NCBI GenBank assembly: GCA_035444005.1 | Contig: DAOMNV010000007.1 | Location: 11,604 to 75,603 of the forward strand | DNA length: 64,000 nucleotides | Source of the DNA: Gemmatimonadaceae bacterium | Lineage (GTDB): Bacteria > Gemmatimonadota > Gemmatimonadetes > Gemmatimonadales > Gemmatimonadaceae | Direction of reading: 5' to 3' | Shown here: one piece after another, positions 1 through 64,000 of the stretch | How the letters are laid out: each line of letters opens with the position of its first letter | How positions within the stretch are numbered: position 1 is the stretch's first letter | The notes under the pieces: model-generated | The model's database searches: none | The model's input: the letters and a program-made list of their open reading frames with translations, nothing else | What the model was told of the DNA's origin: nothing | Translations under genes and position numbers: made by a program

Positions 1-844
1 CGTACTCGCTCGCCGCCAGCGGCACCGCCAGCCGCGAGAGCTGCTCGGCGTCGATGTAACCCATCCGGTACGCGACTTCCTCCGGGCAACCGATCTTCAT
101 TCCCTGCCGCGCTTCGATCGCCTCCACGAAGCGCGCCGCCTCCTGCAACGCCGCGACCGTGCCCGTGTCCAGCCAGGCCATCCCGCGCTGCAGCGGTTCG
201 AGGCGCAGCGCGCCATCGCGCAGGTAGGCCGCGTTCACGTCGGTGATCTCGTACTCGCCGCGCGCCGACTTCCTGAGGCCGCCCGCGATGTCGAGCACCC
301 GGTTGTCGTAGCAGTACAGCCCCGTCACCGCCAGCGAGGACTTCGGACGCGCCGGCTTCTCCTCGATCGACAGCACGCGCCCGTCCGGCCCCACCTCGGC
401 CACGCCGTAGCGCTCCGGGTCGCGCACCCGGTAGCCGAACACCGTCGCGCCGCCGTCCGTGGCCACGCGGTCGACGGCCGCGCGCAACTGGCCTCCGAAG
501 CCCGCGCCGAAGAACAGGTTGTCGCCGAGGATCATCGTGACCGCATCGCGGCCGACGAAGTCGCGGCCGATCGAAAAGGCCTGGGCCAAGCCCTCCGGCT
601 GCGGCTGCGCCGCGTAGCGCAGGTTCACGCCCCAGCCCGCGCCGTCGCCGAGCAGGGCCTCGAAGAGCGGGAGGTCCCGCGGGGTCGAGATGACCAGGAT
701 GTCGCGGATCCCCGCCAGCAGCAGCGTGCTCAGCGGATAGTAGACCAGCGGCTTGTCGTAGAGCGGCAGGAGCTGCTTGGACACGACCTGCGTCATCGGC
801 GCGAGCCGGGTCCCGGAGCCCCCCGCGAGGAGGATGCCTTTCAT
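1..844 (-). CDS. rmlA: glucose-1-phosphate thymidylyltransferase (N-terminal 281 aa; C-terminus lies beyond window start)
   Basis: Reverse-strand translation starts [41 protein letters not shown]... with ATG at 844-842. This is the classical RmlA N-terminus and G-x-G-T-R-L motif. Confidence 0.85.
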
Positions 845-1003
845 CAGGACGGAAGCATAACGCCGCGACGCCGCCCCCTGCCATTTGCCCCCCGTGCCCC
901 CCTGCCGTTCGGCCCCCGGATGGCATAGCTTTCGAGGCTGTCCAGACGAGGGCCCAGACGCCCCGTATCTTCAATCCCTTCCGCCTCTTACACCTCACCG
1001 CCG

Positions 1004-1957
1004 ATGGACGGACTCGCAGTCCCGGTACACGGCTTCCGGATCCTCACGGGCAACTCGAATCGCCCGTTGGCCGAGAGCATCGCCAAGTCGCTGGACGTGG
1101 ACCTCTGCAAGGCCACGGTCTCGCGCTTCGCGGATGGTGAGGTCTTCGTGCGGCTCGACGAGAACGTCCGCGGCGCGGACGTGTTCATCGTCCAGCCCAC
1201 CAGCACGCCGGCGGAAAGCATTATGGAGCTGCTGCTCCTCGTGGATGCCGCCCGCCGCGCCTCCGCGGCGCGGATCACCTGCGTGATGCCCTACTACGGC
1301 TACGCGCGGCAGGACCGCAAGGACCAGCCGCGCGTCGCCATTGGCGCCAAGCTGATGGCGAATATGATCGCCCGCGCCGGCGCCGACCGCATCCTCGGTC
1401 TCGATTTCCATTTCCACCAGCTGCAGGGCTTCTTCGACATCCCCGTCGACCACCTCTATGCGGCGCCCGTCTTCACGGCGCACTATCGCAAGAAGGGGCT
1501 CGTCGATCCGGTCGTCGTCGCACCCGACGTCGGCAGCGCCAAGATGGCCCGCGGCTTCGCCAAGCGCCTCAACGCCTCGCTGGCCATCATCGACAAGCGT
1601 CGCCCCGTGGCCAACGTGGCCGAGGTCGTGAACGTCGTCGGTGAGGTCGAGGGCAAGGACTGCTTGCTCGCCGACGATATGATCGACACCGCCGGCACCG
1701 TCTCCGAGGCCGCCAAGGCCCTCAAGGACCTCGGCGCCCGCAACATCTACGTCTGCGCCACGCACGCGCTGCTCTCCGGCCCCGCCGTCGAGCGGCTCAG
1801 CAACGCCCCGATCACCGAAGTCGCCATCACCGATTCCATCCTGCTCCCGGAATCGAAGCGCTTCGAGAAGCTCACGATCCTGAGCGTGGGGGAGTTGATG
1901 GCGAAGGCGATTCGGTTCACGCATAGCGATCAGAGTGTGTCTTCGCTCTTCGAGTGA
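1004..1957 (+). CDS. prs: ribose-phosphate pyrophosphokinase (PRPP synthetase)
   Basis: 317-aa ORF with PRPP-synthetase signatures (GEVFVRLDENVRGADVFIVQPTS; DLHFHQLQGFFDIPVDHLY; VVAPDVGSAKMAR). It heads a conserved prs-rplY-pth arrangement. Confidence 0.9.
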   Translation: MDGLAVPVHGFRILTGNSNRPLAESIAKSLDVDLCKATVSRFADGEVFVRLDENVRGADVFIVQPTSTPAESIMELLLLVDAARRASAARITCVMPYYGYARQDRKDQPRVAIGAKLMANMIARAGADRILGLDFHFHQLQGFFDIPVDHLYAAPVFTAHYRKKGLVDPVVVAPDVGSAKMARGFAKRLNASLAIIDKRRPVANVAEVVNVVGEVEGKDCLLADDMIDTAGTVSEAAKALKDLGARNIYVCATHALLSGPAVERLSNAPITEVAITDSILLPESKRFEKLTILSVGELMAKAIRFTHSDQSVSSLFE

Positions 1958-2070
1958 GGACTTGAGACGGGGGACGTGAGACGTGAGAGCGTCTCCCCCT
2001 GTCTCTGCAGGTGCAGGACCCAGAAGTGCGGCACGAGACCTCTCAAGTCCCCCGTCTCAAGTCTCACGTC
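1958..2070. repeat. family-A palindromic intergenic element (two inverted arms, about 50-nt spacer)
   Basis: Left arm GGACTTGAGACGGGGGACGTGAGACGTGAGAG (1958-1989) and right arm CTCTCAAGTCCCCCGTCTCAAGTCTCACGTC (2040-2070) are reverse complements. The same arm sequence recurs at 5500, 6127, 7263 and 8186. Confidence 0.7.
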
Positions 2071-2150
2071 TGCGAATTGAAGATCGCCGCCGGTCCGGAC
2101 AAGCCGGGACACCACGTAGCGATCACAACATTCAGTAGGATCGGTTCACA

Positions 2151-2807
2151 ATGGCTACCGCTTCATTCTCCGCTTCCACCCGCTCCGCCACCGGCAAGGG
2201 CGTCGCCCGCAAGCTGCGCGCCGCCGGCAAGGTCCCCGCGGTCATCTACGGCCACGGGCGCGACCCGCAGGCCCTCGAGCTCGACGCCCACCAGTTCCAG
2301 CTCCTGCTCGAGAAGGTGCCCTACACCAGCACCGTCATCGAGCTCGACATCCAGGGCGGCAAGATGGCGCGCACGCTCATCCGCGAGATCCAGCGCCATC
2401 CGTTCAAGAAGCAGATCGTCCACGTCGACTTCCAGGAACTGGTCGCCGGCGAGAAGGTCCACGTGAAGGTGCCCGTGCACCTCGTCGGCACGCCGGAAGG
2501 CGTGCGCGTCGGCGGCGGCCTGCTCGACCACATCCTCCACGAAGTCGAGATCTCGGTGGATCCGTCGAACATCCCCGCGCGCTATGACGTCGACGTCACT
2601 GCGCTCACGATCGGCCACTCGATCCACGTCAGCGACATCAAGCTCGGCGAGGGTGTCGAGCTGCTCACCGACGCCGACGCGACGATCTGCGTCTGCGCCG
2701 CCCCGAAGGTCGAGGCCGCCCCGGCCGCCGGCGAGGAAGCTGGCGCCGCCGAGCCGGAGCTCATCCGCAAGGCGAAGGCCGACGAGGCCGAGGCCGAGAA
2801 GAAGTAA
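2151..2807 (+). CDS. rplY: 50S ribosomal protein L25 / general stress protein Ctc
   Basis: 218 aa with an L25/Ctc N-terminal domain (GKGVARKLRAAGKVPAVIYGHG) and an acidic Ala/Glu-rich tail, located between prs and pth. Confidence 0.85.
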   Translation: MATASFSASTRSATGKGVARKLRAAGKVPAVIYGHGRDPQALELDAHQFQLLLEKVPYTSTVIELDIQGGKMARTLIREIQRHPFKKQIVHVDFQELVAGEKVHVKVPVHLVGTPEGVRVGGGLLDHILHEVEISVDPSNIPARYDVDVTALTIGHSIHVSDIKLGEGVELLTDADATICVCAAPKVEAAPAAGEEAGAAEPELIRKAKADEAEAEKK

Positions 2808-2837
2808 TCCCATCCTGCCCGTACTCACGGCCCTGCG

Positions 2838-3410
2838 ATGAAGGTCATCCTCGGGCTCGGGAATCCCGGGCAGGAGTACGCCGAGACGCGCCACAACGTC
2901 GGCTGGTGGGTGGTCGACCACCTCGCCGACGCGTGGCGGCTGGACGGATGGCGCAAGGACGGCGAGGCGATGACGGCCTCGGGCACGCTAGGCAGCGTGA
3001 AGGTCCGGCTGGTCAAGCCGCTCACCTTTATGAACCTCTCGGGCCAGGTCCTCAAGCCATACCTGCGGCGGCCCTTCTGGGCCGCCGCGACCGACCTGCT
3101 GGTCGTCTCGGACGAAGTGCAGTTGGCCACCGGCACCTATCGGTTCCGGTCCCGCGGCTCGGCGGGTGGCCACAACGGGCTCAAGAGCATCGAGCAGCAC
3201 CTCAAGAGCCAGGAGTATGCGCGGTTGCGGGTCGGTGTCGGTCCATCCGACCCCCAGCGGCGCATCGGCGATCTCGCCGACTATGTGTTGGACCGGTTCG
3301 GGAAGGCCGAAGCCGCGGATGTCCGTGCGCTGCTGCCGACCTTCGAGGAGGCCCTCCGCCTCTGGACCACCGATGGCATCGAGCGCGTGATGAACGCGTT
3401 CAACCGCTAG
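2838..3410 (+). CDS. pth: peptidyl-tRNA hydrolase
   Basis: [27 protein letters not shown]... is the canonical Pth N-terminus. It lies in the conserved position after rplY. Confidence 0.9.
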
Positions 3411-3438
3411 GCCCCACCCACCTTCACTCCTCTTCCCA

Positions 3439-5499
<2,061 letters not shown>

Positions 5500-5525
5500 G
5501 ACTTGAGACGTGAGAGGTGAGACTT

Positions 5526-5559
5526 GAGAGGGGGCGGCCCGGCTGGGCTGCCCCCTCTC
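5526..5559 (+). terminator. GC-rich hairpin immediately after the hppA stop codon (terminator-like)
   Basis: GAGAGGGGGC...GCCCCCTCTC is a perfect 10-bp stem with a 14-nt loop, followed by a T/C-rich tract. No clean U-run is present, so intrinsic-terminator status is uncertain. Confidence 0.4.
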
Positions 5560-5653
5560 TCGTTCTCTCGCGTTCTCGCTCGGCTTCGCTCGTTCTGCTC
5601 CGTTCCGCTCCGATTCGCTTCGTTTCCCTTCGTCTCGCTTCGTCTCGCTTCAC

Positions 5654-6055
5654 TCACGTGCGTGAGCCGGCCCTACGCTTCGATGTAGAGGGCGCCGCGA
5701 TGCGCTCACGGACGCGGCGGCCGAGCGAGTTGAGCATCGCTTGGACCTCACCGAGACGGGCCTCGAGTGTCGCGAATGTCTTGAGGTCGATTGCGCCGAG
5801 GTCCTTCGCCAGCAGGAGGTGGTACTCAGCTTCGCGTGCCGACGCGAGGGCAATCGTGAGATGGCGGTTGAACTGCGCCTGCGAGCCGAGGCCCGCTCCT
5901 TCAACGATGTTCGCCGGGATTGAAGACACGGACCGGCGCAGTTGCTGGGCGAGGCTCGGAAAGCGCCGCAGCATTTGCCCCTCGGTGATCGGGTAGATCA
6001 TCAGCGTGAGCGCGTGGGCCTTCTCCCACACGGAGAGTCGTCGGAAGGGATGCAT
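5654..6055 (-). CDS. four-helix-bundle protein (23S rRNA intervening-sequence protein / Avd-like family)
   Basis: Translation [55 protein letters not shown]...[13 protein letters not shown] matches the pattern of the TIGR02436/PF05635 family. The start may instead be the upstream ATG at 6085. Confidence 0.7.
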
Positions 6056-6162
6056 AGCGGGAACACTGTGTTCAGCCCCCGTCACCGCAGCGTCATTTCC
6101 CCGCGCGCGATTACCTTTCTACGCACCTCTCAAGTCTCACGTCTCACGTCTCAAGTCCAAGA

Positions 6163-7263
6163 ATGCTCTCCCTCGGCATCGTAGGCCTCCCCAACGTCGG
6201 CAAGAGCTCGCTCTTCAACGCCCTCACCGCCGCGAAGGCCGAAGCCGCCAACTACCCGTTCTGCACCATCGACCCGAACGTCGGCGTCGTGAACGTCCCC
6301 GACCCGCGCCTCGATGCGCTGGCGGAGATCGTGAAGCCCGAGCGCACCGTTCCCGCGGCGGTGCAGTTCGTCGACATCGCCGGCCTCGTGAAGGGTGCGA
6401 GCACGGGCGAAGGCCGCGGCAACGCCTTCCTCTCGAACATCCGCGAGACGGACGCGATCGTGCACGTCGTGCGCTGCTTCGACGACGATGACGTGATCCA
6501 CGTCGACGGTTCGGTGGATCCGGTGCGCGACCGCGCGACGATCGAGTTCGAGCTGGCCCTCGCCGACCTCGCGGTCGTCGAGAAGCGCCTCGACAAGGCC
6601 AAGCGCGCCGCGAAGACGGGCGACAAGGACGCCGCCGCCGAGGTGGGCTCGCTGGAGAAGGCGCACAAGCCGCTCAGCGAGGGGCAGGCGCTGTGGCACG
6701 TGTCGCTCTCGAGCGAGGACCGCGAGCGCCTGAAGGGCCTGCAGCTGCTCACGCTCAAGCCGATCCTCTACGCGGCGAACGTTACCGACGCGGAGCTCAC
6801 GGGCGCCGAGGGCGCGCACGTGACGGCGCTGCGCGCGGCGATCGCCGCCGACCACGAGCCGGCCGAGGTCGTGACCTTCTCGGCGAAGATCGAGATGGAA
6901 CTCGCCGAGCTGCCGCCCGAGGACAAGAAGGAATTCCTCGCGTCGCTCGGCATCGAGAGCGCGGGCCTGGACCGCCTGATCCGCGGCGGCTACTCGCTCC
7001 TCGGCCTGCAGACGTACTTCACCGCCGGCGAGAAGGAAGTGCGCGCCTGGACGATCAAGCAGGGCGACACCGCGCCGAAGGCGGCGGGCGTGATCCACTC
7101 GGACTTCGAGAAGGGCTTCATCCGCGCCGAGACCGTGAGCTTCGAGGACTTCGTCGCGCACAACGGCTGGAAGGGCGCGCGGGAAAAGGGCGTCGCGCGG
7201 GCGGAAGGGAAGGAGTATGTGATGCAGGATGGGGACGTTGTGCTGTTTCGATTCAATGTTTGA
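6163..7263 (+). CDS. ychF: ribosome-binding ATPase YchF (Obg-family GTPase)
   Basis: MLSLGIVGLPNVGKSSLFNALT... contains the G1 motif. It is full-length (366 aa) with a C-terminal TGS domain. Confidence 0.9.
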   Translation: MLSLGIVGLPNVGKSSLFNALTAAKAEAANYPFCTIDPNVGVVNVPDPRLDALAEIVKPERTVPAAVQFVDIAGLVKGASTGEGRGNAFLSNIRETDAIVHVVRCFDDDDVIHVDGSVDPVRDRATIEFELALADLAVVEKRLDKAKRAAKTGDKDAAAEVGSLEKAHKPLSEGQALWHVSLSSEDRERLKGLQLLTLKPILYAANVTDAELTGAEGAHVTALRAAIAADHEPAEVVTFSAKIEMELAELPPEDKKEFLASLGIESAGLDRLIRGGYSLLGLQTYFTAGEKEVRAWTIKQGDTAPKAAGVIHSDFEKGFIRAETVSFEDFVAHNGWKGAREKGVARAEGKEYVMQDGDVVLFRFNV

Positions 7264-7358
7264 GACTTGAGACGGGAGACTTGGGACGTGAGAACTCTTG
7301 ATTGCACCCGCATCGTCTTCGGCGAATTTCTCCCGTCTCAAGTCTCACGTCTCACGTC
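7263..7358. repeat. family-A palindromic intergenic element
   Basis: Arms GAGACTTGAGACGGGAGACTTGGGACGTGAGAAC and TCTCCCGTCTCAAGTCTCACGTCTCACGTC are separated by about a 35-nt spacer. The element overlaps the ychF stop and the predicted 5' end of the next ORF. Confidence 0.7.
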
Positions 7359-8190
7359 CGCAGCAGCGGCAGCGTTGGCGTTGCTGCTCGCGACGAACCT
7401 CCCCGCCCAATCCTCAACAAGCCCCGGCTCCCTCCCCGCCGCCGAAGCAGCGCTCGCCCGCTCGCCGGAGAGCCTCGAAGCGGTTATTTGGCACGCCCGC
7501 TTCGTCGGCTACACTGACTACGCGCGCGCCGTGCAGCTCTACACCGACGCGCTGCGCCGCTGGCCCGACGAGCCCTGGCTGCTGCGCCACCGCGGGCATC
7601 GCTACATCTCGCTACGGCGCTTCGGCGAGGCCAAGGCCGATCTCCAACGCGCCTTCGACCTGACGCGCGGTAAGCCGGACCTCGTCGAGCAGGATGGGCA
7701 GCCCAACCCCAGCGGCATCCCGACGAGCACGCTGCAGTCGAACATCCGCTATCACCTCGCGCTCGCGCAGTTCCTCACCGGCGACTTCGCGCCGGCGGCG
7801 CAGATTTGGGCCGAGGACGCGCAGGTGGCCAAGAACCTCGACCAGCGCGTCGCCGCGACCTACTGGTGGGTGCTCTCCTTGGCCCGCGGCGGCGACTTGG
7901 CCGCGGCACGGGCCACGCTCGCGCCCATCCAGGCCGACTGGGAGATCATCGAGAACGGCAGCTACCACCGGCTGCTGCTGTGGATGAAGGGCGAGCTCAG
8001 CGAAGCGGCCCTGCGCGCGTCGATGACCACGCCGCTGGAGCGGCAGACCATCGGCAACGGCATCGCCCAGTGGAAGCTGGCCACCGGCGACCGTGCCGGG
8101 GCGGATGCGGCACGGGCGGAGGTGCTTGCGACGGGGCCGAGCGCGAGTTTCGGGTTTATTGCGGCGGAGAGGCTCCGTCCAGAGAGGTGA
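7267..8190 (+). CDS. TPR-repeat protein, probably exported (start uncertain; TTG at 7375 gives MALLLATNLPAQ...)
   Basis: Long ORF with TPR-like helical repeats (YTDALRRWPDEPWLLRHRGHRYISLRRFGEAKADLQRAFDL...). The N-terminal region overlaps the family-A repeat, so the true start is unclear. Confidence 0.5.
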   Translation: MRRETWDVRTLDCTRIVFGEFLPSQVSRLTSAAAAALALLLATNLPAQSSTSPGSLPAAEAALARSPESLEAVIWHARFVGYTDYARAVQLYTDALRRWPDEPWLLRHRGHRYISLRRFGEAKADLQRAFDLTRGKPDLVEQDGQPNPSGIPTSTLQSNIRYHLALAQFLTGDFAPAAQIWAEDAQVAKNLDQRVAATYWWVLSLARGGDLAAARATLAPIQADWEIIENGSYHRLLLWMKGELSEAALRASMTTPLERQTIGNGIAQWKLATGDRAGADAARAEVLATGPSASFGFIAAERLRPER

Positions 8191-8243
8191 GACCTGAGAC
8201 GTGAGACGTGAGAAACCGATCTCCCGTCTCAAGTCTCACGTCT
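8186..8243. repeat. family-A palindromic intergenic element (short hairpin copy)
   Basis: GGTGAGACCTGAGACGTGAGACGTGAGAA...TCTCCCGTCTCAAGTCTCACGTC with a 6-nt loop, located upstream of rpsF. Confidence 0.6.
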
Positions 8244-8358
8244 TCCACTCCCTTGCCCTAACCCCCCAACGCACCTATACTTAGGGGCTGGTCAACATTT
8301 ACCTCGCCCGCCGATGGCAACCCGGCTGGCGCGATTAGCCCAAAGGAGGATTGCCGCA

Positions 8359-8718
8359 TTGTCTCGTGAATACGAGGCGGTGTACATCTTCGATTCTGCA
8401 CTCGAAGACGCCGCCATTGCCGAGAAGATCGAGAAGCATCACGCTCTGCTCGGTCTCGCTGCGCCCGCCACCCTGGATCACTGGGGTCGCCGCCAGCTCG
8501 CCTACAAGATCAAGAACAAGGAAGCCGGCTACTACGTCGTCGCCCGCTTCTCGGCCGGGGGCAAGGCCCTCCCGGAGTTCGAGCGCGCGCTCAAGCTGGA
8601 CGAGGGCGTGATCCGCTACCTCATCTCGGTGCACGAGCACGAGCTCGGCGCGCCGCCGATGACCGAAGAGCAGCTGGCCGCGCGTCGTGCGCGCGATGAC
8701 GACGACGACGAGGAATAG
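8359..8718 (+). CDS. rpsF: 30S ribosomal protein S6
   Basis: TTG start 9 nt after an AAGGAGG ribosome-binding site gives (M)[11 protein letters not shown]...HWGRRQLAY, the S6 signature. The C-terminal tail is acidic. Confidence 0.85.
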
Positions 8719-8722
8719 ACTG

Positions 8723-8947
8723 ATGCGCCGCAACAAGAAGGTCTGCCCGGTCACCGAGGCCGGCATCCGCTTCATCGACTACAAGGACGAGCGTTTCCTC
8801 TCCCGCTTCATCACGGACACGGGCAAGGTGCTGCCGTCCCGGCTGAGCGGCGTGGACGCCCGTCACCAGCGTCAGCTGGCGAAGGCGATCAAGAAGGCGC
8901 GCTACCTGGCGCTCCTTCCCTACGTCCGCACGTCGTCGGCGCAGTAA
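8723..8947 (+). CDS. rpsR: 30S ribosomal protein S18
   Basis: [44 protein letters not shown]... is the canonical S18 sequence. Confidence 0.85.
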
Positions 8948-8962
8948 GCCGTCGGCACGGAC

Positions 8963-9991
8963 GTGACCGAGGAGGGGCTCGCGGCCACGCCGCGTGAGCA
9001 GGGTTGGTGGGGACCGCTCCTCGCCTTCCTCGCGCTCCTGATCTTCCCGGCAGCACCGCCATTCGCGTTGCTGCTCCCGGTGGACCAGACGCTCCTCCTG
9101 CTCGCCCCGGCGATGGCCTTGATGGCGATCGCGGGGTGGCGCAGCGGGGGGCGCATTGCCCTCGCGGCCACGTGGACGGCGTTCGCGGTCTACGTGGTGT
9201 GGGTGTCGGGTGATCCCACCCCGTTCGCGCTCCTGGCGCGGGGCTGGGGGGTGATCCTGGCGGCGTGCTTCGCCGGCACGCTGCTCCTCGGGGGCGAAGT
9301 CCGCTTCCTCCCGAGAGCGCTGCTGGCGATCCTCGCGGCGCTGTTGCTGGGCACGCTGACGGTCCTCGTGACCGACGGCGGCGTGGCGGCGGCGGCCGGG
9401 GTGGTGTCGGAGGAATTCACGCGACGCGTCACGGAGATCCAACGCGCGTGGCAGGAGTTCACGGCCCAGCCGCAGTGGCAGGAGCTGGCGCAGGACAACG
9501 CCGGCGCGCACGAGCTCGCGGCCCAGGTGGAACGGCAGTTCACTGCCCTGCCCACCGCGGCCAAGGTGCTCGTGCCGGCGATGTTGGCGCTGCAATCGCT
9601 GGCGGTGCTCGCCCTCGCCTGGGCGTTCTACCATCGGTTCGGACGGGTGCGGCTGGGACCGCCGCTCGCCGCCCTGCGGGACCTGCGGTTCCACGACGGC
9701 CTCGTCTGGGGGCTGATCGCCGGACTGCTGGTGTTGGTGGTCCCGATGCCGGACGCCGTCGCGGCGCTCGGGATCAACTGCCTCGTGTTCTTCGGCGCCC
9801 TCTACGTGCTTCGCGGGCTGGGCGTCTTCGTGTGGTTCTTGAAGCCGGGTCGCTGGATGGTCATCCTCTGGTCCATCGTCCTGGTGATGTTCTGGTCCGT
9901 AATCGCAGCGGTTGCCCTCGTCGTCGGCGTGGGTGACACCTGGCTCGACTGGCGCAACCGGCCGCGGCCGCAATCCCAACGTTCGGAGTAG
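8963..9991 (+). CDS. polytopic membrane protein, DUF2232 (YybS)-like
   Basis: 342 aa and very hydrophobic. It sits between rpsR and rplI, where yybS/DUF2232 is found in other bacteria. GTG start. Confidence 0.55.
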   Translation: MTEEGLAATPREQGWWGPLLAFLALLIFPAAPPFALLLPVDQTLLLLAPAMALMAIAGWRSGGRIALAATWTAFAVYVVWVSGDPTPFALLARGWGVILAACFAGTLLLGGEVRFLPRALLAILAALLLGTLTVLVTDGGVAAAAGVVSEEFTRRVTEIQRAWQEFTAQPQWQELAQDNAGAHELAAQVERQFTALPTAAKVLVPAMLALQSLAVLALAWAFYHRFGRVRLGPPLAALRDLRFHDGLVWGLIAGLLVLVVPMPDAVAALGINCLVFFGALYVLRGLGVFVWFLKPGRWMVILWSIVLVMFWSVIAAVALVVGVGDTWLDWRNRPRPQSQRSE

Positions 9992-9993
9992 AT

Positions 9994-10440
9994 ATGGAAG
10001 TCATTCTTCGCCAGGCCGTGGACAACCTCGGCCACCCGGGGGACATCGTCGACGTCTCGGCCGGATACGCCCGCAACTTCCTGCTGCCCCGCGGCATCGC
10101 CTACGAGGCGACCGAAGGCAACAAGAAGCGCATCGCCCAGGAGAAGGAGCGCCTGGAGGCCGCCGAGAACGCCCGCCGCGACGCCGCCTCGGCGATCGCC
10201 AAGCGCCTCGAAGAGGTCTCGCTCACCTTCTCCGCCAAGGTCGGCGAAGAGGGCAAGCTCTTCGGCTCCGTCACCACCGGTGATATCCATCACCAGCTGG
10301 AGGCCCAGGGCTTCAAGGAAGTCGAGAAGCGGATGATCGACCTGCACGAGCCCATCAAGGCGCTCGGCGTCTACAAGGTCGCCATCCGTCTCCACGCCGA
10401 CGTGAAGCCGGAGATCAAGGTCTGGGTCATCAAGGCCTAA
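9994..10440 (+). CDS. rplI: 50S ribosomal protein L9
   Basis: MEVILRQAVDNLGHPGDIVDVSAGYARNFLLPRGIAYEAT... is the canonical L9 sequence. Confidence 0.9.
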   Translation: MEVILRQAVDNLGHPGDIVDVSAGYARNFLLPRGIAYEATEGNKKRIAQEKERLEAAENARRDAASAIAKRLEEVSLTFSAKVGEEGKLFGSVTTGDIHHQLEAQGFKEVEKRMIDLHEPIKALGVYKVAIRLHADVKPEIKVWVIKA

Positions 10441-10465
10441 GCGCCTCGATCCACCGAGGTCACAC

Positions 10466-10504
10466 GAGGGGGCGGGCCGCATCGCGGTTCGCCCCCTTTG
10501 TGTT
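10466..10504 (+). terminator. intrinsic terminator after rplI
   Basis: GAGGGGGCG...CGCCCCC stem followed by TTTGTGTT. Confidence 0.5.
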
Positions 10505-10561
10505 GCGCGCGACGCGTCGGTCCGGTGGCCACGCGTGCGGTCCTGCGGACCGCTGGGGTAT

Positions 10562-10730
10562 TGCACCACGGAGACACGGAGGCACGGAGACCGCAGGAGG
10601 GAGCTTCCGGGGGACCAGCCGGAAGGTGTCGGCACGGGTTCCCCACGTAGCCGTGTCGGCACGAGAACCAAACACACGCAGTGCCCGTAGTGGCAGCCTC
10701 CGTGTCTCCGTGTCTCCGTGGTGAATGCAG
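10562..10730. repeat. family-B palindromic element (CACCACGGAGACACGGAG arms, about 105-nt structured core)
   Basis: Left arm CACCACGGAGACACGGAGGCACGGAGACC (10564-) and right arm CCTCCGTGTCTCCGTGTCTCCGTGGTGAATGCAG (10696-10729). The same terminal arms occur at 21755 and 62960. Confidence 0.7.
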
Positions 10731-10816
10731 TTGCCGTTCTTGGACCCCGTCCCGCGCCAAGGAACCTTTCCCCCGCCGACGGGTTCGCAACTCTACGAGT
10801 GGTACTAGTTTCCAGA

Positions 10817-11176
10817 ATGCCCAAGCCCGCCCCTGAATCGATGTCCGCCGCCCGTCGCGCCGCCCAGGTCCTCCTGGACAACAAGGCCAATGACGTCGTG
10901 ATGCTCGACCTCCGCCCTGTCTCCGATATGGCGGACTTCTTCATCGTCGCCAGCGGCACGTCCGACACCCACGTCCGCGCCTCCGCCGGCCACGTCGTCG
11001 AGACGCTCAAGAAGGAAGGCATCCGCGTCCACTCCGTCGAAGGCCTCGAGCAGGGCCGCTGGGTCCTCCTCGATTACGTCGACTTCGTCGTGCACGTGTT
11101 CCATCCCACGCTCCGCAGCTTCTACCAGCTCGAACGGCTCTGGGGAGACGCCCCGGCCGTCGCCGTGACTGCCTGA
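10817..11176 (+). CDS. rsfS: ribosomal silencing factor RsfS (Iojap)
   Basis: MPKPAPESMSAARRAAQVLLDNKANDVVMLDLRPVSDMADFFIVASGTSDTHVRA... matches the RsfS family. Confidence 0.8.
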   Translation: MPKPAPESMSAARRAAQVLLDNKANDVVMLDLRPVSDMADFFIVASGTSDTHVRASAGHVVETLKKEGIRVHSVEGLEQGRWVLLDYVDFVVHVFHPTLRSFYQLERLWGDAPAVAVTA

Positions 11177-11184
11177 GGATCCCG

Positions 11185-14100
11185 ATGCGCCGTTGGCTGC
11201 TCGCTGTCGCCCTCCTCGCCGCCGCCCCCGCGCTCTCCGCGCCTGCGCTCCACGCGCAGATGGGCCCGTACTTCGGCCAGAACCAGGTCCAGTACCGCAA
11301 GTTCCGCTGGCAGATCCTCCGCACGCCGCACTTCGACGTGCACTACTACCCGGAGCTGGAAGAAGTCGCGCGCTACACCGGCCAGATGGCCGAGCGCTCC
11401 TATGAGCGCCTGCGCCGCGTCTTCGGCCACGAGTTCCGCGAGCGCAAGCCGATCATCATCTGGGGCTCGCGCAACGAGTTCGCCCAGAACAACGTCATCG
11501 GCGACGCGGGCGAAGGCACGCTCGGCGTCACCGACGCGCTGCGCCAGCGCAATATGTTCTTCTTCGCCGGCGATATGCGGCAGAGCGAGCACACGCTCAC
11601 GCACGAGATGGTGCACGTCTTCCAGTTCGACATCTTCGCCCGCGGCCGCGCCGGCGCGGGCCTGCAGGACCTCGGCCGCGTGCAGCCGCCGCTGTGGTTT
11701 ATGGAGGGGATGGCCGAGTACGTGACGAACGGCCCCGGCCACAACGCCACCGACGCCGTGATGCGCGACGCCGCGCTCAACGGCAACATCCCCAGCGTCC
11801 AGCAGATGACGCAGCGGCCGGACCTGTTCTTCCCCTACCGCTTCGGCGAATCCTTCTGGGCCTACGTCGCCGGCCGCTGGGGCGACGAGGTGATCGGCGA
11901 GGTGATGAGCGCCTCCGTCTCGCTGGGCATCGAACGCGCCTTCCGCCGCTACACCGGCACCGACCTCGAGGACCTCGGCGAGGAATGGAAGGAGCACGTG
12001 CAGACGACCTTCCTGCCGGGCATCGCCGAGCTGGAGCGGCCGCGGCGCTATGCGCAGCCGCTGCTCTCGCAGCGCCGCACGGGCGGCCTCGTCAACGTCT
12101 ACGTGGCCCCCGCGCTCTCGCCCGACGGCCGCAACATCGCCTTCATCTCGCTGGGCTCGCTGCTGCGCGCCGAGGTCTTCCTCGACCTCTACCTCGCCGA
12201 CGCCAACACCGGCGAGCGCAAGGCGCGGCTCACGAAGAGCACGCTCAACCCCGAGTACGAGGAGCTGCGCTACGGCTACTCGCAGGGCGCGTTCTCGCCG
12301 GACGGCCGCTACTTCGCCTTCACGGCGCAGCGCGACGGCAAGGACATCCTCTACATCCACGACGTGCGGCGCAACCGCACGCACCGGCGGTTGGAGACGG
12401 AGCTCGTCGCGATGATCGGCCCCACCTGGTCGCCCGACGGGCGGCGCATCGTGTTCTCGGGCCTCGCGAACGGGATGACCAACCTGTATATGATCGACGC
12501 CGACGGCCGCAACCTGCGGCAGTTGACGGACGACGTGTACGGCGACCTGCAGCCCTCGTGGTCGCCGGACGGCCGCTGGATCGCCTTCGCGTCGGAGCGC
12601 GGCCCGCAGACGGACCTCGAGACGCTCAAGTTCGGCGAGTGGCAGATCTCCGTGCTCGACCTCGAGTCCAACGAAGTGCGCGTGCTGCCGCAGCAGGCGG
12701 GCAAGAACCTCAACCCGCAGTGGGCGCCGGACGGGCAGTCGATCGCCTTCCTCTCCGACCGTACGGGCATCGCGCAGCTGTTCCTCTTCGACCTCAACGA
12801 CGAGCGGCACTACCAGCTGACGAAGTTCGTCGGCGGCATCACCTCGCTCACCGAGCACAGCCCGGCGATCACCTGGGCGCAGCAGGCCGACAAGCTGGCC
12901 TTCGTGTACCAGGACAACGGCGACTACCAGGTGTGGTCGATCGCCAACCCGCGCGCGCTCAAGAAGGAGCCCTTCGTGGAGCGTCCGCAGGTGATCGCGG
13001 CGGCGGCAGTCCGTGTATCTCAGCGCCGGCGGCTGGCGCCCCGGCGACGCGGTGATCAGCGGGCCCGGCGGCAGCGGCATCTCGATCGCCGCGCTCAACG
13101 ACAGCGCCTCGCTGGCCCTGCCCGACGCCGCGACCTTCCGCACCGCGCAGTACCGCAGCCGGCTCGCGCCCGAGTACGTCGCGCGACCGCAGATCGGCTA
13201 CGCGCAGGACAACTTCGGCCGCGGCGTCTTCGGCCAGACGGCGATCGTGCTCTCCGACCTCGTCGGCAACCGCCGGCTCGCGATCGCCGGCGGCATCAAC
13301 GGCCGCATCTCCGAGGCGCAGGTCTTCGCGCTCTACAGCGACTTCAGCGGCCGCACGCCCTGGTCCGTCGGCCTGCAGCAGTATCCGTTCTTCTTCCTCA
13401 CCGGCTACAGCCAGACCGGCGTCGGCGGCGGCACCGTCATCGAGCAGCAGACGATCACGCGCTTCATCTCGCGATCGGCCGTCGCCAACGCCTCCTACCC
13501 GCTCAACCGCTTCTCCCGCTTCGAGTACGGCGCGACGCTCAACAACATCGATCGCTCGCTGATGTACACGACGCAGCAGTACAACTTCAACACCGGCTTC
13601 TCGACGGGCTTCTTCGTCGACTCGATCGTCAACGGCGCCTCGCTCAACTACGCGGCGCCGTACGTGGCCTTCGTGCACGACAACGCGCTGATGGGCGCCA
13701 CCGGCGGCATCTACGGCCGACGCTCGCGCTTCCAGATCGAGCACACCGCCGGCACCGTGCAGTGGACCACCTACACCGTGGACTACCGCCGCTACGACGC
13801 GCTGCTCTTCAGCTTCCTCACGCTGGCCACGCGCTTCTCGGCCAGCATCAGCGCCGGCCCCGACGAGCTCGAGTTCCCCAAGTACATCGGCCGCCCCGAC
13901 TTCATCCGCGGCTACGACCGCGAGACCTACGCCGGCGGCGTCTGCGAAACCTCGCTCTCCGACCCGCAGTCCTGCTCCGCCCTGCAGCTCCTCGGCAGCC
14001 GCGTGGCCTTCGCCAACGCCGAGCTGCGCTTCCCGCTCGTGCGCCAGTTCGTGCTCGGCGTGCTGCCGATCGCCCTGCCGCCCGTCGACGGCCTGTTCTT

Positions 14101-14320
14101 CTACGACATCGGCGCCGCCTGGTCCAAGGACCAGCGCCTCTACCCGCAGCGGCCCAACAACTACGACTTCGCCTACGAGCGCTACCCCCTGCGCAGCTAC
14201 GGCTTCGGCATCCGGCTCAACCTCTTCAACATCGCCCTCGTCCGCTGGGACTACTCGATCCCGCTCGACGGCAGCAACCGCAAGGGCTACTGGTTCTGGA
14301 CGCTGGGGCAGTCGTTCTGA
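11185..14320 (+). CDS. large exported protein: peptidase-like N-domain (HEMVH) + PD40/TolB-like beta-propeller repeats + C-terminal Omp85/BamA-like beta-barrel; the reading frame shifts near 12995-13015 (frameshift or sequencing error)
   Basis: Frame 1 (11185-about 13010) has a signal peptide, an HExxH motif and multiple WSPDGR-type PD40 repeats. Frame 2 (12995-14320) encodes a beta-barrel ending ...YWFWTLGQSF with a C-terminal Phe. The two frames overlap by only 18 nt in a GCGGCGGCGGCA run. Confidence 0.6.
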
Positions 14321-14346
14321 GCCGCGCGCGCGAGTATTTTTCGCGC

Positions 14347-15888
14347 GTGGCTCTTCCCCGACGATTCCCCCTGATCGCCCGCGGGCGCGGCGCTGGCCGC
14401 CGCGCCCTGCTCCTCGCCGGCTTCGCCCTCGCCATCGGCTGCGGTGACGCCCGCGTCTCCTCGGGCGGCGCGATCGCCGCCAGCGGCCCGGACGCCGTGC
14501 TGCTGCGCGTGCCCGCCGCCGGCGGCACCGCCCTCGCCCACCGCGCCGGCGACGACAGCACCCTCTGGTCCTCGCGCAGCCGCGTCCCCGCCTCCGAGCG
14601 CCTCCTCGGCTTCGACGACTTCCTCGGCATCGCCCTGCTCCGCGAGCCCAGCGGCCACATCAGCTCGCTGGACCTCCGCCTCGGCACCGTCACGCGCCTC
14701 GCCGACCAACGCCTGCCGCCGCGCCTCGTCGCCGAGGGCGCGGCCGTCTTCGGCCTCGAGGAGAACGGCCGCATCGTGCGCCTCACGCCCTCGGTCACCT
14801 GGAGCTGGCCCGTGCCGGGCGGCGCCACGGCACTGGTGCCCACGCCCGACGGCTCGCTGCTCGTCATCAGCACGGCCGAGGGCCGCAGCCGCGTCATCCG
14901 CATCGTGCCGCCGGAATCGCGCACGCTCGACTCCGCGACCATCGGCGCCGTGCGCCTCGCCGCGCGCACGCTCTCCGGCGACCGCCTCTGGGCCGTCACC
15001 GCCGACGGACTGGTATCGCTGCGCACGCGCGACCTCTCGCAGGCCTTCGAGCTGCGCATCAGCGACAGCATCGTCGGCTTCGCCCTCACGCCCAGCGGCG
15101 ACCGCGCCTTCGTCGCCACCGACGAGGACGAGCTGCGCATCGTCGACCGCTACGCCGAGCGCGAACGCGGCCGCGTCGCGCTGCCCGGCCGCGTCACCGA
15201 CCTGCGGATGGATCCCGACGGCCACTACCTACTCGCCAAGGCCGCCGGCGTCGACTCCGCCTACGTGATCAGCATCGGCACAGAGCGCGTGGTGGGCACG
15301 CTGGCCAGCGCCTGGCGCGACGACCTCCCGCTGGTCACGCCCGACGGCCGCGTGCTCGTCGTGCAGGGCGATCACGCCGTGCTGCTCGACGCCGAGTCGG
15401 GCCGCGAGCGCCTGCGCTATCGCAACGGTGCCGCCGACCGCTGGCTGCTGATCCGCTACAACGGCTTCCGCCCCCGCGCCGCTGGCCTCGACCGGCCCGT
15501 GGAGTTCGAGGAGTACGCGCAGGATTCCGCCTCCGCCGATTCCGCGCTCACGGCGATGATCTACGGTCGCTACGGCGACCTCGGCAGCGTGGGCCGCGCC
15601 GCACCGATGGAGAACGCCCCCGCCCCGCCGCCGGCGCAGCGCCCCACCGGCACGGACCTGCGCGGCACCTGGAGCGTGTCGTTCGCGACGATGATGACCG
15701 AGGACCGCGCCAAGTCGATGGCCGACAGCATCGTCGTCGACGGCCGTCGCGCCCGCGTGGTGCCCGGCCTGCGCGACGGCGTGCAGGTCTGGCGCGTACT
15801 GCTCGGGCCCTTCGAGACGCGGCAGGCCGCCGAGCGCGCGGGGATGGCCTCGCGCCTGAGCTACTGGGTGTTCGAGGGCGCGCCGTGA
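14347..15888 (+). CDS. lipoprotein with a C-terminal SPOR (peptidoglycan-binding) domain
   Basis: GTG start. The signal peptide plus lipobox LAIGC indicates a lipoprotein. The C-terminal about 75 aa (TWSVSFATMMTEDRAKSMADSIVVDGRRARVV...WRVLLGPF) is SPOR-like. The 1567-aa ORF in the six-frame track is a high-GC artefact spanning three genes. Confidence 0.6.
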   Translation: MALPRRFPLIARGRGAGRRALLLAGFALAIGCGDARVSSGGAIAASGPDAVLLRVPAAGGTALAHRAGDDSTLWSSRSRVPASERLLGFDDFLGIALLREPSGHISSLDLRLGTVTRLADQRLPPRLVAEGAAVFGLEENGRIVRLTPSVTWSWPVPGGATALVPTPDGSLLVISTAEGRSRVIRIVPPESRTLDSATIGAVRLAARTLSGDRLWAVTADGLVSLRTRDLSQAFELRISDSIVGFALTPSGDRAFVATDEDELRIVDRYAERERGRVALPGRVTDLRMDPDGHYLLAKAAGVDSAYVISIGTERVVGTLASAWRDDLPLVTPDGRVLVVQGDHAVLLDAESGRERLRYRNGAADRWLLIRYNGFRPRAAGLDRPVEFEEYAQDSASADSALTAMIYGRYGDLGSVGRAAPMENAPAPPPAQRPTGTDLRGTWSVSFATMMTEDRAKSMADSIVVDGRRARVVPGLRDGVQVWRVLLGPFETRQAAERAGMASRLSYWVFEGAP

Positions 15889-17183
15889 CGCCAGACCTCG
15901 TGCCGCCCGAGGCCTGGGCGGACGAAGGCCAGCGTTGCGCCCCCCAGCTCAGCGACATCGCCGCCGCCGTCGTCGTCGGCCGCGATGCCGATGCCACGGC
16001 GGCCGTCGCGCTCGGATTGGCCCGCGCCTGCGCGGGCGAGCGCCGGGTGGCCGTGGCCGATCTCATCGGCGGCGTCAGCCTGCTCACGCCCCTCGACGAC
16101 CAGCCCGGCCTGCTCGAGTGCTTGCGCGACGGCATCGCCGTCTCGGAGATCGGCCAGCCCCTCGCCGAAGCCCCCGACGTGTATTTGCTGCCGGCCGGCC
16201 GCGGGCCCATCGCCGAGCGCTGGGTGTTCGAGAGCGCCCGCTGGGACCGCCTCGTGGGCGGCTTTCGCGAGGTCGATGCCCTGCTGCTCCTCGTCGCGCA
16301 GGTCGGTGCCCCGGGCCTCGACCGCTTGATCGAGCGCGTGGACGGCGTCGTCGCCGTGGACCTGCCGCCCGCCGTGCTACGCACGCTGCCGCTGATCGCC
16401 ACCGTGGACCACCCGGAGCCCGAGCTGCCCCCGATCCCCGGCACGCCGGCTCCGGGCTCGCAGCGGGCCGTGGCGGCCCCGCGTGGGCCGCGGAAGATCG
16501 GGCGCTGGATTCTCGCGGCGCTGCTCGTGCTGGCGGCGCTGGGATTCGGATTCCGCGAACAGTTGGCGGCACTCGCCGAGCGCGCTGCCGACAGCGAGCC
16601 GGCGCCTGCGCCCGACAGCGCCCAAGCCAGCGGCGGGACGGAGGCCAGCCCCCTGCCCGCCACCGATTTCTCCCTCGGCCCCGTTGTCAACCCCGCCGAC
16701 TCCGCCAGCGCCCTGCGATTCAGCGTCGAACTCGTAGCGGCGAACAGCCTCTCGGGTGCAAATTCAGGGCTTACGTCGCGCGGGGATTCTTATCCGATTC
16801 CCACCGTGGCGCCGGTGCTGCTCGGTAGCGCCCCGACGGTGTGGTATCGCGCGATGGTCGGTGCCTGGGCCAGCAAGGCCGAGGCCGAGGCTTGGCTCGA
16901 TCACCAGCGGGCCTTGGGGCTCGTGCGCAGTGGCGTCGGGCGCGTGCGGGAAGCGCCGTTTGCGTTGCAGTTGTTCGAGGGCCCCCGCGAGGAGGCCCTG
17001 GCCCAGTCCCTGCAGTTGGGCAGCGAGGACGTGCACGTCTACGTGCTCGAGACATCCGATGGCCGCGTCCGCGTACTCGCGGGCGCCTTTGAATCGGCGA
17101 GCCAGGCCCTCTGGTTCGCAGCGCAGTTGCACGAGCGCGGGCTCTCCCCGCAGCTCGCGTACAGAACCGGGAGAACGTTCTAA
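15885..17183 (+). CDS. membrane-anchored hypothetical protein with C-terminal SPOR-like repeats
   Basis: Overlapping GTG start. A single TM segment (RWILAALLVLAALGFGF) is followed by Pro/Ala-rich linker and C-terminal ...WYRAMVGAWASKAEAEAWL... / ...VRVLAGAFESASQALWFAAQL SPOR-like modules. Confidence 0.5.
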   Translation: MTPDLVPPEAWADEGQRCAPQLSDIAAAVVVGRDADATAAVALGLARACAGERRVAVADLIGGVSLLTPLDDQPGLLECLRDGIAVSEIGQPLAEAPDVYLLPAGRGPIAERWVFESARWDRLVGGFREVDALLLLVAQVGAPGLDRLIERVDGVVAVDLPPAVLRTLPLIATVDHPEPELPPIPGTPAPGSQRAVAAPRGPRKIGRWILAALLVLAALGFGFREQLAALAERAADSEPAPAPDSAQASGGTEASPLPATDFSLGPVVNPADSASALRFSVELVAANSLSGANSGLTSRGDSYPIPTVAPVLLGSAPTVWYRAMVGAWASKAEAEAWLDHQRALGLVRSGVGRVREAPFALQLFEGPREEALAQSLQLGSEDVHVYVLETSDGRVRVLAGAFESASQALWFAAQLHERGLSPQLAYRTGRTF

Positions 17184-20100
17184 GTGCGGTTGACCAAGCT
17201 CGAATTGCACGGCTTCAAGTCCTTTGCCGATCCGGTGTTCCTGACGTTCGAGCCGGGTGCCACGGCGATCGTCGGGCCGAACGGCTGCGGCAAGTCCAAC
17301 GTCTCCGACGCCGTGCGCTGGGTGCTCGGCGAACAGCGCGCCCGCCTGCTCCGCGGCGGCAAGATGGAAGACGTCATCTTCCAGGGCAGCTCCGCGCGCC
17401 GCGCGACCAACGTCGCCGAAGTCTCGCTGCACTTCGAGAATTCCGACGGGATGCTCCCCGTGCCGTTCCAGGAAGTCGTCATCACGCGGCGCCTCTCGCG
17501 CAGCGGCGAGAGCGAGTACTTCCTCAACCGCGCGCCCTGCCGCCTGCGCGACATCCACGATCTCGTGCGCGGCACCGGACTCGGCGCCGACTCCGGCGTG
17601 GTGATCGAGAGCAAGATGATCGACGCGCTGCTCTCCGACCGGCCCGACGACCGTCGCGAGCTCTTCGAGGAAGCCGCCGGCGTCGGTCTCTATCGCGATC
17701 GCCGTCGCAGCACGGAGCGCCAGCTCGAAGCCACCTCCGGCGACCTCGTGCGCATCGACGACCTCACGTCGGAAGTGCAGACGCAGGTGCGCTCGCTGCT
17801 CCGCCAGCGCAACAAGGCCGAGAAGCACGCCAGCATCACCACGCGCCGCTTCGCCGTGGAGCTCACGCTCGCCTCGCGCGAGATGGCCTCGTGGCAGCAG
17901 GAGCTCGTCGACCTCGACACCCGCCTCGGCGGACTTCGCGAGAACCTCCCGGCCGCGCAGCAGGCCGTGCGCGACGCCGAGGTCGCCCGCGATCTCGCGC
18001 AGGCCGCCCGTGCCGCCGCCGAGACCGCGCGCCAGGAGCGCGCCATCGTCGCCGCGCAGGCCCGCCAGAGCGTGCTCGAGCTGCAGCAGGAACTCGCCGT
18101 CGCCGAGGAGCGCCACCGCAATGCGCTCACGCGCCGCGAGCGCGCGCTGCAGGAGCAGCAGGAAGGCGCCGCCTTCGGCGATCGCCTGCAGGGCGAGATG
18201 GACGCCGCCCAGGCCGAGGAGACGCTCTGCACCGAGCAGCTGCACGAGGCGCTGGAGATCCTCCGCGAGAAGGTCGCCGCCGAGGAGGAAGCCCGTAGCG
18301 CCGTGGCCAACGCCCGCCAGAACGCCGACGCCGCCGATCGCGTCACCCGCGAGCTGCGCGACACCGCGCGACGCCTCGAGCTGGAACGCGAGAACGCCGA
18401 GCGCGAGCTCGCCGACGTCGCACAGCGTACGGCCGCGCTGGTGGCCGAGCACGAGGCCCTGACCTCGCGCCTGCAGCTCGCCGAGCGCGAGCTGGCCTCG
18501 GCCGATGAGCAGTTGGAGATGGCCCGCGAAGCCGCATCCGCCGCCGAAGCCGCGCTGGAGCAGTCGCGCGCCGCGGCGCGTGAGGCCCGCGACCGCGAAG
18601 CCGCCGCCCGCGCCGACGTGCGTCGCGTCGAGGAAGAACACACCGCCGTGCAGGGCCGCCTCGCCGCGCTCGAAGGCCTCGAGCGCGAGCGCGTGGGCCT
18701 CGCCCCTGCCGCCGCCAAGCTGCTGCGCGAACGCGAGCGCTTCGGCAGCGATGCCGTGCTCGGACCGCTCTCCGACTTCATCGGCGCGGATGCTGCGGTC
18801 GCTGCGCAGATCGAGCGCTTTCTCGGTGCCACCGTGCACGCCGTGGTCGTGCGCGACCGCGCCGCCGCCGACGCCGTGCGCGCCTGGCACAGCGAGACCA
18901 ACCCCGGCGCCCTGCTGCTGCTCCCGCTCGATGCACTGCACGACGGCAATGGCAACGTCGCCCCCGACGAACTCGCCGCGCGCGTGCGCGCCGAGGGCGC
19001 CGGTGGCAATTGGGTCCGTGCCCTGCTCGGTAAGGTGAAGGCGACGCCCGAAGGCAACGGCTTCATCGACGCACGTGGCGCGATGTGGCTGCCCGCCAAG
19101 GATTCCGGTTCGGCCGGCCCCCTCACGCGGCGCGCCGAGCTCGAGGAACTGCGCGCCACGCTCGCCAACGTCGACCTGCGTCGCGCCGAGGTGCAGCAGC
19201 GCGCGCAGGCTGTGCACGACGAAGTCGTGCAGGCCGAGTCCGCTGCGGCTGCCGCGGCCGACAACGCCGCCGCGGCACAGCAGTCGCTCGCCCAGGCTTC
19301 GCAGGCCCGCAGCGAGCGCGATCGCGTGCGCGAGCGCGCGGCCCGCGAGCTCGCCGACGCCGTCGCGCTGCAGGAGCGCCTCGCCGGCCGTCACACCGAG
19401 CTCGGCGACCGCGTCAACGCCTCGCTCGTGCGCCAGGAAGAGACCACGCAGAAGCTCGTCGACGCCGACGAGCAGGCCAGCACCGCGCGTGGCTTGCTTG
19501 CCACCGCCGAGCGGGCGCAGGACGAAGCCCGCGAGGCCCGCGCCGCGCAGCAGGTGGCGCACGCGCAGGCCGAGGCGCGGCGGCAGGTCGCCACGGAGCG
19601 TCGCGAGCGTTTGGCGCGCGAGCGTGCCGCCGCGGCGGATCGCCTCGTGGCCCTCGAACGCGAGATGCAGGCGCTGGCCGAGCAGGACGGCCAGCTCGAA
19701 GAGCAGATGGGCGTCTGGCAGCAGGAGCTGGCGGCGCGTCGCGCCAGCCAGGCCGAGGCCGACGAAGCCCTGCGCGGCGCCGAACAGGCCGTGCGCGAGA
19801 CGGAATCGGAGCTGCAGTCCGCCATCACCGCGCTCGACGCCGCGCGCATCGAGGCCAACAGCAGCAACGAGACGCTGCACGTCGCCGAACTGCGCCACAC
19901 CGAGTTGAGCGGCAAGCGCGCGGCCATCCGCGAGCGCCTGGAGACCGAGTGGCGCCGTCCGCTCGACGAACTCTTCGCCAATTACGAGCCCGTCGAGGCC
20001 GAAGAGGACGCCCTGCGCGCCGAAGCCGAGGACCTGCGCAGGCAGATCGAGCAGCTCGGCCCCGTGAACCCGCTGGCCATCGAGGAGCACGAGGAGGAGA

Positions 20101-20708
20101 CCAAGCGTCTCGAGTTCCTCACCACGCAGCGGGCCGACTTGGTCGAGGCGCAGGCCAAGCTGCAGCAGGCCATCAAGGAGATCGACGTCACGGCGCGCGA
20201 TCTGTTCTTGGCGACCTTCGCACAGGTGCGTGCGCACTTCCGCGAGATCTTCATGACGCTGTTCGGCGGTGGTGAGTGCGACCTGCGCCTCGAGGATCCG
20301 GAGCGTCCGCTGGACTGCGACATCGAGATCCACGCCAGCCCGCGCGGCAAGCGTACGCAGCGCATCCACCTGCTCTCGAGCGGGGAACGCGCCCTCGTCG
20401 CCCTGTCTTTGTTGTTTGGCATCTTCCTCACCAAGCCCAGCCCGTTCTGCCTGCTGGACGAAGTGGACGCGCCGCTCGACGACCAGAACATCGGGCGCTT
20501 CGTGAAGATGCTCAACCAGTTCAAGACCAAGACGCAGTTCATCGTGATCACGCACAATCCGCGCACTACGACCGAGGCGGCCGATGCCGTCTACGGCGTG
20601 ACGATGCAGGAGCCCGGTGTGTCGTCGCTCGTCTCCGTGCGGATGCGCGGTGGACCGGCGGTGGACGCCACCGAGGCGGAACCGGCGGGCGCCGCGAGCC
20701 CCGCGTAA
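17184..20708 (+). CDS. smc: chromosome segregation protein SMC
   Basis: 1174 aa with the N-terminal Walker A motif (GPNGCGKSNVSDAVRWVLGEQ), long coiled coils and a C-terminal signature (LSSGERALVALSLLFG...LLDEVDAPLD). Confidence 0.9.
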   Translation: MRLTKLELHGFKSFADPVFLTFEPGATAIVGPNGCGKSNVSDAVRWVLGEQRARLLRGGKMEDVIFQGSSARRATNVAEVSLHFENSDGMLPVPFQEVVITRRLSRSGESEYFLNRAPCRLRDIHDLVRGTGLGADSGVVIESKMIDALLSDRPDDRRELFEEAAGVGLYRDRRRSTERQLEATSGDLVRIDDLTSEVQTQVRSLLRQRNKAEKHASITTRRFAVELTLASREMASWQQELVDLDTRLGGLRENLPAAQQAVRDAEVARDLAQAARAAAETARQERAIVAAQARQSVLELQQELAVAEERHRNALTRRERALQEQQEGAAFGDRLQGEMDAAQAEETLCTEQLHEALEILREKVAAEEEARSAVANARQNADAADRVTRELRDTARRLELERENAERELADVAQRTAALVAEHEALTSRLQLAERELASADEQLEMAREAASAAEAALEQSRAAAREARDREAAARADVRRVEEEHTAVQGRLAALEGLERERVGLAPAAAKLLRERERFGSDAVLGPLSDFIGADAAVAAQIERFLGATVHAVVVRDRAAADAVRAWHSETNPGALLLLPLDALHDGNGNVAPDELAARVRAEGAGGNWVRALLGKVKATPEGNGFIDARGAMWLPAKDSGSAGPLTRRAELEELRATLANVDLRRAEVQQRAQAVHDEVVQAESAAAAAADNAAAAQQSLAQASQARSERDRVRERAARELADAVALQERLAGRHTELGDRVNASLVRQEETTQKLVDADEQASTARGLLATAERAQDEAREARAAQQVAHAQAEARRQVATERRERLARERAAAADRLVALEREMQALAEQDGQLEEQMGVWQQELAARRASQAEADEALRGAEQAVRETESELQSAITALDAARIEANSSNETLHVAELRHTELSGKRAAIRERLETEWRRPLDELFANYEPVEAEEDALRAEAEDLRRQIEQLGPVNPLAIEEHEEETKRLEFLTTQRADLVEAQAKLQQAIKEIDVTARDLFLATFAQVRAHFREIFMTLFGGGECDLRLEDPERPLDCDIEIHASPRGKRTQRIHLLSSGERALVALSLLFGIFLTKPSPFCLLDEVDAPLDDQNIGRFVKMLNQFKTKTQFIVITHNPRTTTEAADAVYGVTMQEPGVSSLVSVRMRGGPAVDATEAEPAGAASPA

Positions 20709-20720
20709 AGGAACGACGCA

Positions 20721-21743
20721 ATGTTGGTGGTGATGAAGCAGGGCGCGACGCCGGCGCAGGTCGAGGCGGTGTGCCAGTGGATCAAGGACAAGGGCTACAC
20801 GCCGCAGCCGATGCCGGGCGCCCAGCGCACCGCCGTCGGCCTCGTCGGCAATGACGGTCGCGTGGACGGCTCGCCGCTCGAGGATTATCCGGGCGTCGCC
20901 GAGATCATCTACGTCTCCAATCCGTACAAGCAGGTCTCGCGCGAGTGGAAGCAGGAGACCACGATCGTCGAGATCGCGCCGGGCGTGCGCTTCGGTGGCA
21001 CGGAGGTGCCGATCATCGCCGGGCCCTGCTCCGTCGAGAACGAGGCGCAGATCCTCGAGTCGGCGCGGCAGGTGAAGGCCGCCGGCGCCGTCGCGCTGCG
21101 CGGCGGGGCATTCAAGCCGCGTTCGTCGCCGTACTCGTTCCAGGGCCTGGGGCTCGAAGGCCTCAAGCTGCTCAGGCTCGCCAAGCAGGAGACGGGCCTG
21201 CCCATCGTGACCGAAGCGATGGACGAAGCCGGCGCCGAGCTGGTGGCCGAGTACGCCGATATGATCCAGATCGGCGCGCGCAATATGCAGAACTACTCGC
21301 TGCTGAAGGTGGCGGGCAAGCTGAAGAAGCCCGTGCTCCTCAAGCGCGGCATGGCGGCGACCATCCAAGACCTGCTGCTGAGCGCCGAGTACCTGCTCGC
21401 CGAGGGCAACCCGCACGTGGTGCTCTGCGAGCGCGGGCTACGCAGCTTCGATACCGCGAGCCGCAATCTCTTCGACCTCACGGCGATCCCCATCGTGCAG
21501 GGGCTCTCGCACCTGCCCATCGTCGCCGATCCCTCGCACGGCACGGGGCGGCGCGATAAGGTGCTGCCGATGTCGCGCGCGGCGGTGGCGGCGGGTGCGG
21601 ATGGCGTGATCATCGAAGTGCATCCGCAGCCCGAGAAGGCGATGAGCGACGGGGCGCAGTCGCAGACGCCTTCGCAGTTTGCCGAGACGGTGGTGCAGCT
21701 GAAGCGCGTGGCCGAGGCGATCGGGCGGCGGATCGCAGGCTAG
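20721..21743 (+). CDS. 3-deoxy-7-phosphoheptulonate (DAHP) synthase, type I-beta, with N-terminal ferredoxin-like regulatory domain
   Basis: The C-terminal KDO8P/DAHPS-type barrel ([13 protein letters not shown]...[19 protein letters not shown]...IGARNMQN) is preceded by an about 80-aa N-terminal regulatory domain. Confidence 0.85.
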
Positions 21744-21754
21744 CTGCGAACGGC

Positions 21755-21882
21755 TTTCACCACGGAGACACGGGGGCTGCAACTGCAGGAACTGCACGTC
21801 TTGGGGGTTCGCACCGAATCATCGGCGCGGGCCCCCAATACTTTTCTGCTGTAGTCTCCGTGTCTCCGTGGTGAATGGCAGT
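21755..21882. repeat. family-B palindromic element
   Basis: TTCACCACGGAGACACGGGG...GTCTCCGTGTCTCCGTGGTGAATGGCAG with an internal CTGCAACTGCAG sub-palindrome. Confidence 0.7.
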
Positions 21883-21944
21883 TTCGAGGCATTACGCGCG
21901 TGATTTTCGTGGACTCGGCGCGCGCCGAGCGGTAAATTGCCGGT

Positions 21945-22538
21945 ATGACCGAGCGCAAGGAATTCTGGTCTGCGAGTTACAAGCTTGGCGACCCGCGGGC
22001 GGATGAGCCGCCGCGCGGACGCAATCACGACGAGCGGCTACGGATGGTGCGCGAGCTCAGCGCGATGGGCTACCGCTGCGAGCTGACGCCGGATTTTCGT
22101 GATATGGTCGCGCAGTTCGTCGAAGAGGGCGTGCAGTTCCTGGTTGTTGGTGCGCACGCCCTGGCCATCCACGGGGTTCCGCGAGCGACTGGCGATCTCG
22201 ATTTGTTCGTCGCGGCGAACCCGGACAACGCGTCTCGCATCTGGCGCGCCCTGCTCAAGTTCGGAGCACCGGTGCAGGACCTCAAGTTTCGCCAAGCCGA
22301 TTTCGAGACTGAGGGCGAGGTGCATCAGCTCGGCCAGCCGCCCAACCGCATCGACATAATGACGGGCATCAGCGGCGTGCGCTTCGCCGAGGCGTGGGAG
22401 GCGCGCGTCGTCGGCAAGTTCGAGGGGCGCGACGTGGGCTTTCTCGGGCGCGAGCACCTCATCCAGAACAAGTCGTCCACAGGCCGCGGAAAGGACCGTG
22501 TGGACCTCGAGATGCTCGGCCCGCCGCTCGAGGACTGA
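21945..22538 (+). CDS. hypothetical protein, possible nucleotidyltransferase-fold (AbiEii-like) protein
   Basis: The motif GAHALAIHGVPRATGDLDLFV resembles the G-x-A...T-x-D-x-D signature of minimal nucleotidyltransferases. This assignment is by recall only. Confidence 0.35.
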   Translation: MTERKEFWSASYKLGDPRADEPPRGRNHDERLRMVRELSAMGYRCELTPDFRDMVAQFVEEGVQFLVVGAHALAIHGVPRATGDLDLFVAANPDNASRIWRALLKFGAPVQDLKFRQADFETEGEVHQLGQPPNRIDIMTGISGVRFAEAWEARVVGKFEGRDVGFLGREHLIQNKSSTGRGKDRVDLEMLGPPLED

Positions 22539-22554
22539 GCGGCGGTCACCGCGA

Positions 22555-24108
22555 TCACTCCGCGACGAACACATCCTTGGGCGCCCGCGCCCGCCTGAGC
22601 ACCTCGGCCGCCCGCAGCACCACCGCATCAGCCCGCACCTGCCGCCGCTGCGCGTAGGGCACGCCCCAGCCCTGGCGGGCGATCTCCTCGCCGAAGCGCC
22701 GGTCCACGAACGCCGCCGCCTCCTCGAAGCTCGACGCGTTCACGCGCAGCCCCATCGTGCGCAGCCGCGCCTGCAGGCGGCCGCGCCAGGCCGGGTTCAC
22801 CGTGAACAGCGAGTCGCGCACCGCGCCCTGCGCCAGCAGCGCGCGGGCCTCGGCCGTCAGCGCCTCGCGCCAACGCGGCACCTCGGCACCCAGTTCGGCG
22901 AGCAGCCGGCGCTCGGCCGGGTCCATCGTACTGTCGCCCACGGCGACGTCCGGCACGATGCCGCCGCCGCCGAACACCCGGCGGCCGCTGGCCGTGCGGA
23001 ACACCGGCCGCGCCGTGTCCGCGTCGGCGAGGCGGACTTCGTCGGGCGGCGCGACTTCGAGCGAACGGCCCAGCGGCGTGTACCAGCGCGCCTCCGTGAG
23101 CGAGATCGCCGCGCCGTTGTCGAGCGTGTACACCGTCTGCGCGCTGCCCTTGCCGTAGCTCACGCGGCCGAGCACGATCGCGCGGTCGTGGTCCTGCAGG
23201 GCGCCCGCGACGATCTCCGCCGCGCTGGCCGTCAACGGATTCACCAGCACCGCGATCGGCATCCCGCCCCAGCGCTCGGCCGTGGAATCCATGTACGTCT
23301 TGTTCGCGCCCTCGGCCCGGCCGCGCGTCGTCACGATCTGCTTGCCCGCCGGCAGGAAGAGATCGGCCACGCCCACGCCCTGCTCCAGCAAGCCGCCCGG
23401 GTTGCCGCGCAGGTCCAGCACCAGCGAGGTCGCACCCGCGCGGCGCAGCGAGTCCACCGTCGAGATCAGCTCCGCTTCCGTGGAATCGGAAAAGGTCGTG
23501 ACCGCCACGTAGCCCACGCCGCCGTCGAGCACCAGCGCGCGCGAGACCGCGCGGTTGCGGATGTCGGCGCGCTCGAGCGTGACCGCGATGCGCGTGCCGC
23601 CGCCGCGTTCCACGACGAGGCGCACCGTCGAACCCAGCGGGCCGCGGAGATTCTCGCGCGCTTCCTGCACGGTCCAGCCCTGCATCGACTTGCCGTCCAA
23701 TTCCACCAGTCTGTCGCCCGTCTGCAGCCCGGCCCGCTCCGCCGGCGAGCCCGCGCGCGGCTGCACCACCGTGATCCAGCCGTTGATGATGTCCACGCTC
23801 AGCCCCACGCCGCGGTAGGCGTTGGACGTCGAGAGACGCAGGCGCTCGAGGCGGTCGGCGGTGATGTAGGCCGAGTTCGGGTCACCGAGGTTGTCGAGCA
23901 TACCGGCGATCGCGCCCTGCCAGAGCGAGTCTTCGTCGACCGGCTCCACGTAGGAGCTGCGGACGCGCGCCATCACCGCGTCGAGGAGGCGCGCGCCTTC
24001 TTCGGAGCGGCGGCTATCGCGGTCGAGCGCGCGGCCGAGCAGCCAGGCGCCCGCGATGAAGGCCGCGGCGATCAGGACCGTGGGCGGCAGCAGGCGGAAG
24101 CGGTTCAC
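22555..24108 (-). CDS. ctp: carboxyl-terminal processing peptidase (S41A)
   Basis: PDZ domain plus S41 core (LVLDLRGNPGGLLEQGVGVADLFL). GTG start at 24108 overlaps the tmk stop as GTGA. Confidence 0.85.
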   Translation of the reverse strand: MNRFRLLPPTVLIAAAFIAGAWLLGRALDRDSRRSEEGARLLDAVMARVRSSYVEPVDEDSLWQGAIAGMLDNLGDPNSAYITADRLERLRLSTSNAYRGVGLSVDIINGWITVVQPRAGSPAERAGLQTGDRLVELDGKSMQGWTVQEARENLRGPLGSTVRLVVERGGGTRIAVTLERADIRNRAVSRALVLDGGVGYVAVTTFSDSTEAELISTVDSLRRAGATSLVLDLRGNPGGLLEQGVGVADLFLPAGKQIVTTRGRAEGANKTYMDSTAERWGGMPIAVLVNPLTASAAEIVAGALQDHDRAIVLGRVSYGKGSAQTVYTLDNGAAISLTEARWYTPLGRSLEVAPPDEVRLADADTARPVFRTASGRRVFGGGGIVPDVAVGDSTMDPAERRLLAELGAEVPRWREALTAEARALLAQGAVRDSLFTVNPAWRGRLQARLRTMGLRVNASSFEEAAAFVDRRFGEEIARQGWGVPYAQRRQVRADAVVLRAAEVLRRARAPKDVFVAE

Positions 24109-24773
24109 GCGCGATTCCCCGCACGGTTGAGCAGCGCCGGGCAATGCTCGGCGATGGCTTCGTGCACGCGCTCCTCAACCTGCTCCGGCGTGCCCGAGGC
24201 GTCCACCGCCACGATCTTCCCGCACTCCGGGTGCGCGCGCTGCCAGCTCGGCTCCGCGAACTGGTCGAAGGCCGCCGAGACGCGGTCGTGGAAGCCCCGC
24301 TCCGCGCGTTCGAAGCGGTCGGCCTCGCCCCGCTTGCCCGCGCGGTCCAGGCCTTCGGTGACGGGCAGTCGCAGGAGGATTGTGAGGTCCGGCACGAGGC
24401 CTTGGGTGGCGAGTTCGTTGGCCGCGCGCAGCTCGCGCTGCGGCAGGCCGCGGCCGTGGATCTGGTACGCGTACGTCGACAGCAGAAAGCGATCGAGCAG
24501 GATGTGCTGCCCCGCCGCCAAGGCCGGCTTCACCACCGTGTGCACCAGTTGCGCGCGCGAGGCCACGAAGAGCGTGGCTTCAGCCGCCGGCGCCAGTGGC
24601 AGATCCGAATGCAGCAGGATCTCGCGGATGCGGTCGCCGACCGGCGTGCCACCCGGCTCGCGGTACACCGCGTGGTTCACGCCGCTGGCCGCAAGACGCG
24701 CCGAGAGGCGCTGGAGCTGGGTGGACTTCCCCGCTCCCTCGCCTCCCTCGAAGACCAGCAGGTGGCCGCGCAA
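24105..24773 (-). CDS. tmk: thymidylate kinase
   Basis: (M)RGHLLVFEGGEGAGKSTQLQRLS... contains the P-loop. TTG start. Confidence 0.85.
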   Translation of the reverse strand: MRGHLLVFEGGEGAGKSTQLQRLSARLAASGVNHAVYREPGGTPVGDRIREILLHSDLPLAPAAEATLFVASRAQLVHTVVKPALAAGQHILLDRFLLSTYAYQIHGRGLPQRELRAANELATQGLVPDLTILLRLPVTEGLDRAGKRGEADRFERAERGFHDRVSAAFDQFAEPSWQRAHPECGKIVAVDASGTPEQVEERVHEAIAEHCPALLNRAGNRA

Positions 24774-24783
24774 GCGTGCGAAC

Positions 24784-25137
24784 TCAGCCCAGCGTGATGA
24801 TCGGGCTCGCCGCGCCCTTCTTGATGCCCTCGAGCATCCACTGATTCACCTGCTGCATCACCTTGTCGAAGTTCTCGTTCGCCGCGATGAAGCGCTGGTA
24901 GAGCGCGTTCGTCTGGACCGAGCCGAGGAGCTGTTCGAGCTGCTCTTCCATCTTCGGCGTCGGCGAGGAGCCCGCCTGGATGAGCGCTTCCGCGTCGCGG
25001 CGGAGGGTTTCCATCGCCTGCAGCGCCTCGACGAGCTGCTTGTCGTCGTTGAGGGCTTCGTTGGCGCGCTTCACGGCCTGGTACTCCGCGGACTGGCCGA
25101 TCAGCCGGCCCAGTTCGACAGCCTTGTCTTGCAGCAT
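24784..25137 (-). CDS. YlbF/YmcA-like (UPF0342) helical protein
   Basis: 117-aa helical protein with a YlbF-like pattern (LGRLIGQSAEYQAVKRANEALNDDKQLVEALQAMETL). Confidence 0.5.
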   Translation of the reverse strand: MLQDKAVELGRLIGQSAEYQAVKRANEALNDDKQLVEALQAMETLRRDAEALIQAGSSPTPKMEEQLEQLLGSVQTNALYQRFIAANENFDKVMQQVNQWMLEGIKKGAASPIITLG

Positions 25138-25141
25138 CTAA

Positions 25142-26038
25142 TCACCGCTCCTTTCGCCGGGCCAGCACAAAGCGCGGGCGTCCGGTCAGGTCGAGTCTAT
25201 GTTCGACGTCCGTGAATCGGGCGTCCTGTTGGACCGCCTGCACGGCGAGATCCGTGCGTCGGCTGTCCACTTCCATCGCGAGTAATCCGCCAGGCTGGAG
25301 GATGTCTCCCGCTTGGGCGATGAGCCGTTTGATGACTGCCATCCCGTTGTCGTCGGCGAAGAGGGCCGAGTGGGGCTCCCAGTCGCGGACTTTGGGGGGC
25401 AGGTCGGGCAGCTCAGCTGGGGAAATATAGGGGGGATTGCTGACGACGGCTTCTACTTGTGGGGCTGGGTTTTCGGGGGTGTTTTGGGCCCATTCCTGGG
25501 AGAGGAGTGGGGTGAGGAGGTCGCCGGCTCTGAAGTCGAGCTTGGGTCGCTTGTCTTCGGGGATGGCCTTGAGGTTGCTCTTAGCGACTTCTAGGGCCTT
25601 TTCGGAGATGTCGGTGGCGATGACTTGCTCGAAGGCGCTCTCGGCGGCTAGGGCTAGGGCGATGGCGCCTGAGCCTGTTCCCACGTCCACCACGGTGCCT
25701 TTGCCGCCTCGCTGGGCGGCGATCACGAGGTCGACTAGGAGCTCGGTTTCGGGTCGGGGGATCAGGGTGTCAGGGGTGACCCTTAGTGTGAGATGGCGGA
25801 AGGGGGCTTTGCCGACGGCGTATTGGAGGGGCATACCCTGTTTTAGCTTGCTCGCCGCTTCTTGGATGGCTTGGAGCTCGGCTTCCGTAAGCTCGCAGTC
25901 TGGGTTGGCGGAGGGCCAGAAGCGGGGCTTGTCGAGGACCCAGGCGATTAGGTCACGGGCTTGGGCGCGGGCGGGGGGGGTGCCGGGGCGGACTAGGGTG
26001 GTCGCGAGGTTGTCGAGGGTGGTGGCGAGGGTGGGCAT
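25142..26038 (-). CDS. prmC: release-factor glutamine N5-methyltransferase PrmC/HemK
   Basis: MPTLATTLDN... start; SAM-binding motif VVDVGTGSGAIAL; catalytic motif NPPY (VVSNPPYIS). Confidence 0.85.
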   Translation of the reverse strand: MPTLATTLDNLATTLVRPGTPPARAQARDLIAWVLDKPRFWPSANPDCELTEAELQAIQEAASKLKQGMPLQYAVGKAPFRHLTLRVTPDTLIPRPETELLVDLVIAAQRGGKGTVVDVGTGSGAIALALAAESAFEQVIATDISEKALEVAKSNLKAIPEDKRPKLDFRAGDLLTPLLSQEWAQNTPENPAPQVEAVVSNPPYISPAELPDLPPKVRDWEPHSALFADDNGMAVIKRLIAQAGDILQPGGLLAMEVDSRRTDLAVQAVQQDARFTDVEHRLDLTGRPRFVLARRKER

Positions 26039-26386
26039 CGGACGGAAGTTACTCTGATACCGCGCAAATCGGCCTAGGCTGGGTTGCTTCGGCGGCGCAC
26101 GGGGTGAGTATTCTGGCGCGCACTCGTCGGCAAATGGCAGTGGCGCGGCGTGATACTGCTCTGTTCTCGCAGCACAATCCACGTTGTGCGGACAGCATGC
26201 AGAAGGGTGTGCCGACACGATGTCGGGTCGGAATCATCGCGATGCATATGCCTTTGCTAGCACGATTCCAACGCCTCTGCACTTCGCATGCGTTTCGCAC
26301 CTGTGAGCGTCGTGGATGCGAGCGCGACCTAGATATTCCGCAGCCGGACTGCTTACGGCAGTGATGAACCCTCTTTCCACCCTCGC

Positions 26387-27232
26387 TTGTCCACCGCGCC
26401 ACTAAGCATTGCCACGGTCCCTGTCGACGCGCACTGCACTGGCAGTCGTTGGGTCGTGAGCGACGACAAGAGTCTCGCTCGCATCATCGCATACGTCGCG
26501 ATGGGCCATGCGACTCATGCTGCCAACATCCTCAGTGCCCTCACCGAGACATCGCCGGACATTGCTCATCCCGCATTGGTGCTGGCGGCAATTCGAAAGT
26601 TGACTGTCAATGACGCTCCCGGAGCTCCCTCTGAGGGAGTGCCCACCGTTCACAGGGACGGATTCGTTTTCCAGGTGATTTCGTGGGCAGCCGCGCAGCA
26701 AGAGCATGGCGGTTCAGTGCTAATCAGAGACCCGCATTCTTCCGCAACCGCCCAGGGTATTGATGGACTTATGTTGGAGCTATCTGAAGACCGGTCAACG
26801 ATTCACCTAACGACAATCTTTGAAGACAAGTGTACTGAGCATCAAAGACGGACTTTTATGCGGGAGGTTCTCCCGACATTTTCAGCCTTTCACCAGAACC
26901 TGCGCAGCCCTGACCTTGTCGCAACGGCCTCAGGGCTTCTTCGCTGGGCAGGCATCCCTGCCACAGCTGTGCCTCTCATGGCGGCCACAGTACTGGATCC
27001 GCAGGCACGTCGATATCGGGCCGCATTCGCCATTGAGCCTGACTTTGACAGCCAGCAGCGCCGCGCCACGCTCTTTGCCAACTATGACAATCTACAGGGG
27101 CTGACGGCTATACAGCGCGTTGGAGCGACGCTCGTAGTATCGACGCCACTTCGTGCGTGGTTCGCGACACTGGCCGCAACCGCCTGCGAGTATCTGCGGT
27201 CTCTACCTGAAGGGAGTCCTCGCGGTGTTTGA
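26387..27232 (+). CDS. hypothetical protein, candidate HamA-like (DUF1837-like) nuclease partner of the downstream helicase
   Basis: 281 aa, TTG start. A possible PD-(D/E)xK-like arrangement (IDGLMLELSED ... IFEDKC) is present. The gene overlaps the next gene. Homology was not verified. Confidence 0.4.
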   Translation: MSTAPLSIATVPVDAHCTGSRWVVSDDKSLARIIAYVAMGHATHAANILSALTETSPDIAHPALVLAAIRKLTVNDAPGAPSEGVPTVHRDGFVFQVISWAAAQQEHGGSVLIRDPHSSATAQGIDGLMLELSEDRSTIHLTTIFEDKCTEHQRRTFMREVLPTFSAFHQNLRSPDLVATASGLLRWAGIPATAVPLMAATVLDPQARRYRAAFAIEPDFDSQQRRATLFANYDNLQGLTAIQRVGATLVVSTPLRAWFATLAATACEYLRSLPEGSPRGV

Positions 27233-30200
27233 CCCCATTTCAAGCGCGATGCTTCGCGGGGCTCCCGCTGTACCCGGACTTAGTGCAGCGGACATTCCCG
27301 CCTTACTGACTCGGCACTACGCGCGTCTTGTCTCGGCGCGACTGCGCGGTAGCTCACTAACCACCTTTGCCGCCAATGATCAATGGCCGCCGCAGCGCAT
27401 AGCCGATGTATACGAAATTGTGGCATCCCTCGGTGAGGATAGGCCCGCACGCATCGCTGCCGCATTTGTTGCCGCCACCGCTCATCAGGTTATGGCCTCT
27501 GCAAATGCCACAGGCGCTGTCGGTGAGCTTGGCGGCGCAACTGTTTCCCGCGACTCGGTTGACTCCTCCCTTGCCGCCGCGTTGCTCTTCCTTTTAGCTG
27601 AACAGTACGCGGACGCTTACGAAGCCGCACGCACCATTCCCTCAGCGGGTGCGGCAGATCGCTCCGCTGCAGCTCTACTTGCTGAGAACATCGCGTCACT
27701 TGCACGCGGGCAACTTAGAGCCATTCTCGCGAGAGCTGAGAGCCGGTCGACAACATTTCCTAGCGAACTCGACATCGAGGCTGGGGCGCTTTCGGCGCTG
27801 CTTGGCGCCCTAAACGATGGAGTTGAACTGCTCGCTTCGGAGGTCTTGGACGAATCTGGGATTGTTGGCGCCAGGGCGCGCTTTCAGTCCTCGGCTGAAG
27901 CGTTTAACACGGTCCTCGGACTCTCTCAAGGCGAGGAAGCCCGCATCGGGGAGACCGTCTTCCCTCATAGCTCTTACCCCGGTCCCGCTCACCTTGCAGC
28001 GCTTCTGCTGGCGGCCTCTGACTCAATAAGTGGAGCGGCATTGGTTCGCCTCGCACCACCGGACGGGGCGGAAGGGCGCTACTGGAAGCGATGGATAAGG
28101 TTTCGCGCGGAGCGCGCGCCCTTCTTGTGGCCCAATCATCGCACCGCCGTCGATCGCGGTTTCCTGTCTCTCGGCAGTTCGGCAGTTCTTGTTCTGCCCA
28201 CTGGGGCCGGAAAGACGACAGTGTCGTCCTTGAAGATTGCCGCAACCCTCGCTCGAGGGCAGAAGGTCATATTTCTGGCGCCAACGCACGCTCTCGTCGA
28301 GCAGCTTGTCGACGATTTGCAACAGATGTTCCCGCAGGACCTCACTGGCTCTGCAGTGTCGAGCGACTTTGACAGCCTGTTTCAGACGGGGCGAGAGCTT
28401 CGCGACATAGAGGTCATGACGCCAGAGCGATGCCTGGCAATGCTATCGTTTGCTCCCGAGGCATTTGCGAACCTCGGTCTGCTGGTCTTTGATGAATGCC
28501 ACCTGCTGGCCCCTTACGGAGACAGAGTAAGGCGGTCCATGGACGCCATGCTTTGCCTGCTCGGCCTGGTCCGTGTCGCGCCGTCAGCAGATTTGCTCTT
28601 CCTTTCAGCGATGCTTAAGGAAGCCGAGGCTTTCTCTGACTGGGTAGCCGCCCTCACGGGGCGCACCTGCCTTTGCGTTGATCTTCTCTGGAAGCCGAGT
28701 CGGCAGGCGAGAGGCGTACTGATTTACAGTGACGCTGATGTTGCCTCTGCTGAGAAGAGAGCTCTCAGCATCCAGAGGCAGATTGACAAGCAAACGGGCA
28801 AGCGCGCGAAGGGCCTTCGCTCTAAGGCCGCAGAGCATCTTGCCTTGCCAGCGTATGCCCTTTGGGGACTTCAGCATAACTGGCTTCAGGAAGATTCACT
28901 CCGGTGCAGCATTCGCGCGGTACTCGACACTCCTGTCTTGCTGACTGGCCAGCTCGGCCGGGGCACCATTCGCTTGAAGCCGAACGCCAACCACGTTGCT
29001 TCACGAGTCGCGGTGTCTGCCGTGAAGGTCGGTTTAAAAGCCATTGTGTTTGTCAACACCAAAGACGACGCACTCTCCGTAGCGCGTAGCATTTCTGCAG
29101 AGCTTCCCACGGCGGAGCGATTGACTGCACTTGAGCCAGAGCGTTGGTCCGCATTGGAAACAGAGCTTGGCGGCCTAATGCACTCGGTACTTTCACCCGA
29201 TGCAGCCGCTGTTCCACACAATGCGTCAATGATTCGGCTTGAGCGCGATCTGGCAGAGCGTCTGTATCGTCACCCCCGCGGTGCAGCGGCAATTGTCGCG
29301 ACTCCGACACTTGCACAGGGCCTCAATTTACCAGCGCACATTGCGATTCTTGCAGGAGACAAACGCGCTGACTCTACCGGCACTGGGCGATCGGAACTGG
29401 AAGCGCATGAGCTGCTGAACGCGGCGGCGCGTGCGGGGCGCGCTGGCCATGTCGCAAATGGAGTAGTACTCCTCATTCCTGAGCCTCCAATCACCTTCGA
29501 GGCTAAGGAGAAAGCGCTCGGACCGGTCGCAATGCAGAAGTTGAAGTCGATTCTTCCGGATGACGACCGTTGCGTGGCCATTTCCGACCCTCTTCAGTTG
29601 ATACTTGATAGGCTTTCCGAAGGTACGGAGCTCGACGCGGATAGCCGCTACCTTGTGAGCCGAATGATGGGCTTCCGTGCGACCGGCCAAGATGGATCGC
29701 CAGCGGCGCCCTTCGACATTCGGCGTTCGCTAGGAGCATTTGTCGCTCGCATTGAAGGAAGCGAAGAGCGTTTCGAGCGCGGAGTCCTTGCGCTCAGTGC
29801 GGCCGTAGACAACGCTCTTGCTAGCGTTTCCGATGAGCGAGTCGCTTCCCTGGCATCCCTTACTGGTCTTCCATTGGATGTCCTCGAGCGCCTGTTAGGT
29901 CGCCTCTCTGCCGGCGATGCAGCGCTTCCTGATTCAATAGATGCCTGGATTGACTGGACATTCTCCTGGCTTGACTCCGACGTCGAAGCGCGTTCCAGTC
30001 TTCTGGGCGATCTCAGTGGTTCAGTCCGTGCATCTTGCGGCCTTAGCCGATCAGGCGCAGTCTCCGCTGCCGAGCTAAGGATTGTCGCGGCCGGTCTCCG
30101 TGCCTGGGTTCACGGCGCACCCCTCTCGCAGATCGAAACTGCGCTCGGCGGCAACCCGTTCGCTGGCCCATCCTCCGCAAGCCTATGCCCGAGAGCCAGA

Positions 30201-30446
30201 GAACTCGTCGGCACCGTGATTCCTCGCGGCATTTCGTTCATCGTGAGTATCGTTTCTCATCTTGCACGCACGACAGTTGACGGCGCAGGACAGCAGGACC
30301 TCGTCCGCGACACATTGGACGTCTTGGCGACCTGCGTGCGACGTGGTTTCGACTCTGCCGATATGCTTCGCTTCGCGAACGATAATCCTTCAGTACTCTC
30401 TCGCGTTCAGCTTCATAGGCTCTACCATCAGGCAGGAGCTCAGTAG
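27225..30446 (+). CDS. SF2 DExH-box helicase with about 290-aa N-terminal extension, HamB (Hachiman)-like
   Basis: Helicase motifs are present: Walker A LPTGAGKT, DECH, motif III-like SAM, motif VI ARAGRAGH. Total length is about 1070 aa. The start could be GTG 27225 or ATG 27249 (the six-frame track ORF starts at 27153). Confidence 0.6.
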   Translation: MFDPISSAMLRGAPAVPGLSAADIPALLTRHYARLVSARLRGSSLTTFAANDQWPPQRIADVYEIVASLGEDRPARIAAAFVAATAHQVMASANATGAVGELGGATVSRDSVDSSLAAALLFLLAEQYADAYEAARTIPSAGAADRSAAALLAENIASLARGQLRAILARAESRSTTFPSELDIEAGALSALLGALNDGVELLASEVLDESGIVGARARFQSSAEAFNTVLGLSQGEEARIGETVFPHSSYPGPAHLAALLLAASDSISGAALVRLAPPDGAEGRYWKRWIRFRAERAPFLWPNHRTAVDRGFLSLGSSAVLVLPTGAGKTTVSSLKIAATLARGQKVIFLAPTHALVEQLVDDLQQMFPQDLTGSAVSSDFDSLFQTGRELRDIEVMTPERCLAMLSFAPEAFANLGLLVFDECHLLAPYGDRVRRSMDAMLCLLGLVRVAPSADLLFLSAMLKEAEAFSDWVAALTGRTCLCVDLLWKPSRQARGVLIYSDADVASAEKRALSIQRQIDKQTGKRAKGLRSKAAEHLALPAYALWGLQHNWLQEDSLRCSIRAVLDTPVLLTGQLGRGTIRLKPNANHVASRVAVSAVKVGLKAIVFVNTKDDALSVARSISAELPTAERLTALEPERWSALETELGGLMHSVLSPDAAAVPHNASMIRLERDLAERLYRHPRGAAAIVATPTLAQGLNLPAHIAILAGDKRADSTGTGRSELEAHELLNAAARAGRAGHVANGVVLLIPEPPITFEAKEKALGPVAMQKLKSILPDDDRCVAISDPLQLILDRLSEGTELDADSRYLVSRMMGFRATGQDGSPAAPFDIRRSLGAFVARIEGSEERFERGVLALSAAVDNALASVSDERVASLASLTGLPLDVLERLLGRLSAGDAALPDSIDAWIDWTFSWLDSDVEARSSLLGDLSGSVRASCGLSRSGAVSAAELRIVAAGLRAWVHGAPLSQIETALGGNPFAGPSSASLCPRARELVGTVIPRGISFIVSIVSHLARTTVDGAGQQDLVRDTLDVLATCVRRGFDSADMLRFANDNPSVLSRVQLHRLYHQAGAQ

Positions 30447-30616
30447 CCGAGGTGGTGCGGGTGCCGCACAACGAAGCTTGCTGCTGATGAACGCGGTGTG
30501 GACTGGGCTTGGCGGGGCGTCCGCGATTAGGCAAGCTGGTTGCGAACGCCCCGCCAACCCCTTCTTATTGAGCGTTCACAGCAGAAGCACACGTTATACG
30601 GCCCAGACAGGGCCCG

Positions 30617-30898
30617 TTGAACGCGGGCTCTTCCCACCTCCAAAGCCTAGGATTCTGCCCGGTGACTTCAGACGACGACTTTGCGCTGATTGTGCCTCGC
30701 CACGGCGAACCGGTGATTGTCGAGCCGGGTGATGACCTTTCCGAATACGTGGGCTCGCAGCTCTCCACCCGGCGACGGGCAGTCGCGCTTAAGTCTGGCC
30801 GGAGCGTCACGGGCACCATCTACGCTATCCGTGAACTGAGTGGAGAGGATGAGATCGCGATTGAGGTGCTGGTCAACGAGTTCTTTGCGAAGGCGTAG
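30617..30898 (+). CDS. small acidic hypothetical protein (93 aa or shorter)
   Basis: Balanced, non-Arg-rich composition in a low-GC spacer. The ORF precedes the HTH-DUF433 gene. It could be spurious. Confidence 0.25.
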   Translation: MNAGSSHLQSLGFCPVTSDDDFALIVPRHGEPVIVEPGDDLSEYVGSQLSTRRRAVALKSGRSVTGTIYAIRELSGEDEIAIEVLVNEFFAKA

Positions 30899-31028
30899 CG
30901 AAAGCGTGGGAATGACTGTCCCCTTCCCGCGCTGTCCCGGTCGACGACGCGAGGCGCGAACCTCAGTGCCCGTGACGCCATGCGACACACGTGCGTATTT
31001 TCCATAGGAACGCCACCGCACCCTCCCT

Positions 31029-31730
31029 ATGGTAGCCTCGAGATTCAAGTACATCGGCCGCGGCGTCTACTCGTTGCCTGACGCGGAGCGGCTCACCGGC
31101 GTCCCGCGCCGGAGCATTCGGCGGTGGACGTCGGGCTATAGGTGGGTGTACCGAGGTCGCCCTCGCTACTCCCCTCCGGTCATCGGCGCAGACCTGGCTG
31201 AAATATTTGGTGCCCCGGCTCTCGATTTTGCTGACTTGATCGAGGTTCGCTTCCTTCAGGCGTTCCTTAACAAAGGTGTGAGCTGGAAGACGATCCGGAT
31301 CGCCTCTGAGCGCGCGAAAGAGGTGCTCGGCGCTCGTCATCCATTCTCCCACAGGAAGTTCAGCACAGACGGGCGCAACATCCTGGCAGAACTCGCGCGC
31401 GCTGAGGATGATCCTGTGCTGCTTGACTTGGTCCGAGATCAGTACGAACTCAATCGCCTCGTCTCACAGCACCTTTTCGGCGAGATCGATTTTGGACCTG
31501 ACGACGCCCCATCCGTCTGGTATCCGCTAGGGAAGTCGCAGCGCGTAGTTGTAGATCCCCGCCGTGCTCTGGGTGCGCCGATCATCGCATCGGTTGGCAT
31601 TCCTACTGCTGTCCTTGCGCAGTCCGCAGAGGCTGAGGGCTCGGTCACGGTTGTTGCCGATATGTTCGGCATTGAGGTCGCCGACGTGCTTGATGCTGTC
31701 AACTACGAGACCTCTCGTTCGAGCCGGTGA
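31029..31730 (+). CDS. HTH domain + C-terminal DUF433 protein (putative antitoxin-like component)
   Basis: N-terminal excisionase/MerR-like HTH (YSLPDAERLTGVPRRSIRRW). The C-terminus (RRALGAPIIASVGIPTAVLAQSAEAEGSVTVVADMFGIEVADVLDAVNYE) matches the DUF433 pattern. It overlaps the next gene by 4 nt. Confidence 0.55.
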   Translation: MVASRFKYIGRGVYSLPDAERLTGVPRRSIRRWTSGYRWVYRGRPRYSPPVIGADLAEIFGAPALDFADLIEVRFLQAFLNKGVSWKTIRIASERAKEVLGARHPFSHRKFSTDGRNILAELARAEDDPVLLDLVRDQYELNRLVSQHLFGEIDFGPDDAPSVWYPLGKSQRVVVDPRRALGAPIIASVGIPTAVLAQSAEAEGSVTVVADMFGIEVADVLDAVNYETSRSSR

Positions 31731-32140
31731 GATTCTTCCTTGACGCATGCATTTCGCAGCGCATTGCGCACAGCTTGGCGCTCGCCGCGGAGGGTAACGG
31801 GCAGACAGTCAAGCACCTGACGGACCTCTTTGAGCCCAACACTCCCGACGTCGAGTGGATTCGCGCTTTGAAACAGGAAGGCGATTGGATAATCATCTCT
31901 GCCGACCCCAGAATCACTCGCAACAGAATCGAGCACGCTGCGTGGCAAGAGAGTGGCCTCACGGCCTTCTTTCTAGTTGACTTCTCTCGCCGCAAGTTCT
32001 GGGATCAGCTCCACGAGCTCGTCTCTCGTTGGCCCGATATCGTAATCGCGGCGAGGGAAGGTGCGCCGGGCTCTGGGTATTTGATAAAGCCGAGACAGAA
32101 GAGCTTTCCGACAATTTTTGAACCAGCCACAGATCAGTAG
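31727..32140 (+). CDS. DUF5615 (Mut7-C/PIN-like RNase) protein, putative toxin-like partner of DUF433
   Basis: MRFFLDACIS...GDWIIISADPRITRN... DUF433 and DUF5615 are a widely co-occurring pair. Confidence 0.6.
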   Translation: MRFFLDACISQRIAHSLALAAEGNGQTVKHLTDLFEPNTPDVEWIRALKQEGDWIIISADPRITRNRIEHAAWQESGLTAFFLVDFSRRKFWDQLHELVSRWPDIVIAAREGAPGSGYLIKPRQKSFPTIFEPATDQ

Positions 32141-32267
32141 CGAGAGCGAATTGGGCGCGCCGCCGTATGACGCAGCTTGTTGCCGACGATGGATCTTGCT
32201 CCAGTTCGGTTGACATCTCTACCTAACACGGATCGCGGAGGAATCCATCGTTTGAGGTGGGAGAGTC

Positions 32268-32948
32268 TTGCAGTCTACCCGTCTTGTACGCCTGACCCAC
32301 CAAGTGTCAAATGCTGCTCTCGTCTCGACATTGGCATTCGCAAGCAACGACAACATCTCGCTTATGGATTCCCCCGAACGCCAATCCGTCCGCAGAGCGC
32401 TCGACGCACTCAAGCCATTTCTCGAGGCCTTCCTGCACAAGCAGGGCGTCAGGCCAGCGCCCGCGATCGGCGGCCACGCAGGTTCCACGCCAGACATTCA
32501 GGCCCTACTCAGAGCTTGCCTCCACGCTTGGGACGCGGTCCTCCAGCACCAGCTCCCCCGCGTCGCCCGCACATACATCCACGAGATCCTCGACGTCCGC
32601 AACCGCTGGGCCCACGAGGCACCCTTCACCGCTGCCGAGGCGGCTCGCGCCGCAGACACGGCCAGAGTCTTCGCCGTGCTCATCGGCGCCCCCGAGCAGC
32701 CGGCCACCATCCCTGCTACCGCCCCTGCCCCGCGGCCAGCACCCGGCAAACGCCGCGAATCCCAGCGCGAGATCATGGCCCGCATCTTCGTCGCTGCCGG
32801 CCGCGACGAAGAGCGAGCTATCCGCGAGTACGCGGCTGCCGAGCTCCGGGGTGAAGTGGTACGCAAGAGCAACAAGCACGGCCTGGATGCAGAGTCCTAC
32901 GCGCGAGCACTGCTCAATGACGGCCTGAAGAAGGGCTGGCTGCCATAG
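32268..32948 (+). CDS. HEPN-domain (Rx4H) protein, Swt1-like (start uncertain; ATG at 32364 also possible)
   Basis: The motif ILDVRNRWAHEAPF contains R-x4-H, the HEPN catalytic signature. No adjacent minimal nucleotidyltransferase partner is present. Confidence 0.45.
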   Translation: MQSTRLVRLTHQVSNAALVSTLAFASNDNISLMDSPERQSVRRALDALKPFLEAFLHKQGVRPAPAIGGHAGSTPDIQALLRACLHAWDAVLQHQLPRVARTYIHEILDVRNRWAHEAPFTAAEAARAADTARVFAVLIGAPEQPATIPATAPAPRPAPGKRRESQREIMARIFVAAGRDEERAIREYAAAELRGEVVRKSNKHGLDAESYARALLNDGLKKGWLP

Positions 32949-33021
32949 GCCTAGGACACATCGCGCTTGTCAGACCCCGGGGGTAAGTTCCGCGAGACTT
33001 CAACCGACCGACTCGCCCTCT

Positions 33022-35739
33022 ATGGAAAGCCTCGACTCGACGCGCCCCGAGACCTACCTCCTGCTCTGGAATCCCGGGCTCTTCCCTTGGGATAATCACC
33101 GCGAGGTGGCGGCTTCCGTAACCGCGGGCAAGTCCCAAACCCTCGAATGGTCTACGGGCGCGCGGAAGCAGATGCCCGTTGGGTCTCACGTGCTGCTCAC
33201 GCGGGTCGGACGCGACCAGCCCGGGGTCGTGCTCAGCGGCACGACAGTCGCTCCGGTCGAGACTCGTGCGCACTTTGATCCTGCCCGAGCGACGGCTGGT
33301 GACACCGCGAACTATGTGAAGTTCCGCGTGGACCTTATGGTGGATGTGGCCGAGCGGGCACCGCTTGACCTCCGTGACCGCTTCGACCAAGCATTTCGCT
33401 CGTACAATTGGACGCCGCAGGCCTCGGGTATCGTCGTGCCTGATGAGATTGCTTCGCGCGCGCTGACGGTCTGGCGTGCGTACGTGACTGCTCCGCCAGC
33501 TGCTGGGCCTGCCTTCGGGCGCCTGCGCACCGCGCCACGGGTTTACGCTGCGGTTGACGCCTGGCGCGAACGCTGCCTGCTGAAGGACGGCTCAGCCCTA
33601 TCGGACGGCAGTGTGTGGACTACCGACAACGTCACTGCGCTCATCACGCACTTCGTGGACAAGCCCGATGAAGGCGACCGATCGTTCCTGCTGAAGTTAC
33701 AGGATCAGCTGGCATCGGCTCCGAAGGGGGCCAGCCAACTCGCGGCCGAGATGCTCTGGCTGATGATGCTGTTCCCTGATCGCATCGGCGGCGACTCCAA
33801 GCGTACGCTGGTGCAGACCGTGTGGGATTGGTCAGGTGCAAAGCTGCCCGACGGGCACCCGCTTCTCGCCGGCCTGGACGAAGGCATCGGCAGCACGGGC
33901 ACCGCCTACAACACGAGGCGGCCGTTCGAGCTTATGCTCTTGGTCCGCTTCGCTGCTGCGTGGAAGGGCCTTCCGATGCAGGAGCAGCAAGCGCTGCTCG
34001 CGGAGCCGATGGCGTTCGCCGAGTGGTTCGATCGGCTCCCGGAGGTGGATGGCAAGCAGATTCGACACATCCTGCTGCACCTGCTCTTCCCTGAGTATTT
34101 CCCTCGCGTGGGATCACGCGGACACAAGCGGCAGATTGACGACGCCTTTCGCTATTTGCTCTCGCCGGAGGAGCTTGAAACGGCGCCGACCGATTCTCCG
34201 CTCGACCGCGACCGCCGAATCCTAATGATCGGGCGTCGGCTCAATGCGGCCTACCCCGATCTCGCGCCAGTCGACTTCTACTCGAGCCAGCCAGTGCGCC
34301 AGGAATGGATGCCGCTTCCGCGTGCCGTCAAGGAAGACCCACTCGTTCCATATGTCCCGACTCCTGCCGAGCAAGAATCCGCATCCGAAAGCCGAACGTG
34401 GGTGATCGCAGCCGGTGAAGGCGCTCGGCTGCTCAGTACCTTCCTTGAACGCAACATCATCGCCATCGGCTGGGAAGAGTTGGGCGACTTGCGTGAATAC
34501 GCGACACAGTCGGCTCTGACCAAGGCGATTAGGAAGGCCTACGGGCGGGCCAATCCCACCAACGACGCGCTGTGCTGCTACCAGTTCTGCCGGGAGATGG
34601 CAGATGGTGACCGCGTGTACATCAAGCAGGGGCGCTCGCGGATCCTCGCGTCAGGCATCGTGAAGGGCGAGTATCGGCACGACCCCTCGCTCGCGGAGTA
34701 CCCCAACGTCCGGAGCATCCAGTGGGAGCAGCGCGGAAACTGGGCCCTCCCCGCTGGCGTGCTTCTTCCGACCAAGACGCTCACCGACGTCACGAACGTC
34801 GAGTCCTTCAACGATTGGGTTGAGGCGAACGTGCTGCAGGAGGACACGCCCGCGCCAGTCTTGGTGCCCTACTCCGTGGCGAACCTGCTCACCGAGGTGT
34901 TCTGGGACGAGGAGACCATTCGCGACCTGCTCGGCAGTCTGCGACGTCGGCGGAATCTCATCCTTCAGGGCCCGCCCGGGGTCGGCAAGACATATCTCGC
35001 TCGCCGTTTGGCCTATGCGCTCATCGGCACCAAGCGTCCTGAAGCGGTCCAGCTGGTCCAGTTCCACCAAAGCTACTCGTATGAGGACTTCATCCAGGGT
35101 TGGCGCCCGAGCGAAGGCGGCGGCTTCGCGCTTCGCAATGGCGTCTTCTACGAGTTCTGCCAGAAGGCACAAGCAGAGCCAGCCCGCGACTACGTCTTCA
35201 TCATTGATGAAGTGAACCGAGGGAATCTCAGCAAGATCTTCGGCGAACTCCTGATGCTCATCGAAGCAGACAAGCGCGGTCCAGAGTTCGCGATCCCCCT
35301 CACATACTCGGAGTCCGGCACGGACACGTACTTCATCCCGAAGAACGTGTACCTGCTCGGGATGATGAACACGGCGGACCGGTCGCTGGCTATGGTGGAC
35401 TTTGCGTTGCGGCGGCGGTTCGCCTTCCGCACGCTCCGGCCCGCCCTCGGGTCACCGGGCTTCCGCGCTACCCTCGCCGAAAAGGGTGTCGAGGACGCCG
35501 TCATCAACCGCATCATCGACCGCATCGAGCGGGTGAATGCAATGATCGAGGAAGATCACAAGAACCTTGGCGCTGGCTTCCTCATCGGCCACAGCTTCTT
35601 CTGCCCCACAGACGCGGTGACGGACGCAGACGCGTGGTACGGCGCCGTCGTCCGCGACGAGATCCTTCCCCTGCTCCAGGAGTACTGGTTCGACAACGCG
35701 AAGGCGCTGGACGAATCCCGAAGCATCTTGGAGGGGTGA
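33022..35739 (+). CDS. mcrB: McrB-family AAA+ GTPase restriction subunit with about 600-aa N-terminal extension containing EVE/PUA-like modified-base-reader domain(s)
   Basis: The C-terminal region has McrB signatures (LILQGPPGVGKTY; FHQSYSYEDFIQGW; FIIDEVNRGNLSKIFGELL; LGMMNTADRSLAMVDFALRRRF). The N-terminus (YLLLWNPGLFPWD...) is EVE/PUA-like, and a second reader-like module lies at about aa 430-580. Confidence 0.8.
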   Translation: MESLDSTRPETYLLLWNPGLFPWDNHREVAASVTAGKSQTLEWSTGARKQMPVGSHVLLTRVGRDQPGVVLSGTTVAPVETRAHFDPARATAGDTANYVKFRVDLMVDVAERAPLDLRDRFDQAFRSYNWTPQASGIVVPDEIASRALTVWRAYVTAPPAAGPAFGRLRTAPRVYAAVDAWRERCLLKDGSALSDGSVWTTDNVTALITHFVDKPDEGDRSFLLKLQDQLASAPKGASQLAAEMLWLMMLFPDRIGGDSKRTLVQTVWDWSGAKLPDGHPLLAGLDEGIGSTGTAYNTRRPFELMLLVRFAAAWKGLPMQEQQALLAEPMAFAEWFDRLPEVDGKQIRHILLHLLFPEYFPRVGSRGHKRQIDDAFRYLLSPEELETAPTDSPLDRDRRILMIGRRLNAAYPDLAPVDFYSSQPVRQEWMPLPRAVKEDPLVPYVPTPAEQESASESRTWVIAAGEGARLLSTFLERNIIAIGWEELGDLREYATQSALTKAIRKAYGRANPTNDALCCYQFCREMADGDRVYIKQGRSRILASGIVKGEYRHDPSLAEYPNVRSIQWEQRGNWALPAGVLLPTKTLTDVTNVESFNDWVEANVLQEDTPAPVLVPYSVANLLTEVFWDEETIRDLLGSLRRRRNLILQGPPGVGKTYLARRLAYALIGTKRPEAVQLVQFHQSYSYEDFIQGWRPSEGGGFALRNGVFYEFCQKAQAEPARDYVFIIDEVNRGNLSKIFGELLMLIEADKRGPEFAIPLTYSESGTDTYFIPKNVYLLGMMNTADRSLAMVDFALRRRFAFRTLRPALGSPGFRATLAEKGVEDAVINRIIDRIERVNAMIEEDHKNLGAGFLIGHSFFCPTDAVTDADAWYGAVVRDEILPLLQEYWFDNAKALDESRSILEG

Positions 35740-35743
35740 CCGG

Positions 35744-36796
35744 ATGGCCCAGGCCATTCCTGTCGATAACATCTACTACCTGCTTGCCTACGCGTGGGAC
35801 CGGCTCGACGAGGCCGACCTCGCTGAGGTGAGCGCGCTGTCGGCACATAGTCTGGTGGAGCTGTTCGCGAGGGTGCTGCGGACCGGCGTTTCCCACCTCC
35901 TGCTCCGCGGACTCGACAGGTCGTACGTCGTGGAGACCGAGGAGCTCGCCGGAGTACGCGGCCGCATCGAGCTTGCCGCCTCCCTCCAGCACCTCTCGTT
36001 CCCGCAGGGCCGCGCCGTCTGCTCGTACGACGAGCTTTCCATAGATACGCCCGCCAACCGCGTTATCAAGACGACGCTGCGGCGGCTTGCCGCCGAGCCG
36101 AGTCTCAGCGCCAGCGATGCGGAGTCACTGCGGGAGCTCTACCGGCGCCTTCCTGGCGTCGCGACTGTGGCGTTGAGCGACAGCTCGTTCCGCCGTGTGA
36201 ACGTCACGGTCAACCGCAGCCAGTACGGGTTCCTGCTCGATGTCTGCACACTCATCCATCGCAACCTGTTGATGGACGAAGCTGCCGGTGAGTTCGTGTT
36301 TCGCGATTTCACGCGAGACAATCAGCAAATGGCACGGCTATTCGAGAGCTTCCTGCGTCGGTTTTACGAGCGGGAACAGGATGCGTTCAAGGTCGCGGCA
36401 CCGAAGTTGTACTGGGACGCCGAAGGCCCCGCCGCCAGCCTGTCCTTTCTGCCGGAGATGCGCACGGACCTTGTGCTCCGGGCACCTGGGCGAACGCTCG
36501 TGATTGACGCGAAGTACTACTCCGAGGCATTGAGCCGCTACTACGACAAAGACACGATCCGGCCGGACCACTTGTACCAGATGTCTGCCTACCTGAGGCA
36601 CATCACACCGGACCTTCCGGCGGCTGCGGTCGGAGGGATGCTGCTGTACCCGAGGACGACGGAGTCGCGGTGTCTCGACTTCTCGGTCCACGGCCACCCG
36701 TTCAGAGTCGCGACGGTAAACCTTGCGCAGCATTGGAAGGCGCTGCACGAGGAGTTGCTGGGCCTCGTCCGAGGCCTCTCCCCCGTGGCTGCCTAA
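35744..36796 (+). CDS. mcrC: McrC restriction endonuclease subunit
   Basis: 350 aa immediately downstream of mcr[22 protein letters not shown]... is an McrC-like N-terminus, and a PD-(D/E)xK region is present (LVIDAKYY). Confidence 0.75.
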
Positions 36797-36873
36797 GGGC
36801 TATCTTCGAGAATCTCCCCATAGGCTTGCTGGCCGAGCCTCAGGACACACGAGCCCCCCGACCTCGCGCGATT

Positions 36874-38616
36874 TTGGCAGACACCAACCTCTCCGCCCTC
36901 CTCTGGTCCGTCGCCGATCTTCTCCGCGGCGACTACAAGCAGTCCGAATACGGCAAGGTCATCCTCCCCTTCACCGTCCTCCGCCGCCTCGACTGCGTGC
37001 TGGAGCCCACCAAGCCGGCGGTCCTAAAGGAGTACGTGAGGCGACAGAAGTCCGGCCTCGACCCCGACGCCTTCTGCAAGAAGGTCGCGGGCCTCGACTT
37101 CTACAACACCTCTCCACTCGACCTCAACAGGCTCATCGGCGACCAAGACAACATCGGTCCGAACCTCGTCGCGTACACTCAAGGCTTCTCCCCCGCCGTG
37201 CGCGACATCTTCGATCAGTTCGACTTCCACACGCAGATCGACCGGCTGACCAAGGCCAGACTGCTTTATCTGGTGACGGAGAAGTTCGCCGGCGTTGACC
37301 TGCACCCTGAGACGGTGAGCAACGCCGATATGGGCCTCGTCTTCGAGGAACTCATCCGGCGCTTCGCCGAACTCTCCAACGAGACGGCCGGTGAGCACTT
37401 CACGCCGCGCGAGGTCATCCGGCTGATGGTGAACCTCATCTTTACCGAGGACGGCGATGTCCTCGCGAAGCCAGGCGTAGTACGCCAGCTGTATGACCCG
37501 ACAGCGGGCACGGGCGGGATGCTGAGCGTAGCCGAGGAGCACCTGAAGGTGATGAACCCGAAGGCTCGGCTCGTGATGCACGGGCAGGAGCTCAACCCCG
37601 AGTCCTACGCCATCTGTAAGGCGGATATGCTCATCAAGGGGCAGGACATCGGGAACATCATCCTCGGCAACACGCTCTCCGAGGACGGGCACCGCGGCCA
37701 GCGCTTCGACTATATGCTCTCCAACCCGCCCTTCGGCGTGGAGTGGAAGAAGGTCGAGAAGGAGGTGCGCCGCGAGCACGAACAGCAGGGCTTCGACGGG
37801 CGCTTCGGGCCGGGACTCCCGCGCGTGAGCGACGGCTCAATGCTCTTTCTGCTGCACCTGCTCTCGAAGATGCGCCCCGCGAAGGACGGCGGCAGCCGCT
37901 TTGCAATCGTGCTCAACGGCTCCCCACTCTTCACGGGCGGCGCGGGCTCAGGCGAGAGCGAGATCCGGCGCTACGTCCTCGAGAACGACCTCCTCGAGGC
38001 GATCGTGGGGCTCCCGACCGACATGTTCTACAACACGGGGATCGCGACCTACATCTGGGTGGTGAGCAACCGGAAGCCGGCGGACCGGAAGGGGAAGGTC
38101 CAGCTCATCGACGCCAGCGCGATGTGGCAGAAGATACGGAAGTCGCTGGGCTCCAAGCGGCGCGAGATGGCCGAGTCGCACATCGAGGATGTCACGAAGC
38201 TCTTCGGGGACGCCGAGGAGGTGACGCGCGATGGCGTGCCCATCAGCCGCATCTTCCGGAACGAGGAGTTCGGCTACCGGACCATCACGGTCGAGCGACC
38301 GCAGCGGGACGAGGCCGGCAACGTCGTGCTCGGCACCAAGGGCAAGCTCAAGGGGAAGCCGGTCGCCGACCCAGCCTTGCGCGACACGGAGAATGTGCCG
38401 CTCACCGAGGCGGTGGAGGCGTACTTCGAGCGCGAGGTGAAGCCGCACGCGCCGGATGCTTGGATCGACGAAGAGAAGACCAAGGTCGGGTATGAGATCC
38501 CGTTCAACCGGCACTTCTATGTCTTCAAGCCGCCGCGCTCGTTGGAGGAGATTGACGCGGAGCTGAAGGAGGTGTCAGGGCGGATTGTGGCGATGCTAGG
38601 AGATCTTCACACGTGA
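36874..38616 (+). CDS. hsdM: type I restriction-modification system methyltransferase subunit HsdM
   Basis: HsdM N-domain ([41 protein letters not shown]). N6-adenine methyltransferase motif NPPF ([10 protein letters not shown]). The start is set at TTG 36874; the six-frame track ORF extends into mcrC. Confidence 0.85.
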
Positions 38617-39926
38617 GTCTTCGAAAATACCCAGGTCTGAAGCAGACCGGCATTCCTTGGTTCCCAGCTGCACCTGATTCGTGGCGTGTTCTGCCGCTAT
38701 TCGCGTGTGCAGCCGAGAAATATCAGAGCAACCTGGGCTCGGTCAATGCTAATCTGCTTTCCCTGAGTTACGGCAACATTGTTCGAAAAGACATAAACTC
38801 AAATGACGGGCTTCTTCCCGAATCATTCGAGACATATCAGGTCGTTGATCCAGGTGACATCATTCTGCGTCTTACCGATATGCAGAATGACCAACGCAGC
38901 CTTCGTTCTGGAATTGTGCGTGAGCGGGGGATCATTACTTCAGCCTACCTAAACCTTCAGCCCACGGCCCTCGAATCGGAGTACCTTGCCTACCAGATTC
39001 GTGCGATCGATACATGCAAGGTCATGTATTCAATGGGAGGAGGATTACGCCAGTCCATCAAGTATTCAGACCTGAAGCAACTCCCGCTGATAGCTCCTCC
39101 CTTGCAGGAGCAGAAGTTGATTGCCCGGTTTCTCGACCGCGAGACTGCCAAGATCGACGCCCTCATCACCGAGCAGGAGCGGCTGATTGCGCTGCTGCAG
39201 GAGAAGCGGCAGGCCGTCATCTCGCACGCGGTGACCAAGGGACTGGACCCGAACGTGCCGATGAAGGACTCGGGGGTTCAGTGGATGGGCAGGATCCCGG
39301 CGCACTGGAGCGTTACATCGACTCGTCGCTTGGCGAGTGCAATCCTTACTGGGCGCACTCCTAGCACCGGAGCTCCCGCTGAGTGCGACGCAGGGAGCAC
39401 CATCCCGTGGTATACCCCTGGTGACTTTACCGGCTCACTAATGCTAGACCAGTCAGTACGGTGTATATCGGAAGCAACCCTTGAGGCCAACGAGGTTCCG
39501 AGCTTTCCCGCCGGCTCCGTGCTGCTCGTGGCAATCGGTGCAACGCTTGGTAAGCTCGCTGTAGCCAGGCGGACTTGCTCCGCAAACCAACAAGTCAACG
39601 CCATCGTGCCCGCGTCCGGCACCAACGGGCGGTATGTCGCTTTCGCTCTAGATGCTCAGAAAGAGCAGATCGTCGCGCAAGCCGCGGCCTCGACACTGCC
39701 GATTCTAAACCAAGAGAAGACAGCTTCACTGCTTGTGGCGCTCCCGCCTGCTCTGGAGCAGGACGCAATCGTGGCCTTACTTGATGAGCAACTGACCGCC
39801 CACGAGGCAGTCCTGCAGGGCTGCGAACGCTCAATCAACTTACTCTTCGAACGCCGCACCGCCCTCATCACCGCCGCCGTGACCGGCCAGATCGACGTCC
39901 GCGGCCTTGTCGAGACCGCCGCCTGA
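38613..39926 (+). CDS. hsdS: type I restriction-modification specificity subunit HsdS (two target-recognition domains)
   Basis: 437 aa with GTG start overlapping the hsdM stop. Two TRD halves are separated by conserved central and C-terminal helices ([40 protein letters not shown]). Confidence 0.8.
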
Positions 39927-42900
39927 TGGCTCTGCACAACGAAATCCGCTTCGAAGACGACATCTGCGAGGCCCTGGCCACCGCCGGCTGGCTCTACCAG
40001 AAGGCCGACGCCGCGCTCTACGACCGCGCCCGCGCCCTCTTCACCCCGGACCTCGTCGCCTGGGTGCGCGAGACGCAGCCGACCGTCTGGGAATCCCTCG
40101 AGAAGAACCACGGCCCCAAGGCCAGCGACACCCTGCTCGACCGCGCCCGCGCCCAACTCGACCAGCGCGGCACGCTCGATGTCCTCCGCCACGGCATCGA
40201 CCTGCTCGGCGCCAAGGGCACCGTCACGCTAGCGCAGTTCAAGCCCGCCATCGGCCTCAACCCCAGCATCCTCGGCCGCTACGCCGCCAACCGCCTCCGC
40301 GTCGTCCGCCAGCTCAAGTACTCGCTCCACAACGAGAACTGCATCGACCTGGTGCTTTTCCTGAACGGCATCCCCGTCGCCACGGTCGAGCTCAAGACGG
40401 ACTTCACGCAGAACATCGACGACGCGGTGGACCAGTACCGCTTCGATCGCGACCCGCGCCCCAAGGGCCAGGCCCCGGAGCCGCTGCTCAGCTTCCCCTC
40501 CGGCGCCCTCGTGCACTTCGCGGTGAGCACACGCGAAGTGCGGATGACAACCAAGCTCGAAGGCGCCACGACGCGCTTCCTGCCCTTCAACCAGGGCGAC
40601 CACGGCGGCAAGGGGAATCCCGTCGCCGCCGACGGCGGCTACCGCACGGGCTATCTCTGGAATGAAGTCTGGGCCCGCGACAGCTGGCTCGAGATCCTCG
40701 GCCGCTACTGCATCGCCCAGCGCGATGAGAAGAAGCAGATCAAGAACGTCATCTTCCCGCGCTATCACCAGCTCGACGTCACCCGCAAGTTGCAGGCGGC
40801 CGTCCGTACCGACGGCCCAGGGGCCAAATACCTCGTCCAGCACTCGGCGGGCTCCGGCAAGACCAACTCGATCGCCTGGACCGCGCACTTCTTCAGCGAG
40901 CTGCACGACGCCGAGGACCACAAGCTGTTCGACACCGTCCTCGTGGTGTCGGACCGCAACGTCATCGACAAGCAGCTGCAGGAAGCCATATTCGACGCCC
41001 AACGCACCAAGGGCGTGGTCGAGACGATCACGGATTCCGACGGCAGCAAGAGCGGCCAGCTCGCGACCGCGCTCAAGGCGGGCAAGAAGATCATTGTCTG
41101 CACCATCCAGACCTTCCCCTTCGCGCTGAAGGCGGTCCGCGAGCTGGCCGCGACGGAGAAGAAGCGCTTTGCGGTGCTCGCCGACGAGGCGCATAGCTCT
41201 CAGACTGGCGAGGCCGCGGCCAAGCTCAAGGCCGTCCTAAGCTCGGAGGAGATTGCGGCCCTTCAGGCCATCGCGCCAGCCGAGGACGGCGGCGAGGTCA
41301 GCACAGAAGACATCCTCGCCGCGCAGATGGCCACCCGCGCGGCTGACACCGGCATCACGTTCGTCGCCTTCACCGCAACGCCCAAGAACAAGACGCTCGA
41401 GCTCTTCGGCACCAAGGCGCCCGGTGACACGGTCCCGCGGCCCTTCCACGTGTATTCGATGCGCCAGGCCATCGAGGAAGGTTTCATTCTCGACGTCCTG
41501 CGCAACTACACGACCTTCGACCTCGCCTTCAAGCTCTCGCAGGCCGGCGAGGAGTTCGACGACCGCGAGGTCGAGCGCTCCAAGGCGATGCGCGGGATTA
41601 TGGGCTGGGTGAAGCTCCACCCGCACAACATCGCGCAGAAGGTGCGGGTGGTCGTCGAGCACTACCGCCAGCACGTCGCCCCCCTGCTCGACGGCCGCGC
41701 CAAGGCGATGGTCGTCGTCGGCAGCCGCAAGGAGGCCGTGCGCTGGAAGCTGGCCATCGACGCCTACATCAAGGAAAAGGGCTACCCGCTCGGCACACTT
41801 GTCGCCTTCTCCGGTGAGGTCGTGGACGAGGAATCAGGCCCCGAGCCCTTCACCGAGACCTCCAAGGATCTCAATCCACACCTCAAGGGCCGCGACATCC
41901 GCGAGGCCTTCAACACGCCGGCGTACCAGATCCTGCTCGTCGCCAACAAGTTCCAGACCGGCTTCGACCAGCCCCTGCTCTGCGGGATGTACGTGGACAA
42001 GCGCCTCGCCGGCATCCAGGCCGTGCAGACGCTCTCGCGCCTCAACCGCGCGTACCCCGGCAAGGACACCACCTATGTGGTGGACTTCGCCAACAACGCA
42101 GAGGATGTGCTCACGGCGTTCAAGACGTACTACGAGACCGCCGAGCTCGCCGCGACGACGGATCCCAACCTCGTGTACGACCTGCGGGCCAAGCTCGACG
42201 CCGCGGGGCACTACGACGACCACGAGATCGAGCGCGTCGTCGAGGTGCTGCTGAACCCCAGGGCCAAGCAGGAGCAGCTCGCGAAGGCGCTGGAGCCCGT
42301 CGCCGACCGCATCCTCAAGCGCTACGCCGCCGCCCGCGCCGACTTCGAGGATGCCACCGTCAGGAAGGACGGCGAGGCAGCCGAGCGGGCCAAGCAGACG
42401 ATGGACGCGCTGGTGCTGTTCAAGGGCGATATGGAAGCGTTCAACCGCCTCTACACCTTCCTCTCGCAGATCTTCGACTACGGCAACACCGCCATCGAGA
42501 AGCGCGGGATGTTTTACAAGCACCTCGTGCGGCTACTGGAGTTCGGCCGCGAGCGCTCCGGCGTGGACCTCTCGAAGGTGGTGCTCACGCACTACAACCT
42601 GAAGGGCGGCAAGAATGCCCCGCTTTCAGTGCGCGAAGGCGATCCGCTGCAGATCGATCCGCTCAGCGAGGCCGGACGCGGCCAGGTGCAGGACAAAGAG
42701 AAGGCGCGGCTGTCCGAGATTATCGAGCGTGTCAATGACCTCTTCGCCGGGGATCTCACCGACGAGGACCGCATTGCATTCGTGGAGCACGTGCGGAGCA
42801 AGCTTCTCGAGTCCGAGAAGCTTCAGGCGCAGGCCGCGAACAACAGCAAAGCACAGTTCAGCGCGTCTCCGGACCTGACCGAGGCTATCACGCACGCGGT

Positions 42901-43039
42901 CATTGGGGCGCTGGATTCGTACTCGACGATGAGTACCCAGGCGCTGAACAACGAGGGGACCAAGCAGGGACTGAAGAAGGTGCTGCTGGACCTGGCGGGG
43001 CTCTACGAGGCGCTGCGGGAGAAGGGGACGGCAGCGTAG
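39926..43039 (+). CDS. hsdR: type I restriction enzyme endonuclease/helicase subunit HsdR
   Basis: 1037 aa. N-terminal PD-(D/E)xK region (IDLVLFLNGIPVATVELK), SF2 motifs (HSAGSGKT; LADEAHSSQ), and the HsdR C-terminal region. Confidence 0.9.
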   Translation: MALHNEIRFEDDICEALATAGWLYQKADAALYDRARALFTPDLVAWVRETQPTVWESLEKNHGPKASDTLLDRARAQLDQRGTLDVLRHGIDLLGAKGTVTLAQFKPAIGLNPSILGRYAANRLRVVRQLKYSLHNENCIDLVLFLNGIPVATVELKTDFTQNIDDAVDQYRFDRDPRPKGQAPEPLLSFPSGALVHFAVSTREVRMTTKLEGATTRFLPFNQGDHGGKGNPVAADGGYRTGYLWNEVWARDSWLEILGRYCIAQRDEKKQIKNVIFPRYHQLDVTRKLQAAVRTDGPGAKYLVQHSAGSGKTNSIAWTAHFFSELHDAEDHKLFDTVLVVSDRNVIDKQLQEAIFDAQRTKGVVETITDSDGSKSGQLATALKAGKKIIVCTIQTFPFALKAVRELAATEKKRFAVLADEAHSSQTGEAAAKLKAVLSSEEIAALQAIAPAEDGGEVSTEDILAAQMATRAADTGITFVAFTATPKNKTLELFGTKAPGDTVPRPFHVYSMRQAIEEGFILDVLRNYTTFDLAFKLSQAGEEFDDREVERSKAMRGIMGWVKLHPHNIAQKVRVVVEHYRQHVAPLLDGRAKAMVVVGSRKEAVRWKLAIDAYIKEKGYPLGTLVAFSGEVVDEESGPEPFTETSKDLNPHLKGRDIREAFNTPAYQILLVANKFQTGFDQPLLCGMYVDKRLAGIQAVQTLSRLNRAYPGKDTTYVVDFANNAEDVLTAFKTYYETAELAATTDPNLVYDLRAKLDAAGHYDDHEIERVVEVLLNPRAKQEQLAKALEPVADRILKRYAAARADFEDATVRKDGEAAERAKQTMDALVLFKGDMEAFNRLYTFLSQIFDYGNTAIEKRGMFYKHLVRLLEFGRERSGVDLSKVVLTHYNLKGGKNAPLSVREGDPLQIDPLSEAGRGQVQDKEKARLSEIIERVNDLFAGDLTDEDRIAFVEHVRSKLLESEKLQAQAANNSKAQFSASPDLTEAITHAVIGALDSYSTMSTQALNNEGTKQGLKKVLLDLAGLYEALREKGTAA

Positions 43040-43050
43040 GCCCCGCGACG

Positions 43051-43818
43051 TTAGGCGCGGACACGTCCCCACTCCGACCTCGATTCCGTCCACGTGTCGG
43101 CATCGAAGCTCGCGAACACCGCCGCGTCAAACAGACAGGGGGCGACATTCGCCGCGCGACAGAGCGCCTGCACTCCGTCTGAGACGAACTGATAGTAGTG
43201 CCGATCCGCGAGCGCGGTGGCATTCAGCTTCACCGGAAAACCGAACTCGTTCAGCCACTTCGCGAGGCGGCTGTCGAGCGGAATCTCATAGCGGGTGAGC
43301 CCCAGCCCCTGAAGGAGATTCCTGCTCTGCTTGGGGCCGATGCCGAGCAGGTTGTCAGCGAGAAGGTTCGCGACTTCTTGCTCTAGCTCTGCGCTGACCT
43401 CTGTCGACAGTCGCGTGAGCATCGGGTTGATGTCGCCCCAAAGACCCGAGCAAAGCCTTCGATAGTTCGTGGCGAGTTCACGCCCGATCACGGTCGACCG
43501 GCGAATGCCGCCGAAGCGCGTCAGCGTTCTAGTGACGAAGGTCGCGACATCTCGTTGTTCCGAGACTTCACTGAACGACAGCGGAAACGGTCGAGTCGCT
43601 AGGAATCGCGTCACCGGACTGTTCGGCCCTGCCTTCTGCTGCGTGGTGAGCAGCGCGCCGCACAGTCCGTGCCAGAAGCCGGCCAAGCTGACTCGCGGGC
43701 GCCGCGCCGCGAGATTCCGGCGTTTGCGCACCTCGATAATCTTCAACCCCTTGAAATCGGCCATCAGCTGCTTGACGGCCTGAATGTCTTTCGCGGTCAC
43801 TTGCCAGCTGAAGCGCAT
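43051..43818 (-). CDS. HhH-GPD-like DNA glycosylase candidate (Ogg2/AGOG-like pattern)
   Basis: LLGIGPKQSRNLLQGLGLTRYEIPLDSRLAKWL resembles the helix-hairpin-helix GIGPK..ASHFLRN.G...DRHI motif of archaeal-type 8-oxoG glycosylases. Assigned by recall only. Confidence 0.35.
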   Translation of the reverse strand: MRFSWQVTAKDIQAVKQLMADFKGLKIIEVRKRRNLAARRPRVSLAGFWHGLCGALLTTQQKAGPNSPVTRFLATRPFPLSFSEVSEQRDVATFVTRTLTRFGGIRRSTVIGRELATNYRRLCSGLWGDINPMLTRLSTEVSAELEQEVANLLADNLLGIGPKQSRNLLQGLGLTRYEIPLDSRLAKWLNEFGFPVKLNATALADRHYYQFVSDGVQALCRAANVAPCLFDAAVFASFDADTWTESRSEWGRVRA

Positions 43819-43954
43819 TGTCTACCTGCTCGGGAGAGAGGGAAGCCACCGCGAGAGACCGCGCTATCGTGTGCAACATGGCGATGCCAGAACTGAAGCC
43901 TGACTGCCATAGAACTTCAGTATGGAGAGAAGAGCGAATCTTGCAAGACGACCG

Positions 43955-44290
43955 ATGTTCCGTACCTTCTACGGTACACTTTTCCGCACTCCAGAGCGTA
44001 CCGTGCGCAAGCTCAAGCCTTCTCGCGACATCCGCCCTGTCACCGAGTTCCGCGCCAACGCCGCGCAGTTCATTGAGCAGGTGCAGCAGACGGGCGAGCC
44101 CATCATCCTCACGCAGCACGGAAAGGGCGCGGCGGTCCTGCTGGATCTCGAGGTCTTCGAATCGCTTGTCGAAGAGATCGAGGTCCTCCGCGACATCCGA
44201 ATCTCCGAAGCGCAGGTCGCCGCCGGAGAAGGCATTCCTCACGAGGAAGCGATGAACCGTGTGCGCCGGCGGCCTCGAAAGTTTCGGTGA
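43955..44290 (+). CDS. Phd/YefM-family antitoxin-like protein
   Basis: PVTEFRANAAQFIEQVQQTGEPIILTQHGKGAAVLLDLEVFESLVEEIEVLRD matches the Phd/YefM pattern. The start ATG may be 43955 or 43922. No Doc/YoeB-type toxin is adjacent. Confidence 0.55.
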   Translation: MFRTFYGTLFRTPERTVRKLKPSRDIRPVTEFRANAAQFIEQVQQTGEPIILTQHGKGAAVLLDLEVFESLVEEIEVLRDIRISEAQVAAGEGIPHEEAMNRVRRRPRKFR

Positions 44291-44403
44291 TCTTGTCTCC
44301 GCGACACCGCGACACAGATGGCAATTTTCGGTGCTTGACGGATTCGGCCGATTTCTTCACATTGAAGGTGTTACACCCCCCCTGCGTTTCGGCGCAGGGC
44401 GCG

Positions 44404-44437
44404 AGGCCGCCCCTAAAAAGGCGGCCTCTGCTTTTTC
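44404..44437 (+). terminator. rho-independent terminator
   Basis: GAGGCCGCC-cctaaaaa-GGCGGCCTC is a perfect 9-bp stem, followed by TGCTTTTTCC. Confidence 0.6.
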
Positions 44438-44452
44438 CACCCAATTCCTTCG

Positions 44453-45079
44453 ATGATTCGGACTTTCGTCTACGTCGACGGCTTCAACCTCTACTACGGA
44501 TCCTTGCGGAAGACACCGCACCGCTGGCTCAATCTCGAGCAGCTGTGCCGGTTGCTCCTTCCCCCGAACGACGTACGGCGAATCAACTACTACACTGCCC
44601 GAGTCGGCCCTCGGCCCGACGATCCCGATCAACCCCTGCGGCAGCAGACGTATCTGCGCGCGCTTGGCACGCTACCGACCGTGCGCCTGCATTTCGGGCA
44701 CTACCTGAGCCACGCCGTGAGTATGCCCCTCGCATCCCCTGCCCCCGCTGGGCCGAAGTTTGCGAGGGTCATCAAGACAGAAGAGAAGGGGTCAGACGTG
44801 AATCTCGCAACCCATCTGGTGAGCGACGCGTACGAGGACTCGTTCGATTGCGCCGTCCTCATTACGAACGACTCGGACCTCCGCGCCCCCGTCGAGCTCG
44901 TGCGCAACCGACTCGGCAAACAGGTCGGTATCCTGAATCCGCATCAGCATCCAGCCGCAGTGCTGACAAAGGCGGCACACTTCGTGAAGACCATTCGATC
45001 AGGCGCGCTTCGCGCAAGCCAGTTCCCTGCGGTCCTGAGCGATGCACGAGGAACGTTCTCGAAACCAGCGAACTGGTAG
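44453..45079 (+). CDS. NYN-domain (LabA-like PIN-fold) ribonuclease
   Basis: MIRTFVYVDGFNLYYG...KGSDVNLATHLVSDAYEDSFDCAVLITNDSDL carries the NYN acidic-residue signature. Confidence 0.7.
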   Translation: MIRTFVYVDGFNLYYGSLRKTPHRWLNLEQLCRLLLPPNDVRRINYYTARVGPRPDDPDQPLRQQTYLRALGTLPTVRLHFGHYLSHAVSMPLASPAPAGPKFARVIKTEEKGSDVNLATHLVSDAYEDSFDCAVLITNDSDLRAPVELVRNRLGKQVGILNPHQHPAAVLTKAAHFVKTIRSGALRASQFPAVLSDARGTFSKPANW

Positions 45080-45090
45080 CCTGCCGCCCC

Positions 45091-47289
45091 CTATTCCCTC
45101 CCTCCCTGCAACCTCCGCTCCAGATACTCCGCAATCAACGCATTCACCCGCCGCTGATTCCCGTGCCGCATAAAGTGATGCGTATCATCCACGATCGTGA
45201 CCTCCTCCAACTCCACCCCCTTCGCCCGCAACCGCTGCACCAGATCCACAGTCTGGCTGAACCGCACATTCCGGTCATCATCCGCGTGGATGAACAACAC
45301 CGGTGACCGCCACGACTCCACCGCGCTGACCGGAGAACTCTCCCAGGCAATCCGCGCCAGCGCCTCCAGCTCGCGAGCCGACCGCTCATAGCGCCAGGCG
45401 TTCGCCCCGAGCCGCCCGCCGCCATCGCTGGTGAAGTCGTGCACCCCGTGAATGTCCACGCCGGTCGCGAACAGCTCGCTGTCCCGCCCGAGCGCGAGCG
45501 CGGTGAGATACCCGCCATAGCTGCCGCCGTAGATGCCGATGCGCGCGCCGTCCACGCTCGGCTGCGCACGCAGCCACTCGCCCGCGGCCTTCACGTCGAG
45601 ATACTCGCTCGCCCCCGCGATGCCGGCCCGCGGCGGTCGCTGGAAGTCGTGCCCGTACCCGATGCCGAGCCGATAGTTGATGCTGAGCACGATGAACCCG
45701 CGGTTGGCGAGGTACTGGTTCATCGCGTACGCGTTCCAGTAGTAGTCGCCGTAGTGCCAGCCGAGCAGCATCTGCCGCGGCGGACCGCCGTGTACGTACA
45801 CGATCGCCGGACGCTTGGCCGTCGCGCGCGCGCCACCACTCGGCGTCGGCGGCTCGAAGAGCTGCGCGTGGACGCGCTGGCCGTCGCTGGCGGTGTAGAT
45901 GACCTGCTTGGGCGTCACGAGGCGCGACGTGGGGAAGTCGGCGGGTACGAGGTCCGCACCAATCCACTTGCGCGGCGTGTCGGCACGCGGACGCGCGTCG
46001 CCGGCGGCGTCGAGCACGAATGGCACGGGCGGACGCTGCGCAGTCGCGCCGATGGCGGCGATGCGCCCGCTGCCGAGGCTCACGGGCGTCCACTCGAGGC
46101 CCTGCCCCGGCGTGAGGACGTCGACCTGCTGGCGATCCACGGCCGCGCGCACGAGATGACGGCGATCGATGTCGCCCGCGGTGCTACCGGTGTTGCCCGA
46201 GTACAGCACGAAGCGGCGGTCCGCACTCATCGTCACGTGCTCGGCCATATGCTCGCCCGGCGTGAGCAGCAACGGCGCCTCGCGCCCGCTCGCCGTCATC
46301 GAGTACAGGTGCGACCAGTTGTCGGCCATATGCATAAACACGAGGCGGTCGCCGGCGGCCCAGTGCAGGTTCACGCCGCCGTGCGTCGTCGGCACGCTAC
46401 CGCGCAGCGTGGCCGCGCTGGCCCAACGCTCGCGCGCCTCACCCGTCGCGACGTCGGCCACCCAGATGGCGAAGGGATTGGGCTGCGGTTCCAGTGAGTT
46501 CACCACCGCGCCGCCCGCGCCGGGCCGTCGCACGAAGGCGATCTGCCGGCCATCCGCCGACCAGCGCGGCGAGCCATCGCGATTCGTACTCGGCGCGATG
46601 TACTTGAGCGGCGTCAGGGAGTCCGTGTAGATGGCGATGAAGCTGTGGTCGCCGCGGCCGCTCACGAAGGCGATGCGCGATCCGTCAGGCGAGAACTGCG
46701 CGTCGCTGGCGTTGCCGCGCTGCTCGAAGAGCCGCCGCGCGGGGCCCGAGCCGTCGAGCGGCACCTGCCAGAGTTGCCGCCCGCGCTCGAAGACCACGAC
46801 ATCGCTCTTCGGCGAGATCACCGGGTTGAGGCCGTCGCCGAGCGATCGCGGCGCACCTCCGGCGAACGGGACCACCCACATCTCCACCTTCACCGGCTGC
46901 GGGGCGCTCGTCGGATTCACCGGCAGCGCGTCGTCCCAGTTGGAGCCGAAGTCGCCGCCGCGGATGTACACCACCCAGCGGCCGTCCGCCGAGATGCGCA
47001 CGGCGGTGAGTTCCTGGCCGTCGTCCTGCTCGTAGTTGGTGAGGCGGCGCGCGGTGAAGCTCGGGCCTTCCGCCACGTAGATGTTGCGCAGGCCGCGCTC
47101 GTTGAGCGTCCAGACCACGCGTTCACCCGAGGCTGCCGCGGTGAGGTTGGTGGGGTACGGCGCGCCCATCACCTGGTCGAGGGTGAACGGTGCCTGCGCG
47201 GCGATTGGGGCCGTGGCGAGGCTGGCGACGAAGGCGAGGGCGCCGAGCGGGAGGCGTCGGCGCGAACGGAGGCGGGAGGGGGTTGGCAT
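45091..47289 (-). CDS. S9-family serine peptidase (prolyl oligopeptidase / acylaminoacyl-peptidase-like) with N-terminal beta-propeller
   Basis: Signal peptide plus PD40-like repeats. The C-terminal alpha/beta-hydrolase domain carries the GGSYGG nucleophile motif (IGIYGGSYGGYLT). Catalytic Asp/His region: FIHADDDRNV ... DDTHHF. Confidence 0.8.
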   Translation of the reverse strand: MPTPSRLRSRRRLPLGALAFVASLATAPIAAQAPFTLDQVMGAPYPTNLTAAASGERVVWTLNERGLRNIYVAEGPSFTARRLTNYEQDDGQELTAVRISADGRWVVYIRGGDFGSNWDDALPVNPTSAPQPVKVEMWVVPFAGGAPRSLGDGLNPVISPKSDVVVFERGRQLWQVPLDGSGPARRLFEQRGNASDAQFSPDGSRIAFVSGRGDHSFIAIYTDSLTPLKYIAPSTNRDGSPRWSADGRQIAFVRRPGAGGAVVNSLEPQPNPFAIWVADVATGEARERWASAATLRGSVPTTHGGVNLHWAAGDRLVFMHMADNWSHLYSMTASGREAPLLLTPGEHMAEHVTMSADRRFVLYSGNTGSTAGDIDRRHLVRAAVDRQQVDVLTPGQGLEWTPVSLGSGRIAAIGATAQRPPVPFVLDAAGDARPRADTPRKWIGADLVPADFPTSRLVTPKQVIYTASDGQRVHAQLFEPPTPSGGARATAKRPAIVYVHGGPPRQMLLGWHYGDYYWNAYAMNQYLANRGFIVLSINYRLGIGYGHDFQRPPRAGIAGASEYLDVKAAGEWLRAQPSVDGARIGIYGGSYGGYLTALALGRDSELFATGVDIHGVHDFTSDGGGRLGANAWRYERSARELEALARIAWESSPVSAVESWRSPVLFIHADDDRNVRFSQTVDLVQRLRAKGVELEEVTIVDDTHHFMRHGNQRRVNALIAEYLERRLQGGRE

Positions 47290-47392
47290 AGCTTGGAGAT
47301 ACCGCCGATTCGCGTGTCGCGCGAGGGACGCGCAGATCACGTCGCTGCGCTCGATGTTTGACCCGACTTGTCAAACTTCGCATCTTGGGCGT

Positions 47393-47590
47393 ATGCCCAA
47401 GTCCTACTCCCTCCACGCGGCCAAGACGTTGCGAGCGGCGCCGGAGCCGAAGACGGCGGAGGAGCGGCTCGACGAACTCGAGCGCGCCGGGTTGCTCCAC
47501 ACCGTTCCTGTGAAGCCTGGGCGGGCGAAGTTCCCCCTCGGCGTCGCACGGCCGGGCGGGCTCAAGCGGTTCCTCGAGGATCGCGAGTGA
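47393..47590 (+). CDS. small hypothetical protein (65 aa)
   Basis: MPKSYSLHAAKTLRAAPEPKTAEERLDELERAGLLHTVPVKPG... This is a weak call that rests on composition only. Confidence 0.2.
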   Translation: MPKSYSLHAAKTLRAAPEPKTAEERLDELERAGLLHTVPVKPGRAKFPLGVARPGGLKRFLEDRE

Positions 47591-47644
47591 GCATCACCTA
47601 CGTCGACGGTTCGGTGTTCGTCGCGTACGCCGTGGAACGCCGAA

Positions 47645-49078
47645 CTAGCTACCCACCACCCACTTCACCATCCGCCCCACCGGCAACACCTCATCCACCC
47701 GCACCTGATTGATCACCGCCAACTCCGCCGCCGAGAGCGCACTCGCCCGCCCCGCCCGCATCTGCGTGATCGTCATCGCCCGATCCACCCGCACGATCGA
47801 AACCCGTCGCGGCTGAACCTCCAACGCCGCCCGATCCGTCAACACCGCAAACGACCCCAGCGCCCGCTCGGCCACCGCTTGCTGCGCAGTCCACCCCGCA
47901 GCAGGCCCATACGCAATCAACTGCAGCACCACGCCGCCGTGCTCGACGAACAGCACCCGCCCGCGCAGCGTGTCGCTCTCGACCAGCGCCGCAAACGGCA
48001 TCGCGCTTGACGACGCAAACCCGCGCAGCGCCGGCCGCGACACCGTCCCCGCCTGCAGCCCCTGCTGCCCCGCGAAGGCGCGCAGCGCCGAGTCCGCGCT
48101 CGGCGCACGGCTCAGCGTCAGTTGGATCATCGCGTTCTTCTCCGCGCTCAGCGCCGTCACTGATTGCGTCGCGTTCTGCGTCGCCCAACCTTCGGGGAAG
48201 GTCATCGTGAAGCGCATATCGGGATGGTTGAACGTCTGCCCCACGAAGTAGCCGTGCCGCGGGTTGGGGCCGTAGGTGAGGCCCTCGAGGCGCCGCAGGT
48301 AGCTGTCGCGCTCGACGATGCTGCCGAGGCTGTCCTGCGGCATCGCGGCGATAGCGCGCTGGATGCGCGCCTGGCGGTCCTCGGGCGCGGGGTGCGTGCT
48401 GAGCCAGTCGGGGGTGGAGCGGCCGGCGTCGCCGCTCAATGACGCGAGCATCGCGTACACGCCGGGCATCTCGCGCACGTCGTGGCCGCTGCGACGCATA
48501 TAGCGCAGGCCGAGGGCGTCGGCCTGGGTCTCGTCGTCGCGCCCGTACTTGAGGAACAGGATGCCGACGCCCGCGCTGCCGAGCTCGGCCATCTGCGCAA
48601 AGCGCTCGCTCACCGCGCTGCCCACGGCGAGGCCCACCTGCGCGAGCTGCGCGCGGCTCATCTGCGCGGCGGAGTGCCGCGCGGTGACGTGGCCGATCTC
48701 GTGGCCGAGCACGGCGACGAGCTGCGCCTCGGAATTGAAGTGCGCGAGGATGCCGCGCGTGATGTACACGAAGCCGCCGGGCACGGCGAAGGCGTTGACG
48801 ACCGGGTCGTCGACCACGCGGAAGGTCCAGGGGAGATTCGGCCGCTCGCTCTTCGTGGCCATCTGCATCCCCAACGTGCGCACGTAGCGCTGCAACGCGC
48901 TATCGGGCACCAGCCCCATCTCGGCCACGAGCTGCGGGTCGTACTCGCGGCCCATCGCGATTTCCTGGTCCTCGCTGATCATCATCAGCTCGCGGCGGCC
49001 GGTGGCCGGGTTGATGGCGCAGGCGGCGACGATGGCGCCGGCGAGGAGGAGGGCGAGGGTGGTCTTGCGGGTCAGCAT
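47645..49078 (-). CDS. M48-family zinc metallopeptidase (BepA/YcaL-like), exported
   Basis: Signal peptide MLTRKTTLALLLAGAIVAACA. Zinc-binding motif HEIGHVTARH (HExxH). About 477 aa. Confidence 0.75.
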   Translation of the reverse strand: MLTRKTTLALLLAGAIVAACAINPATGRRELMMISEDQEIAMGREYDPQLVAEMGLVPDSALQRYVRTLGMQMATKSERPNLPWTFRVVDDPVVNAFAVPGGFVYITRGILAHFNSEAQLVAVLGHEIGHVTARHSAAQMSRAQLAQVGLAVGSAVSERFAQMAELGSAGVGILFLKYGRDDETQADALGLRYMRRSGHDVREMPGVYAMLASLSGDAGRSTPDWLSTHPAPEDRQARIQRAIAAMPQDSLGSIVERDSYLRRLEGLTYGPNPRHGYFVGQTFNHPDMRFTMTFPEGWATQNATQSVTALSAEKNAMIQLTLSRAPSADSALRAFAGQQGLQAGTVSRPALRGFASSSAMPFAALVESDTLRGRVLFVEHGGVVLQLIAYGPAAGWTAQQAVAERALGSFAVLTDRAALEVQPRRVSIVRVDRAMTITQMRAGRASALSAAELAVINQVRVDEVLPVGRMVKWVVGS

Positions 49079-49162
49079 TTGGGGCTCCGTGGACGGGCGG
49101 GCTGCATCAATATGACTATGGAGACAGAGGAATCTCTTGACGCGCCGGGCAGCTCTTGTAGA

Positions 49163-49206
49163 TTTACTCATAATATTGAGTATTTTTACTCATTAAACTG
49201 AGTATT
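49163..49206 (+). promoter_or_regulatory. AT-rich segment with two near-identical palindromes (TACTCAtaatatTGAGTA / TACTCAttaaacTGAGTA) just upstream of the ATPase gene
   Basis: About 75% AT in an about 70% GC genome. The two dyads TACTCA-N6-TGAGTA are 4 nt apart and end 5 nt before the ATG at 49211. Confidence 0.3.
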
Positions 49207-49210
49207 TTGT

Positions 49211-50401
49211 ATGACCTATCAACGACCGCACGTCGAAGTCCTACGAGGGCGCCTTGGCCAGCCTCGCCGCTTCATACAAGCCATCACGGGCCCTCGGCAA
49301 GTGGGCAAGTCAACGATGGTGCAGCAGGCGGTGGAGGCACTCGACCTGCCCGTCCGCTTCGTCAGCGCGGACGAGCCGACGCTTCGTGGCCCGGAGTGGA
49401 TCGCCCAGCAATGGGAGGCTGCTCGCCTCGCGACGCGTTCCAGCGGTGCAGCGGTGCTCGTCATCGACGAGATCCAGAAGCTGCCGCAGTGGTCGGAGAC
49501 CGTGAAGCGCCTGTGGGACGAGGACAGCCGCAACGGGCTTCCGCTCAAGGTCGTGTTGCTGGGGTCGTCGCCGCTGCTCATTTCGGAGGGACTCACCGAA
49601 AGCCTCGCGGGGCGCTTCGAGACGATCGTCGCCGGGCACTGGACGTATGCCGAGATGCGGGATGCGTTCGGATGGTCAATCGAACAATATGTGTTCTACG
49701 GCGGCTACCCAGGCGCCGCGCCGCTCATCGACGACCCCGCCCGTTGGCGCCGCTACATCCTCGATAGCCTGATCGAGACGAGCATCTCCCGCGATGTGAT
49801 GATGATGACGCGCGTCCACAAGCCGGCGCTGATGCGACGTCTCTTCGAACTGGCCTGCCGCTATTCGGGCCAGGAGCTCTCGTATACCAAGATGCTCGGG
49901 CAGTTGCAGGACGCCGGAAACACCGTCACGCTGGCGCACTATCTCGACCTGCTCGCCACGGCAGGGATGGTCCGTGGCCTGCCGAAGTACGCGGGCGACG
50001 CCGCACGGCGCCGAGCCTCCAGCCCGAAACTGCAGGTGCTCAACACGGCGCTGATGACTGCCCTTGGCGGCTTGTCCCTCGAATCCGCCCGCGCCGATCA
50101 CGAGTACTGGGGCCACCTCGTCGAGTCCGCGGTGGGCGCGCATCTCGCGAACGCGGCACTCCGCGGGAGCTGCGAGCTCCACTACTGGCGCGACCGCGAC
50201 CGCGAAGTGGACTTCGTGGTCACGGCAGGCAAGGCGCTGACGGCCATCGAGGTGAAGAGTGGCCGCGCGCGCAACGCAGCGCCGGGCATCGCGGCCTTCA
50301 CGCGTGCCTTCGCGCCGACGCGCACGCTGCTCGTCGGTGGCGACGGCATTGGCCTTGCGGAATTTCTCTCGGAGCCCGTCGAGCGCTCCTGCATCCGGTA
50401 G
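49211..50401 (+). CDS. AAA-family ATPase with C-terminal DUF4143
   Basis: Walker A motif GPRQVGKST and Walker B motif VLVIDEIQKL. The C-terminal region is typical of the AAA_14/DUF4143 family. Confidence 0.75.
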   Translation: MTYQRPHVEVLRGRLGQPRRFIQAITGPRQVGKSTMVQQAVEALDLPVRFVSADEPTLRGPEWIAQQWEAARLATRSSGAAVLVIDEIQKLPQWSETVKRLWDEDSRNGLPLKVVLLGSSPLLISEGLTESLAGRFETIVAGHWTYAEMRDAFGWSIEQYVFYGGYPGAAPLIDDPARWRRYILDSLIETSISRDVMMMTRVHKPALMRRLFELACRYSGQELSYTKMLGQLQDAGNTVTLAHYLDLLATAGMVRGLPKYAGDAARRRASSPKLQVLNTALMTALGGLSLESARADHEYWGHLVESAVGAHLANAALRGSCELHYWRDRDREVDFVVTAGKALTAIEVKSGRARNAAPGIAAFTRAFAPTRTLLVGGDGIGLAEFLSEPVERSCIR

Positions 50402-50751
50402 TACGACAGCGTGTCCTGCCCGCCGCAGGGGTCGGGCCGGGAGCGAAGCAGAGGGCATACCAGAAGAGACTGCCGCCCCGCCACGCGTGGCGGCAGGGCT
50501 TTCGTATATTCCAAGTGGCCCTCAGCCCGGAGTCGCTTTGCGCCACCGCGAACGTCACCGCACTGCCCACATCGGCTGGCTCCGCGCCGCTGTCCTCGGC
50601 GCCAACGACGGCCTCATCTCCACGGCCAGCCTGGTCATCGGCGTCGCGTCGATCGGGCGCGGCGCGCTGCGCGTGGCCTTCTGGGGCGCGATCGCGATGG
50701 CCGCGTCGGCGTTGGTAGGCAGGCTCTTCGGCACGACAGTCGCCTAGCTCC

Positions 50752-51231
50752 GTGCCAGACTTCCTCGAGCTCGTCCTCGGGAACCTTCAGGCCAACGCCT
50801 ATCCGGTGCTCTTCGTCGGCCTGCTCGTCGCCGGCGAGGTGATACTGATTCCCGCCCTGTATCTCGCGGTCACCGGTCGGCTCGACCTGGCGATCGTCTT
50901 CGGCATCGCGATCGTCGCGACGCTCATCTCCGACCTCGCGTGGTACGGCATCGGTCGGCTCTCCCCCACCGCCGCGCTCAAGCGGCTGGCCGCACGCCGC
51001 GGCGGTCGGCTGCTACCCTGGCTCGAGCGCGTGTACCGCGAGCGCGGCGCCGAGGCCTTGTTCCTCTCCAAGTTCGTCTACGGCACGCGCGTGATGGCGC
51101 AGTTGATCGCCGGCCTGCAGGCGATGCCGCTGCGCCTGTACTTCGTGGTGAACACCGCGGCCGTCGTCGCGATCAATGCCCTGTTCACCGGAATCGCCGT
51201 GGCCATCGCTGGCGCGGCGGGGGCGCGGTGA
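50752..51231 (+). CDS. DedA/VTT-family small membrane protein
   Basis: 159 aa with four TM segments. The motif FVYGTRVMAQLIAG resembles the DedA signature F-x-PG-R-T. Confidence 0.5.
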   Translation: MPDFLELVLGNLQANAYPVLFVGLLVAGEVILIPALYLAVTGRLDLAIVFGIAIVATLISDLAWYGIGRLSPTAALKRLAARRGGRLLPWLERVYRERGAEALFLSKFVYGTRVMAQLIAGLQAMPLRLYFVVNTAAVVAINALFTGIAVAIAGAAGAR

Positions 51232-51908
51232 GCGCCGACCCGAGCGGCGTCAGCTCCGCGCGGGTCTCGGTGGTGATTCCCGCCTTCAATGAAGGCGCGA
51301 CGGTCGGCGCCAGCGTCAGCGCCGCCGTCGGGCATCCGCTCGTGGACGAAGTGATCGTCGTGGATGATGGCTCCTCCGACGGCAGCGCCGCCGCCGCCGC
51401 GCGTGCGGGCGCGCGGGTGATCCGCCTCGCCGGCAATTCCGGCAAGGCGACGGCCCTCGACGCCGGCGTCAGCGCCGCGCGCAACGACACCCTGCTCTTT
51501 CTCGACGCCGACGTCACCGGCCACACGCAGGCCACGCTCACGCGCATCATCCAACCCGTGCTCGACGGCCGCGTCGAGATGTTCGTCGGCGTCCACGCGC
51601 GGCGCACGCTGTGGCTCAATCGCCTGCTGCACGTGTTCCCCATCATCGGCGGCGACCGCGCGCTCACGCGCCGGCTCTGGGACGCCGTGCCCGCCGGGCA
51701 CAAGCGTGGGTTTGAGATCGAGATCGCGATGAACCACACCGCCAAGCGCTTCCCGCGCCGGATGGGGCACGCGCTGATCCGCGGGCTCACGCATCAGCCC
51801 AAGGAGCGGAAGTATGGCCTGCTGGTGGGACTGTGGCGGCGCCTCGTGATGCTGCGGGACATCGTGCGGGTGACGTTCAGGCTCTACATTCTCGGCGCAA
51901 GCTCGTAG
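51228..51908 (+). CDS. family-2 glycosyltransferase
   Basis: GTG start overlapping the dedA stop. GT2 motifs: VSVVIPAFNEG; EVIVVDDGSSDGS; LFLDADV. Confidence 0.7.
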   Translation: MSADPSGVSSARVSVVIPAFNEGATVGASVSAAVGHPLVDEVIVVDDGSSDGSAAAAARAGARVIRLAGNSGKATALDAGVSAARNDTLLFLDADVTGHTQATLTRIIQPVLDGRVEMFVGVHARRTLWLNRLLHVFPIIGGDRALTRRLWDAVPAGHKRGFEIEIAMNHTAKRFPRRMGHALIRGLTHQPKERKYGLLVGLWRRLVMLRDIVRVTFRLYILGASS

Positions 51909-51968
51909 GGTAGAACCGCCACGCAGGAACGAGTACGTTCGCATCGAAGACGACGATGAATGCCATAC

Positions 51969-52415
51969 TTACTCGATTCCTAGCTCCTGATCCATTGCCG
52001 AGAGATCCGCGAGCGCGCGCCGCGACGTCTGCTCTTGCGACTTTCGGTAGGCGAACACATCCTCGGCGCGCAGGCGCCGATGGGTGCCGACCATCTGGTA
52101 GGGAATGGCACCGGCCTCGAGCAACTTCACGAGGAACGGGCGCGAGACATTCAGGAGGTCGGCCGCTTGCTGCGTTGTCAGCCGCGCGTGGACAGGCATC
52201 AAGGTCACGGCATTCCCATTGGCCATCTGCGCAAGAAGCTCCACCAGCATCTGTGCCGCCCGCCTCGGGAGCACGACCCGCGCCTCACCGTCGATATCCG
52301 TGGAGATCGTGACTGTACCGCCGGCGTGCGCGCGTAGCGACAGAGCCAGCTTGCGCGCGGCCTGCTTTGCGAGTTCGACGTCATCTCTCGTAGGGAGATC
52401 AAGCGTGTCCGACAT
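51969..52415 (-). CDS. excisionase-family helix-turn-helix DNA-binding protein
   Basis: LTTQQAADLLNVSRPFLVKLLEAGAIPYQMVGTHRRLRAEDV is an excisionase/MerR-type HTH. Start at MSDTLDL (52415). Confidence 0.55.
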   Translation of the reverse strand: MSDTLDLPTRDDVELAKQAARKLALSLRAHAGGTVTISTDIDGEARVVLPRRAAQMLVELLAQMANGNAVTLMPVHARLTTQQAADLLNVSRPFLVKLLEAGAIPYQMVGTHRRLRAEDVFAYRKSQEQTSRRALADLSAMDQELGIE

Positions 52416-52570
52416 TCTCGAGCCTCGTGGCCGGTGATGCATCGAATATACCGAACAAACGCAATATTCGCAACAACCGCAACATTCGCCCGCGTTGGAT
52501 TGGCCATCACCGAGACTGTTTGCAGCCCGCATTCCGCGCTCAGCCGATTCCCGCCCACTTCATCGTTTCA

Positions 52571-53221
52571 ATGCCTCCTGTCCACGTAGATCCCGCCCGC
52601 ATCAAGTCCTTCCGCAGCGCCGCAGCCTTCAACACCTGGCTCAGCAAGCAGCACCTCAAGGCCGAGGAGCTCTGGATCCGCATCTTCAAGAAGGACTCCG
52701 GCATCCCGACCATCACCTACGCCGAGGCGCTGGACGTCGTGCTGTGCTGGGGCTGGATCGACGGCATCAAGAAGAGCTACGATGAGGTCTCGTTCCTCCA
52801 GCGCTACACACCGCGCCGCGCGAAGAGCGTCTGGAGCCAGGTCAATCGCGAACACGTCGCGCGCTTGATCAAAGAAGGACGGATGACTGAGCACGGGCTC
52901 AAGCAGGTCGATGCCGCCAAGCAGGACGGCCGCTGGGACGCGGCCTACGCACCGATCCGCAGCGCCTCGGTTGCGGGCATCCCTGACGACCTGCGCGCGG
53001 CAATCAAGAAGAACGCCAAGGCCGAACGCACCTTCGCGACGCTTAACAAGATGAACCTCTTCGCGCTGGCGTATCGCACGAACGCGATGCGCACTCCCGC
53101 GGGGCGCGCGAAGAAGATCGCCGCGCTGGTGGCGATGCTGGCCAAGGGCGAGACGATTACGCCGTTGCCGAAATCGCGACCCGCGGCGCGTCCTGCGGCG
53201 CGAGCCGCCAAGAAGAAGTAG
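52571..53221 (+). CDS. YdeI/OmdA-family (DUF1801/DUF1905-like) protein
   Basis: MPPVHVDPARIKSFRSAAAFNTWLSKQHLKAEELWIRIFKK...HGLKQVDAAKQDGRWDAAY is the YdeI family pattern. Confidence 0.55.
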   Translation: MPPVHVDPARIKSFRSAAAFNTWLSKQHLKAEELWIRIFKKDSGIPTITYAEALDVVLCWGWIDGIKKSYDEVSFLQRYTPRRAKSVWSQVNREHVARLIKEGRMTEHGLKQVDAAKQDGRWDAAYAPIRSASVAGIPDDLRAAIKKNAKAERTFATLNKMNLFALAYRTNAMRTPAGRAKKIAALVAMLAKGETITPLPKSRPAARPAARAAKKK

Positions 53222-53230
53222 AATTTCCGG

Positions 53231-53584
53231 ATGAAACTCGACCGCGTCTTCGCAATGAAGTTCTCGTCCGTCTATCCGCACTACGTCACCAAGGCGGAGA
53301 AGAAGCAGCGCAGCAAGGCCGAGGTGGACCAGGTCATCCGCTGGCTCACAGGCTACACCGCGGCCGGCCTCGCCAAGCAGCTCAAGCGCGAGGTGGACCT
53401 GCGCACGTTCTTCGATGAAGCGCCGAAGCTGAACCCCAACGCGAGCCTGATCACCGGCACGGTCTGCGGCGTGCGCGTGGAGAACGTCGAAGACCCGCTG
53501 ATGCAGAAGATTCGCTATCTCGACAAACTGGTGGACGAGCTGGCGAAGGGGCGGCCGATGGCGAAGGTGTTGCGTAGTGGGTGA
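53231..53584 (+). CDS. DUF2200-family protein
   Basis: [42 protein letters not shown]... is the conserved DUF2200 N-terminus. Confidence 0.55.
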
Positions 53585-53638
53585 TGCGGGCGCGGGATAT
53601 GGTGCCGCACGACAAGGCGCCGGCTGTGCCGCCGGCCG

Positions 53639-54352
53639 TCAGCGCGGCGTACGCAGGATTGTCACGACGGCCGACGCCGCATCCGTCGGATTGCCAACAC
53701 CCGTGTGCCGCAGGAGCATACGGGTGTTCTGGCGTACGCGACAGACGATCGTCTCTCGCGGGCCGCGCGAGTCCGGTACGCAGAGCAAGTCCGCGGCGAG
53801 TTCAAGACGCTGCGGTTCATCGGGCCGCGTGTCCGTCGTCACCGTGATGCGATGCCAGCCCGGTCGCAGGTCCCACGCGCGGACCTGACCCGGCAGCAGG
53901 CGAACGGTATCGGCGAAGATGCGGTCCTGCACGCCAACCACGCCGCGCAGTCGCTGTCGGAGATTGAGATCCGCATACACGCGGGTCTGCCCCGCATCCA
54001 CCGGCTGCACGCGCCCCTCCACGAGTCGCACGACGCTCGTGTCCTCGACGACCTGCATCGGGAGGTCCACCGTGTCCACGCGACCGTTGTTGCGCTCCAG
54101 TACGGCGCGGAACTGATACGCCGAGTCGCGCAGGTCGAGTTCGACGAAGCCTTCAAGCAGTCGCGATGCACGCACAGCCTCCGGGCCGCGCATCGGTACG
54201 GGCACCGCGAGCGACGGCGAGGCCGAGGCCACGCCGGCAGATTCGCCACGCGTTGCCTCGGCCCCGCCACAGCCAACTACTCCTGCCGCCACCGCGAGTA
54301 GCGCGGCAGCGCACCGTCGCACGCATCGCAGGCGCATCGCCCGGCGCGGCAT
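53639..54352 (-). CDS. hypothetical lipoprotein (start approximate)
   Basis: Signal peptide with lipobox (AAALLAVAAGVVGCGG). It lies downstream of the flotillin/NfeD pair on the same strand. Confidence 0.45.
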   Translation of the reverse strand: MPRRAMRLRCVRRCAAALLAVAAGVVGCGGAEATRGESAGVASASPSLAVPVPMRGPEAVRASRLLEGFVELDLRDSAYQFRAVLERNNGRVDTVDLPMQVVEDTSVVRLVEGRVQPVDAGQTRVYADLNLRQRLRGVVGVQDRIFADTVRLLPGQVRAWDLRPGWHRITVTTDTRPDEPQRLELAADLLCVPDSRGPRETIVCRVRQNTRMLLRHTGVGNPTDAASAVVTILRTPR

Positions 54353-54362
54353 CAGGCCACGC

Positions 54363-55685
54363 CTACTTCTTGCCCGTCTCCACCGGCGCGGAAATCGCCG
54401 GCGCCGCCGGAGGCGCCTCCGCACGCTTGGCCGCCGCCTGGATCACCGACTGGATATCGATGCCGAACGCCGAGCCCAATCCCTCGAGCGTCTTGTACGC
54501 CGCGTTCACACGCTGATTGGCCGCGTTGCTCACGCCGTCGCCCGCGCCGCCGTCCATCACGACGAGACGATCGATATCGATGCCCTTCACCGCACCCACC
54601 GCGGTCTCGAGCAGCGTCGGCAACTTCTCGGCCATAAACACCGCGAAGCCCTGGTCGCCGGCGTTGTTGATCTGCGCGTAGAGCATCCGCAGCACCTCGA
54701 CCTGCGCCTTGCCGTTCTCGAGGATCGGCGCGGCCTCGGCGCGCGCGCGCAGCTCGGCGGCCTTGCGTTCGGCTTCCGCCGGCTCGACGACGTCGGCGAG
54801 CAGCTTGCGCTTCTGCAACTCGACGCGCTGGCTCTCGAGGTTCTGCTGCGCCTCCACCTCGGCACGCTGCGCCTCCACCTGCGCGACGCGCTCGATCGTC
54901 TCGGCTTCCTGGTTGAGCTTGGCCTGCTTCACGCGCAGCTCGTTGCGCGCGCTGGCCACGGCGATCTCCGCCTCGGCCTTCGCGACTTCGGCGAGGCGCA
55001 TCGCCTCGGCCTGGCGCTGCTTCGTCTCGGCTTCGTTCTCCGCTTCGGCGATCTGCGCGCTCTTGAGCACCTGCGCGGTCTTGGAGCGGCCGACCGCGGC
55101 GAGGTAGCCGACTTCGTCGGTGACGTTCTGGATCTTCAGCGTGTCGAGCTGCAAGCCGAGCTTCTGCAGGTCCTGGTCGGCTTCGTCGAGCAGCTGCGCG
55201 GCGAACTTCATCCGGTCTTCGTTGACTTCCTCGGGCGTCATCGTCGCGAGCACGCCGCGCAGGTTGGCCGAGAGCGTTTCCTTGGCGAGTTCCTCGATCT
55301 CCAGCACGTTCTTGCCGAGCAGGCGCTCGACGCCGTTGTTGAACGTGGCCTCGGGCTCCGACGCGACCTTGATGTTGCCGACGGCCTGCACCGAGAGCGG
55401 GATGCCGCCCTTGGAGAAGGCGTTCTGCACGTTGAGCTCGATGGGGATCGTCGCCAGCGGCATCCACGAGACGTGCTCGATGATCGGGATGCGCACCGTG
55501 CGTCCGCCGATGACGGCGCGGTAGCCGACGCTGCGGCCGTCGCCGAGCTGCCGGTCGCGACCGGTTATCACGGCCGCCGAGTTGGGCGGCACGATGACGA
55601 TGAGCGCCTTGATGGTGATGACGAGGGCGATGAGCGCGCCGACCACCACTCCGGCGGCGACGAGCGGACCGATGAACGCTTCCAC
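54363..55685 (-). CDS. flotillin-like SPFH/band-7 protein
   Basis: N-terminal TM segment, SPFH domain, and long Ala/Glu-rich coiled-coil flotillin repeats (AEAENEAETKQRQAEAMRLAEVAKAEAEIAVA...). Confidence 0.8.
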   Translation of the reverse strand: MEAFIGPLVAAGVVVGALIALVITIKALIVIVPPNSAAVITGRDRQLGDGRSVGYRAVIGGRTVRIPIIEHVSWMPLATIPIELNVQNAFSKGGIPLSVQAVGNIKVASEPEATFNNGVERLLGKNVLEIEELAKETLSANLRGVLATMTPEEVNEDRMKFAAQLLDEADQDLQKLGLQLDTLKIQNVTDEVGYLAAVGRSKTAQVLKSAQIAEAENEAETKQRQAEAMRLAEVAKAEAEIAVASARNELRVKQAKLNQEAETIERVAQVEAQRAEVEAQQNLESQRVELQKRKLLADVVEPAEAERKAAELRARAEAAPILENGKAQVEVLRMLYAQINNAGDQGFAVFMAEKLPTLLETAVGAVKGIDIDRLVVMDGGAGDGVSNAANQRVNAAYKTLEGLGSAFGIDIQSVIQAAAKRAEAPPAAPAISAPVETGKK

Positions 55686-55693
55686 GGAGACTC

Positions 55694-56248
55694 CTAGGGA
55701 TTGGGCAATGAGAGGGGATCCTGCGCGCCCGCGTCGAGCGGCGTGACGAGGGCGGTGCCGCGCTGCATTTCCACGACGATCACCTGCTGCCAGCTGCGCG
55801 GATCGCCGTGCGCGTCGTCGAAGGGACGGGCCAGCAGTTCAAAGGTACGATCCGCGCGCGAGACGAGCACCTTGCCCGTGCCGCTCTCGCCGAAGGGCAG
55901 CGTGATGCGCCCGCTGAGTCCGATGAACGTGTCGTCGCCGCCACGCGCGCCCGACTCCGTGCGGCGCAGGTAGCGGAACGTCGCGTTGACGATGGCCGAG
56001 ACGCCGAGTCCCGCGCCGGCGGCCAGCGCGGCGATGATCGGCGCGGTGGCCGCGTGCCAGGTGAGCGTGAGCACCGCGCCCACGCCGCCGAACACGAAGG
56101 CGAAGTAGCTCAGGCCGCGCAGCGAGAGCCACTTGAGCGCATCTATGTCGGCGAGGTCGCTCGCATCCGCGTCGGCGTCGCCGCCGAACATCGAGAAGGC
56201 GAGGAGACCGGCGCCGAGGATCAGCGCGAACAGGTAGAGGGACATCAT
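55694..56248 (-). CDS. NfeD-like membrane protein (flotillin partner)
   Basis: Two TM helices plus a C-terminal OB-fold-like domain (GKVLVSRADRTFELLARPFD). It is immediately upstream of and co-directional with the flotillin gene. Confidence 0.65.
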   Translation of the reverse strand: MMSLYLFALILGAGLLAFSMFGGDADADASDLADIDALKWLSLRGLSYFAFVFGGVGAVLTLTWHAATAPIIAALAAGAGLGVSAIVNATFRYLRRTESGARGGDDTFIGLSGRITLPFGESGTGKVLVSRADRTFELLARPFDDAHGDPRSWQQVIVVEMQRGTALVTPLDAGAQDPLSLPNP

Positions 56249-56446
56249 CGGCGGGCGACTCCGGGTGGGGGCGACTCGTGACTGCCGTATTCTACGTCCG
56301 CGTCGGGGTGCAGTGTCAGTGCCAGGCGGCGCGTTTTCGCGATGCGGCGGGCGCTACGGCGCTGGGAGAGACTCGTCCGTCATCACACATCCTCTGGAGG
56401 CCAGCGACCAGTCATTGCGTAAACCTAACTGTTAGGTTATCATACC

Positions 56447-56570
56447 TTGCCAACGGTACTCCGAGTAGACGGGCTTCCATCGGGATTCGGACATCGTGCG
56501 CGCGATTCGGTTCACGGAACTGCACCTCGAGTTCCTGATCTCCAAGTGGAAGGAGATTCACGATGCGTAG
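56447..56570 (+). pseudogene. degraded DUF4160-family gene remnant (two frames, internal deletion)
   Basis: Frame a: (M)PTVLRVDGLPSGFGH... resembles a DUF4160 N-terminus. Frame b: ...IRFTELHLEFLISKWKEIHDA* resembles a DUF4160 C-terminus. The whole remnant is only about 41 codons, whereas the family is typically about 75-90 aa. It is adjacent to a DUF2442 gene, the usual partner. Confidence 0.35.
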
Positions 56571-57018
56571 AAAGCCACTCAGTACGGCCGAGATACTCGC
56601 GCAGATTCCCGCGGCGCGTCGAGCGGAAGCCGCCGATCGCACGGCCGGTCGCCGCGCGTTGAGCGCCTCGTATGATCGCAGCAAAGGACGCGTGCTCATC
56701 GAGCTCAGCAATGGCTCGCTGTTCGGCTTCGTCGCATCGCAGATCCCGGCGCTTGCCGGGATGACAGACGCAGATCTCGCGCGCGTGACGGTCAGCCCAG
56801 GGGGAATCAGCATTCACTGGGACGACTTGGACATTGGCCTCTCTGTGCCGGGACTCTTGCTCGACGCAGTCGAGCGAAGCGCCGCCCGCAGCGAACTCGC
56901 CCGCATCGCCGGCAGCACTCGCAGCCGAGCAAAGGCAGCCGCCTCACGCGCCAACGGAAAGAAAGGCGGCCGGCCGCGGAAGCGGCCGGCCGCATCGGGC
57001 ACGAAGTCGAAGCGTTAA
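56563..57018 (+). CDS. DUF2442-family protein with basic C-terminal tail
   Basis: RVLIELSNGSLFGFVASQIPALAGMTDADLARVTVSPGGISIHWDDLDIGLSV matches the DUF2442 pattern. Confidence 0.5.
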   Translation: MRRKPLSTAEILAQIPAARRAEAADRTAGRRALSASYDRSKGRVLIELSNGSLFGFVASQIPALAGMTDADLARVTVSPGGISIHWDDLDIGLSVPGLLLDAVERSAARSELARIAGSTRSRAKAAASRANGKKGGRPRKRPAASGTKSKR

Positions 57019-57094
57019 GGGGACCACCTATTGTCCGAAATGCCGTAGCGTCGAAAACAGGAGCAACGGCCCCGGCGCACGGATCAGAACTCGC

Positions 57095-58164
57095 TCAACC
57101 ATCCCCCGCCAACCGCTCCTCGATATCCGCGAGGTGCAGCGCGTCCATCAGCTCGTCGATCTTCCCGTCCATCACGCCCGCCAGGTCGTGCGTCGTGTAT
57201 CCGATGCGATGATCGGTGACGCGCGACTGCGGATAGTTGTACGTCCGGATCTTCGCCGAACGATCGCCAGTCGACACCTGCGACTTCCGCATCCGCGAGC
57301 GCTCGGCTTCCGCCTCGGCCACCTTCAGGTCGAGCAGGCGTGAGCGCAGCACTTCCATCGCCTTCAGCTTGTTCTGCAGCTGCGACTTCTGGTCCTGTTG
57401 CGAGACGACCAGACCCGAAGGCAAGTGCGTGATGCGCACAGCGGAGTCGGTGGTGTTCACGGACTGCCCGCCGGGCCCCGAGGAGCGGAACACGTCGATG
57501 CGAAGATCCTTCTCCTCGATCTTGAGGTCGATCTCCTCGGCTTCGGGCAGCACGGCGACGGTCGCGGCCGAGGTGTGGATGCGCCCCTGCGCCTCGGTGG
57601 CGGGCACGCGCTGCACGCGGTGGACGCCGGATTCAAAGCGCAGCGCGCCGAAGGCCTGCGGGCCGCTCACCTTGAAGATCGCTTCCTTGATGCCGCCCAA
57701 GGTGGCGTCGGCCAGCGAGATCATCTCGATGCGCCAGCCGCCGTGCCGCTCGATGTAGCGGGTGTACATCCGGTAGAGGTCGGCGGCGAAGAGCGCGGCC
57801 TCGTCGCCGCCGGTACCGGCGCGGATCTCGACGATGGCATTGCGGTCGTGCAGCGGATCGGGCGGCACGAGGAGGGGGCGGAGGGCAAGCTCCGCGGCCT
57901 CGATGGCCGCGCCGAGGCGCTCGACTTCGCGCCTGGCCTCGGCGGCCATCTCGGGGTCGTCAAACGACAAAAGCTCGCGCGCCTGCGCGAGCTCGTCGTC
58001 CATCTTCTCGAGGGCCTTCGCGCGCTCGACGACCTGTCCGAGGCGCTGGTGCTCACGGCCCAGCGACGCCATCAACTTGGCGTCGCGGTCTTGGGATCGA
58101 GAAGGTCGCGCTCGACCGCTTCCGCGCGTAGGAGCGCGTCGGCGAGCCGGTCGCGGATACTCAG
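57095..58164 (-). CDS. prfA: peptide chain release factor 1; apparent frameshift near 58080-58085 separates the first about 30 codons from the main frame
   Basis: The main frame (57095-58075) has RF1 motifs PAT (PxT) and GGQ ([21 protein letters not shown]). The adjacent frame encodes [27 protein letters not shown], which matches the RF1 N-terminal helix. There is no canonical start codon for it (CTG/ATC overlapping the rpmE stop). Confidence 0.75.
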
Positions 58165-58367
58165 GCGGTCGCCTTCCCGTACTTCTGGCGGAAGCGCTCA
58201 ACACGGCCAGCGGTGTCGATGAGCTTCTGCTTGCCCGTGTAGAACGGGTGGCAAGCGGCGCAGATGTCGGTATGGATCTCCGCGATGGTCGAGCGCGTCT
58301 GGAACTTGTTGCCGCAGGCGCAGCTCACCGTGGCGGTGGCGTAGGTCGGATGGATTTCGGGCTTCAT
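58161..58367 (-). CDS. rpmE: 50S ribosomal protein L31 (zinc-binding type)
   Basis: [48 protein letters not shown]... is L31 with the Cys motifs. Confidence 0.8.
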
Positions 58368-58485
58368 ACTGGCCTCAGGTACGGTTTGGAGCGAGCCTAG
58401 AAGAATATCCGGAATCTCCATAAGACGCAAGGTGACAACGATTTGACGTTTGACAGCCCCCCTCCGACGGCGGTACCTTCGCGGA

Positions 58486-59157
58486 ATGAACACCGCCGAT
58501 TTCCTCGCCTCGGTCCCGCTCTTCCGCAGCCTCGGGCCCGAAGTGTCCAATTTCGCCCAGATGGCCCGCGAGAAGAGCTACCCCAAGGGCAGCGTCATCC
58601 TCTTCGAGGACGACCCGGGCGACTCGCTCTTCGTCGTCCGCGATGGCCGCGTCAAAGTCGTCCTCGTCGCCGACGACGGTCGCGAGGTCATCCTCGGGAT
58701 CCTCGGCGTCGGCGAGCACTTCGGCGAGCTCTCCCTCATCGACGACCAGCCGCGCTCGGCCCACGTGGTCGCGATGGAAGACTCGACGCTGCTCGTGCTG
58801 CGCCGCGACGACTTCCGCCGCCGCGTCGAGCAGAGCCCGCAGGTGGCCTGGGCGCTCCTGATGGAACTCTCGCGCCGCCTGCGCCGCGCCGACGAGAAGA
58901 TCGGCTCGCTGGTGCTGCTCGACGTCCCGGGCCGCATCGCCCGCGTGATCCTCGACGCCGCCGACGAGGTGGGCAAGGACGTCATCGAGAAGCCGCTCAC
59001 GCACCAGACCATCGCCCACGTCATCGGCGCGAGCCGCGAGACGGTGAGCCGGGCGATGCGCGAGTTCGTCGAGAGCGGCTGGATCTCCACCGAAGGCCGC
59101 CGCATCCGCATCAAGGATCGCGCGGCCCTGGAGAAGCGCTCGCAGCAGCGGCTGTGA
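58486..59157 (+). CDS. Crp/Fnr-family transcriptional regulator
   Basis: cNMP-binding domain (FGELSLID) plus C-terminal HTH ([10 protein letters not shown]). Confidence 0.8.
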
Positions 59158-59258
59158 GCGTCCACCCCCTGTGACATCCATCACCCACGCCCCGTGACGC
59201 GCTTCCTTCACCTTCGGGCCGCCGCGGCGGCAGATTATGGCGTGACGCTGGGGGCGCG

Positions 59259-60134
59259 ATGAGCTTGCGGGTCCGGTTCTGGGGAACCCGCGGGTCCATT
59301 CCGACCCCGGGGGCGCTGACGGTGCGGTACGGGGGGAACACTCCCTGCGTGGAGGTCCGGACGGACGAGGGCTGGCTGGTCATCCTCGACGCCGGGACGG
59401 GCATCCGCGAGCTGGGGCGGGATCTGCTGGGGCGGTCCAACGGGGCGCCGATCGTGGGGGACATCTTCCTCACGCACGCGCACTGGGACCACATCCAGGG
59501 CATCCCGTTCTTCGCCCCGATCTTCGGCCGAGGGAATCATTTCACGATCTGGGGCTCCGAAACTTTGGAGCGCAGCTTCGCGAAAGTGTTGCGGGACCAG
59601 ATGTCGCCCGTCGTGTTTCCGGTAAGCTTCGAGGAACTGGACGCGACGATCGACTTCCGCGGTCTTCCGGAAGGCACCCCCACCACGGGGCGGGGGTACG
59701 AGGTGACGGCGTTTGCGGTGCAGCATCCCGGCGGGGCCTTGGGCTACCGGTTTTCGGCGGCCGGGGGACGCGGCGGGGCGCTGGTGTACGTGTCGGACAG
59801 CGAGCTGGGCGCGCACGAGCGCTACGACTCGCCGCCCGACTGGCGGCAGCGGATGGTGGAGTTCGCGCGAGGGGCGGCGGTGCTCGTCCACGACACGACC
59901 TACACCACCGAGGAATACGACCACCACCGGGGCTGGGGGCATTCGACCTTCGCGCAGGCGGTGGAGCTGGGTCTCGAGGCCGGCGTGGGGAAGCTGGTGC
60001 TGTTCCACCACGAGCCGCGACGCACGGACGAACAGCTGGACCAGCAGGTGGCGGCGTGCCGCCAGATGGTGCAGGACCGCGGGGCCACGATGCAGGTGGT
60101 GGCCGCTGCGGAGGGTTTGACCCTGTCTCTCTAA
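59259..60134 (+). CDS. MBL-fold metallo-hydrolase
   Basis: The motif LTHAHWDH (HxHxDH) is typical of the beta-lactamase superfamily. Confidence 0.7.
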   Translation: MSLRVRFWGTRGSIPTPGALTVRYGGNTPCVEVRTDEGWLVILDAGTGIRELGRDLLGRSNGAPIVGDIFLTHAHWDHIQGIPFFAPIFGRGNHFTIWGSETLERSFAKVLRDQMSPVVFPVSFEELDATIDFRGLPEGTPTTGRGYEVTAFAVQHPGGALGYRFSAAGGRGGALVYVSDSELGAHERYDSPPDWRQRMVEFARGAAVLVHDTTYTTEEYDHHRGWGHSTFAQAVELGLEAGVGKLVLFHHEPRRTDEQLDQQVAACRQMVQDRGATMQVVAAAEGLTLSL

Positions 60135-60149
60135 CCTCCTAAGGAGGCT

Positions 60150-60869
60150 GTGATGTTGAAGCAGATCGTGCGTGCCACGGCGGTCGTCGCGTTCGCGGCG
60201 ATGCCGCTCCTCGCCCAGGATGACACGCGTCCGACCGTCGCGGTGTTGCCGTTCGTGAACAGCGCGATCGGGGCGGCGCAGCAGGAACTCGCGCCGCTCT
60301 CCAAGGGCATCGCGGACCTCCTGATCATCGAGCTCTCGCAGAACCCGGGCATCCGCCTCGTGGAGCGCGAGAACATCGAGGCCATCCTGAACGAGCAGAA
60401 CCTGGCCCGTGACGGCCGCGTCGACGACGCCACGGCGGCGCGCATCGGCCGCCTCCTCGGCGCCAAGCACATCATCACGGGCTCCTTCGTGACGGACCGC
60501 TCGGGCACGATGGTCGTGACGCTCAAGAGCATCGACGTCGAGACCTCGCGCATCGCCTGGACGCATATGGACCGCGACCAGTCGGACAACTTCCTCTCGC
60601 TCGTGAGCAAGGTCGGCCGCGCGACGAACGCCGGCCTCAAGCTCCCCGAGCTCACGCCGCAGGCGCGCCAGACCAGCGAGGCCCGCACGCAGGCGCAGGC
60701 CCGCGTGCCGTTCCGCGCGGTGATGATGTACTCGCGCGCCATCAGCGCGCAGGACGCCGGCAACCGACAGGAAGCGCTGACGCTGTTCAACCAGGTCGTG
60801 AACGAGTTCCCGGAGTTCGAGGACGCCAAGAAGGCGCGCGAGCGCCTGCAGGGCGCCGGCACCAACTGA
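60150..60869 (+). CDS. exported hypothetical protein (CsgG/LpoB-like fold suspected)
   Basis: Signal peptide. The pattern PTVAVLPFVNSA...IADLLIIELSQ...IITGSF resembles periplasmic CsgG-like lipoprotein cores. Weak call. Confidence 0.35.
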   Translation: MMLKQIVRATAVVAFAAMPLLAQDDTRPTVAVLPFVNSAIGAAQQELAPLSKGIADLLIIELSQNPGIRLVERENIEAILNEQNLARDGRVDDATAARIGRLLGAKHIITGSFVTDRSGTMVVTLKSIDVETSRIAWTHMDRDQSDNFLSLVSKVGRATNAGLKLPELTPQARQTSEARTQAQARVPFRAVMMYSRAISAQDAGNRQEALTLFNQVVNEFPEFEDAKKARERLQGAGTN

Positions 60870-60967
60870 GTGCTGACTGGCGCCTCGCGCCGGAATATCG
60901 ACAACTTTGAACCGCCGGTGCCCATCGCGGGCGCCGGCGGTTCGGTTTTTCCCCCTCGTCCCGCGCC

Positions 60968-62959
60968 GTGCAACCTCTCGTCATCGCTCCCGAAGGTCGC
61001 GCCTTCCCCGCCCTGCCCGCGCTCGGCGCGGACAGCTCCGTCGAAGTGCGGCGCGTGCAACGGCTGCCGCACGCCAGCGAACTGCCCGCCGACCGCCCGG
61101 TCGTGATCCTCATCGACAGCGCGCTGAGCCACGGATCAGCCGCGCACCTCGCGCCGCTGGCGGACCTCGCCGCGCTCGTCGGCGTCGGCGAACTCGGCGA
61201 AGCGGGCCCCACGGGCGCGCTCGCCGACGCGGCGCTGGTGGGCTGGCTGCCAGCGGACGCACATCCCGCACTCGGCCGCACCGTGCTGCAGGGCGCGCTG
61301 CGTCACGCGGCGACCATCGTCGCGGCGACGCGCTCGCGGCAGGCGCAGCAATCGTCGGCCACGGATCTCCGCGAACTCTCGCGAGTCGGCGCCGCGCTGG
61401 CCACCGAGCGCGACCTCGACACCCTGCTCGGGTTGATCCTCACGCAGGCGCGGCGGCTCGCCAACGCGGACGCGGGCTCGCTGTACCTCGTCGAGGCCGA
61501 CGAGGACGGCAATCCCACCTCGCTGCGCTTCAAGCTCTCGCAGAACACCACCCTGCCCGAGCTGCCGTTCAGCGAGTTCACGATTCCCATCGACCACACG
61601 TCGCTCTCGGGCTACGTCGCGGCGACGGGCGAGCGCCTGATGATCGGCGACGTGTACCTGCTGCCCGAGCACGTGAGCTACCGGCAGAACCGCAGCTTCG
61701 ACGACAAGTTCGGCTACCGCACCAAGAGTATGCTGGTGCAGCCGATGTTCACCTTGAAGGACGACGTGATCGGCGTGCTGCAGTTGATCAACCGCAAGCG
61801 CGACTTCGACGTGCCGCTGGACTCGGCGGCGCGCGTGGCCGAGCAGGTGCTGCCGTTCGACGAGTACTCGGCGGAGATGGTCGCCGCGCTGGCCGCGCAG
61901 GCGGCGGTGGCCATCGAGAACTCGCGGCTCTACGAGGACATCGAGCGCTTGTTCGAGGGCTTCGTGACGGCGGCGGTGACGGCGATCGAGTCCCGCGACC
62001 CGACGACCTCGGGTCACTCGTTCCGCGTGGCGACGCTGACGACGGGACTGGCCGAGACGGTGGACCGCGCGGGCGAGGGGCCGTACAAGGGGCTCACGTT
62101 CACCAAGGAGCAGTTGCGCGAACTGCGCTATGCCGGCCTGCTGCACGACTTCGGCAAGGTGGGCGTGCGCGAGCAGGTGCTGGTGAAGCAGAAGAAGCTC
62201 TACAACCACGACCTCGCGTTGGTGCGGGGGCGCTTCCAGTTCCTGATGCAGCAGGCGGACCTGGAGTACGAGCGGGAGCGCGCGGAGTACTTGGTGGAGC
62301 ACGGCCAGCGCGACTACGCCGAGGCGGCGGCGCGGCTCGATGAGTATCGCCGCGAGCGGCGCGAGCAGTTGCTGCGTTGGCTGGAGTCGATCTCGCGGGC
62401 CAACGAGCCGACGATCCTGCCCGAGGGGACGTTCACGGAGCTGGAGGAGATCCACCGGCAGACCTACGTGGACTTCGACGGCGTGGTGCGGCCGTTGCTG
62501 AGCGACGACGAGCTGCGCTTCCTGATGATCGACAAGGGCAACCTCGACCCGCGCGAGCGGCGCGAGATCGAGAGCCACGTGACGCACACGTATCGCTTCC
62601 TGCAGCAGATCCCGTGGACGCGGGAGCTGAAGGGCATCCCGGACATCGCGTACGGGCACCACGAGAAGCTGAACGGCCGCGGCTATCCGCGCGGCGTGGG
62701 CGAGGCGGATATCCCGGTGCAGACGCGGATGATGACGATTGCGGACATCTACGACGCGCTGACTGCGACGGACCGGCCGTACAAGCGCGCGGTGCCGGCG
62801 GAGCGTGCGCTGGATATCCTGCACGCCGAGGCGAAAGGTGGGCTGGTGGATCCGCACCTGCTCGCGACGTTCACGGCGGCGCAGGTCTGGCGGCGCGTCA
62901 CGCCGTCCGAGGGGACGAAGCGGCGGAGCGGGCAGACTGGGCAGTTTCCGGTGCCTTGA
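60968..62959 (+). CDS. GAF-domain + HD-GYP domain protein (putative c-di-GMP phosphodiesterase)
   Basis: HD-GYP signatures: HSFRVATL; LLHDFGKVGV; HHEKLNGRGYPRG. A GAF domain lies upstream. GTG start. Confidence 0.8.
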   Translation: MQPLVIAPEGRAFPALPALGADSSVEVRRVQRLPHASELPADRPVVILIDSALSHGSAAHLAPLADLAALVGVGELGEAGPTGALADAALVGWLPADAHPALGRTVLQGALRHAATIVAATRSRQAQQSSATDLRELSRVGAALATERDLDTLLGLILTQARRLANADAGSLYLVEADEDGNPTSLRFKLSQNTTLPELPFSEFTIPIDHTSLSGYVAATGERLMIGDVYLLPEHVSYRQNRSFDDKFGYRTKSMLVQPMFTLKDDVIGVLQLINRKRDFDVPLDSAARVAEQVLPFDEYSAEMVAALAAQAAVAIENSRLYEDIERLFEGFVTAAVTAIESRDPTTSGHSFRVATLTTGLAETVDRAGEGPYKGLTFTKEQLRELRYAGLLHDFGKVGVREQVLVKQKKLYNHDLALVRGRFQFLMQQADLEYERERAEYLVEHGQRDYAEAAARLDEYRRERREQLLRWLESISRANEPTILPEGTFTELEEIHRQTYVDFDGVVRPLLSDDELRFLMIDKGNLDPRERREIESHVTHTYRFLQQIPWTRELKGIPDIAYGHHEKLNGRGYPRGVGEADIPVQTRMMTIADIYDALTATDRPYKRAVPAERALDILHAEAKGGLVDPHLLATFTAAQVWRRVTPSEGTKRRSGQTGQFPVP

Positions 62960-63110
62960 ACTGCAACTGCAATTACCACGGAGACACGGAGACACGGAGG
63001 CTGCAACTGCAGGGACTTCTAGGGGGCTCGCATCGAAGTTTTCGGCGCGAGCCCCCTAAGAATTGCAGTTGCAGTCTCCGTGCCTCCGTGCCTCCGTGGT
63101 GACCGCAGTT
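62960..63110. repeat. family-B palindromic element (compound, nested palindromes)
   Basis: Arms are CTGCAACTGCAATTACCACGGAGACACGGAGACACGGAGG...CCTCCGTGCCTCCGTGGTGACCGCAG. An inner CTGCAACTGCAG/CTGCAGTTGCAG pair and a central CTAGGGGGCTCGC...GCGAGCCCCCTAAG hairpin are nested inside. Confidence 0.7.
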
Positions 63111-64000
63111 AAGCCGTTCCCCACCCACCCCCACCTGGCGTACGGATCTCGAGCACATCACCAGGCTGCAATGCGCGCCGGCACTTGGCGGGCAGGGGCT
63201 CGCCGTTCAGGAGGTTCTCGCCGCGCGCGCCGTCGGCGCCGCCCTGGGCGCCCTTGGGCGCGCGGGCGCGGCGCTCGGTGAGCAGCGTGACCGTGCAGGG
63301 TTCGAGCACGCGGTACCGGCGGACGACGCCGTCGCCGCCGTTGTGCTTGCCGCTGCCGCCGCTGCCTTCGCGCAGGGCGTAGCGCTCGATGACGATCGGG
63401 TACGCGTGCTCCAGCGATTCGATCGGCGTGTTGCGCGTGTTGCTCATCCCCACGTGGACGCCGCTGGGGCCTGGGCCTTTGCTGCTCGCGCCCTGCCCGC
63501 CGCCGAGCGTTTCGTAGAAGGTCCAGCCGCGACCGCCGAAGGTGACGTTGTTCATCGTGCCCTGCCCCTGCGCGGGCACGTCGACGCCGGCGGCGGCGAG
63601 CGCGGCGAAGAGCAGGTCGGTGAGGCGTTGGCTCATCTCGACGTTGCCGGCGGCGACGGCGGCCGGTGCCTTCGCGGCGACGCAGCAATCGTCGGGCGTC
63701 ACGATCACGATCGGCCGCGCGATGCCGTCGTTGGTCGGTACGTCGTCGTCGAGGATGCTGCGCAGCACGAACAGTGCCGCCGCGCGCGTGACCTGGATGG
63801 GGCAGTTCACGTTGCCGGCGACCATCGGGCTGCTGCCGGCGAAGTCGAGGTGCAGGCTGCCCTGCTCCACGCGGAGCGTGACGCGGAGCGGCACTTCGCG
63901 CTCGCTGACGCCGTCGCCCTCGAGCGCGTCCTCGGCGACGCTGCGCGCGCCCTCGAGCTGCGCGAGGCGCGCGCGGGCGCGACGCTCGGCGTAGTCGAGC
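63109..64000 (-). CDS. hydantoinase B / 5-oxoprolinase-family protein (C-terminal part; gene continues beyond window end)
   Basis: The C-terminus ...LQPGDVLEIRTPGGGGWGT and upstream region match HyuB-family proteins. There is no in-frame stop between 63894 and 64000. Confidence 0.7.
   Translation of the reverse strand, partial: LDYAERRARARLAQLEGARSVAEDALEGDGVSEREVPLRVTLRVEQGSLHLDFAGSSPMVAGNVNCPIQVTRAAALFVLRSILDDDVPTNDGIARPIVIVTPDDCCVAAKAPAAVAAGNVEMSQRLTDLLFAALAAAGVDVPAQGQGTMNNVTFGGRGWTFYETLGGGQGASSKGPGPSGVHVGMSNTRNTPIESLEHAYPIVIERYALREGSGGSGKHNGGDGVVRRYRVLEPCTVTLLTERRARAPKGAQGGADGARGENLLNGEPLPAKCRRALQPGDVLEIRTPGGGGWGTA

Follow-up and report, generated by a model that had tools for sequence, protein, structure and literature searches.

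To our knowledge, the proteins of PF05635/TIGR02436 form a very large family of unknown function that is known only from the intervening sequences (IVSs) of rRNA and, distantly, from the Avd proteins of DGRs. The helix-45 IVS of Coxiella burnetii 23S rRNA carries an S23p ORF (PF05635) and a 28-bp terminal inverted-repeat stem that is cut by RNase III, and GACAGAT heptamers are repeated three to four times just before the S23p ATG, in a copy number that depends on the strain (PMC4990558). Excision of rRNA IVSs by RNase III has been shown in Coxiella, Salmonella and Leptospira, and the ideas that these elements are remnants of transposition or mobile elements date from 1990 and 1993 (PMC4990558). 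Avd itself is a pentameric, positively charged barrel, described as 'similar to S23 ribosomal proteins'. In the DGR RNP a single RNA stem-loop is touched by each of the five Avd protomers, and its flipped-out bases lodge in the crevices between them (bioRxiv 10.1101/2023.10.23.563531).

Short intergenic repeats have been described in other settings. RAYT genes are single-copy, are flanked by REPINs and are specific for one REPIN type (PMC3337134). The 'global regulator binding sites' of Geobacter metallireducens (classes 1-3) are pairs of 3-5 tandem 7-9-nt repeats that lie on opposite strands at a variable distance; they were read as DNA sites of the IHF/HU type and were not linked to PF05635 genes (PMC2700814). 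Heptamers beside start and stop codons (STRR, TAACTGA) were recorded in Cyanobacteria, Beggiatoaceae and Bacteroidetes with 'no mechanism evident' (PMC4679880). Here we describe a PF05635 gene that lies outside rRNA between inverted heptamer arrays, follow it through orthologous loci, and survey the flanks of its relatives. A term search of the open literature (PMC and bioRxiv) returned no paper linking PF05635 genes with bracketing by heptamer arrays.

The heptamer-flanked gene between hppA and ychF

The stretch of DNA that we analyzed (the window, 64 kb) has a G+C content of 67%. Its first 7.8 kb are 99.9-100% identical at the DNA level to a Gemmatimonadaceae MAG (L001), and its YchF protein shares 95% identity with that of Pseudogemmatithrix spongiicola. 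The features of its first part are collected in Table 1. Within 5 kb of the gene for the four-helix-bundle protein (4HB) the neighbors are prs, the L25 gene, pth, hppA, ychF, a TPR ORF, rpsF and rpsR. No rRNA and no Rfam family at its gathering score was found in the whole 64-kb window, and on the hairpins Rfam returned only sub-threshold, miRNA-like chance matches.

Table 1. Genes, heptamer elements and cassette parts in the first part of the window
Feature	Position	Strand	Remarks
prs	1004-1957		
ORF-less hairpin	1958-2072		same heptamers as 4HB arms; starts 1 nt after prs stop codon
L25 gene	2151-2807		
pth	2838-3410		
hppA, H+-pyrophosphatase	3439-5499		TAA stop 5497-5499
Left arm	5498-5531	+	~5 heptamers AAGACTT GAGACGT GAGAGGT GAGACTT GAGAGG; TRF period 7, 5.0 copies
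GC-rich terminator-like hairpin	5526-5559		GAGAGGGGGCGGCCC-GGCT-GGGCTGCCCCCTCTC, just inside left arm
Imperfect 5/10-nt repeats	5555-5651	-	CGCTTCGTCT-like; between 4HB stop codon and GC-rich hairpin
4HB gene	5654-6055	-	133 aa from ATG; PF05635/TIGR02436 member
Conserved motif GATTACCTTTC	6109-6119	+	GAAAGGTAATC on 4HB strand; directly inside right arm
Right arm	6126-6157	-	~4.9 heptamers; reverse complement of left arm (TRF)
ychF	6163-7263		ATG at 6163; TGA stop 7261-7263
ORF-less hairpin	7261-7360		same heptamers as 4HB arms; ychF stop within first unit
TPR ORF	ends 8190		stop codon 8188-8190
ORF-less hairpin	8182-8244		same heptamers as 4HB arms; TPR ORF stop in first units
rpsF, rpsR, rplI	after TPR ORF, within first 10.5 kb		

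The 4HB protein matched both PF05635 (E=1.6e-27, 96.3 bits against a cut-off of 33.8) and TIGR02436 (E=1.1e-27, 96.4 bits against a cut-off of 24). Its length falls inside the family size of ~115-135 aa (an alternative GTG start at 6085 would give 143 aa), the SIPANIxEG core is present, and residues N49, I50, E52 and G53 were invariant in an alignment of 21 relatives. The closest solved relatives by profile were 2GSC (E=1.8e-31) and 2RLD (E=7e-17), each with five chains per entry, and no solved Avd chain was reached from the protein by sequence. PF05635 was the only domain matched: no catalytic domain was found, be it a transposase, a nuclease or an HUH/Y1 motif. Neither a reverse transcriptase nor a TR/VR pair lies beside the gene, which therefore lacks the context of a DGR Avd gene.

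The initial annotation had described two arms, at 5500 and 6127, as reverse complements that enclose only a minus-strand four-helix-bundle ORF, and on both points it was correct. Taken as 5500-5531 and 6126-6157, the arms are 32 nt long, complementary at 31/32 positions (97%) and 594 nt apart, and only one credible ORF, that of the 4HB gene, lies between them. The arms are tandem heptamer arrays (3.4-5.0 copies by TRF, with the unit GAGAC(G/T)T and variants) and not terminal inverted repeats of unique sequence. The left arm starts inside the hppA stop codon, and the right arm stops 5 nt short of the ychF ATG and is separated from the ATG of the 4HB gene by 70 nt. The 4HB gene is convergent with hppA and divergent from ychF, and is antisense to both neighbors. 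The unit GTGAGAC contains TGA, and across an array this triplet occupies all three frames.

When the whole element was folded as RNA, a long-range stem of the two arms closed it in both the MFE and the centroid structure. Inside the arms, the GC-rich hairpin lies between the convergent hppA and 4HB genes and has an equivalent in orthologous loci. Conservation within the cassette is lowest in the imperfect 5/10-nt repeats (39-40% identity to the orthologous locus L122), and the GATTACCTTTC box is kept in most orthologous loci while the arms change. Scans for sigma-70 promoters and for terminators were uninformative at the cassette.

Hairpins built from the same arms and enclosing no ORF had also been reported nearby, and three of them were recovered (Table 1), with folding z-scores of -4.4 to -5.1 against shuffled sequence. 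The motif GAGACGTGAGAC, with up to 2 mismatches, occurs 31 times in the window against 9.8 +/- 2.7 expected, and 28 of the 31 occurrences fall in the first 8.3 kb. The cassette and the three hairpins, 4/4 heptamer elements, start at the stop codon of the preceding gene or within it. None of the four is flanked by direct repeats that could represent target-site duplications. The hairpin loops and the cassette interior share only 7-nt chance matches and no subterminal sequence. Note that, with four hairpins in series, ychF and the TPR ORF also have arms on either side that are inverted relative to each other and face outward; consequently, the window alone does not single out the 4HB gene, and it is the cross-genome statistics that do.

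Like the ORF-bearing 23S IVSs of Coxiella and Leptospira, the element joins a PF05635 protein to terminal inverted repeats of ~28-32 nt that close the ORF in a stem-loop. As in the Coxiella IVS, tandem heptamers adjoin the ORF and descent has been vertical after acquisition. Unlike the 23S IVSs, it lies outside rRNA and is flanked by hppA (H+-PPase) and ychF, and unlike the Coxiella IVS its arms consist wholly of heptamers and recur as ORF-less hairpins in neighboring spacers. Since the element shares the anatomy of the Coxiella IVS and the window holds no Rfam match, we are dealing with IVS anatomy outside rRNA. We give about an even chance to the reading that the element is an IVS-type cassette residing outside rRNA, whose arms would be cis-elements of the 4HB gene that are read as a periodic nucleic-acid structure. 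The view of the initial annotation that bracketing is undescribed for this family was too strong, given that terminal inverted repeats are classical anatomy of 23S IVSs and that the Coxiella heptamers have been reported (PMC4990558). What do appear to be undescribed are the general bracketing rule and the concerted fast evolution of gene and arms documented below.

An old resident with rapidly changing arms

Orthologous loci were fetched as contigs through homologues of the 4HB protein and of YchF (Gemmatimonadales comparison loci L105, L122, L123, L125, L206, L207, L211 and L220-L224). The 4HB gene was found directly upstream of ychF and on the opposite strand in 13/13 other Gemmatimonadales loci examined, mostly after hppA and twice after pth. 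This synteny holds down to 74-76% identity in YchF and 43-53% identity in the 4HB protein. A search through YchF relatives revealed neither an empty site nor a presence/absence polymorphism among the 13 other loci. Judged from this conserved placement, the 4HB gene at the hppA/ychF site is an old, vertically kept resident of the Gemmatimonadales and not a recent insertion.

Arms were always present and inverted at the hppA/ychF locus, and their heptamer differed by genome. The unit is GAGACNT in the window, L122 and L125, GACGGAT in L123, AGGTGNG in L206, CAGGNGA in L207, GGGGACG in L211, AGATGTR in L220, GAGTTNN in L221 and GAGATGK in L222; the arms of L224 and L105 have no clear periodicity. 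The ORF-less hairpins hold orthologous positions between genomes. In eight of the nine genomes that have such hairpins nearby, their heptamer is that of the 4HB arms, the exception being L122 (mixed), where two nearby hairpins are of a heptamer type unlike that of its own arms. The comparison of these loci establishes that period, length and inverted symmetry of the arms persist despite a fast turnover of their sequence, and that both arms, and usually the nearby hairpins with them, change together.

The pair formed by P. spongiicola (L220) and L221 shows how sharply this turnover is confined. Their YchF proteins are identical, and ~450 nt of DNA agree at 100% on each side of the cassette, whereas identity falls to 41-85% in the interval that opens ~45 nt before the end of hppA and closes at the ychF ATG. 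One and the same core substitution is shared by all units of the two arms and by those of the ychF/TPR hairpin. The 4HB gene has a dS of 0.94 in this pair, compared to 0.04-0.29 for prs, pth, hppA and ychF, and a dN/dS of 0.23, and the identity matrices of the 4HB protein and YchF are incongruent. Judged from these rates, the gene is under purifying selection and yet diverges much faster than its flanks; it is therefore functional, but has been turned over or replaced much faster than its surroundings. The cause may be allelic replacement of a cassette-sized segment or a local process of conversion or rewriting. Since hppA is also mosaic between the two genomes, recombination is active in the region, and allelic replacement by recombination could produce the high divergence of the 4HB gene. 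The concerted change of the arms could result from slippage with template switching or from gene conversion, without a protein partner.

These patterns bring to mind the REPIN-RAYT system, in which a vertically inherited gene likewise lies between inverted copies of short palindromic repeats that are also found on their own between genes, the type of repeat being particular to the genome or allele. By this analogy, a single-copy, vertically inherited 4HB factor would maintain or spread its cognate repeat family in trans. The stable synteny of the gene and its flanking by the repeats (in the 64-kb window and in loci of up to 20 kb), the agreement of arm type with hairpin type even though that type varies between genomes, and the fast evolution of both gene and arms all fit such a factor, as does the precedent of the RAYTs with their one-type specificity (PMC3337134). 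However, RAYTs are HUH tyrosine transposases, and the 4HB protein has no HUH/Y1 or other known catalytic motif; REPs are palindromes of unique sequence, and the 4HB arms are arrays of 7-nt units. Furthermore, the ORF-less hairpins stay at orthologous positions instead of appearing at new sites, arms outside Gemmatimonadaceae mostly lack nearby ORF-less copies, L122 mixes heptamer types, and a hairpin family built on the octamer CACGGAGA exists with no 4HB gene in the 64 kb. The match between arm and hairpin type could equally come from local gene conversion. We therefore regard a REPIN/RAYT-like role of the 4HB protein as unlikely.

Flanking inverted repeats across the PF05635 family

Whether the arms belong to the gene or to the site is decided by the relatives of the gene. 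We sampled 80 unselected metagenomic PF05635 loci, picked by a protein-only pattern, of which 69 were testable. Each was scored by the best ungapped inverted repeat between its two 250-nt flanks and was called bracketed at a score of at least 14. Inverted repeats flanked the gene in 56/69 cases (81%), and scores of at least 18 were reached in 33/69. Random intervals of the same size in the same loci reached the threshold in 0/201 cases (maximum 12), and complete neighboring ORFs in 7/204; the three small bracketed ORFs among the controls encode unrelated proteins. Arms thus flank this family again and again, and because most PF05635 genes in many phyla carry them, they belong to the gene unit and not to the site.

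A complementary scan of genome contigs for four GAGACNN units matched at least 120 loci in many phyla. Among the heptamer loci listed (at least 120), the family profile identified five PF05635 genes, four of which lie between inverted short-repeat arrays. The Holophagaceae gene has TCTCAAG thirteen times on one side and CTTGAGA six times on the other, a heptamer that it shares with the window; the arms are of GAAGACA in Ignavibacteriales, of GTATCGG and CCGATAC in a Bacteroidota MAG, and of 7-8-mers in Akkermansia. Members of the family with such arms occur in Gemmatimonadota, Acidobacteriota, Ignavibacteriales, Verrucomicrobiota and Cyanobacteria. Arms were also present at 6/7 PF05635 loci of viral contigs and at 4-5/6 of cyanobacterial plasmids. 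On these plasmids the cassettes separate cas10/cmr2 from cmr3 or cas6 from cas4, or lie among partition genes, and their arms occupy nearly the entire intergenic gap. The unit of gene plus arms was also found between cysD- and cysN-like ORFs.

The arms have a characteristic format. A 7-nt period was present in 45/52 arm pairs, with a few octamers. The arrays vary little in length (median 31 nt, IQR 28-34), and 54/90 arms contain four full units. Of the phases of the heptamer, five hardly vary; the other two are variable and account for 77% of the mismatches that set one arm apart from its partner. The downstream arm contains the stop codon of the ORF in most loci outside Gemmatimonadaceae. The distance from the end of the upstream arm to the ATG has a median of 45 nt and is within ~20 nt in a quarter of the loci. 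The cassette occurs in either orientation relative to its neighbors ('++' 32 vs '--' 10), a distribution not clearly unlike ordinary strand coherence.

Taken together, these surveys and the orthologous loci establish that the unit of arms plus gene is real, general, old at its site, constrained in period and length, and concertedly evolving. The rule that PF05635 genes are mostly wrapped in inverted heptamer arrays that change in concert joins two puzzles, the function of PF05635 and the repeatedly recorded, unexplained intergenic heptamers (STRR, TAACTGA and the Geobacter sites). It also recasts the rRNA IVS as one location of a more general cassette. The STRR and TAACTGA repeats resemble the arms in being short tandem heptamers, they come from phyla that overlap those with bracketed PF05635 genes, and cyanobacterial PF05635 genes are flanked by such arrays. 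Unlike the 4HB arms, however, they are direct repeats upstream of many genes and not inverted pairs around one family. In the supplementary tables on Geobacter, the gene names carry no information, for or against, on PF05635 genes between paired sites.

It is necessary to consider whether the association could be passive. The heptamer palindromes might be ordinary terminator- or REP-like elements, or sites for DNA-binding proteins of the kind suggested for Geobacter, in the loops of which the 4HB gene lodges, as insertion sequences do, without any functional tie. That all four hairpins of the window begin at stop codons agrees with this view, as does the presence of terminator-like GC hairpins within the octamer hairpins as well as within the 4HB cassette. 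Insertion sequences do use such places: in P. spongiicola the ychF/TPR hairpin has an IS256-family element in its loop, flanked by a target-site duplication of 8 bp, and another palindrome contains a second copy, and in G. metallireducens IS110 and IS481 elements lie at fixed distances from the paired tandem-repeat sites (PMC2700814). However, ORF-less heptamer hairpins are rare around PF05635 genes, with 2 in ~170 kb outside Gemmatimonadaceae and Ignavibacteriales, and so the genes did not drop into abundant hairpins; the high proportion of bracketed genes is at odds with such sparse targets. No other recurrent cargo was found between inverted arrays among the heptamer loci listed, where only ordinary genes lie between separate hairpins, nor was there another recurrent cargo family among the controls. 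The frequent placement of the ORF stop codon inside the downstream arm also speaks for a unit, and rRNA IVSs bring their own stem into a tetraloop (PMC4990558). A passenger without functional tie is consequently, in our judgment, an improbable explanation.

Least probable of all, and in our opinion quite remote, is the relationship proposed in the initial annotation, in which the arms are transposon ends, the 4HB gene belongs to an autonomous copy and the ORF-less hairpins derive from that copy as non-autonomous, MITE-like elements: the same arms do occur with and without the gene within 7 kb, the unit does recur in unrelated operons (cas10/cmr2-cmr3, cas6-cas4 and cysD-/cysN-like) and has therefore at some point spread as a whole, the tract in which L220 and L221 diverge has about the size of the cassette, and the older IVS literature proposed a role of the ORF in mobility (PMC4990558), but the 133-aa helical bundle has no transposase or nuclease domain, target-site duplications and subterminal sequence shared with the hairpin loops are absent, the site is occupied in every one of the other Gemmatimonadales loci examined, and short-repeat arrays that drift in unit number and sequence are unlike recognized transposon ends.

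Possible reading of the arms by protein and RNase III

If the arms are cis-elements of an IVS-type cassette, the reading that we favor, then by analogy with the rRNA IVSs and with Avd they probably form a stem that is bound by a pentameric Avd-like protein, cut by RNase III, or both. With both arms on one transcript, the ORF would be closed in a stem of ~30 bp, interrupted every 7 nt, and such a stem would be a substrate for RNase III, as in rRNA IVSs. The 4HB protein, a homologue of pentameric barrels such as DGR Avd, would bind the arrays or hairpins, each protomer taking up about one heptamer; with its 4-5 units, each of which leaves two bases unconstrained, an arm would suit an Avd-like pentamer. 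The two readings, as an RNase III stem and as a protein site, could coexist. The ORF-less hairpins after the prs, ychF and TPR stop codons would then be further sites, serving as elements of transcript ends or of processing. In this lineage, with its antisense orientation to both neighbors and its spacing between arm and ATG, the 4HB gene may be transcribed from a promoter of its own; its mRNA would then not include both arms.

The pattern of mismatches bears on what is conserved in the arms. Strand-specific pairing of RNA left no trace in the 52 arm pairs, in which mismatches compatible with G-U pairing numbered 44 in the sense and 44 in the antisense direction, with 112 others. A mirrored order of units was not evident either: permuting the units barely reduced complementarity (from 23.4 to 20.4), and the permutation test gave p<=0.05 in only 7/49 loci, mostly those without a 7-nt period. 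Given the lack of G-U bias and the weak effect of permutation, exact pairing is seemingly not under selection, and the conserved feature is an array of 5-nt cores in inverted arrangement.

A more far-reaching proposal would make PF05635 proteins the trans-acting partners of intergenic heptamer and octamer repeats, with a pentamer reading about five units. Protein and repeats would evolve together as a pair that perpetuates itself. The arrays would change through concerted rewriting and not through ordinary mutation, possibly with templated copying akin to that which Avd supports in DGRs, and the rRNA IVS would be the special case that landed in rRNA. We consider this doubtful; if true, it would span the repeats of Cyanobacteria, Bacteroidota, Acidobacteriota, Gemmatimonadota and others.

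Two further observations concern the window. The rpsF gene has a promoter-like site of the ordinary type (TTGCCC/TATACT), and because of it a reading of the GATTACCTTTC box as a Bacteroidetes-type -7 promoter element was not adopted. The octamer family is represented by three hairpins, and its unit equals TCTCCGTS, the unit of the class 2 sites of Geobacter (PMC2700814).

Stop codons and the interior of the cassette

All four genes preceding heptamer arrays in the window (see the table below) end in a stop codon placed at the first heptamer or within it. Since TGA is contained in units such as GTGAGAC or GGATGAC, each array closes all three frames that are read into the hairpin from outside.

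Within the cassette (the PF05635 four-helix-bundle gene and its enclosing arms), the motif GATTACCTTTC, read as GAAAGGTAAYC on the strand of the gene, was kept in the window and in seven orthologous loci (L105, L122, L123, L125 and L220-L222), next to adjoining arms that had wholly changed; at L211, TACATTTG takes its place. This motif may represent a promoter or UTR element, serving either ychF or the four-helix-bundle gene. The stretch of short imperfect repeats following the stop codon of the gene is the most divergent portion of the cassette among relatives.

Features and their coordinates in the window and at other loci
Feature	Locus	Coordinates	Remarks
Stop codon, prs	window	1955-1957	at or inside first heptamer
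Stop codon, hppA	window	5497-5499	at or inside first heptamer
Stop codon, ychF	window	7261-7263	at or inside first heptamer
Stop codon, TPR ORF	window	8188-8190	at or inside first heptamer
Motif GATTACCTTTC	window	6109-6119	immediately inside right arm
Imperfect 5/10-nt repeats, TCGCTTCGTC-like	window	5555-5651	at most 6 copies; from four-helix-bundle stop codon to terminator-like hairpin
Octamer palindromes, CACGGAGA / TCTCCGTG	window	10567-10720, 21756-21875, 62965-63110	inverted arrays, ~3 tandem octamers each
A+T-rich 22-nt tandem repeat, TTTACTCATAAAACTGAGTATT	window	49163-49208	2.1 copies
IS256-family (Transposase_mut) element	L220	9109-10538, 13686-15180	two copies; Pseudogemmatithrix spongiicola CP130612.1
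hppA mosaic	L220	5450-6900	compared with L221
PF05635 cassette with arms	L227	1501-1860	cyanobacterial plasmid, inside CRISPR-Cas operon
PF05635 cassette with arms	L228	1486-1842	cyanobacterial plasmid, inside CRISPR-Cas operon

Insertion elements and recombination in close relatives

In P. spongiicola (L220), the ychF/TPR heptamer hairpin carries one IS256-family copy in its loop, accompanied by an 8-bp duplication, AACCACAC; the other copy, 3' of rplI, is flanked by inverted G-rich arrays. The ychF/TPR hairpin of the close relative L221 is present without the IS. Comparison of hppA between these two genomes revealed patches at 71-95% identity amid stretches at 98-100%, a mosaic that points to frequent recombination between this region and divergent donors.

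A second palindrome family

The octamer palindromes of the window are positioned directly 3' of stop codons at all three sites, and each holds a GC-rich terminator-like hairpin. Their unit is the same as TCTCCGTS, which makes up the class 2 'global regulator sites' in Geobacter metallireducens (PMC2700814). Within the 64-kb window, octamer arrays have no PF05635 gene beside them. Separately, the A+T-rich tandem repeat is internally palindromic and contrasts conspicuously with the 67% G+C content of the window.

Cassettes and arrays in other phyla

PF05635 cassettes with arms separate cas6 from cas4 in Pseudanabaena and cas10/cmr2 from cmr3 in Picosynechococcus; the gaps at these loci (L227 and L228) measure ~35 nt and are almost entirely arm sequence. 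Among the matches listed (L002-L121) in the scan of genome contigs, GAGACNN heptamer arrays were found in many phyla. Our impression from these listed matches, which is not a count, is that arrays are apparently commoner in Acidobacteriota, Bacteroidota, Chloroflexota, Cyanobacteria, Verrucomicrobiota, Planctomycetota and Fibrobacterota than in Proteobacteria or Firmicutes.

Follow-up and report, generated by a model that had tools for sequence, protein, structure and literature searches.

Introduction

The question raised by this locus is whether a low-GC, defence-rich stretch of a bacterial chromosome arrived as one insertion or was assembled gradually at a site of exchange. The window, i.e., the whole 64,000-nucleotide stretch of DNA analysed here, belongs to a Pseudogemmatithrix-like Gemmatimonadaceae genome, and the original prediction saw in it a single insertion of about 19 kb, at 26,040–45,090, between prmC and an S9 peptidase gene, both regarded as core genes. 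We consider it probable, with a likelihood of a little under 0.8, that this interval is instead the part nearest prmC of a defence hotspot that is anchored in core genes, long-lived and built in layers. Such hotspots are an already known kind of locus, to which the 26.04–45.09 kb interval adds a member.

Composition of the interval

The predicted lower GC content is readily observed: it amounts to 0.621 at 26,039–45,090, against 0.694 (1–26,038), 0.678 (45,091–57,094) and 0.691 (57,095–64,000) in the flanks, i.e., 62.1% versus 68–69%. When GC3 was compared with that of 13 flanking core genes (mean 0.896, sd 0.054), most genes of the interval were found 2–6 sd under the core mean. However, this lowering is not uniform, as host-like values were found for hsdM and hsdR, and the deficit of McrC is just 1.5 sd. 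GC3 follows a ladder with steps at 0.58–0.59, 0.67–0.71, 0.78–0.82 and 0.90–0.91, and HamAB, DUF433/PIN, HEPN/McrBC, hsdS and Phd/NYN each have a composition of their own, giving at least five compositional layers within 26.04–45.09 kb. The gene list of the original prediction was largely correct, with profile or fold matches for a Hachiman-like pair, DUF433/PIN, HEPN, McrBC, type I R-M, a glycosylase-like gene, Phd and NYN.

Conserved frame of the locus

The prmC gene (25,142–26,038, reverse strand), encoding the release-factor glutamine methyltransferase (TIGR03534, E 3.4e-68, above cut-off; gene call of 298 aa in the assemblies L081/L082), is followed by ylbF-tmk-ctpB in every relative examined and is the conserved left anchor of the hotspot. 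Its upstream region contains a conserved block of about 147 bp (26,039–26,185, reverse strand), delimited by blastn end points and alignment, with an invariant TA(G/A)ATT box 7–9 nt ahead of the ATG; blastn homology with six relatives (L084, L085, L087, L088, L119 and L120) stops at 26,179–26,185. The relatives compared share approximately 82–94% nucleotide identity with the window in flanking core genes and 79–93% identity in the prmC protein, and most of them are short metagenomic contigs terminating within the variable region.

On the far side, prfA (RF-1; 57,095–58,162, reverse strand; PCRF and RF-1 domains), preceded by rpmE, is separated from prmC by 31 kb (26.04–57.09 kb). In the more distant relative L097 the two genes are directly adjacent (prfA at 8,868–9,857, prmC from 10,001), synteny with the window covers 57.1–63.9 kb on one side and 22.6–25.8 kb on the other, and the entire 26.04–57.09 kb stretch is absent between them; prfA and prmC are adjacent also in L101. 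The prfA–prmC pair is thus probably the wider frame of the hotspot, judging from the three genomes in which the position of prfA was seen, namely this strain, with its 31-kb gap, and the two more distant relatives L097 and L101.

A hypervariable slot beside prmC

The 10.7-kb slot between prmC and hsdM (26,186–36,873, forward strand; GC 0.613) has other content in every relative examined, with at least ten different states upstream of prmC, and homology on its hsdM side begins exactly at 36,874 in L113, L119 and L120. Directly beside prmC, Pseudogemmatithrix spongiicola carries Mrr and a PIN toxin–antitoxin (TA) pair, and L119/L120 carry Mrr and SIR2-nSTAND (STAND); elsewhere among the relatives GmrSD (GmrSD_N; L085), a KAP NTPase, a kinase, PFOR (L096), IS elements and unknown genes were found. 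Other than in assemblies of this same strain, which are nearly identical, HamAB, DUF433/PIN, HEPN and McrBC did not recur. A comparison across relatives, which had been proposed for recognizing a variable defence hotspot, therefore bears this expectation out, as different cargo lies directly upstream of prmC; the relatives differ by sub-blocks rather than by the whole 19-kb block.

All genes of the slot described below are on the forward strand. The first encodes a 258-aa HamA-like predicted PD-(D/E)xK nuclease (26,456–27,232, alternative start 26,501; GC3 0.575), the second a Ski2/Hel308-type SF2 helicase of 1065 aa (27,249–30,446; GC3 0.59; Pfam DEAD, 3.6e-19) that resembles HamB by profile (PADLOC HamB, 6.1e-27) and by solved structure (PDB 8vx9_B, 4.9e-18). 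As in Hachiman, the two genes form an operon in which the smaller one comes first. The small protein matches no Pfam or PADLOC model, and none of the 33 sampled members of its family matches DUF1837 or any PADLOC HamA model, although the motif D103...E123-D124-K125 is invariant across the 33 homologues, UniRef names its relatives 'HamA C-terminal', and the best PDB fold match of its AF2 model (pLDDT 91.5) is a Hachiman structure (8zue_A, E 2.4e-3, prob 0.98), at a moderate TM of 0.40. The predicted Hachiman-like pair thus stands for the helicase, whereas its partner falls outside DUF1837, and the two genes would constitute a divergent Hachiman-like, putative nuclease-helicase system. The pair is conserved across phyla, being adjacent on Rhizobium and Shewanella plasmids too; homologues elsewhere are from Proteobacteria (38–52% identity), and HamAB is the most foreign layer of the interval (GC3 0.58–0.59).

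The spacer at 30,450–31,030, previously described as holding no convincing gene, contains a real gene of 78 aa (30,662–30,898), called in the ENA and NCBI assemblies, with ten homologous cluster representatives (35–56% identity, mostly 76–90 aa, E down to 5e-13) and no PADLOC match. It precedes a putative antitoxin with HTH_66 and DUF433 domains (31,029–31,730; PF21321 1.9e-5, PF04255 3.1e-5), whose gene overlaps by 4 bp that of a Mut7-C-like PIN_10 protein, a putative toxin RNase (31,727–32,140; PF18478, 8.5e-25). A stand-alone, Swt1-like HEPN protein (HEPN_Swt1; 32,364–32,948; PF18731, 1.8e-15) follows, and then a 905-aa McrB-like AAA+ GTPase whose N-terminus carries a long extension (33,022–35,739; AAA_5 1.9e-24; NF008457 1e-94 across residues 617–893; precomputed DUF8426 and McrB_lid) and the McrC nuclease subunit (35,744–36,796; PF10117, 8.1e-30). 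With GC3 values of 0.78, 0.785 and 0.815 for HEPN, McrB and McrC, respectively, HEPN is in the same compositional layer as McrBC.

An older restriction-modification layer

The type I genes lie on the forward strand. HsdM (36,874–38,616; PADLOC MTase_I, 6.8e-272; GC3 0.895) is identical in 92.7% of its amino acids to the counterpart at the same locus of P. spongiicola and in 95% to that of L120. HsdS (38,613–39,926; Specificity_I, 1.4e-104; GC3 0.648) has diverged target-recognition domains and is only 44% identical in amino acids to its P. spongiicola counterpart outside a 183-nt central block at 90%. HsdR (39,926–43,039; HSDR_N, SWI2_SNF2, T1R_D3; REase_I 5.9e-33; GC3 0.914) is 97% identical in amino acids to that of P. 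spongiicola over its N-terminal 625 codons (tblastn 96.7%). Identity to P. spongiicola at 4-fold sites is 70.6% for hsdM and 66–83% for hsdR, compared with 60–74% for core genes. In P. spongiicola, hsdR and the glycosylase-like gene likewise occupy this locus, which, together with the core-like divergence, argues that they and hsdM are old residents. At 83%, the N-terminal portion of hsdR resembles P. spongiicola slightly more than any core gene does, and therefore some exchange may have occurred inside the 'old' layer as well.

The glycosylase-like gene (43,051–43,818, reverse strand) encodes a predicted 255-aa Ogg2-like HhH-GPD DNA glycosylase/lyase-like protein (AF2 pLDDT 90.9) with more than 1700 homologues. 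It shares the HhH-GPD fold (TM 0.78–0.82) with the Ogg2-type 8-oxoguanine DNA glycosylases/lyases MjOgg and Tm1821, including a Foldseek match to MjOgg 3knt (E 6e-5, TMt 0.82) and a profile match to 3fhf (E 0.06), but sequence identity is 12–15%, the protein is about 45 residues longer, and it does not match Pfam HhH-GPD. In the HMMER alignment of the 3fhf match, two invariant residues, K163 and D182, align with the HhH-motif Lys ('GIGYKEAS') and the Asp of 'IIDRH' in MjOgg, which we take to be the catalytic residues of Ogg2 enzymes. P. spongiicola and L114 carry the gene at this locus too; its place beside hsdR is conserved, yet it stays in L114 without R-M.

From Phd to prfA

A Phd/YefM-type antitoxin gene (43,955–44,290, forward strand; PF02604, 7.6e-19) is apparently orphaned. 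Its product is 93% identical to the Phd of L114, whose partner there is ParE; no ParE remnant was found next to Phd in the window, homology to L114 stops at about 44,302, and NYN and S9 stand where L114 has ParE. Phd is separated from NYN by two GC-rich hairpins read from the sequence (44,380–44,436, forward strand), the second followed by TGCTTTTT, which are terminator-like. The NYN-domain protein (44,453–45,079, forward strand; PF01936, precomputed) is a full-length match to the PADLOC candidate HEC-09 (3.4e-43), which was not protective in the one published screen.

The S9 prolyl-oligopeptidase-family gene (45,091–47,289, reverse strand; PF00326, 1.3e-34) is host-like (GC3 0.89). Of the two supposed core flanks, prmC is indeed conserved in relatives, but L096, L114 and P. 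spongiicola lack the S9 gene here, and its homologues (70–79% identity) in 80 GTDB loci have no neighbours in common with the window; S9 is lineage-specific at this position and no core boundary. The next gene encodes an M48 peptidase (47,645–49,078, reverse strand; PF01435, precomputed) that is absent in L060 and found near prmC in P. spongiicola, L096 and L114 (82–86% aa identity); it belongs to the interval's older layer and is conserved within this clade.

Candidate defence content does not end at 45,090, as had been proposed, but continues with the AAA_14/DUF4143 ATPase PDC-S01, a PADLOC defence candidate (49,211–50,401, forward strand; full length, 1.3e-178), which in P. spongiicola is split in two and adjoins the glycosylase-like gene. 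The order there is DUF2200, OmdA, M48, then PDC-S01, a 256-aa gene, HsdR, HsdS, HsdM, Mrr, the PIN-TA pair and prmC. In the window, the remainder up to prfA (50,402–57,094; GC mostly host-like) contains, by Pfam, VTT, GT2, HTH_17, OmdA, DUF2200, a 198-aa ORF, Band_7 with a 184-aa partner, and DUF2442.

Alternative explanations

Transposition could mainly have driven the accretion, with IS or composite transposons bringing cassettes and the IS copies later being lost in this strain; we regard this as unlikely. IS481, IS110 and IS3 do occur at the locus in relatives, with IS481 within RhuM and an rve-type transposase beside prmC and IS110 and IS3 copies in the slot, and the Rhizobium plasmid HamA-like/helicase pair is flanked by recombinase, integrase, TniB and transposase genes. 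However, the 31-kb prfA–prmC interval of the window is without transposase, IS remnant or inverted terminal repeats, and break points coincide with conserved gene ends (hsdM start, prmC leader) in several independent relatives, a pattern that random IS insertion would explain less well than recombination at shared anchors.

Considerably less probable, and largely refuted already, is one integrative element of about 19 kb (genomic island, ICE or prophage remnant) inserted site-specifically once between prmC and S9. The low GC of one contiguous block, whose composition changes sharply near 26.0 and 45.1 kb, and the location of all its genes but one on one strand would agree with such an element. 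Against it, no integrase and no tRNA were found in the window, in keeping with the original prediction; no Rfam family matched there, and a search for att-type direct repeats at the boundaries returned only chance-like imperfect matches of 20–40 nt. Megablast of 26,186–36,873 against plasmids gave no match. A single insertion is further contradicted by the mosaic of at least five layers, by hsdM, hsdR and the glycosylase-like gene occupying the same locus in another genus with core-like synonymous divergence, by the variation of sub-blocks among relatives, and by S9 itself being variable.

An explanation of the low GC by native genes under functional constraint, or by a chimera of assembly or binning, instead of by horizontal acquisition is equally improbable: hsdM, hsdR, S9 and M48 are host-like in GC3 and the glycosylase-like gene tracks phylogeny (91, 90, 82 and 79% identity in Gemmatimonadaceae), but presence/absence polymorphism among relatives rules it out for HamAB (with its otherwise proteobacterial homologues), DUF433/PIN, HEPN and McrBC, and both junctions are independently assembled, the prmC-to-PDC-S01 stretch on ENA contig NODE_407 (99.96% identity) and M48-S9-NYN on a Logan contig (100%).

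Comparison with known hotspots

The same architecture has been described for the immigration control region of E. coli and enterobacteria (ICR; yjiA...yjiN: mcrBC-hsdSMR-mrr) (PMC12707154). Both loci are chromosomal, bounded by conserved genes and without a dedicated integrase, and combine type I hsdRMS with type IV enzymes exchanged between strains; here these are McrBC in the window, Mrr in P. spongiicola and L119/L120, and GmrSD in L085, mirroring the McrBC/GmrSD replacement described for the ICR (PMC12707154). Both have an 'empty site' in a relative, here just a more distant one. They differ in phylum and anchors (prmC/prfA versus yjiA/yjiN). A Hachiman-like pair and TA/RNase modules come in addition at the present locus, as do non-defence genes (S9, M48; PFOR in L096).

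The P. aeruginosa core defence hotspots (cDHS1/2) provide a second precedent of the same architecture (PMC10250203). These, the integrase-free E. coli hotspots and the present locus have conserved core flanks around content that is rich in defence genes, low in GC and highly variable, and that no single MGE class accounts for; for the former two, transfer via transduction and homologous recombination through flanks was proposed (PMC10250203, PMC10121019). Hundreds of genomes support those hotspots, versus about a dozen metagenomic or genomic relatives here. What the present locus makes explicit is a nested structure, with an R-M anchor that is old and vertically inherited.

A probable layered hotspot and its possible role

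According to the layered-hotspot reading, accessory DNA would have come to separate prfA and prmC by 31 kb. An old layer, common to another genus and ameliorated to host composition, would comprise type I R-M (hsdM, hsdR), the Ogg2-like glycosylase gene, PDC-S01, M48, OmdA and DUF2200, with only hsdS changing specificity. Between hsdM and the prmC promoter, cassettes would have been swapped repeatedly; judged by GC3, from oldest- to newest-looking, these would be HEPN and McrBC, the DUF433-PIN_10 TA pair with the 78-aa gene, and the divergent Hachiman-like pair. A third edit would have put NYN and the S9 peptidase at the site that in a relative is taken by ParE, the toxin that pairs with Phd. 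Because mobility genes are absent from the window, we infer homologous recombination as the most likely route of turnover, with DNA brought in by uptake or transduction recombining at conserved anchors, namely hsdM, M48 and prmC together with its 147-bp leader; IS elements, as seen in relatives, may contribute.

The defence functions of the island genes are predicted from family knowledge, according to which the island would provide layered immunity: type I R-M would cut unmodified DNA and McrBC modified DNA, HamAB, on sensing DNA damage, would release a nuclease, and the PIN, HEPN and NYN RNases would serve as abortive-infection or toxin modules.

Exchange of DNA upstream of prmC

That a strain-variable defence hotspot lies next to prmC (25142..26038, minus strand), as the original prediction proposed, is borne out by comparison with relatives, each of which carries different DNA directly upstream of this gene. 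The relatives were gathered via the identical YlbF-like protein adjoining prmC and then via prmC homologues; they are mostly short contigs, with flanking core genes at ~82-94% nucleotide identity and prmC proteins at 79-93%. The genes prmC-ylbF-tmk-ctpB are common to their contigs, together with genes beyond where the contigs reach, and the prmC-side anchor is kept in every relative examined. Across them the cargo is rich in defence genes: a PIN toxin-antitoxin pair in locus L083 and in Pseudogemmatithrix spongiicola (complete genome CP130612.1, loci L112 and L113), GmrSD_N in L085, a KAP NTPase in L088, SIR2-nSTAND with Mrr and HsdM in L119/L120, and ThiF, JAB and MBL with IS110 and IS3 in L116/L117, RhuM and ParE/Phd being represented as well. 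Locus L114 combines an IS and unknown genes with a glycosylase-like gene, Phd-ParE and M48, and L118 holds five unknown genes. Non-defence cargo also occurs, namely PFOR (in L096, with a DHODH-like gene and M48) and a Ser/Thr kinase-SWIB (in L098). Homology to the window ends at 26179-26185 in six contigs and elsewhere ~20-60 bp from the prmC ATG, and the hsdM start (36874) is likewise a break point common to relatives. The exchange slot comprises 26186-36873.

In the L116/L117 loci (positions 1-9800), the slot is filled by DUF2188, LRAT, metallo-beta-lactamase, ThiF (E1-like) and Prok-JAB genes plus IS110 and IS3, a cluster that resembles ubiquitin-like (Bil/CBASS-accessory type) defence modules. 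Immediately before prmC, a TA(G/A)ATT box is located at 26039-26060 (minus strand), 7-9 nt before the start codon (ATG at 26038), and is the sole upstream sequence invariant in 9/9 aligned relatives, irrespective of cargo. This suggests that prmC is transcribed from a promoter of its own, as an mRNA with a very short leader or none, which may explain the tolerance of insertions immediately next to the gene. A 147-bp block upstream of prmC (listed at 26100-26185, minus strand), kept in five relatives and bearing a putative short hairpin, T(G/A)CTGC...GCAGTA, may serve in regulation or as an anchor for recombination.

The S9 peptidase gene at the other end of the interval (45091..47289, minus strand), which had been taken for a core flank, was dropped as a synteny anchor: its homologues in 80 GTDB loci (55-79% identity, one 92%) have no neighbours in common with the window, locus L060 excepted, and L096, L114 and P. 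spongiicola lack the gene at this locus. The S9 homologue closest to that of the window (92% at the amino acid level) lies in L060 (1-2538, corresponding to window 46022-50387) and abuts a PDC-S01 homologue, with neither M48 nor the 65-aa ORF; therefore 45-50 kb of the window has also been rearranged between species.

Adjacency of prfA and prmC is the common arrangement in bacteria. It is found in L101 and in L097 (prmC 64%), where prmC follows prfA ~140 bp on, forming an empty site with synteny to the window on both sides (57.1-63.9 kb and 22.6-25.8 kb); the window has 31 kb between them (26038 to 57095). The far-side anchor differs with depth, being prfA in L097 and L101 and M48/OmdA/DUF2200 in P. 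spongiicola, L096 and L114, and the contigs of close relatives stop short of prfA. A metagenome scan with prmC provided three useful loci, an identical-protein look-up for RF-1 gave no entry, and one for L31 returned the same strain or short contigs only.

Beyond S9, outside the reported interval, an AAA_14/DUF4143 ATPase gene (49211-50401) gives a full-length match to PDC-S01, a PADLOC defence candidate (E 1e-178); its P. spongiicola counterpart is present, split into two ORFs. Further on, an HTH_17 (excisionase/MerR-like) gene at 51969-52415 (minus strand) has a low GC3 of 0.77. Its homologue in L114 (88-90%) precedes a toxin gene (PIN_3/VapC50) not present in the window, and its product may be an orphan antitoxin.

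Base composition and age layers

The source organism is closely related to P. spongiicola (prmC 84% by BLASTP, 86-87.5% by tblastn and codon alignments). Independent assemblies match the window at 99.8-100% identity, namely ENA metagenome contig ERZ773355 NODE_407 (99.96%), contigs of NCBI assembly GCA_035446105.1 (99.8-99.96%) and a single Logan contig spanning M48-S9-NYN (100%), and both interval junctions are therefore reproduced. The lower GC of the interval noted previously is genuine (0.621 for 26039-45090, vs 0.69 for 1-26038, 0.678 for 45091-57094 and 0.691 for 57095-64000), but it is not uniform. Against a baseline of 13 flanking genes (mean GC3 0.896, sd 0.054), GC3 forms a ladder from 0.575 to 0.914: lowest are the HamA-like and HamB-like genes (0.575 and 0.590), followed by HsdS (0.65), the 78-aa ORF, DUF433 and PIN_10 (0.67-0.71), the glycosylase-like gene, Phd and NYN (0.75-0.77), and HEPN, McrB and McrC (0.78-0.82), with HsdM (0.895) and HsdR (0.914) host-like.

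In P. spongiicola the gene order is DUF2200, OmdA, M48, two-component genes, LGT, PDC-S01, a 256-aa gene, HsdR (interrupted), HsdS, RhuM::IS481, HsdM, Mrr, the PIN-TA pair and prmC; this order makes hsdM, hsdR and the glycosylase-like gene positional orthologues. High amino acid identity to P. spongiicola was first read as recent inter-genus transfer of hsdR and hsdM, a reading rejected on 4-fold degenerate sites, where identity is core-like for hsdM (71%) and the C-terminal part of HsdR (66%; core genes 60-74%). The N-terminal half of HsdR alone exceeds the core range, at 83%, and is a possible exception. Outside its conserved central block, HsdS is 44% identical to that of P. spongiicola, and in L119/L120 HsdM (95%) is followed by Mrr. 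The locus combines a vertically inherited R-M anchor with a rapidly exchanged slot beside it, and its history is legible from composition and synteny.

The P. spongiicola hsdR gene (L112 10783-14937) is split by ~1 kb of high-GC DNA, and RhuM, between hsdS and hsdM (L113 4307-6412), is interrupted by an IS481-family transposase; this R-M copy may be inactive.

At the opposite edge, the window Phd (43955-44290) has 93% identity with its L114 counterpart, which pairs with ParE and has M48 directly after it. The same place in the window is taken by terminator-like hairpins, NYN (44453-45079) and S9, and a search for a ParE remnant beside the window Phd found none left. A toxin-antitoxin pair of Phd with NYN was rejected in view of the 162-bp gap with its terminator-like hairpins and the ParE partnership of the orthologous Phd in L114.

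The Hachiman-like pair

The helicase encoded at 27249-30446 belongs to the Ski2/Hel308-like SF2 group (Pfam DEAD 3.6e-19, plus ResIII). Its best PADLOC match is HamB1 (6.1e-27), one of ~17 HamB models that it matches, and it aligns with the HamB of PDB entry 8vx9_B (4.9e-18), its helicase core starting from residue ~290 as compared with ~302 in HamB. The preceding gene (26456-27232) gave zero Pfam or PADLOC matches, DUF1837 was absent at E<=1 from 33/33 sampled members of its family (Pfam), and the family profile matched nothing among PDB sequences. The sole database naming toward HamA is that some UniRef names of its relatives read 'HamA C-terminal'. Four residues, D103, E123, D124 and K125, are invariant across the family (putative PD-(D/E)xK-type pattern). 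For its AF2 model (pLDDT 91.5), the top PDB fold match is Hachiman 8zue_A, but this match is weak (E 2.4e-3, TMq 0.40) and is followed by restriction and Mus81-type nucleases. The two genes also adjoin on Rhizobium leguminosarum pRLTp73_3 and on Shewanella pSA70-3, the helicase of the latter appearing to be in fragments. Thus the pair shares with Hachiman the HamB-type helicase and a hamA-hamB adjacency kept in other genomes, whereas Hachiman HamA carries DUF1837 and the partner in the window does not. Because this defining feature fails, the pair 26456-30446 is named Hachiman-like, a designation predicted from sequence, and is not filed as a plain Hachiman member. It represents a divergent Hachiman-like family, which the current Pfam and PADLOC HamA models miss.

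Other defence genes of the interval

The earlier gene list stands up well to domain searches, which recovered HEPN_Swt1 (32364-32948), McrB/McrC (33022-36796), HsdM/S/R and Phd; the second of the spacers described as empty (30450-31030) holds a real 78-aa gene (30662-30898) with 10 homologous cluster representatives. The HTH_66+DUF433 gene (31029-31730) overlaps PIN_10 (31727-32140) by 4 bp, an arrangement that appears type II toxin-antitoxin-like, with a small putative DNA-binding antitoxin followed by a putative PIN toxin. McrB matches AAA_5 (1.9e-24) and, in its motor region only and with a score below the equivalog cut-off, NF008457 (1e-94); its N-terminal DNA-reader domain is unlike that of EcoKMcrB. 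McrC follows directly (PF10117 8.1e-30). The type I R-M system (hsdM 36874, hsdS 38613, hsdR 39926-43039) is complete and intact in a single operon with overlapping reading frames (38613/38616, 39926), with Pfam matches to N6_Mtase, HsdM_N, Methylase_S, HSDR_N, SWI2_SNF2 and T1R_D3 and PADLOC scores of 6.8e-272 (HsdM), 1.4e-104 (HsdS) and 5.9e-33 (HsdR).

For the 255-aa product of 43051-43818, Foldseek matched 3knt, 3fhf and 3n0u (prob 1.00, TMt 0.78-0.82; MjOgg = 0.82), and the Pfam HhH-GPD model gave no match. Residues K163 and D182 are invariant and are aligned by HMMER with the HhH-motif Lys ('GIGYKEAS') and the 'IIDRH' Asp of MjOgg, which we take to be the catalytic ones. The HhH-GPD fold, the HhH-motif Lys and an Asp ~20 residues downstream of it are thus all present, and the product is predicted from its structural model to be an Ogg2-type HhH-GPD fold protein.

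The NYN protein corresponds to PADLOC candidate HEC-09 (3e-43), a family that gave no protection in a published screen (bioRxiv 10.1101/2024.01.29.577857). The ORF at 44287-45306 was rejected as the NYN gene: its frame is not that of NYN, hence its empty Pfam result. Neither the HEPN protein nor the 10.7-kb slot DNA matched plasmids, and a promoter/terminator scan of the spacers remained at chance level.

Possible mode of exchange

The reported lack of an integrase, tRNA or att repeats was confirmed: Pfam scans and gene calls revealed no integrase or transposase domains at 26-57 kb, ARAGORN 0 tRNA/tmRNA genes in the 64-kb window, and a repeat search no convincing direct pair between 26.0-26.4 kb and either 45.0-45.1 kb or 57 kb. 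No Rfam family was found in the whole window. Homology breaks repeatedly at the ends of conserved genes, and IS elements are present at the locus in relatives. Cassettes would be swapped by homologous recombination via the conserved anchors, following DNA uptake or transduction, with IS activity as a probable secondary contributor. Transfer via flank recombination after uptake or transduction has likewise been proposed for the core defence hotspots of Pseudomonas aeruginosa (PMC10250203). The immigration control region (ICR) of enterobacteria shows mutual replacement of McrBC, Mrr and GmrSD next to hsdRMS, with an empty site in E. coli C (PMC12707154); our locus resembles it in the interchange of type IV enzymes beside hsdRMS and in the empty site of L097. 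Judging from their families, type I R-M would act against unmodified DNA and McrBC against modified DNA, the Hachiman-like pair would be a damage-sensing nuclease-helicase, and PIN, HEPN and NYN would be RNase modules.

A near-perfect palindromic intergenic element of ~150 nt, composed of CACGGAGA heptads and CTGCAACTGCAG arms, occurs in at least three copies in the window (62965-63110, 21749-21883 and 10564-10739), with an MFE of -120 kcal/mol over a 170-nt stretch (RNA parameters). It looks REP- or MITE-like, is also found at the DAHP-synthase intergenic site in six relatives (L084, L086, L087, L089, L114 and L118), and has no copy at the island borders.

Implications for Gemmatimonadaceae defence

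The observation that started this work was largely correct and its interpretation partly so, the hotspot and the absence of an integrase having held and the S9 core boundary not. The locus is a fresh example of a well-known type, from a phylum that has been little studied. On a broader reading, the region upstream of prmC, which was ancestrally the prfA-prmC junction, would be a defence hotspot without integrase across the whole Gemmatimonadaceae clade, with the vertically inherited type I R-M system as internal recombination anchor; we regard this as tentative, at slightly better than one chance in three. If it is true, the cassettes that lack characterisation would represent new systems or subtypes of defence, the candidates being, in the window, the HamA family without DUF1837, together with its helicase, and the 78-aa gene and, beside prmC, genes of L114 (180, 117 and 376 aa), L116/L117 (332 and 156 aa) and L118 (90, 112, 383, 250 and 233 aa). 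Very few Gemmatimonadota are in culture, and to our knowledge their defence repertoire has no systematic description. No new principle emerges, and knowledge of how defence islands work is unchanged. The fixed, readily recognised anchor prmC-ylbF-tmk beside a fast-turnover slot makes it straightforward to mine metagenomes for new defence cassettes, a purpose that the ICR and cDHS loci have served in Proteobacteria. Most useful are this mining anchor, the clear age-layered structure of the locus and the Hachiman-like family that HamA models miss.

Follow-up and report, generated by a model that had tools for sequence, protein, structure and literature searches.

The gene pair at positions 26387 to 30446 of the window (the whole 64,000-nucleotide stretch of a Gemmatimonadaceae genome that was analysed) is, in our judgement, likely an intact, strongly diverged Hachiman (HamAB) system of the minimal kind, which consists of a stand-alone catalytic HamA together with HamB and is called type I-A in one published nomenclature. 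Hachiman is among the commoner, broad-spectrum anti-phage systems, and estimates of its prevalence rest on DUF1837 sequence models. While Hachiman is already known as a system, the pair described here is largely unannotated in public records; its nuclease is diverged beyond the reach of standard sequence models and was identified only through its predicted three-dimensional structure. A Hachiman-like reading of the two genes had been proposed in an earlier note made from the DNA letters, and the structural matches, the gene order and the protein sizes all support it.

Organization of the gene pair and its genomic context

The hamA-like gene (26387..27232, forward strand) opens with TTG, ends with TGA at 27230-27232 and encodes a 281-aa PD-(D/E)xK nuclease with a predicted HamA (DUF1837) fold, the predicted effector. 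The hamB-like gene (27225..30446, forward strand) runs from a GTG at 27225 to a TAG at 30444-30446 and encodes a 1073-aa SF2 helicase of the Ski2/Hel308-like type, predicted to act as sensor and regulator. Mechanical calling opened the helicase ORF upstream, at the GTG at 27153 (1097 aa); the GTG at 27225 was placed as the true start by alignment with 30 homologues, all of which start M-F-D, and the NCBI call for the helicase of the same MAG is also 1073 aa. For the small gene, conservation of residues 5-38 among homologues and confident β-strands at residues 6-24 of the structure model both back the 281-aa start. Automatic gene callers shortened this gene, to 243 aa (ENA) and 258 aa (NCBI).

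The two genes overlap by 8 nt (GTGTTTGA), bearing out the original description of a 281-aa gene that runs into a helicase gene of approximately 1070 aa. The junction (27209..27232, forward strand) comprises a Shine-Dalgarno-like GAAGGGAG at 27209-27216, the hamB-like GTG and the hamA-like TGA, a layout which suggests, at the level of sequence, that the two genes are translationally coupled.

With a GC content of 0.593, the pair forms the opening of a low-GC defence island (0.621 across 26.3-45 kb; the flanks stand at 0.696 and 0.683), which implies horizontal acquisition. Downstream lie a DUF433/PIN_10 toxin-antitoxin pair, HEPN_Swt1, McrB/McrC-like genes and a type I hsdM/S/R system, and this low-GC block agrees with the defence-island edge at which the pair had been placed.

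The small protein has a predicted HamA fold

The best structural match of an AF2 model of the small protein, built without templates (pLDDT 93), was ECOR31 HamA, clearly ahead of the next match. Approximately 190-210 residues align with HamA and AbpA by way of HamA-specific elaborations, whereas N.BspD6I, NgoMIV and PaqCI (type IIS/IIP), McrC, CdiA-CT, Shedu SduA, Can2 and Cap4 align over approximately 110-140 residues and do not carry these elaborations. The model shows HamA to be the closest fold, and in it the PD-(D/E)xK core is combined with the HamA-specific elaborations expected of the DUF1837 fold; the structure prediction that the earlier note had asked for was thus clearly passed. A Foldseek search against the PDB with the same model did not retrieve HamA and gave no significant match.

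The motifs GIDGLMLELSED and TTIFEDKCT of the small protein were confirmed by translation, and all motifs quoted previously for either protein are present. D91, in the R90-D91-G92 motif (26654..26662, forward strand), lies on a long helix of the model (87-110); the 'PD' aspartate D126 (26762..26764, forward strand; translation checked) opens core strand β2 (127-132); and the (D/E)xK motif E146-D147-K148 (26822..26830, forward strand) closes core strand β3 (139-148). All 111 sequences, at identities down to 23%, keep D91, D126, E146 and K148 unchanged, and in the model these residues map to helix α1, the start of β2 and the end of β3 of the canonical core. What had been put forward as a possible PD-(D/E)xK arrangement is upheld by the modelled fold and the invariant D...ExK, and the conserved D...E-x-K catalytic motif is that of a stand-alone HamA. 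The spacing of the four residues nearly equals that of the essential D90, D127, E147 and K149 of S. thermophilus HamA, in which the G89-D90 motif, equivalent to the D91 motif, is essential and E147/K149, equivalent to E146/K148, are required for defence (PMC13064477); the same holds for the equivalent E138/K140 of ECOR31 HamA (PMC12278908). From the invariance of D91 and its S. thermophilus equivalent, we infer that this residue probably helps bind metal.

E. coli K-12 AbpA (AbpAB being Hachiman type I-B; PDB 8ZUE) joins an N-terminal Cap4 nuclease to a catalytically dead DUF1837 domain (PMC11914072) and itself shows PF14130 and PF08878. Identity with AbpAB was rejected for the window protein, which has no Cap4_nuclease match and keeps all catalytic residues.

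The DUF1837 HMM check proposed in the earlier note failed: neither PF08878 nor the PADLOC HamA models pick up the small protein or, with next to no exceptions, its relatives. With PF08878.16, the window protein and 43 close relatives stayed without a match at E ≤ 1, as did four of those relatives, the family consensus and nine distant members when the cut-off was relaxed to E ≤ 10; the AbpA positive control scored 3.7e-41. Precomputed PF08878.17 annotation is blank in 103 of 103 homologues. Sub-threshold PF08878 matches occur in 4 of the 111 distant members (best E 0.0012), this being the single commonest sub-threshold Pfam family among them. PADLOC HamA models left the window protein unmatched and matched one of 111 relatives at noise level (E 0.003), and the small protein found nothing when compared by hhalign with an AbpA-type HamA profile. 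Two experimentally validated HamA proteins also cannot detect each other by profile search, which mitigates the absent DUF1837 sequence link. The fallback offered previously, an uncharacterised pair should the small protein not be DUF1837, applies to sequence annotation and not to fold or architecture. Two relatives are already named 'HamA C-terminal domain-containing protein' in UniProt.

The helicase model is closest to HamB

The hamB-like protein is a Ski2-like SF2 DExH helicase whose ATPase motifs are intact. Its RecA1 domain (aa ~310-500; 28152..28724) holds motif I (PTGAGKT, aa 325-331; 28197-28217), motif II (DECH, aa 423-426; 28491-28502) and motif III (SAM, aa 461-463; 28605-28613), and its RecA2 domain (aa ~600-760; 29022..29504), which matches RecA2 of SLH1, ASCC3, Brr2 and Hel308, holds motif VI (ARAGRAGH, aa 735-742; 29427-29450); these features are on the forward strand, and the motifs, read from the translation, are invariant across 31 homologues. 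Ahead of RecA1 lies an N-terminal domain (aa 1-300; 27225..28124, forward strand) that is all α-helical in the model. Pfam DEAD/ResIII matches open at aa ~317-319 (aa 341-343 in the 1097-aa numbering), and the N-terminal extension of about 290 aa reported earlier is real.

The structure model of the helicase is of moderate confidence (pLDDT 78.9). Its best PDB match is HamB, with 849 residues aligned compared with at most 578 for Hel308/Ski2 helicases; this excess of about 270 residues over any Hel308/Ski2 alignment, for which the tool gives no residue-level alignment, points to an extra domain shared by the window helicase and HamB. HamB is shown by the model to be the closest fold. PDB sequence searches with the helicase gave Ski2-like helicases and HamB as best matches, and RecA1 starts where it does in ECOR31 HamB (292-503 aligns to 297-509). 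The NAH is a HamB-specific, TPR-like N-terminal α-helical domain (PMC12278908) that other Ski2-like helicases lack. A PDB sequence search with the N-terminal domain of the window helicase returned no similarity to anything, the HamB NAH included; from the model, we infer that aa 1-300 are the probable counterpart of the NAH, which docks HamA.

The top PADLOC matches of the window helicase are HamB1 models (E 6e-27), and distant-relative helicases match these at 1e-34 to 1e-36. In this HamB-model check, proposed at the outset, the best stretches cover approximately 200 of 995-1163 profile positions, with a second stretch in RecA2; the matches are confined to the RecA core, and a PADLOC system call requires HamB matches along the full length of the profile. 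The C-terminal region (aa ~790-1073; 29592..30443, forward strand) is all-α in the secondary structure of the model, with no C-terminal β-barrel as reported for ECOR31 HamB predicted there, and by analogy with HamB domains (PMC12278908) it is the probable DNA-cleft region (winged-helix/CAH-like).

The window pair shares with ECOR31 HamAB (PDB 8VX9/8VXY; minimal type) a two-gene operon with hamA first, a PD-(D/E)xK nuclease of ~250-280 aa with a D...ExK active site, a Ski2/Hel308-like DExH helicase of ~1100 aa with a helical domain of ~300 aa, predicted in the window protein, before RecA1, and a defence-island location. It differs in that the structural alignments run at only 9% identity for HamA and 17% for HamB, neither PF08878 nor the PADLOC HamA models detect the small protein, the N-terminal helicase domain has no sequence similarity to that of ECOR31 HamB, the helicase is ~100 aa shorter without a predicted C-terminal OB-like barrel, and motif II reads DECH in place of DEGH, with SAM as motif III.

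Distribution of related pairs

Of 84 loci, 80 have the helicase gene immediately downstream in the same orientation, and in three of the other four the contig ends; the pair is thereby kept in 80 of 81 informative loci. Related loci overlap by 8 nt in 38 of 62 cases and by 1 nt in 16 (either in 54 of 62), and the pairwise identities of the small protein and the helicase correlate with r = 0.90 (62 loci). The clade amounts to ~450 clusters at 50% identity, its members span at least eight phyla, and 16 plasmids carry them, 12 of which are conjugative or mobilizable. At 60 related loci, 363 of the 432 flanking ORFs are singletons and only 4 of 1770 locus pairs have three or more flank families in common; neighbours of related pairs include TIR, HipAB, RES, IS66, TA, R-M and transposase genes. 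These data show that the distribution of the pair is sporadic and mobile, in defence-island contexts. A conserved chromosomal neighbourhood, which the earlier note had regarded as contrary to its reading, was not observed; contexts are variable and include plasmids.

Alternative explanations

We consider it improbable that the two genes form a separate nuclease-helicase system, Hachiman-like only in general design, that arose independently or split off very anciently. The trigger or substrate of such a system, which would then deserve its own name, could differ, for example RNA, the substrate of many Ski2-like helicases (PMC12278908), or a phage protein. Consistent with it, the small protein has no significant similarity to any HamA model and the N-terminal domain none to the HamB NAH, Foldseek did not retrieve HamA, the C-terminal region is predicted to be all-α without an OB-like barrel, and the PDC-M23B score for the helicase comes close to that of HamB. 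PDC-M23 is an unvalidated PADLOC candidate, of which no mention was found in the literature searched; PDC-M23B matches the window helicase at E 1.6e-23 and distant relatives at 1e-27 to 1e-30, but HamB1 models outscore it every time and no PDC-M23A model matches the small protein. Moreover, each protein independently matches an ECOR31 Hachiman subunit best in structure, the runner-up being clearly behind, the gene order, sizes, RecA1 start position and catalytic motif spacing are all as in Hachiman, and HamA diversity is so high that validated members escape mutual sequence detection.

A housekeeping or accessory DNA-repair module, in which a Hel308/Hjm-like helicase and a structure-specific nuclease would act on stalled forks or damaged host DNA, is very improbable. 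HamB itself is functionally Hel308-like and DNA-damage responsive (PMC12278908), and the best NCBIfam matches of the helicase are archaeal Hel308/Hjm-type 'ATP-dependent DNA helicase' models; however, the best of these reaches 96.5 bits against a cut-off of 887, and Hel308 63.6 against 1200. The pair is also sporadic across distant phyla without a conserved neighbourhood, is carried by conjugative plasmids, has TA, TIR, R-M and transposase genes as neighbours, and lies here in an island whose low GC implies horizontal acquisition. Unlike the window pair, Hel308/Hjm, SLH1, ASCC3, Brr2 and Mtr4 have neither the ~300-aa N-terminal helical domain nor a nuclease partner, and Hel308/Hjm and the eukaryotic Ski2-like helicases are housekeeping proteins of conserved distribution. 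Identity with housekeeping Hel308/Hjm, Lhr, HrpB, RecQ, RecG or PriA was rejected, with scores below NCBIfam equivalog cut-offs (for HrpB, 13.9 against 1053) and variable context; RecQ is absent among the best 25 of the 30 NCBIfam families matching the helicase. The grouping with Lhr, HrpB or RecQ that had been named beforehand as evidence against Hachiman was not found, the equivalogs scoring far below cut-off. Least credible of all is that the pair is a component of the neighbouring restriction systems, for instance a helicase-nuclease accessory to the McrBC-like or type I R-M genes, with which it shares the strand and the low-GC island: the pair travels alone with unrelated neighbours in 60 other loci, a toxin-antitoxin pair and a HEPN gene intervene before the R-M genes here, and the type I system has its own HsdR.

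Proposed mechanism and implications

As a diverged Hachiman system, the pair would be expected to work as the characterised E. coli systems do. The hamA-like and hamB-like genes would be co-transcribed and translationally coupled, and the 281-aa nuclease would bind the ~300-aa N-terminal helical domain of the helicase 1:1 and be kept inactive there while the complex surveys DNA. The helicase may then load on damaged DNA or free 3' ends arising from infection, with ATP-driven unwinding activating or freeing the nuclease, which would degrade DNA without sequence specificity, such that phage replication stops and the infected cell dies or arrests. It is by analogy that the pair is credited with forming a complex, being triggered by DNA damage, acting as a non-specific DNase and ending in abortive infection, and the pair reveals no new mechanism. 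There is a small chance that the clade is a distinct, unclassified Hachiman type and not merely a far-diverged one; it would then have its own co-evolved interface between nuclease and N-terminal domain, an all-α C-terminal region without an OB-like barrel, and possibly an activating cue or substrate unlike those of E. coli HamAB, which has been shown to sense DNA damage or 3' ends.

A Hachiman-type system is hereby identified, at the strength given above, in a Gemmatimonadaceae genome, and DUF1837 models fail to detect a sizeable clade of HamAB-like pairs that look intact and are phylogenetically widespread. Because the nuclease is unrecognised by Pfam PF08878, PADLOC 2.0 and NCBI PGAP, estimates of Hachiman prevalence based on HamA models probably miss this clade. 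A new HamA HMM made from the clade alignment is one way in which defence-system annotation could be extended, and the clade offers a far-diverged comparison point for the truly essential features of the HamA-HamB interface and active site. Public records mostly label the pair 'hypothetical protein' and 'DEAD/DEAH box helicase'.

Gene Structure of the Two-Gene Module

The module opens with a small ORF at 26387-27232 (+), which has a TTG start and a TGA stop and encodes 281 aa, and continues with a helicase gene at 27225-30446 (+), which encodes 1073 aa and whose start was set by homologue alignment. The mechanical helicase ORF begins at GTG 27153 (1097 aa); because all 30 helicase homologues compared start with M-F-D, aligned with V-F-D at 27225, and because the NCBI call for an identical MAG protein is 1073 aa, we place the gene at 27225-30446. 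The two same-strand ORFs, described in the earlier note as overlapping by a few nucleotides, are thus joined by an overlap of 8 nt (GTGTTTGA), with a Shine-Dalgarno-like GAAGGGAG located 8 nt 5' of the helicase start. The motifs that had been picked out by eye were all recovered, both in the small protein (GIDGLMLELSED and TTIFEDKCT) and in the helicase (PTGAGKT, DECH, SAM and ARAGRAGH), those of the helicase being invariant among homologues.

Public calls shorten the small gene to 243 aa (ENA ERZ773355 NODE_407) or 258 aa (NCBI HRN51911.1) and so lose the N-terminal beta-hairpin of residues 6-24, a conserved element kept in relatives. Since residues 5-38 are conserved and the strands at 6-24 are confidently predicted, the 281-aa start is favored. 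Neither a convincing sigma-70 promoter nor a convincing terminator was found.

Fold and Family of the Small Protein

An AlphaFold2 model of the small protein, built from an alignment without templates (pLDDT 93, pTM 0.91), bears out the PD-(D/E)xK-like arrangement suspected earlier. Searches recovered 103 homologues at 40-54% identity and, in a library of 1.8 billion proteins, 452 clusters at 50% identity; an alignment of 111 sequences, with identity down to 23%, leaves D91, W100, G124, D126, E146, K148 and R256 invariant. In the model, D91 belongs to a long helix spanning 87-110, D126 opens one predicted strand (127-132) and E146-x-K148 closes another (139-148), such that the invariant residues fall on the canonical PD-(D/E)xK elements. 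This layout almost coincides with that of Streptococcus thermophilus HamA, in which G89, D90, E93, D127, E147 and K149 are essential (PMC13064477). A Foldseek search of the model against the PDB gave no significant match.

The proposed DUF1837 HMM check, by comparison, came back negative. The small protein has no match in Pfam (including PF08878), PADLOC or NCBIfam, nor in the PDB, which was searched both by phmmer, from the sequence alone, and with a profile of 43 sequences. A Pfam scan of 43 close relatives likewise gave no PF08878 match, and neither did four relatives, the family consensus and nine distant members at E <= 10. PADLOC HamA models matched one of 111 relatives, at noise level (E 0.003), and aligning the family profile by hhalign with AbpA (of the E. 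coli K-12 AbpAB system) or with an AbpA-type HamA alignment gave nothing. The PF08878 model itself works, as AbpA scores 3.7e-41 on it as a positive control. Among distant members, PF08878 was the commonest sub-threshold Pfam family (4 of 111, best E 0.0012), which may be read as a faint sequence echo of HamA in the family. Two homologues, P0036 and P0046 (Pseudodonghicola flavimaris and Ruegeria alba), carry the UniProt name 'Anti-bacteriophage protein A/HamA C-terminal domain-containing protein'; they do not match PF08878.16 even at E <= 10, and their precomputed PF08878.17 column is blank. All other records examined are labeled 'hypothetical protein' and 'DEAD/DEAH box helicase'.

The AbpA-type HamA profile was built from 16 close AbpA relatives only, these being all that the homologue search gave, and is therefore too narrow. 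A PDB search with it did not recover HamA of E. coli ECOR31, since AbpA-type and ECOR31-type HamA miss each other; because the profile misses a true HamA too, non-detection of the small protein weighs little against HamA membership.

The Helicase

Pfam assigns only DEAD/ResIII to the helicase. In PADLOC, several HamB1 models match it best (E 6e-27), covering the RecA core, with PDC-M23B, an unvalidated PADLOC candidate, scoring close behind. For distant relatives of the pair, the E-values on HamB1 are 1e-34 to 1e-36. Searching the literature for PDC-M23, or for systems termed Hachiman-like, HamA-like or HamB-like, yielded nothing relevant. Sequence matches in the PDB comprise the Ski2-like proteins SLH1, ASCC3, Brr2, Hel308 and Mtr4, together with HamB.

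The AF2 model (pLDDT 78.9, pTM 0.78) divides the helicase into five regions: an all-alpha N-terminal domain (aa 1-300), RecA1, an inserted helix and beta-hairpin region (aa about 503-600), RecA2 and an all-alpha C-terminal region (aa 790-1073). RecA1 starts at the same residue number in the helicase and in HamB, and residues 292-503 align to 297-509. In HamB the N-terminal helical domain is specific to that protein and serves as the HamA docking site (Tuck et al.; PMC12278908). The roughly 270 residues by which the model lines up further with HamB than with any Hel308/Ski2 helicase would fit a common N-terminal helical domain, an equivalence that we infer; a sequence profile of the domain found nothing in the PDB. 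The helicase differs from ECOR31 HamB in that a C-terminal OB-like barrel is not predicted, and in motifs II (DECH) and III (SAM).

Linkage and Distribution of the Pair

The helicase lies immediately 3' of the small gene on the same strand in 80 of 84 loci. Three of the other four are contig ends, and one, in Rhizobium laguerreae, is a true orphan. Of 62 loci, 38 have an 8-nt gene overlap and 16 a 1-nt one, and pairwise identities of the two proteins are strongly correlated (r = 0.90). Hosts span Alpha-, Beta- and Gammaproteobacteria, Myxococcota, Desulfobacterota, Bacteroidales, Bacillota, Synergistota and Cyanobacteria, in addition to the present metagenome-assembled Gemmatimonadaceae genome. 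The flanks are essentially unrelated across loci: 363 of 432 flanking ORFs are singletons, and three or more flank families are common to just 4 of 1770 locus pairs, all of them inside one genus. Neighbors elsewhere include HipAB, TIR, RES-Xre, resolvase, IS66 and DUF4365 genes. The small gene was found on 16 plasmids, 12 of them conjugative or mobilizable, with the helicase gene directly 3' on the one plasmid examined; none of the phages searched carries it.

The orphan (L064 5998-6822, strain FB206) encodes a 274-aa HamA-like protein between neighbors on the opposite strand, and three further loci (L011, L082 and L084) have a truncated or split helicase; these look like decaying copies of the pair. 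In Pseudomonas chlororaphis (CP083442.1, L002 12593-15472), three genes directly 3' of the pair encode AAA_18, AAA_18 plus an adenylosuccinate-synthetase-like domain, and DUF7002, and could form another nucleotide-targeting defense module.

Assignment and Likely Mechanism

Taken together, the pair matches minimal Hachiman anatomy in most structural and organizational respects tested, with the HamA sequence model as the clear exception; the earlier HamA/HamB-like identification is thus supported by fold, gene organization and co-inheritance. The analysis itself established the gene structure and coupling, the intactness of the catalytic and ATPase motifs, the nearest folds of the models, the co-inheritance and the mobile defense-island setting. 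We conclude that the pair adds a new, far-diverged member, or clade, to a known defense system and does not represent a new kind of system. That it should instead be an independent system, Hachiman-like yet distinct, is improbable, as both subunits match ECOR31 HamA and HamB best. An AbpAB-type system is rejected, given that the Cap4 domain characteristic of AbpAB is lacking and the active site of the small protein is intact.

A housekeeping repair module is very unlikely, being opposed by both distribution and context. The possibility raised earlier that the helicase might group with housekeeping families or sit in conserved context was contradicted: it falls far below every NCBIfam cut-off for Hel308, Hef, Lhr-like, RecG, PriA and HrpB, and these scores together with the variable flanks led us to reject a housekeeping Hel308/Lhr/RecQ helicase. 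Least credible of all is a role as accessory to the neighboring restriction systems, whether McrBC-like or type I R-M, which is rejected because the pair travels alone in other loci.

Because its anatomy matches minimal Hachiman, the mechanism demonstrated for HamAB in E. coli (PMC12278908, PMC11914072) is the most likely one for the pair. The HamA-like nuclease would be kept inactive on the helicase N-terminal domain; when infection leaves damaged DNA or free 3' ends onto which the helicase can load, ATP-driven activation may release a presumably non-specific DNase activity, by which phage and host DNA would be broken down. The value of the pair is chiefly for annotation and comparison, in that it exposes a blind spot of the DUF1837-based PADLOC and Pfam models used for Hachiman detection and offers a remote reference against which the HamA-HamB interface can be compared.

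The Surrounding Defense Island

GC content falls from about 0.70 to 0.59 across the pair and then stays near 0.62 to about 45 kb. Upstream, on the opposite strand, are housekeeping genes (prmC, a YlbF-like gene, tmk and a CtpB-like protease), while toxin-antitoxin, HEPN, McrBC and R-M genes follow downstream, which places the pair at the left edge of a defense island, as had been supposed. No tRNA, flanking att-like direct repeat or integrase was found at the island boundaries.

A 93-aa ORF lies at 30617-30898 (+), its 78-aa ENA equivalent having no precomputed Pfam match. An apparent type II toxin-antitoxin pair (31029-32140) lies immediately 3' of the helicase and comprises, by Pfam, a DUF433/HTH_66 antitoxin (31029-31730, +) and a PIN_10 toxin (31727-32140, +) overlapping by 4 nt. 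It is followed by a stand-alone Swt1-like HEPN gene (32268-32948, +; PF18731, E 1.8e-15), with no PADLOC match and no obvious partner gene, and by a McrBC-like pair (33022-36796, +) of McrB-like AAA_5 and McrC proteins. The McrB-like protein is unusually long (905 aa), with its AAA_5 core at residues 645-800, a match to the PADLOC candidate PDC-S02 at residues 458-571 (E 7e-21), DUF8426 among its precomputed Pfam hits, and a putative N-terminal sensor region. A complete type I R-M set, hsdM, hsdS and hsdR, occupies 36670-43039 (+), the hsdM start being near 36874 in the ENA call versus 36670 in the mechanical ORF.

Two long ORFs at the right edge (43051-43818, -; 44287-45306, +) have no significant Pfam and no PADLOC match, the nearest being a below-cutoff RecJ_C_Deinoc (E 0.0078), and could represent the island boundary or more defense genes. 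Elsewhere in the window, at about 13000-20000, GC content reaches 0.72-0.75, well over the genome background of 0.67-0.70.
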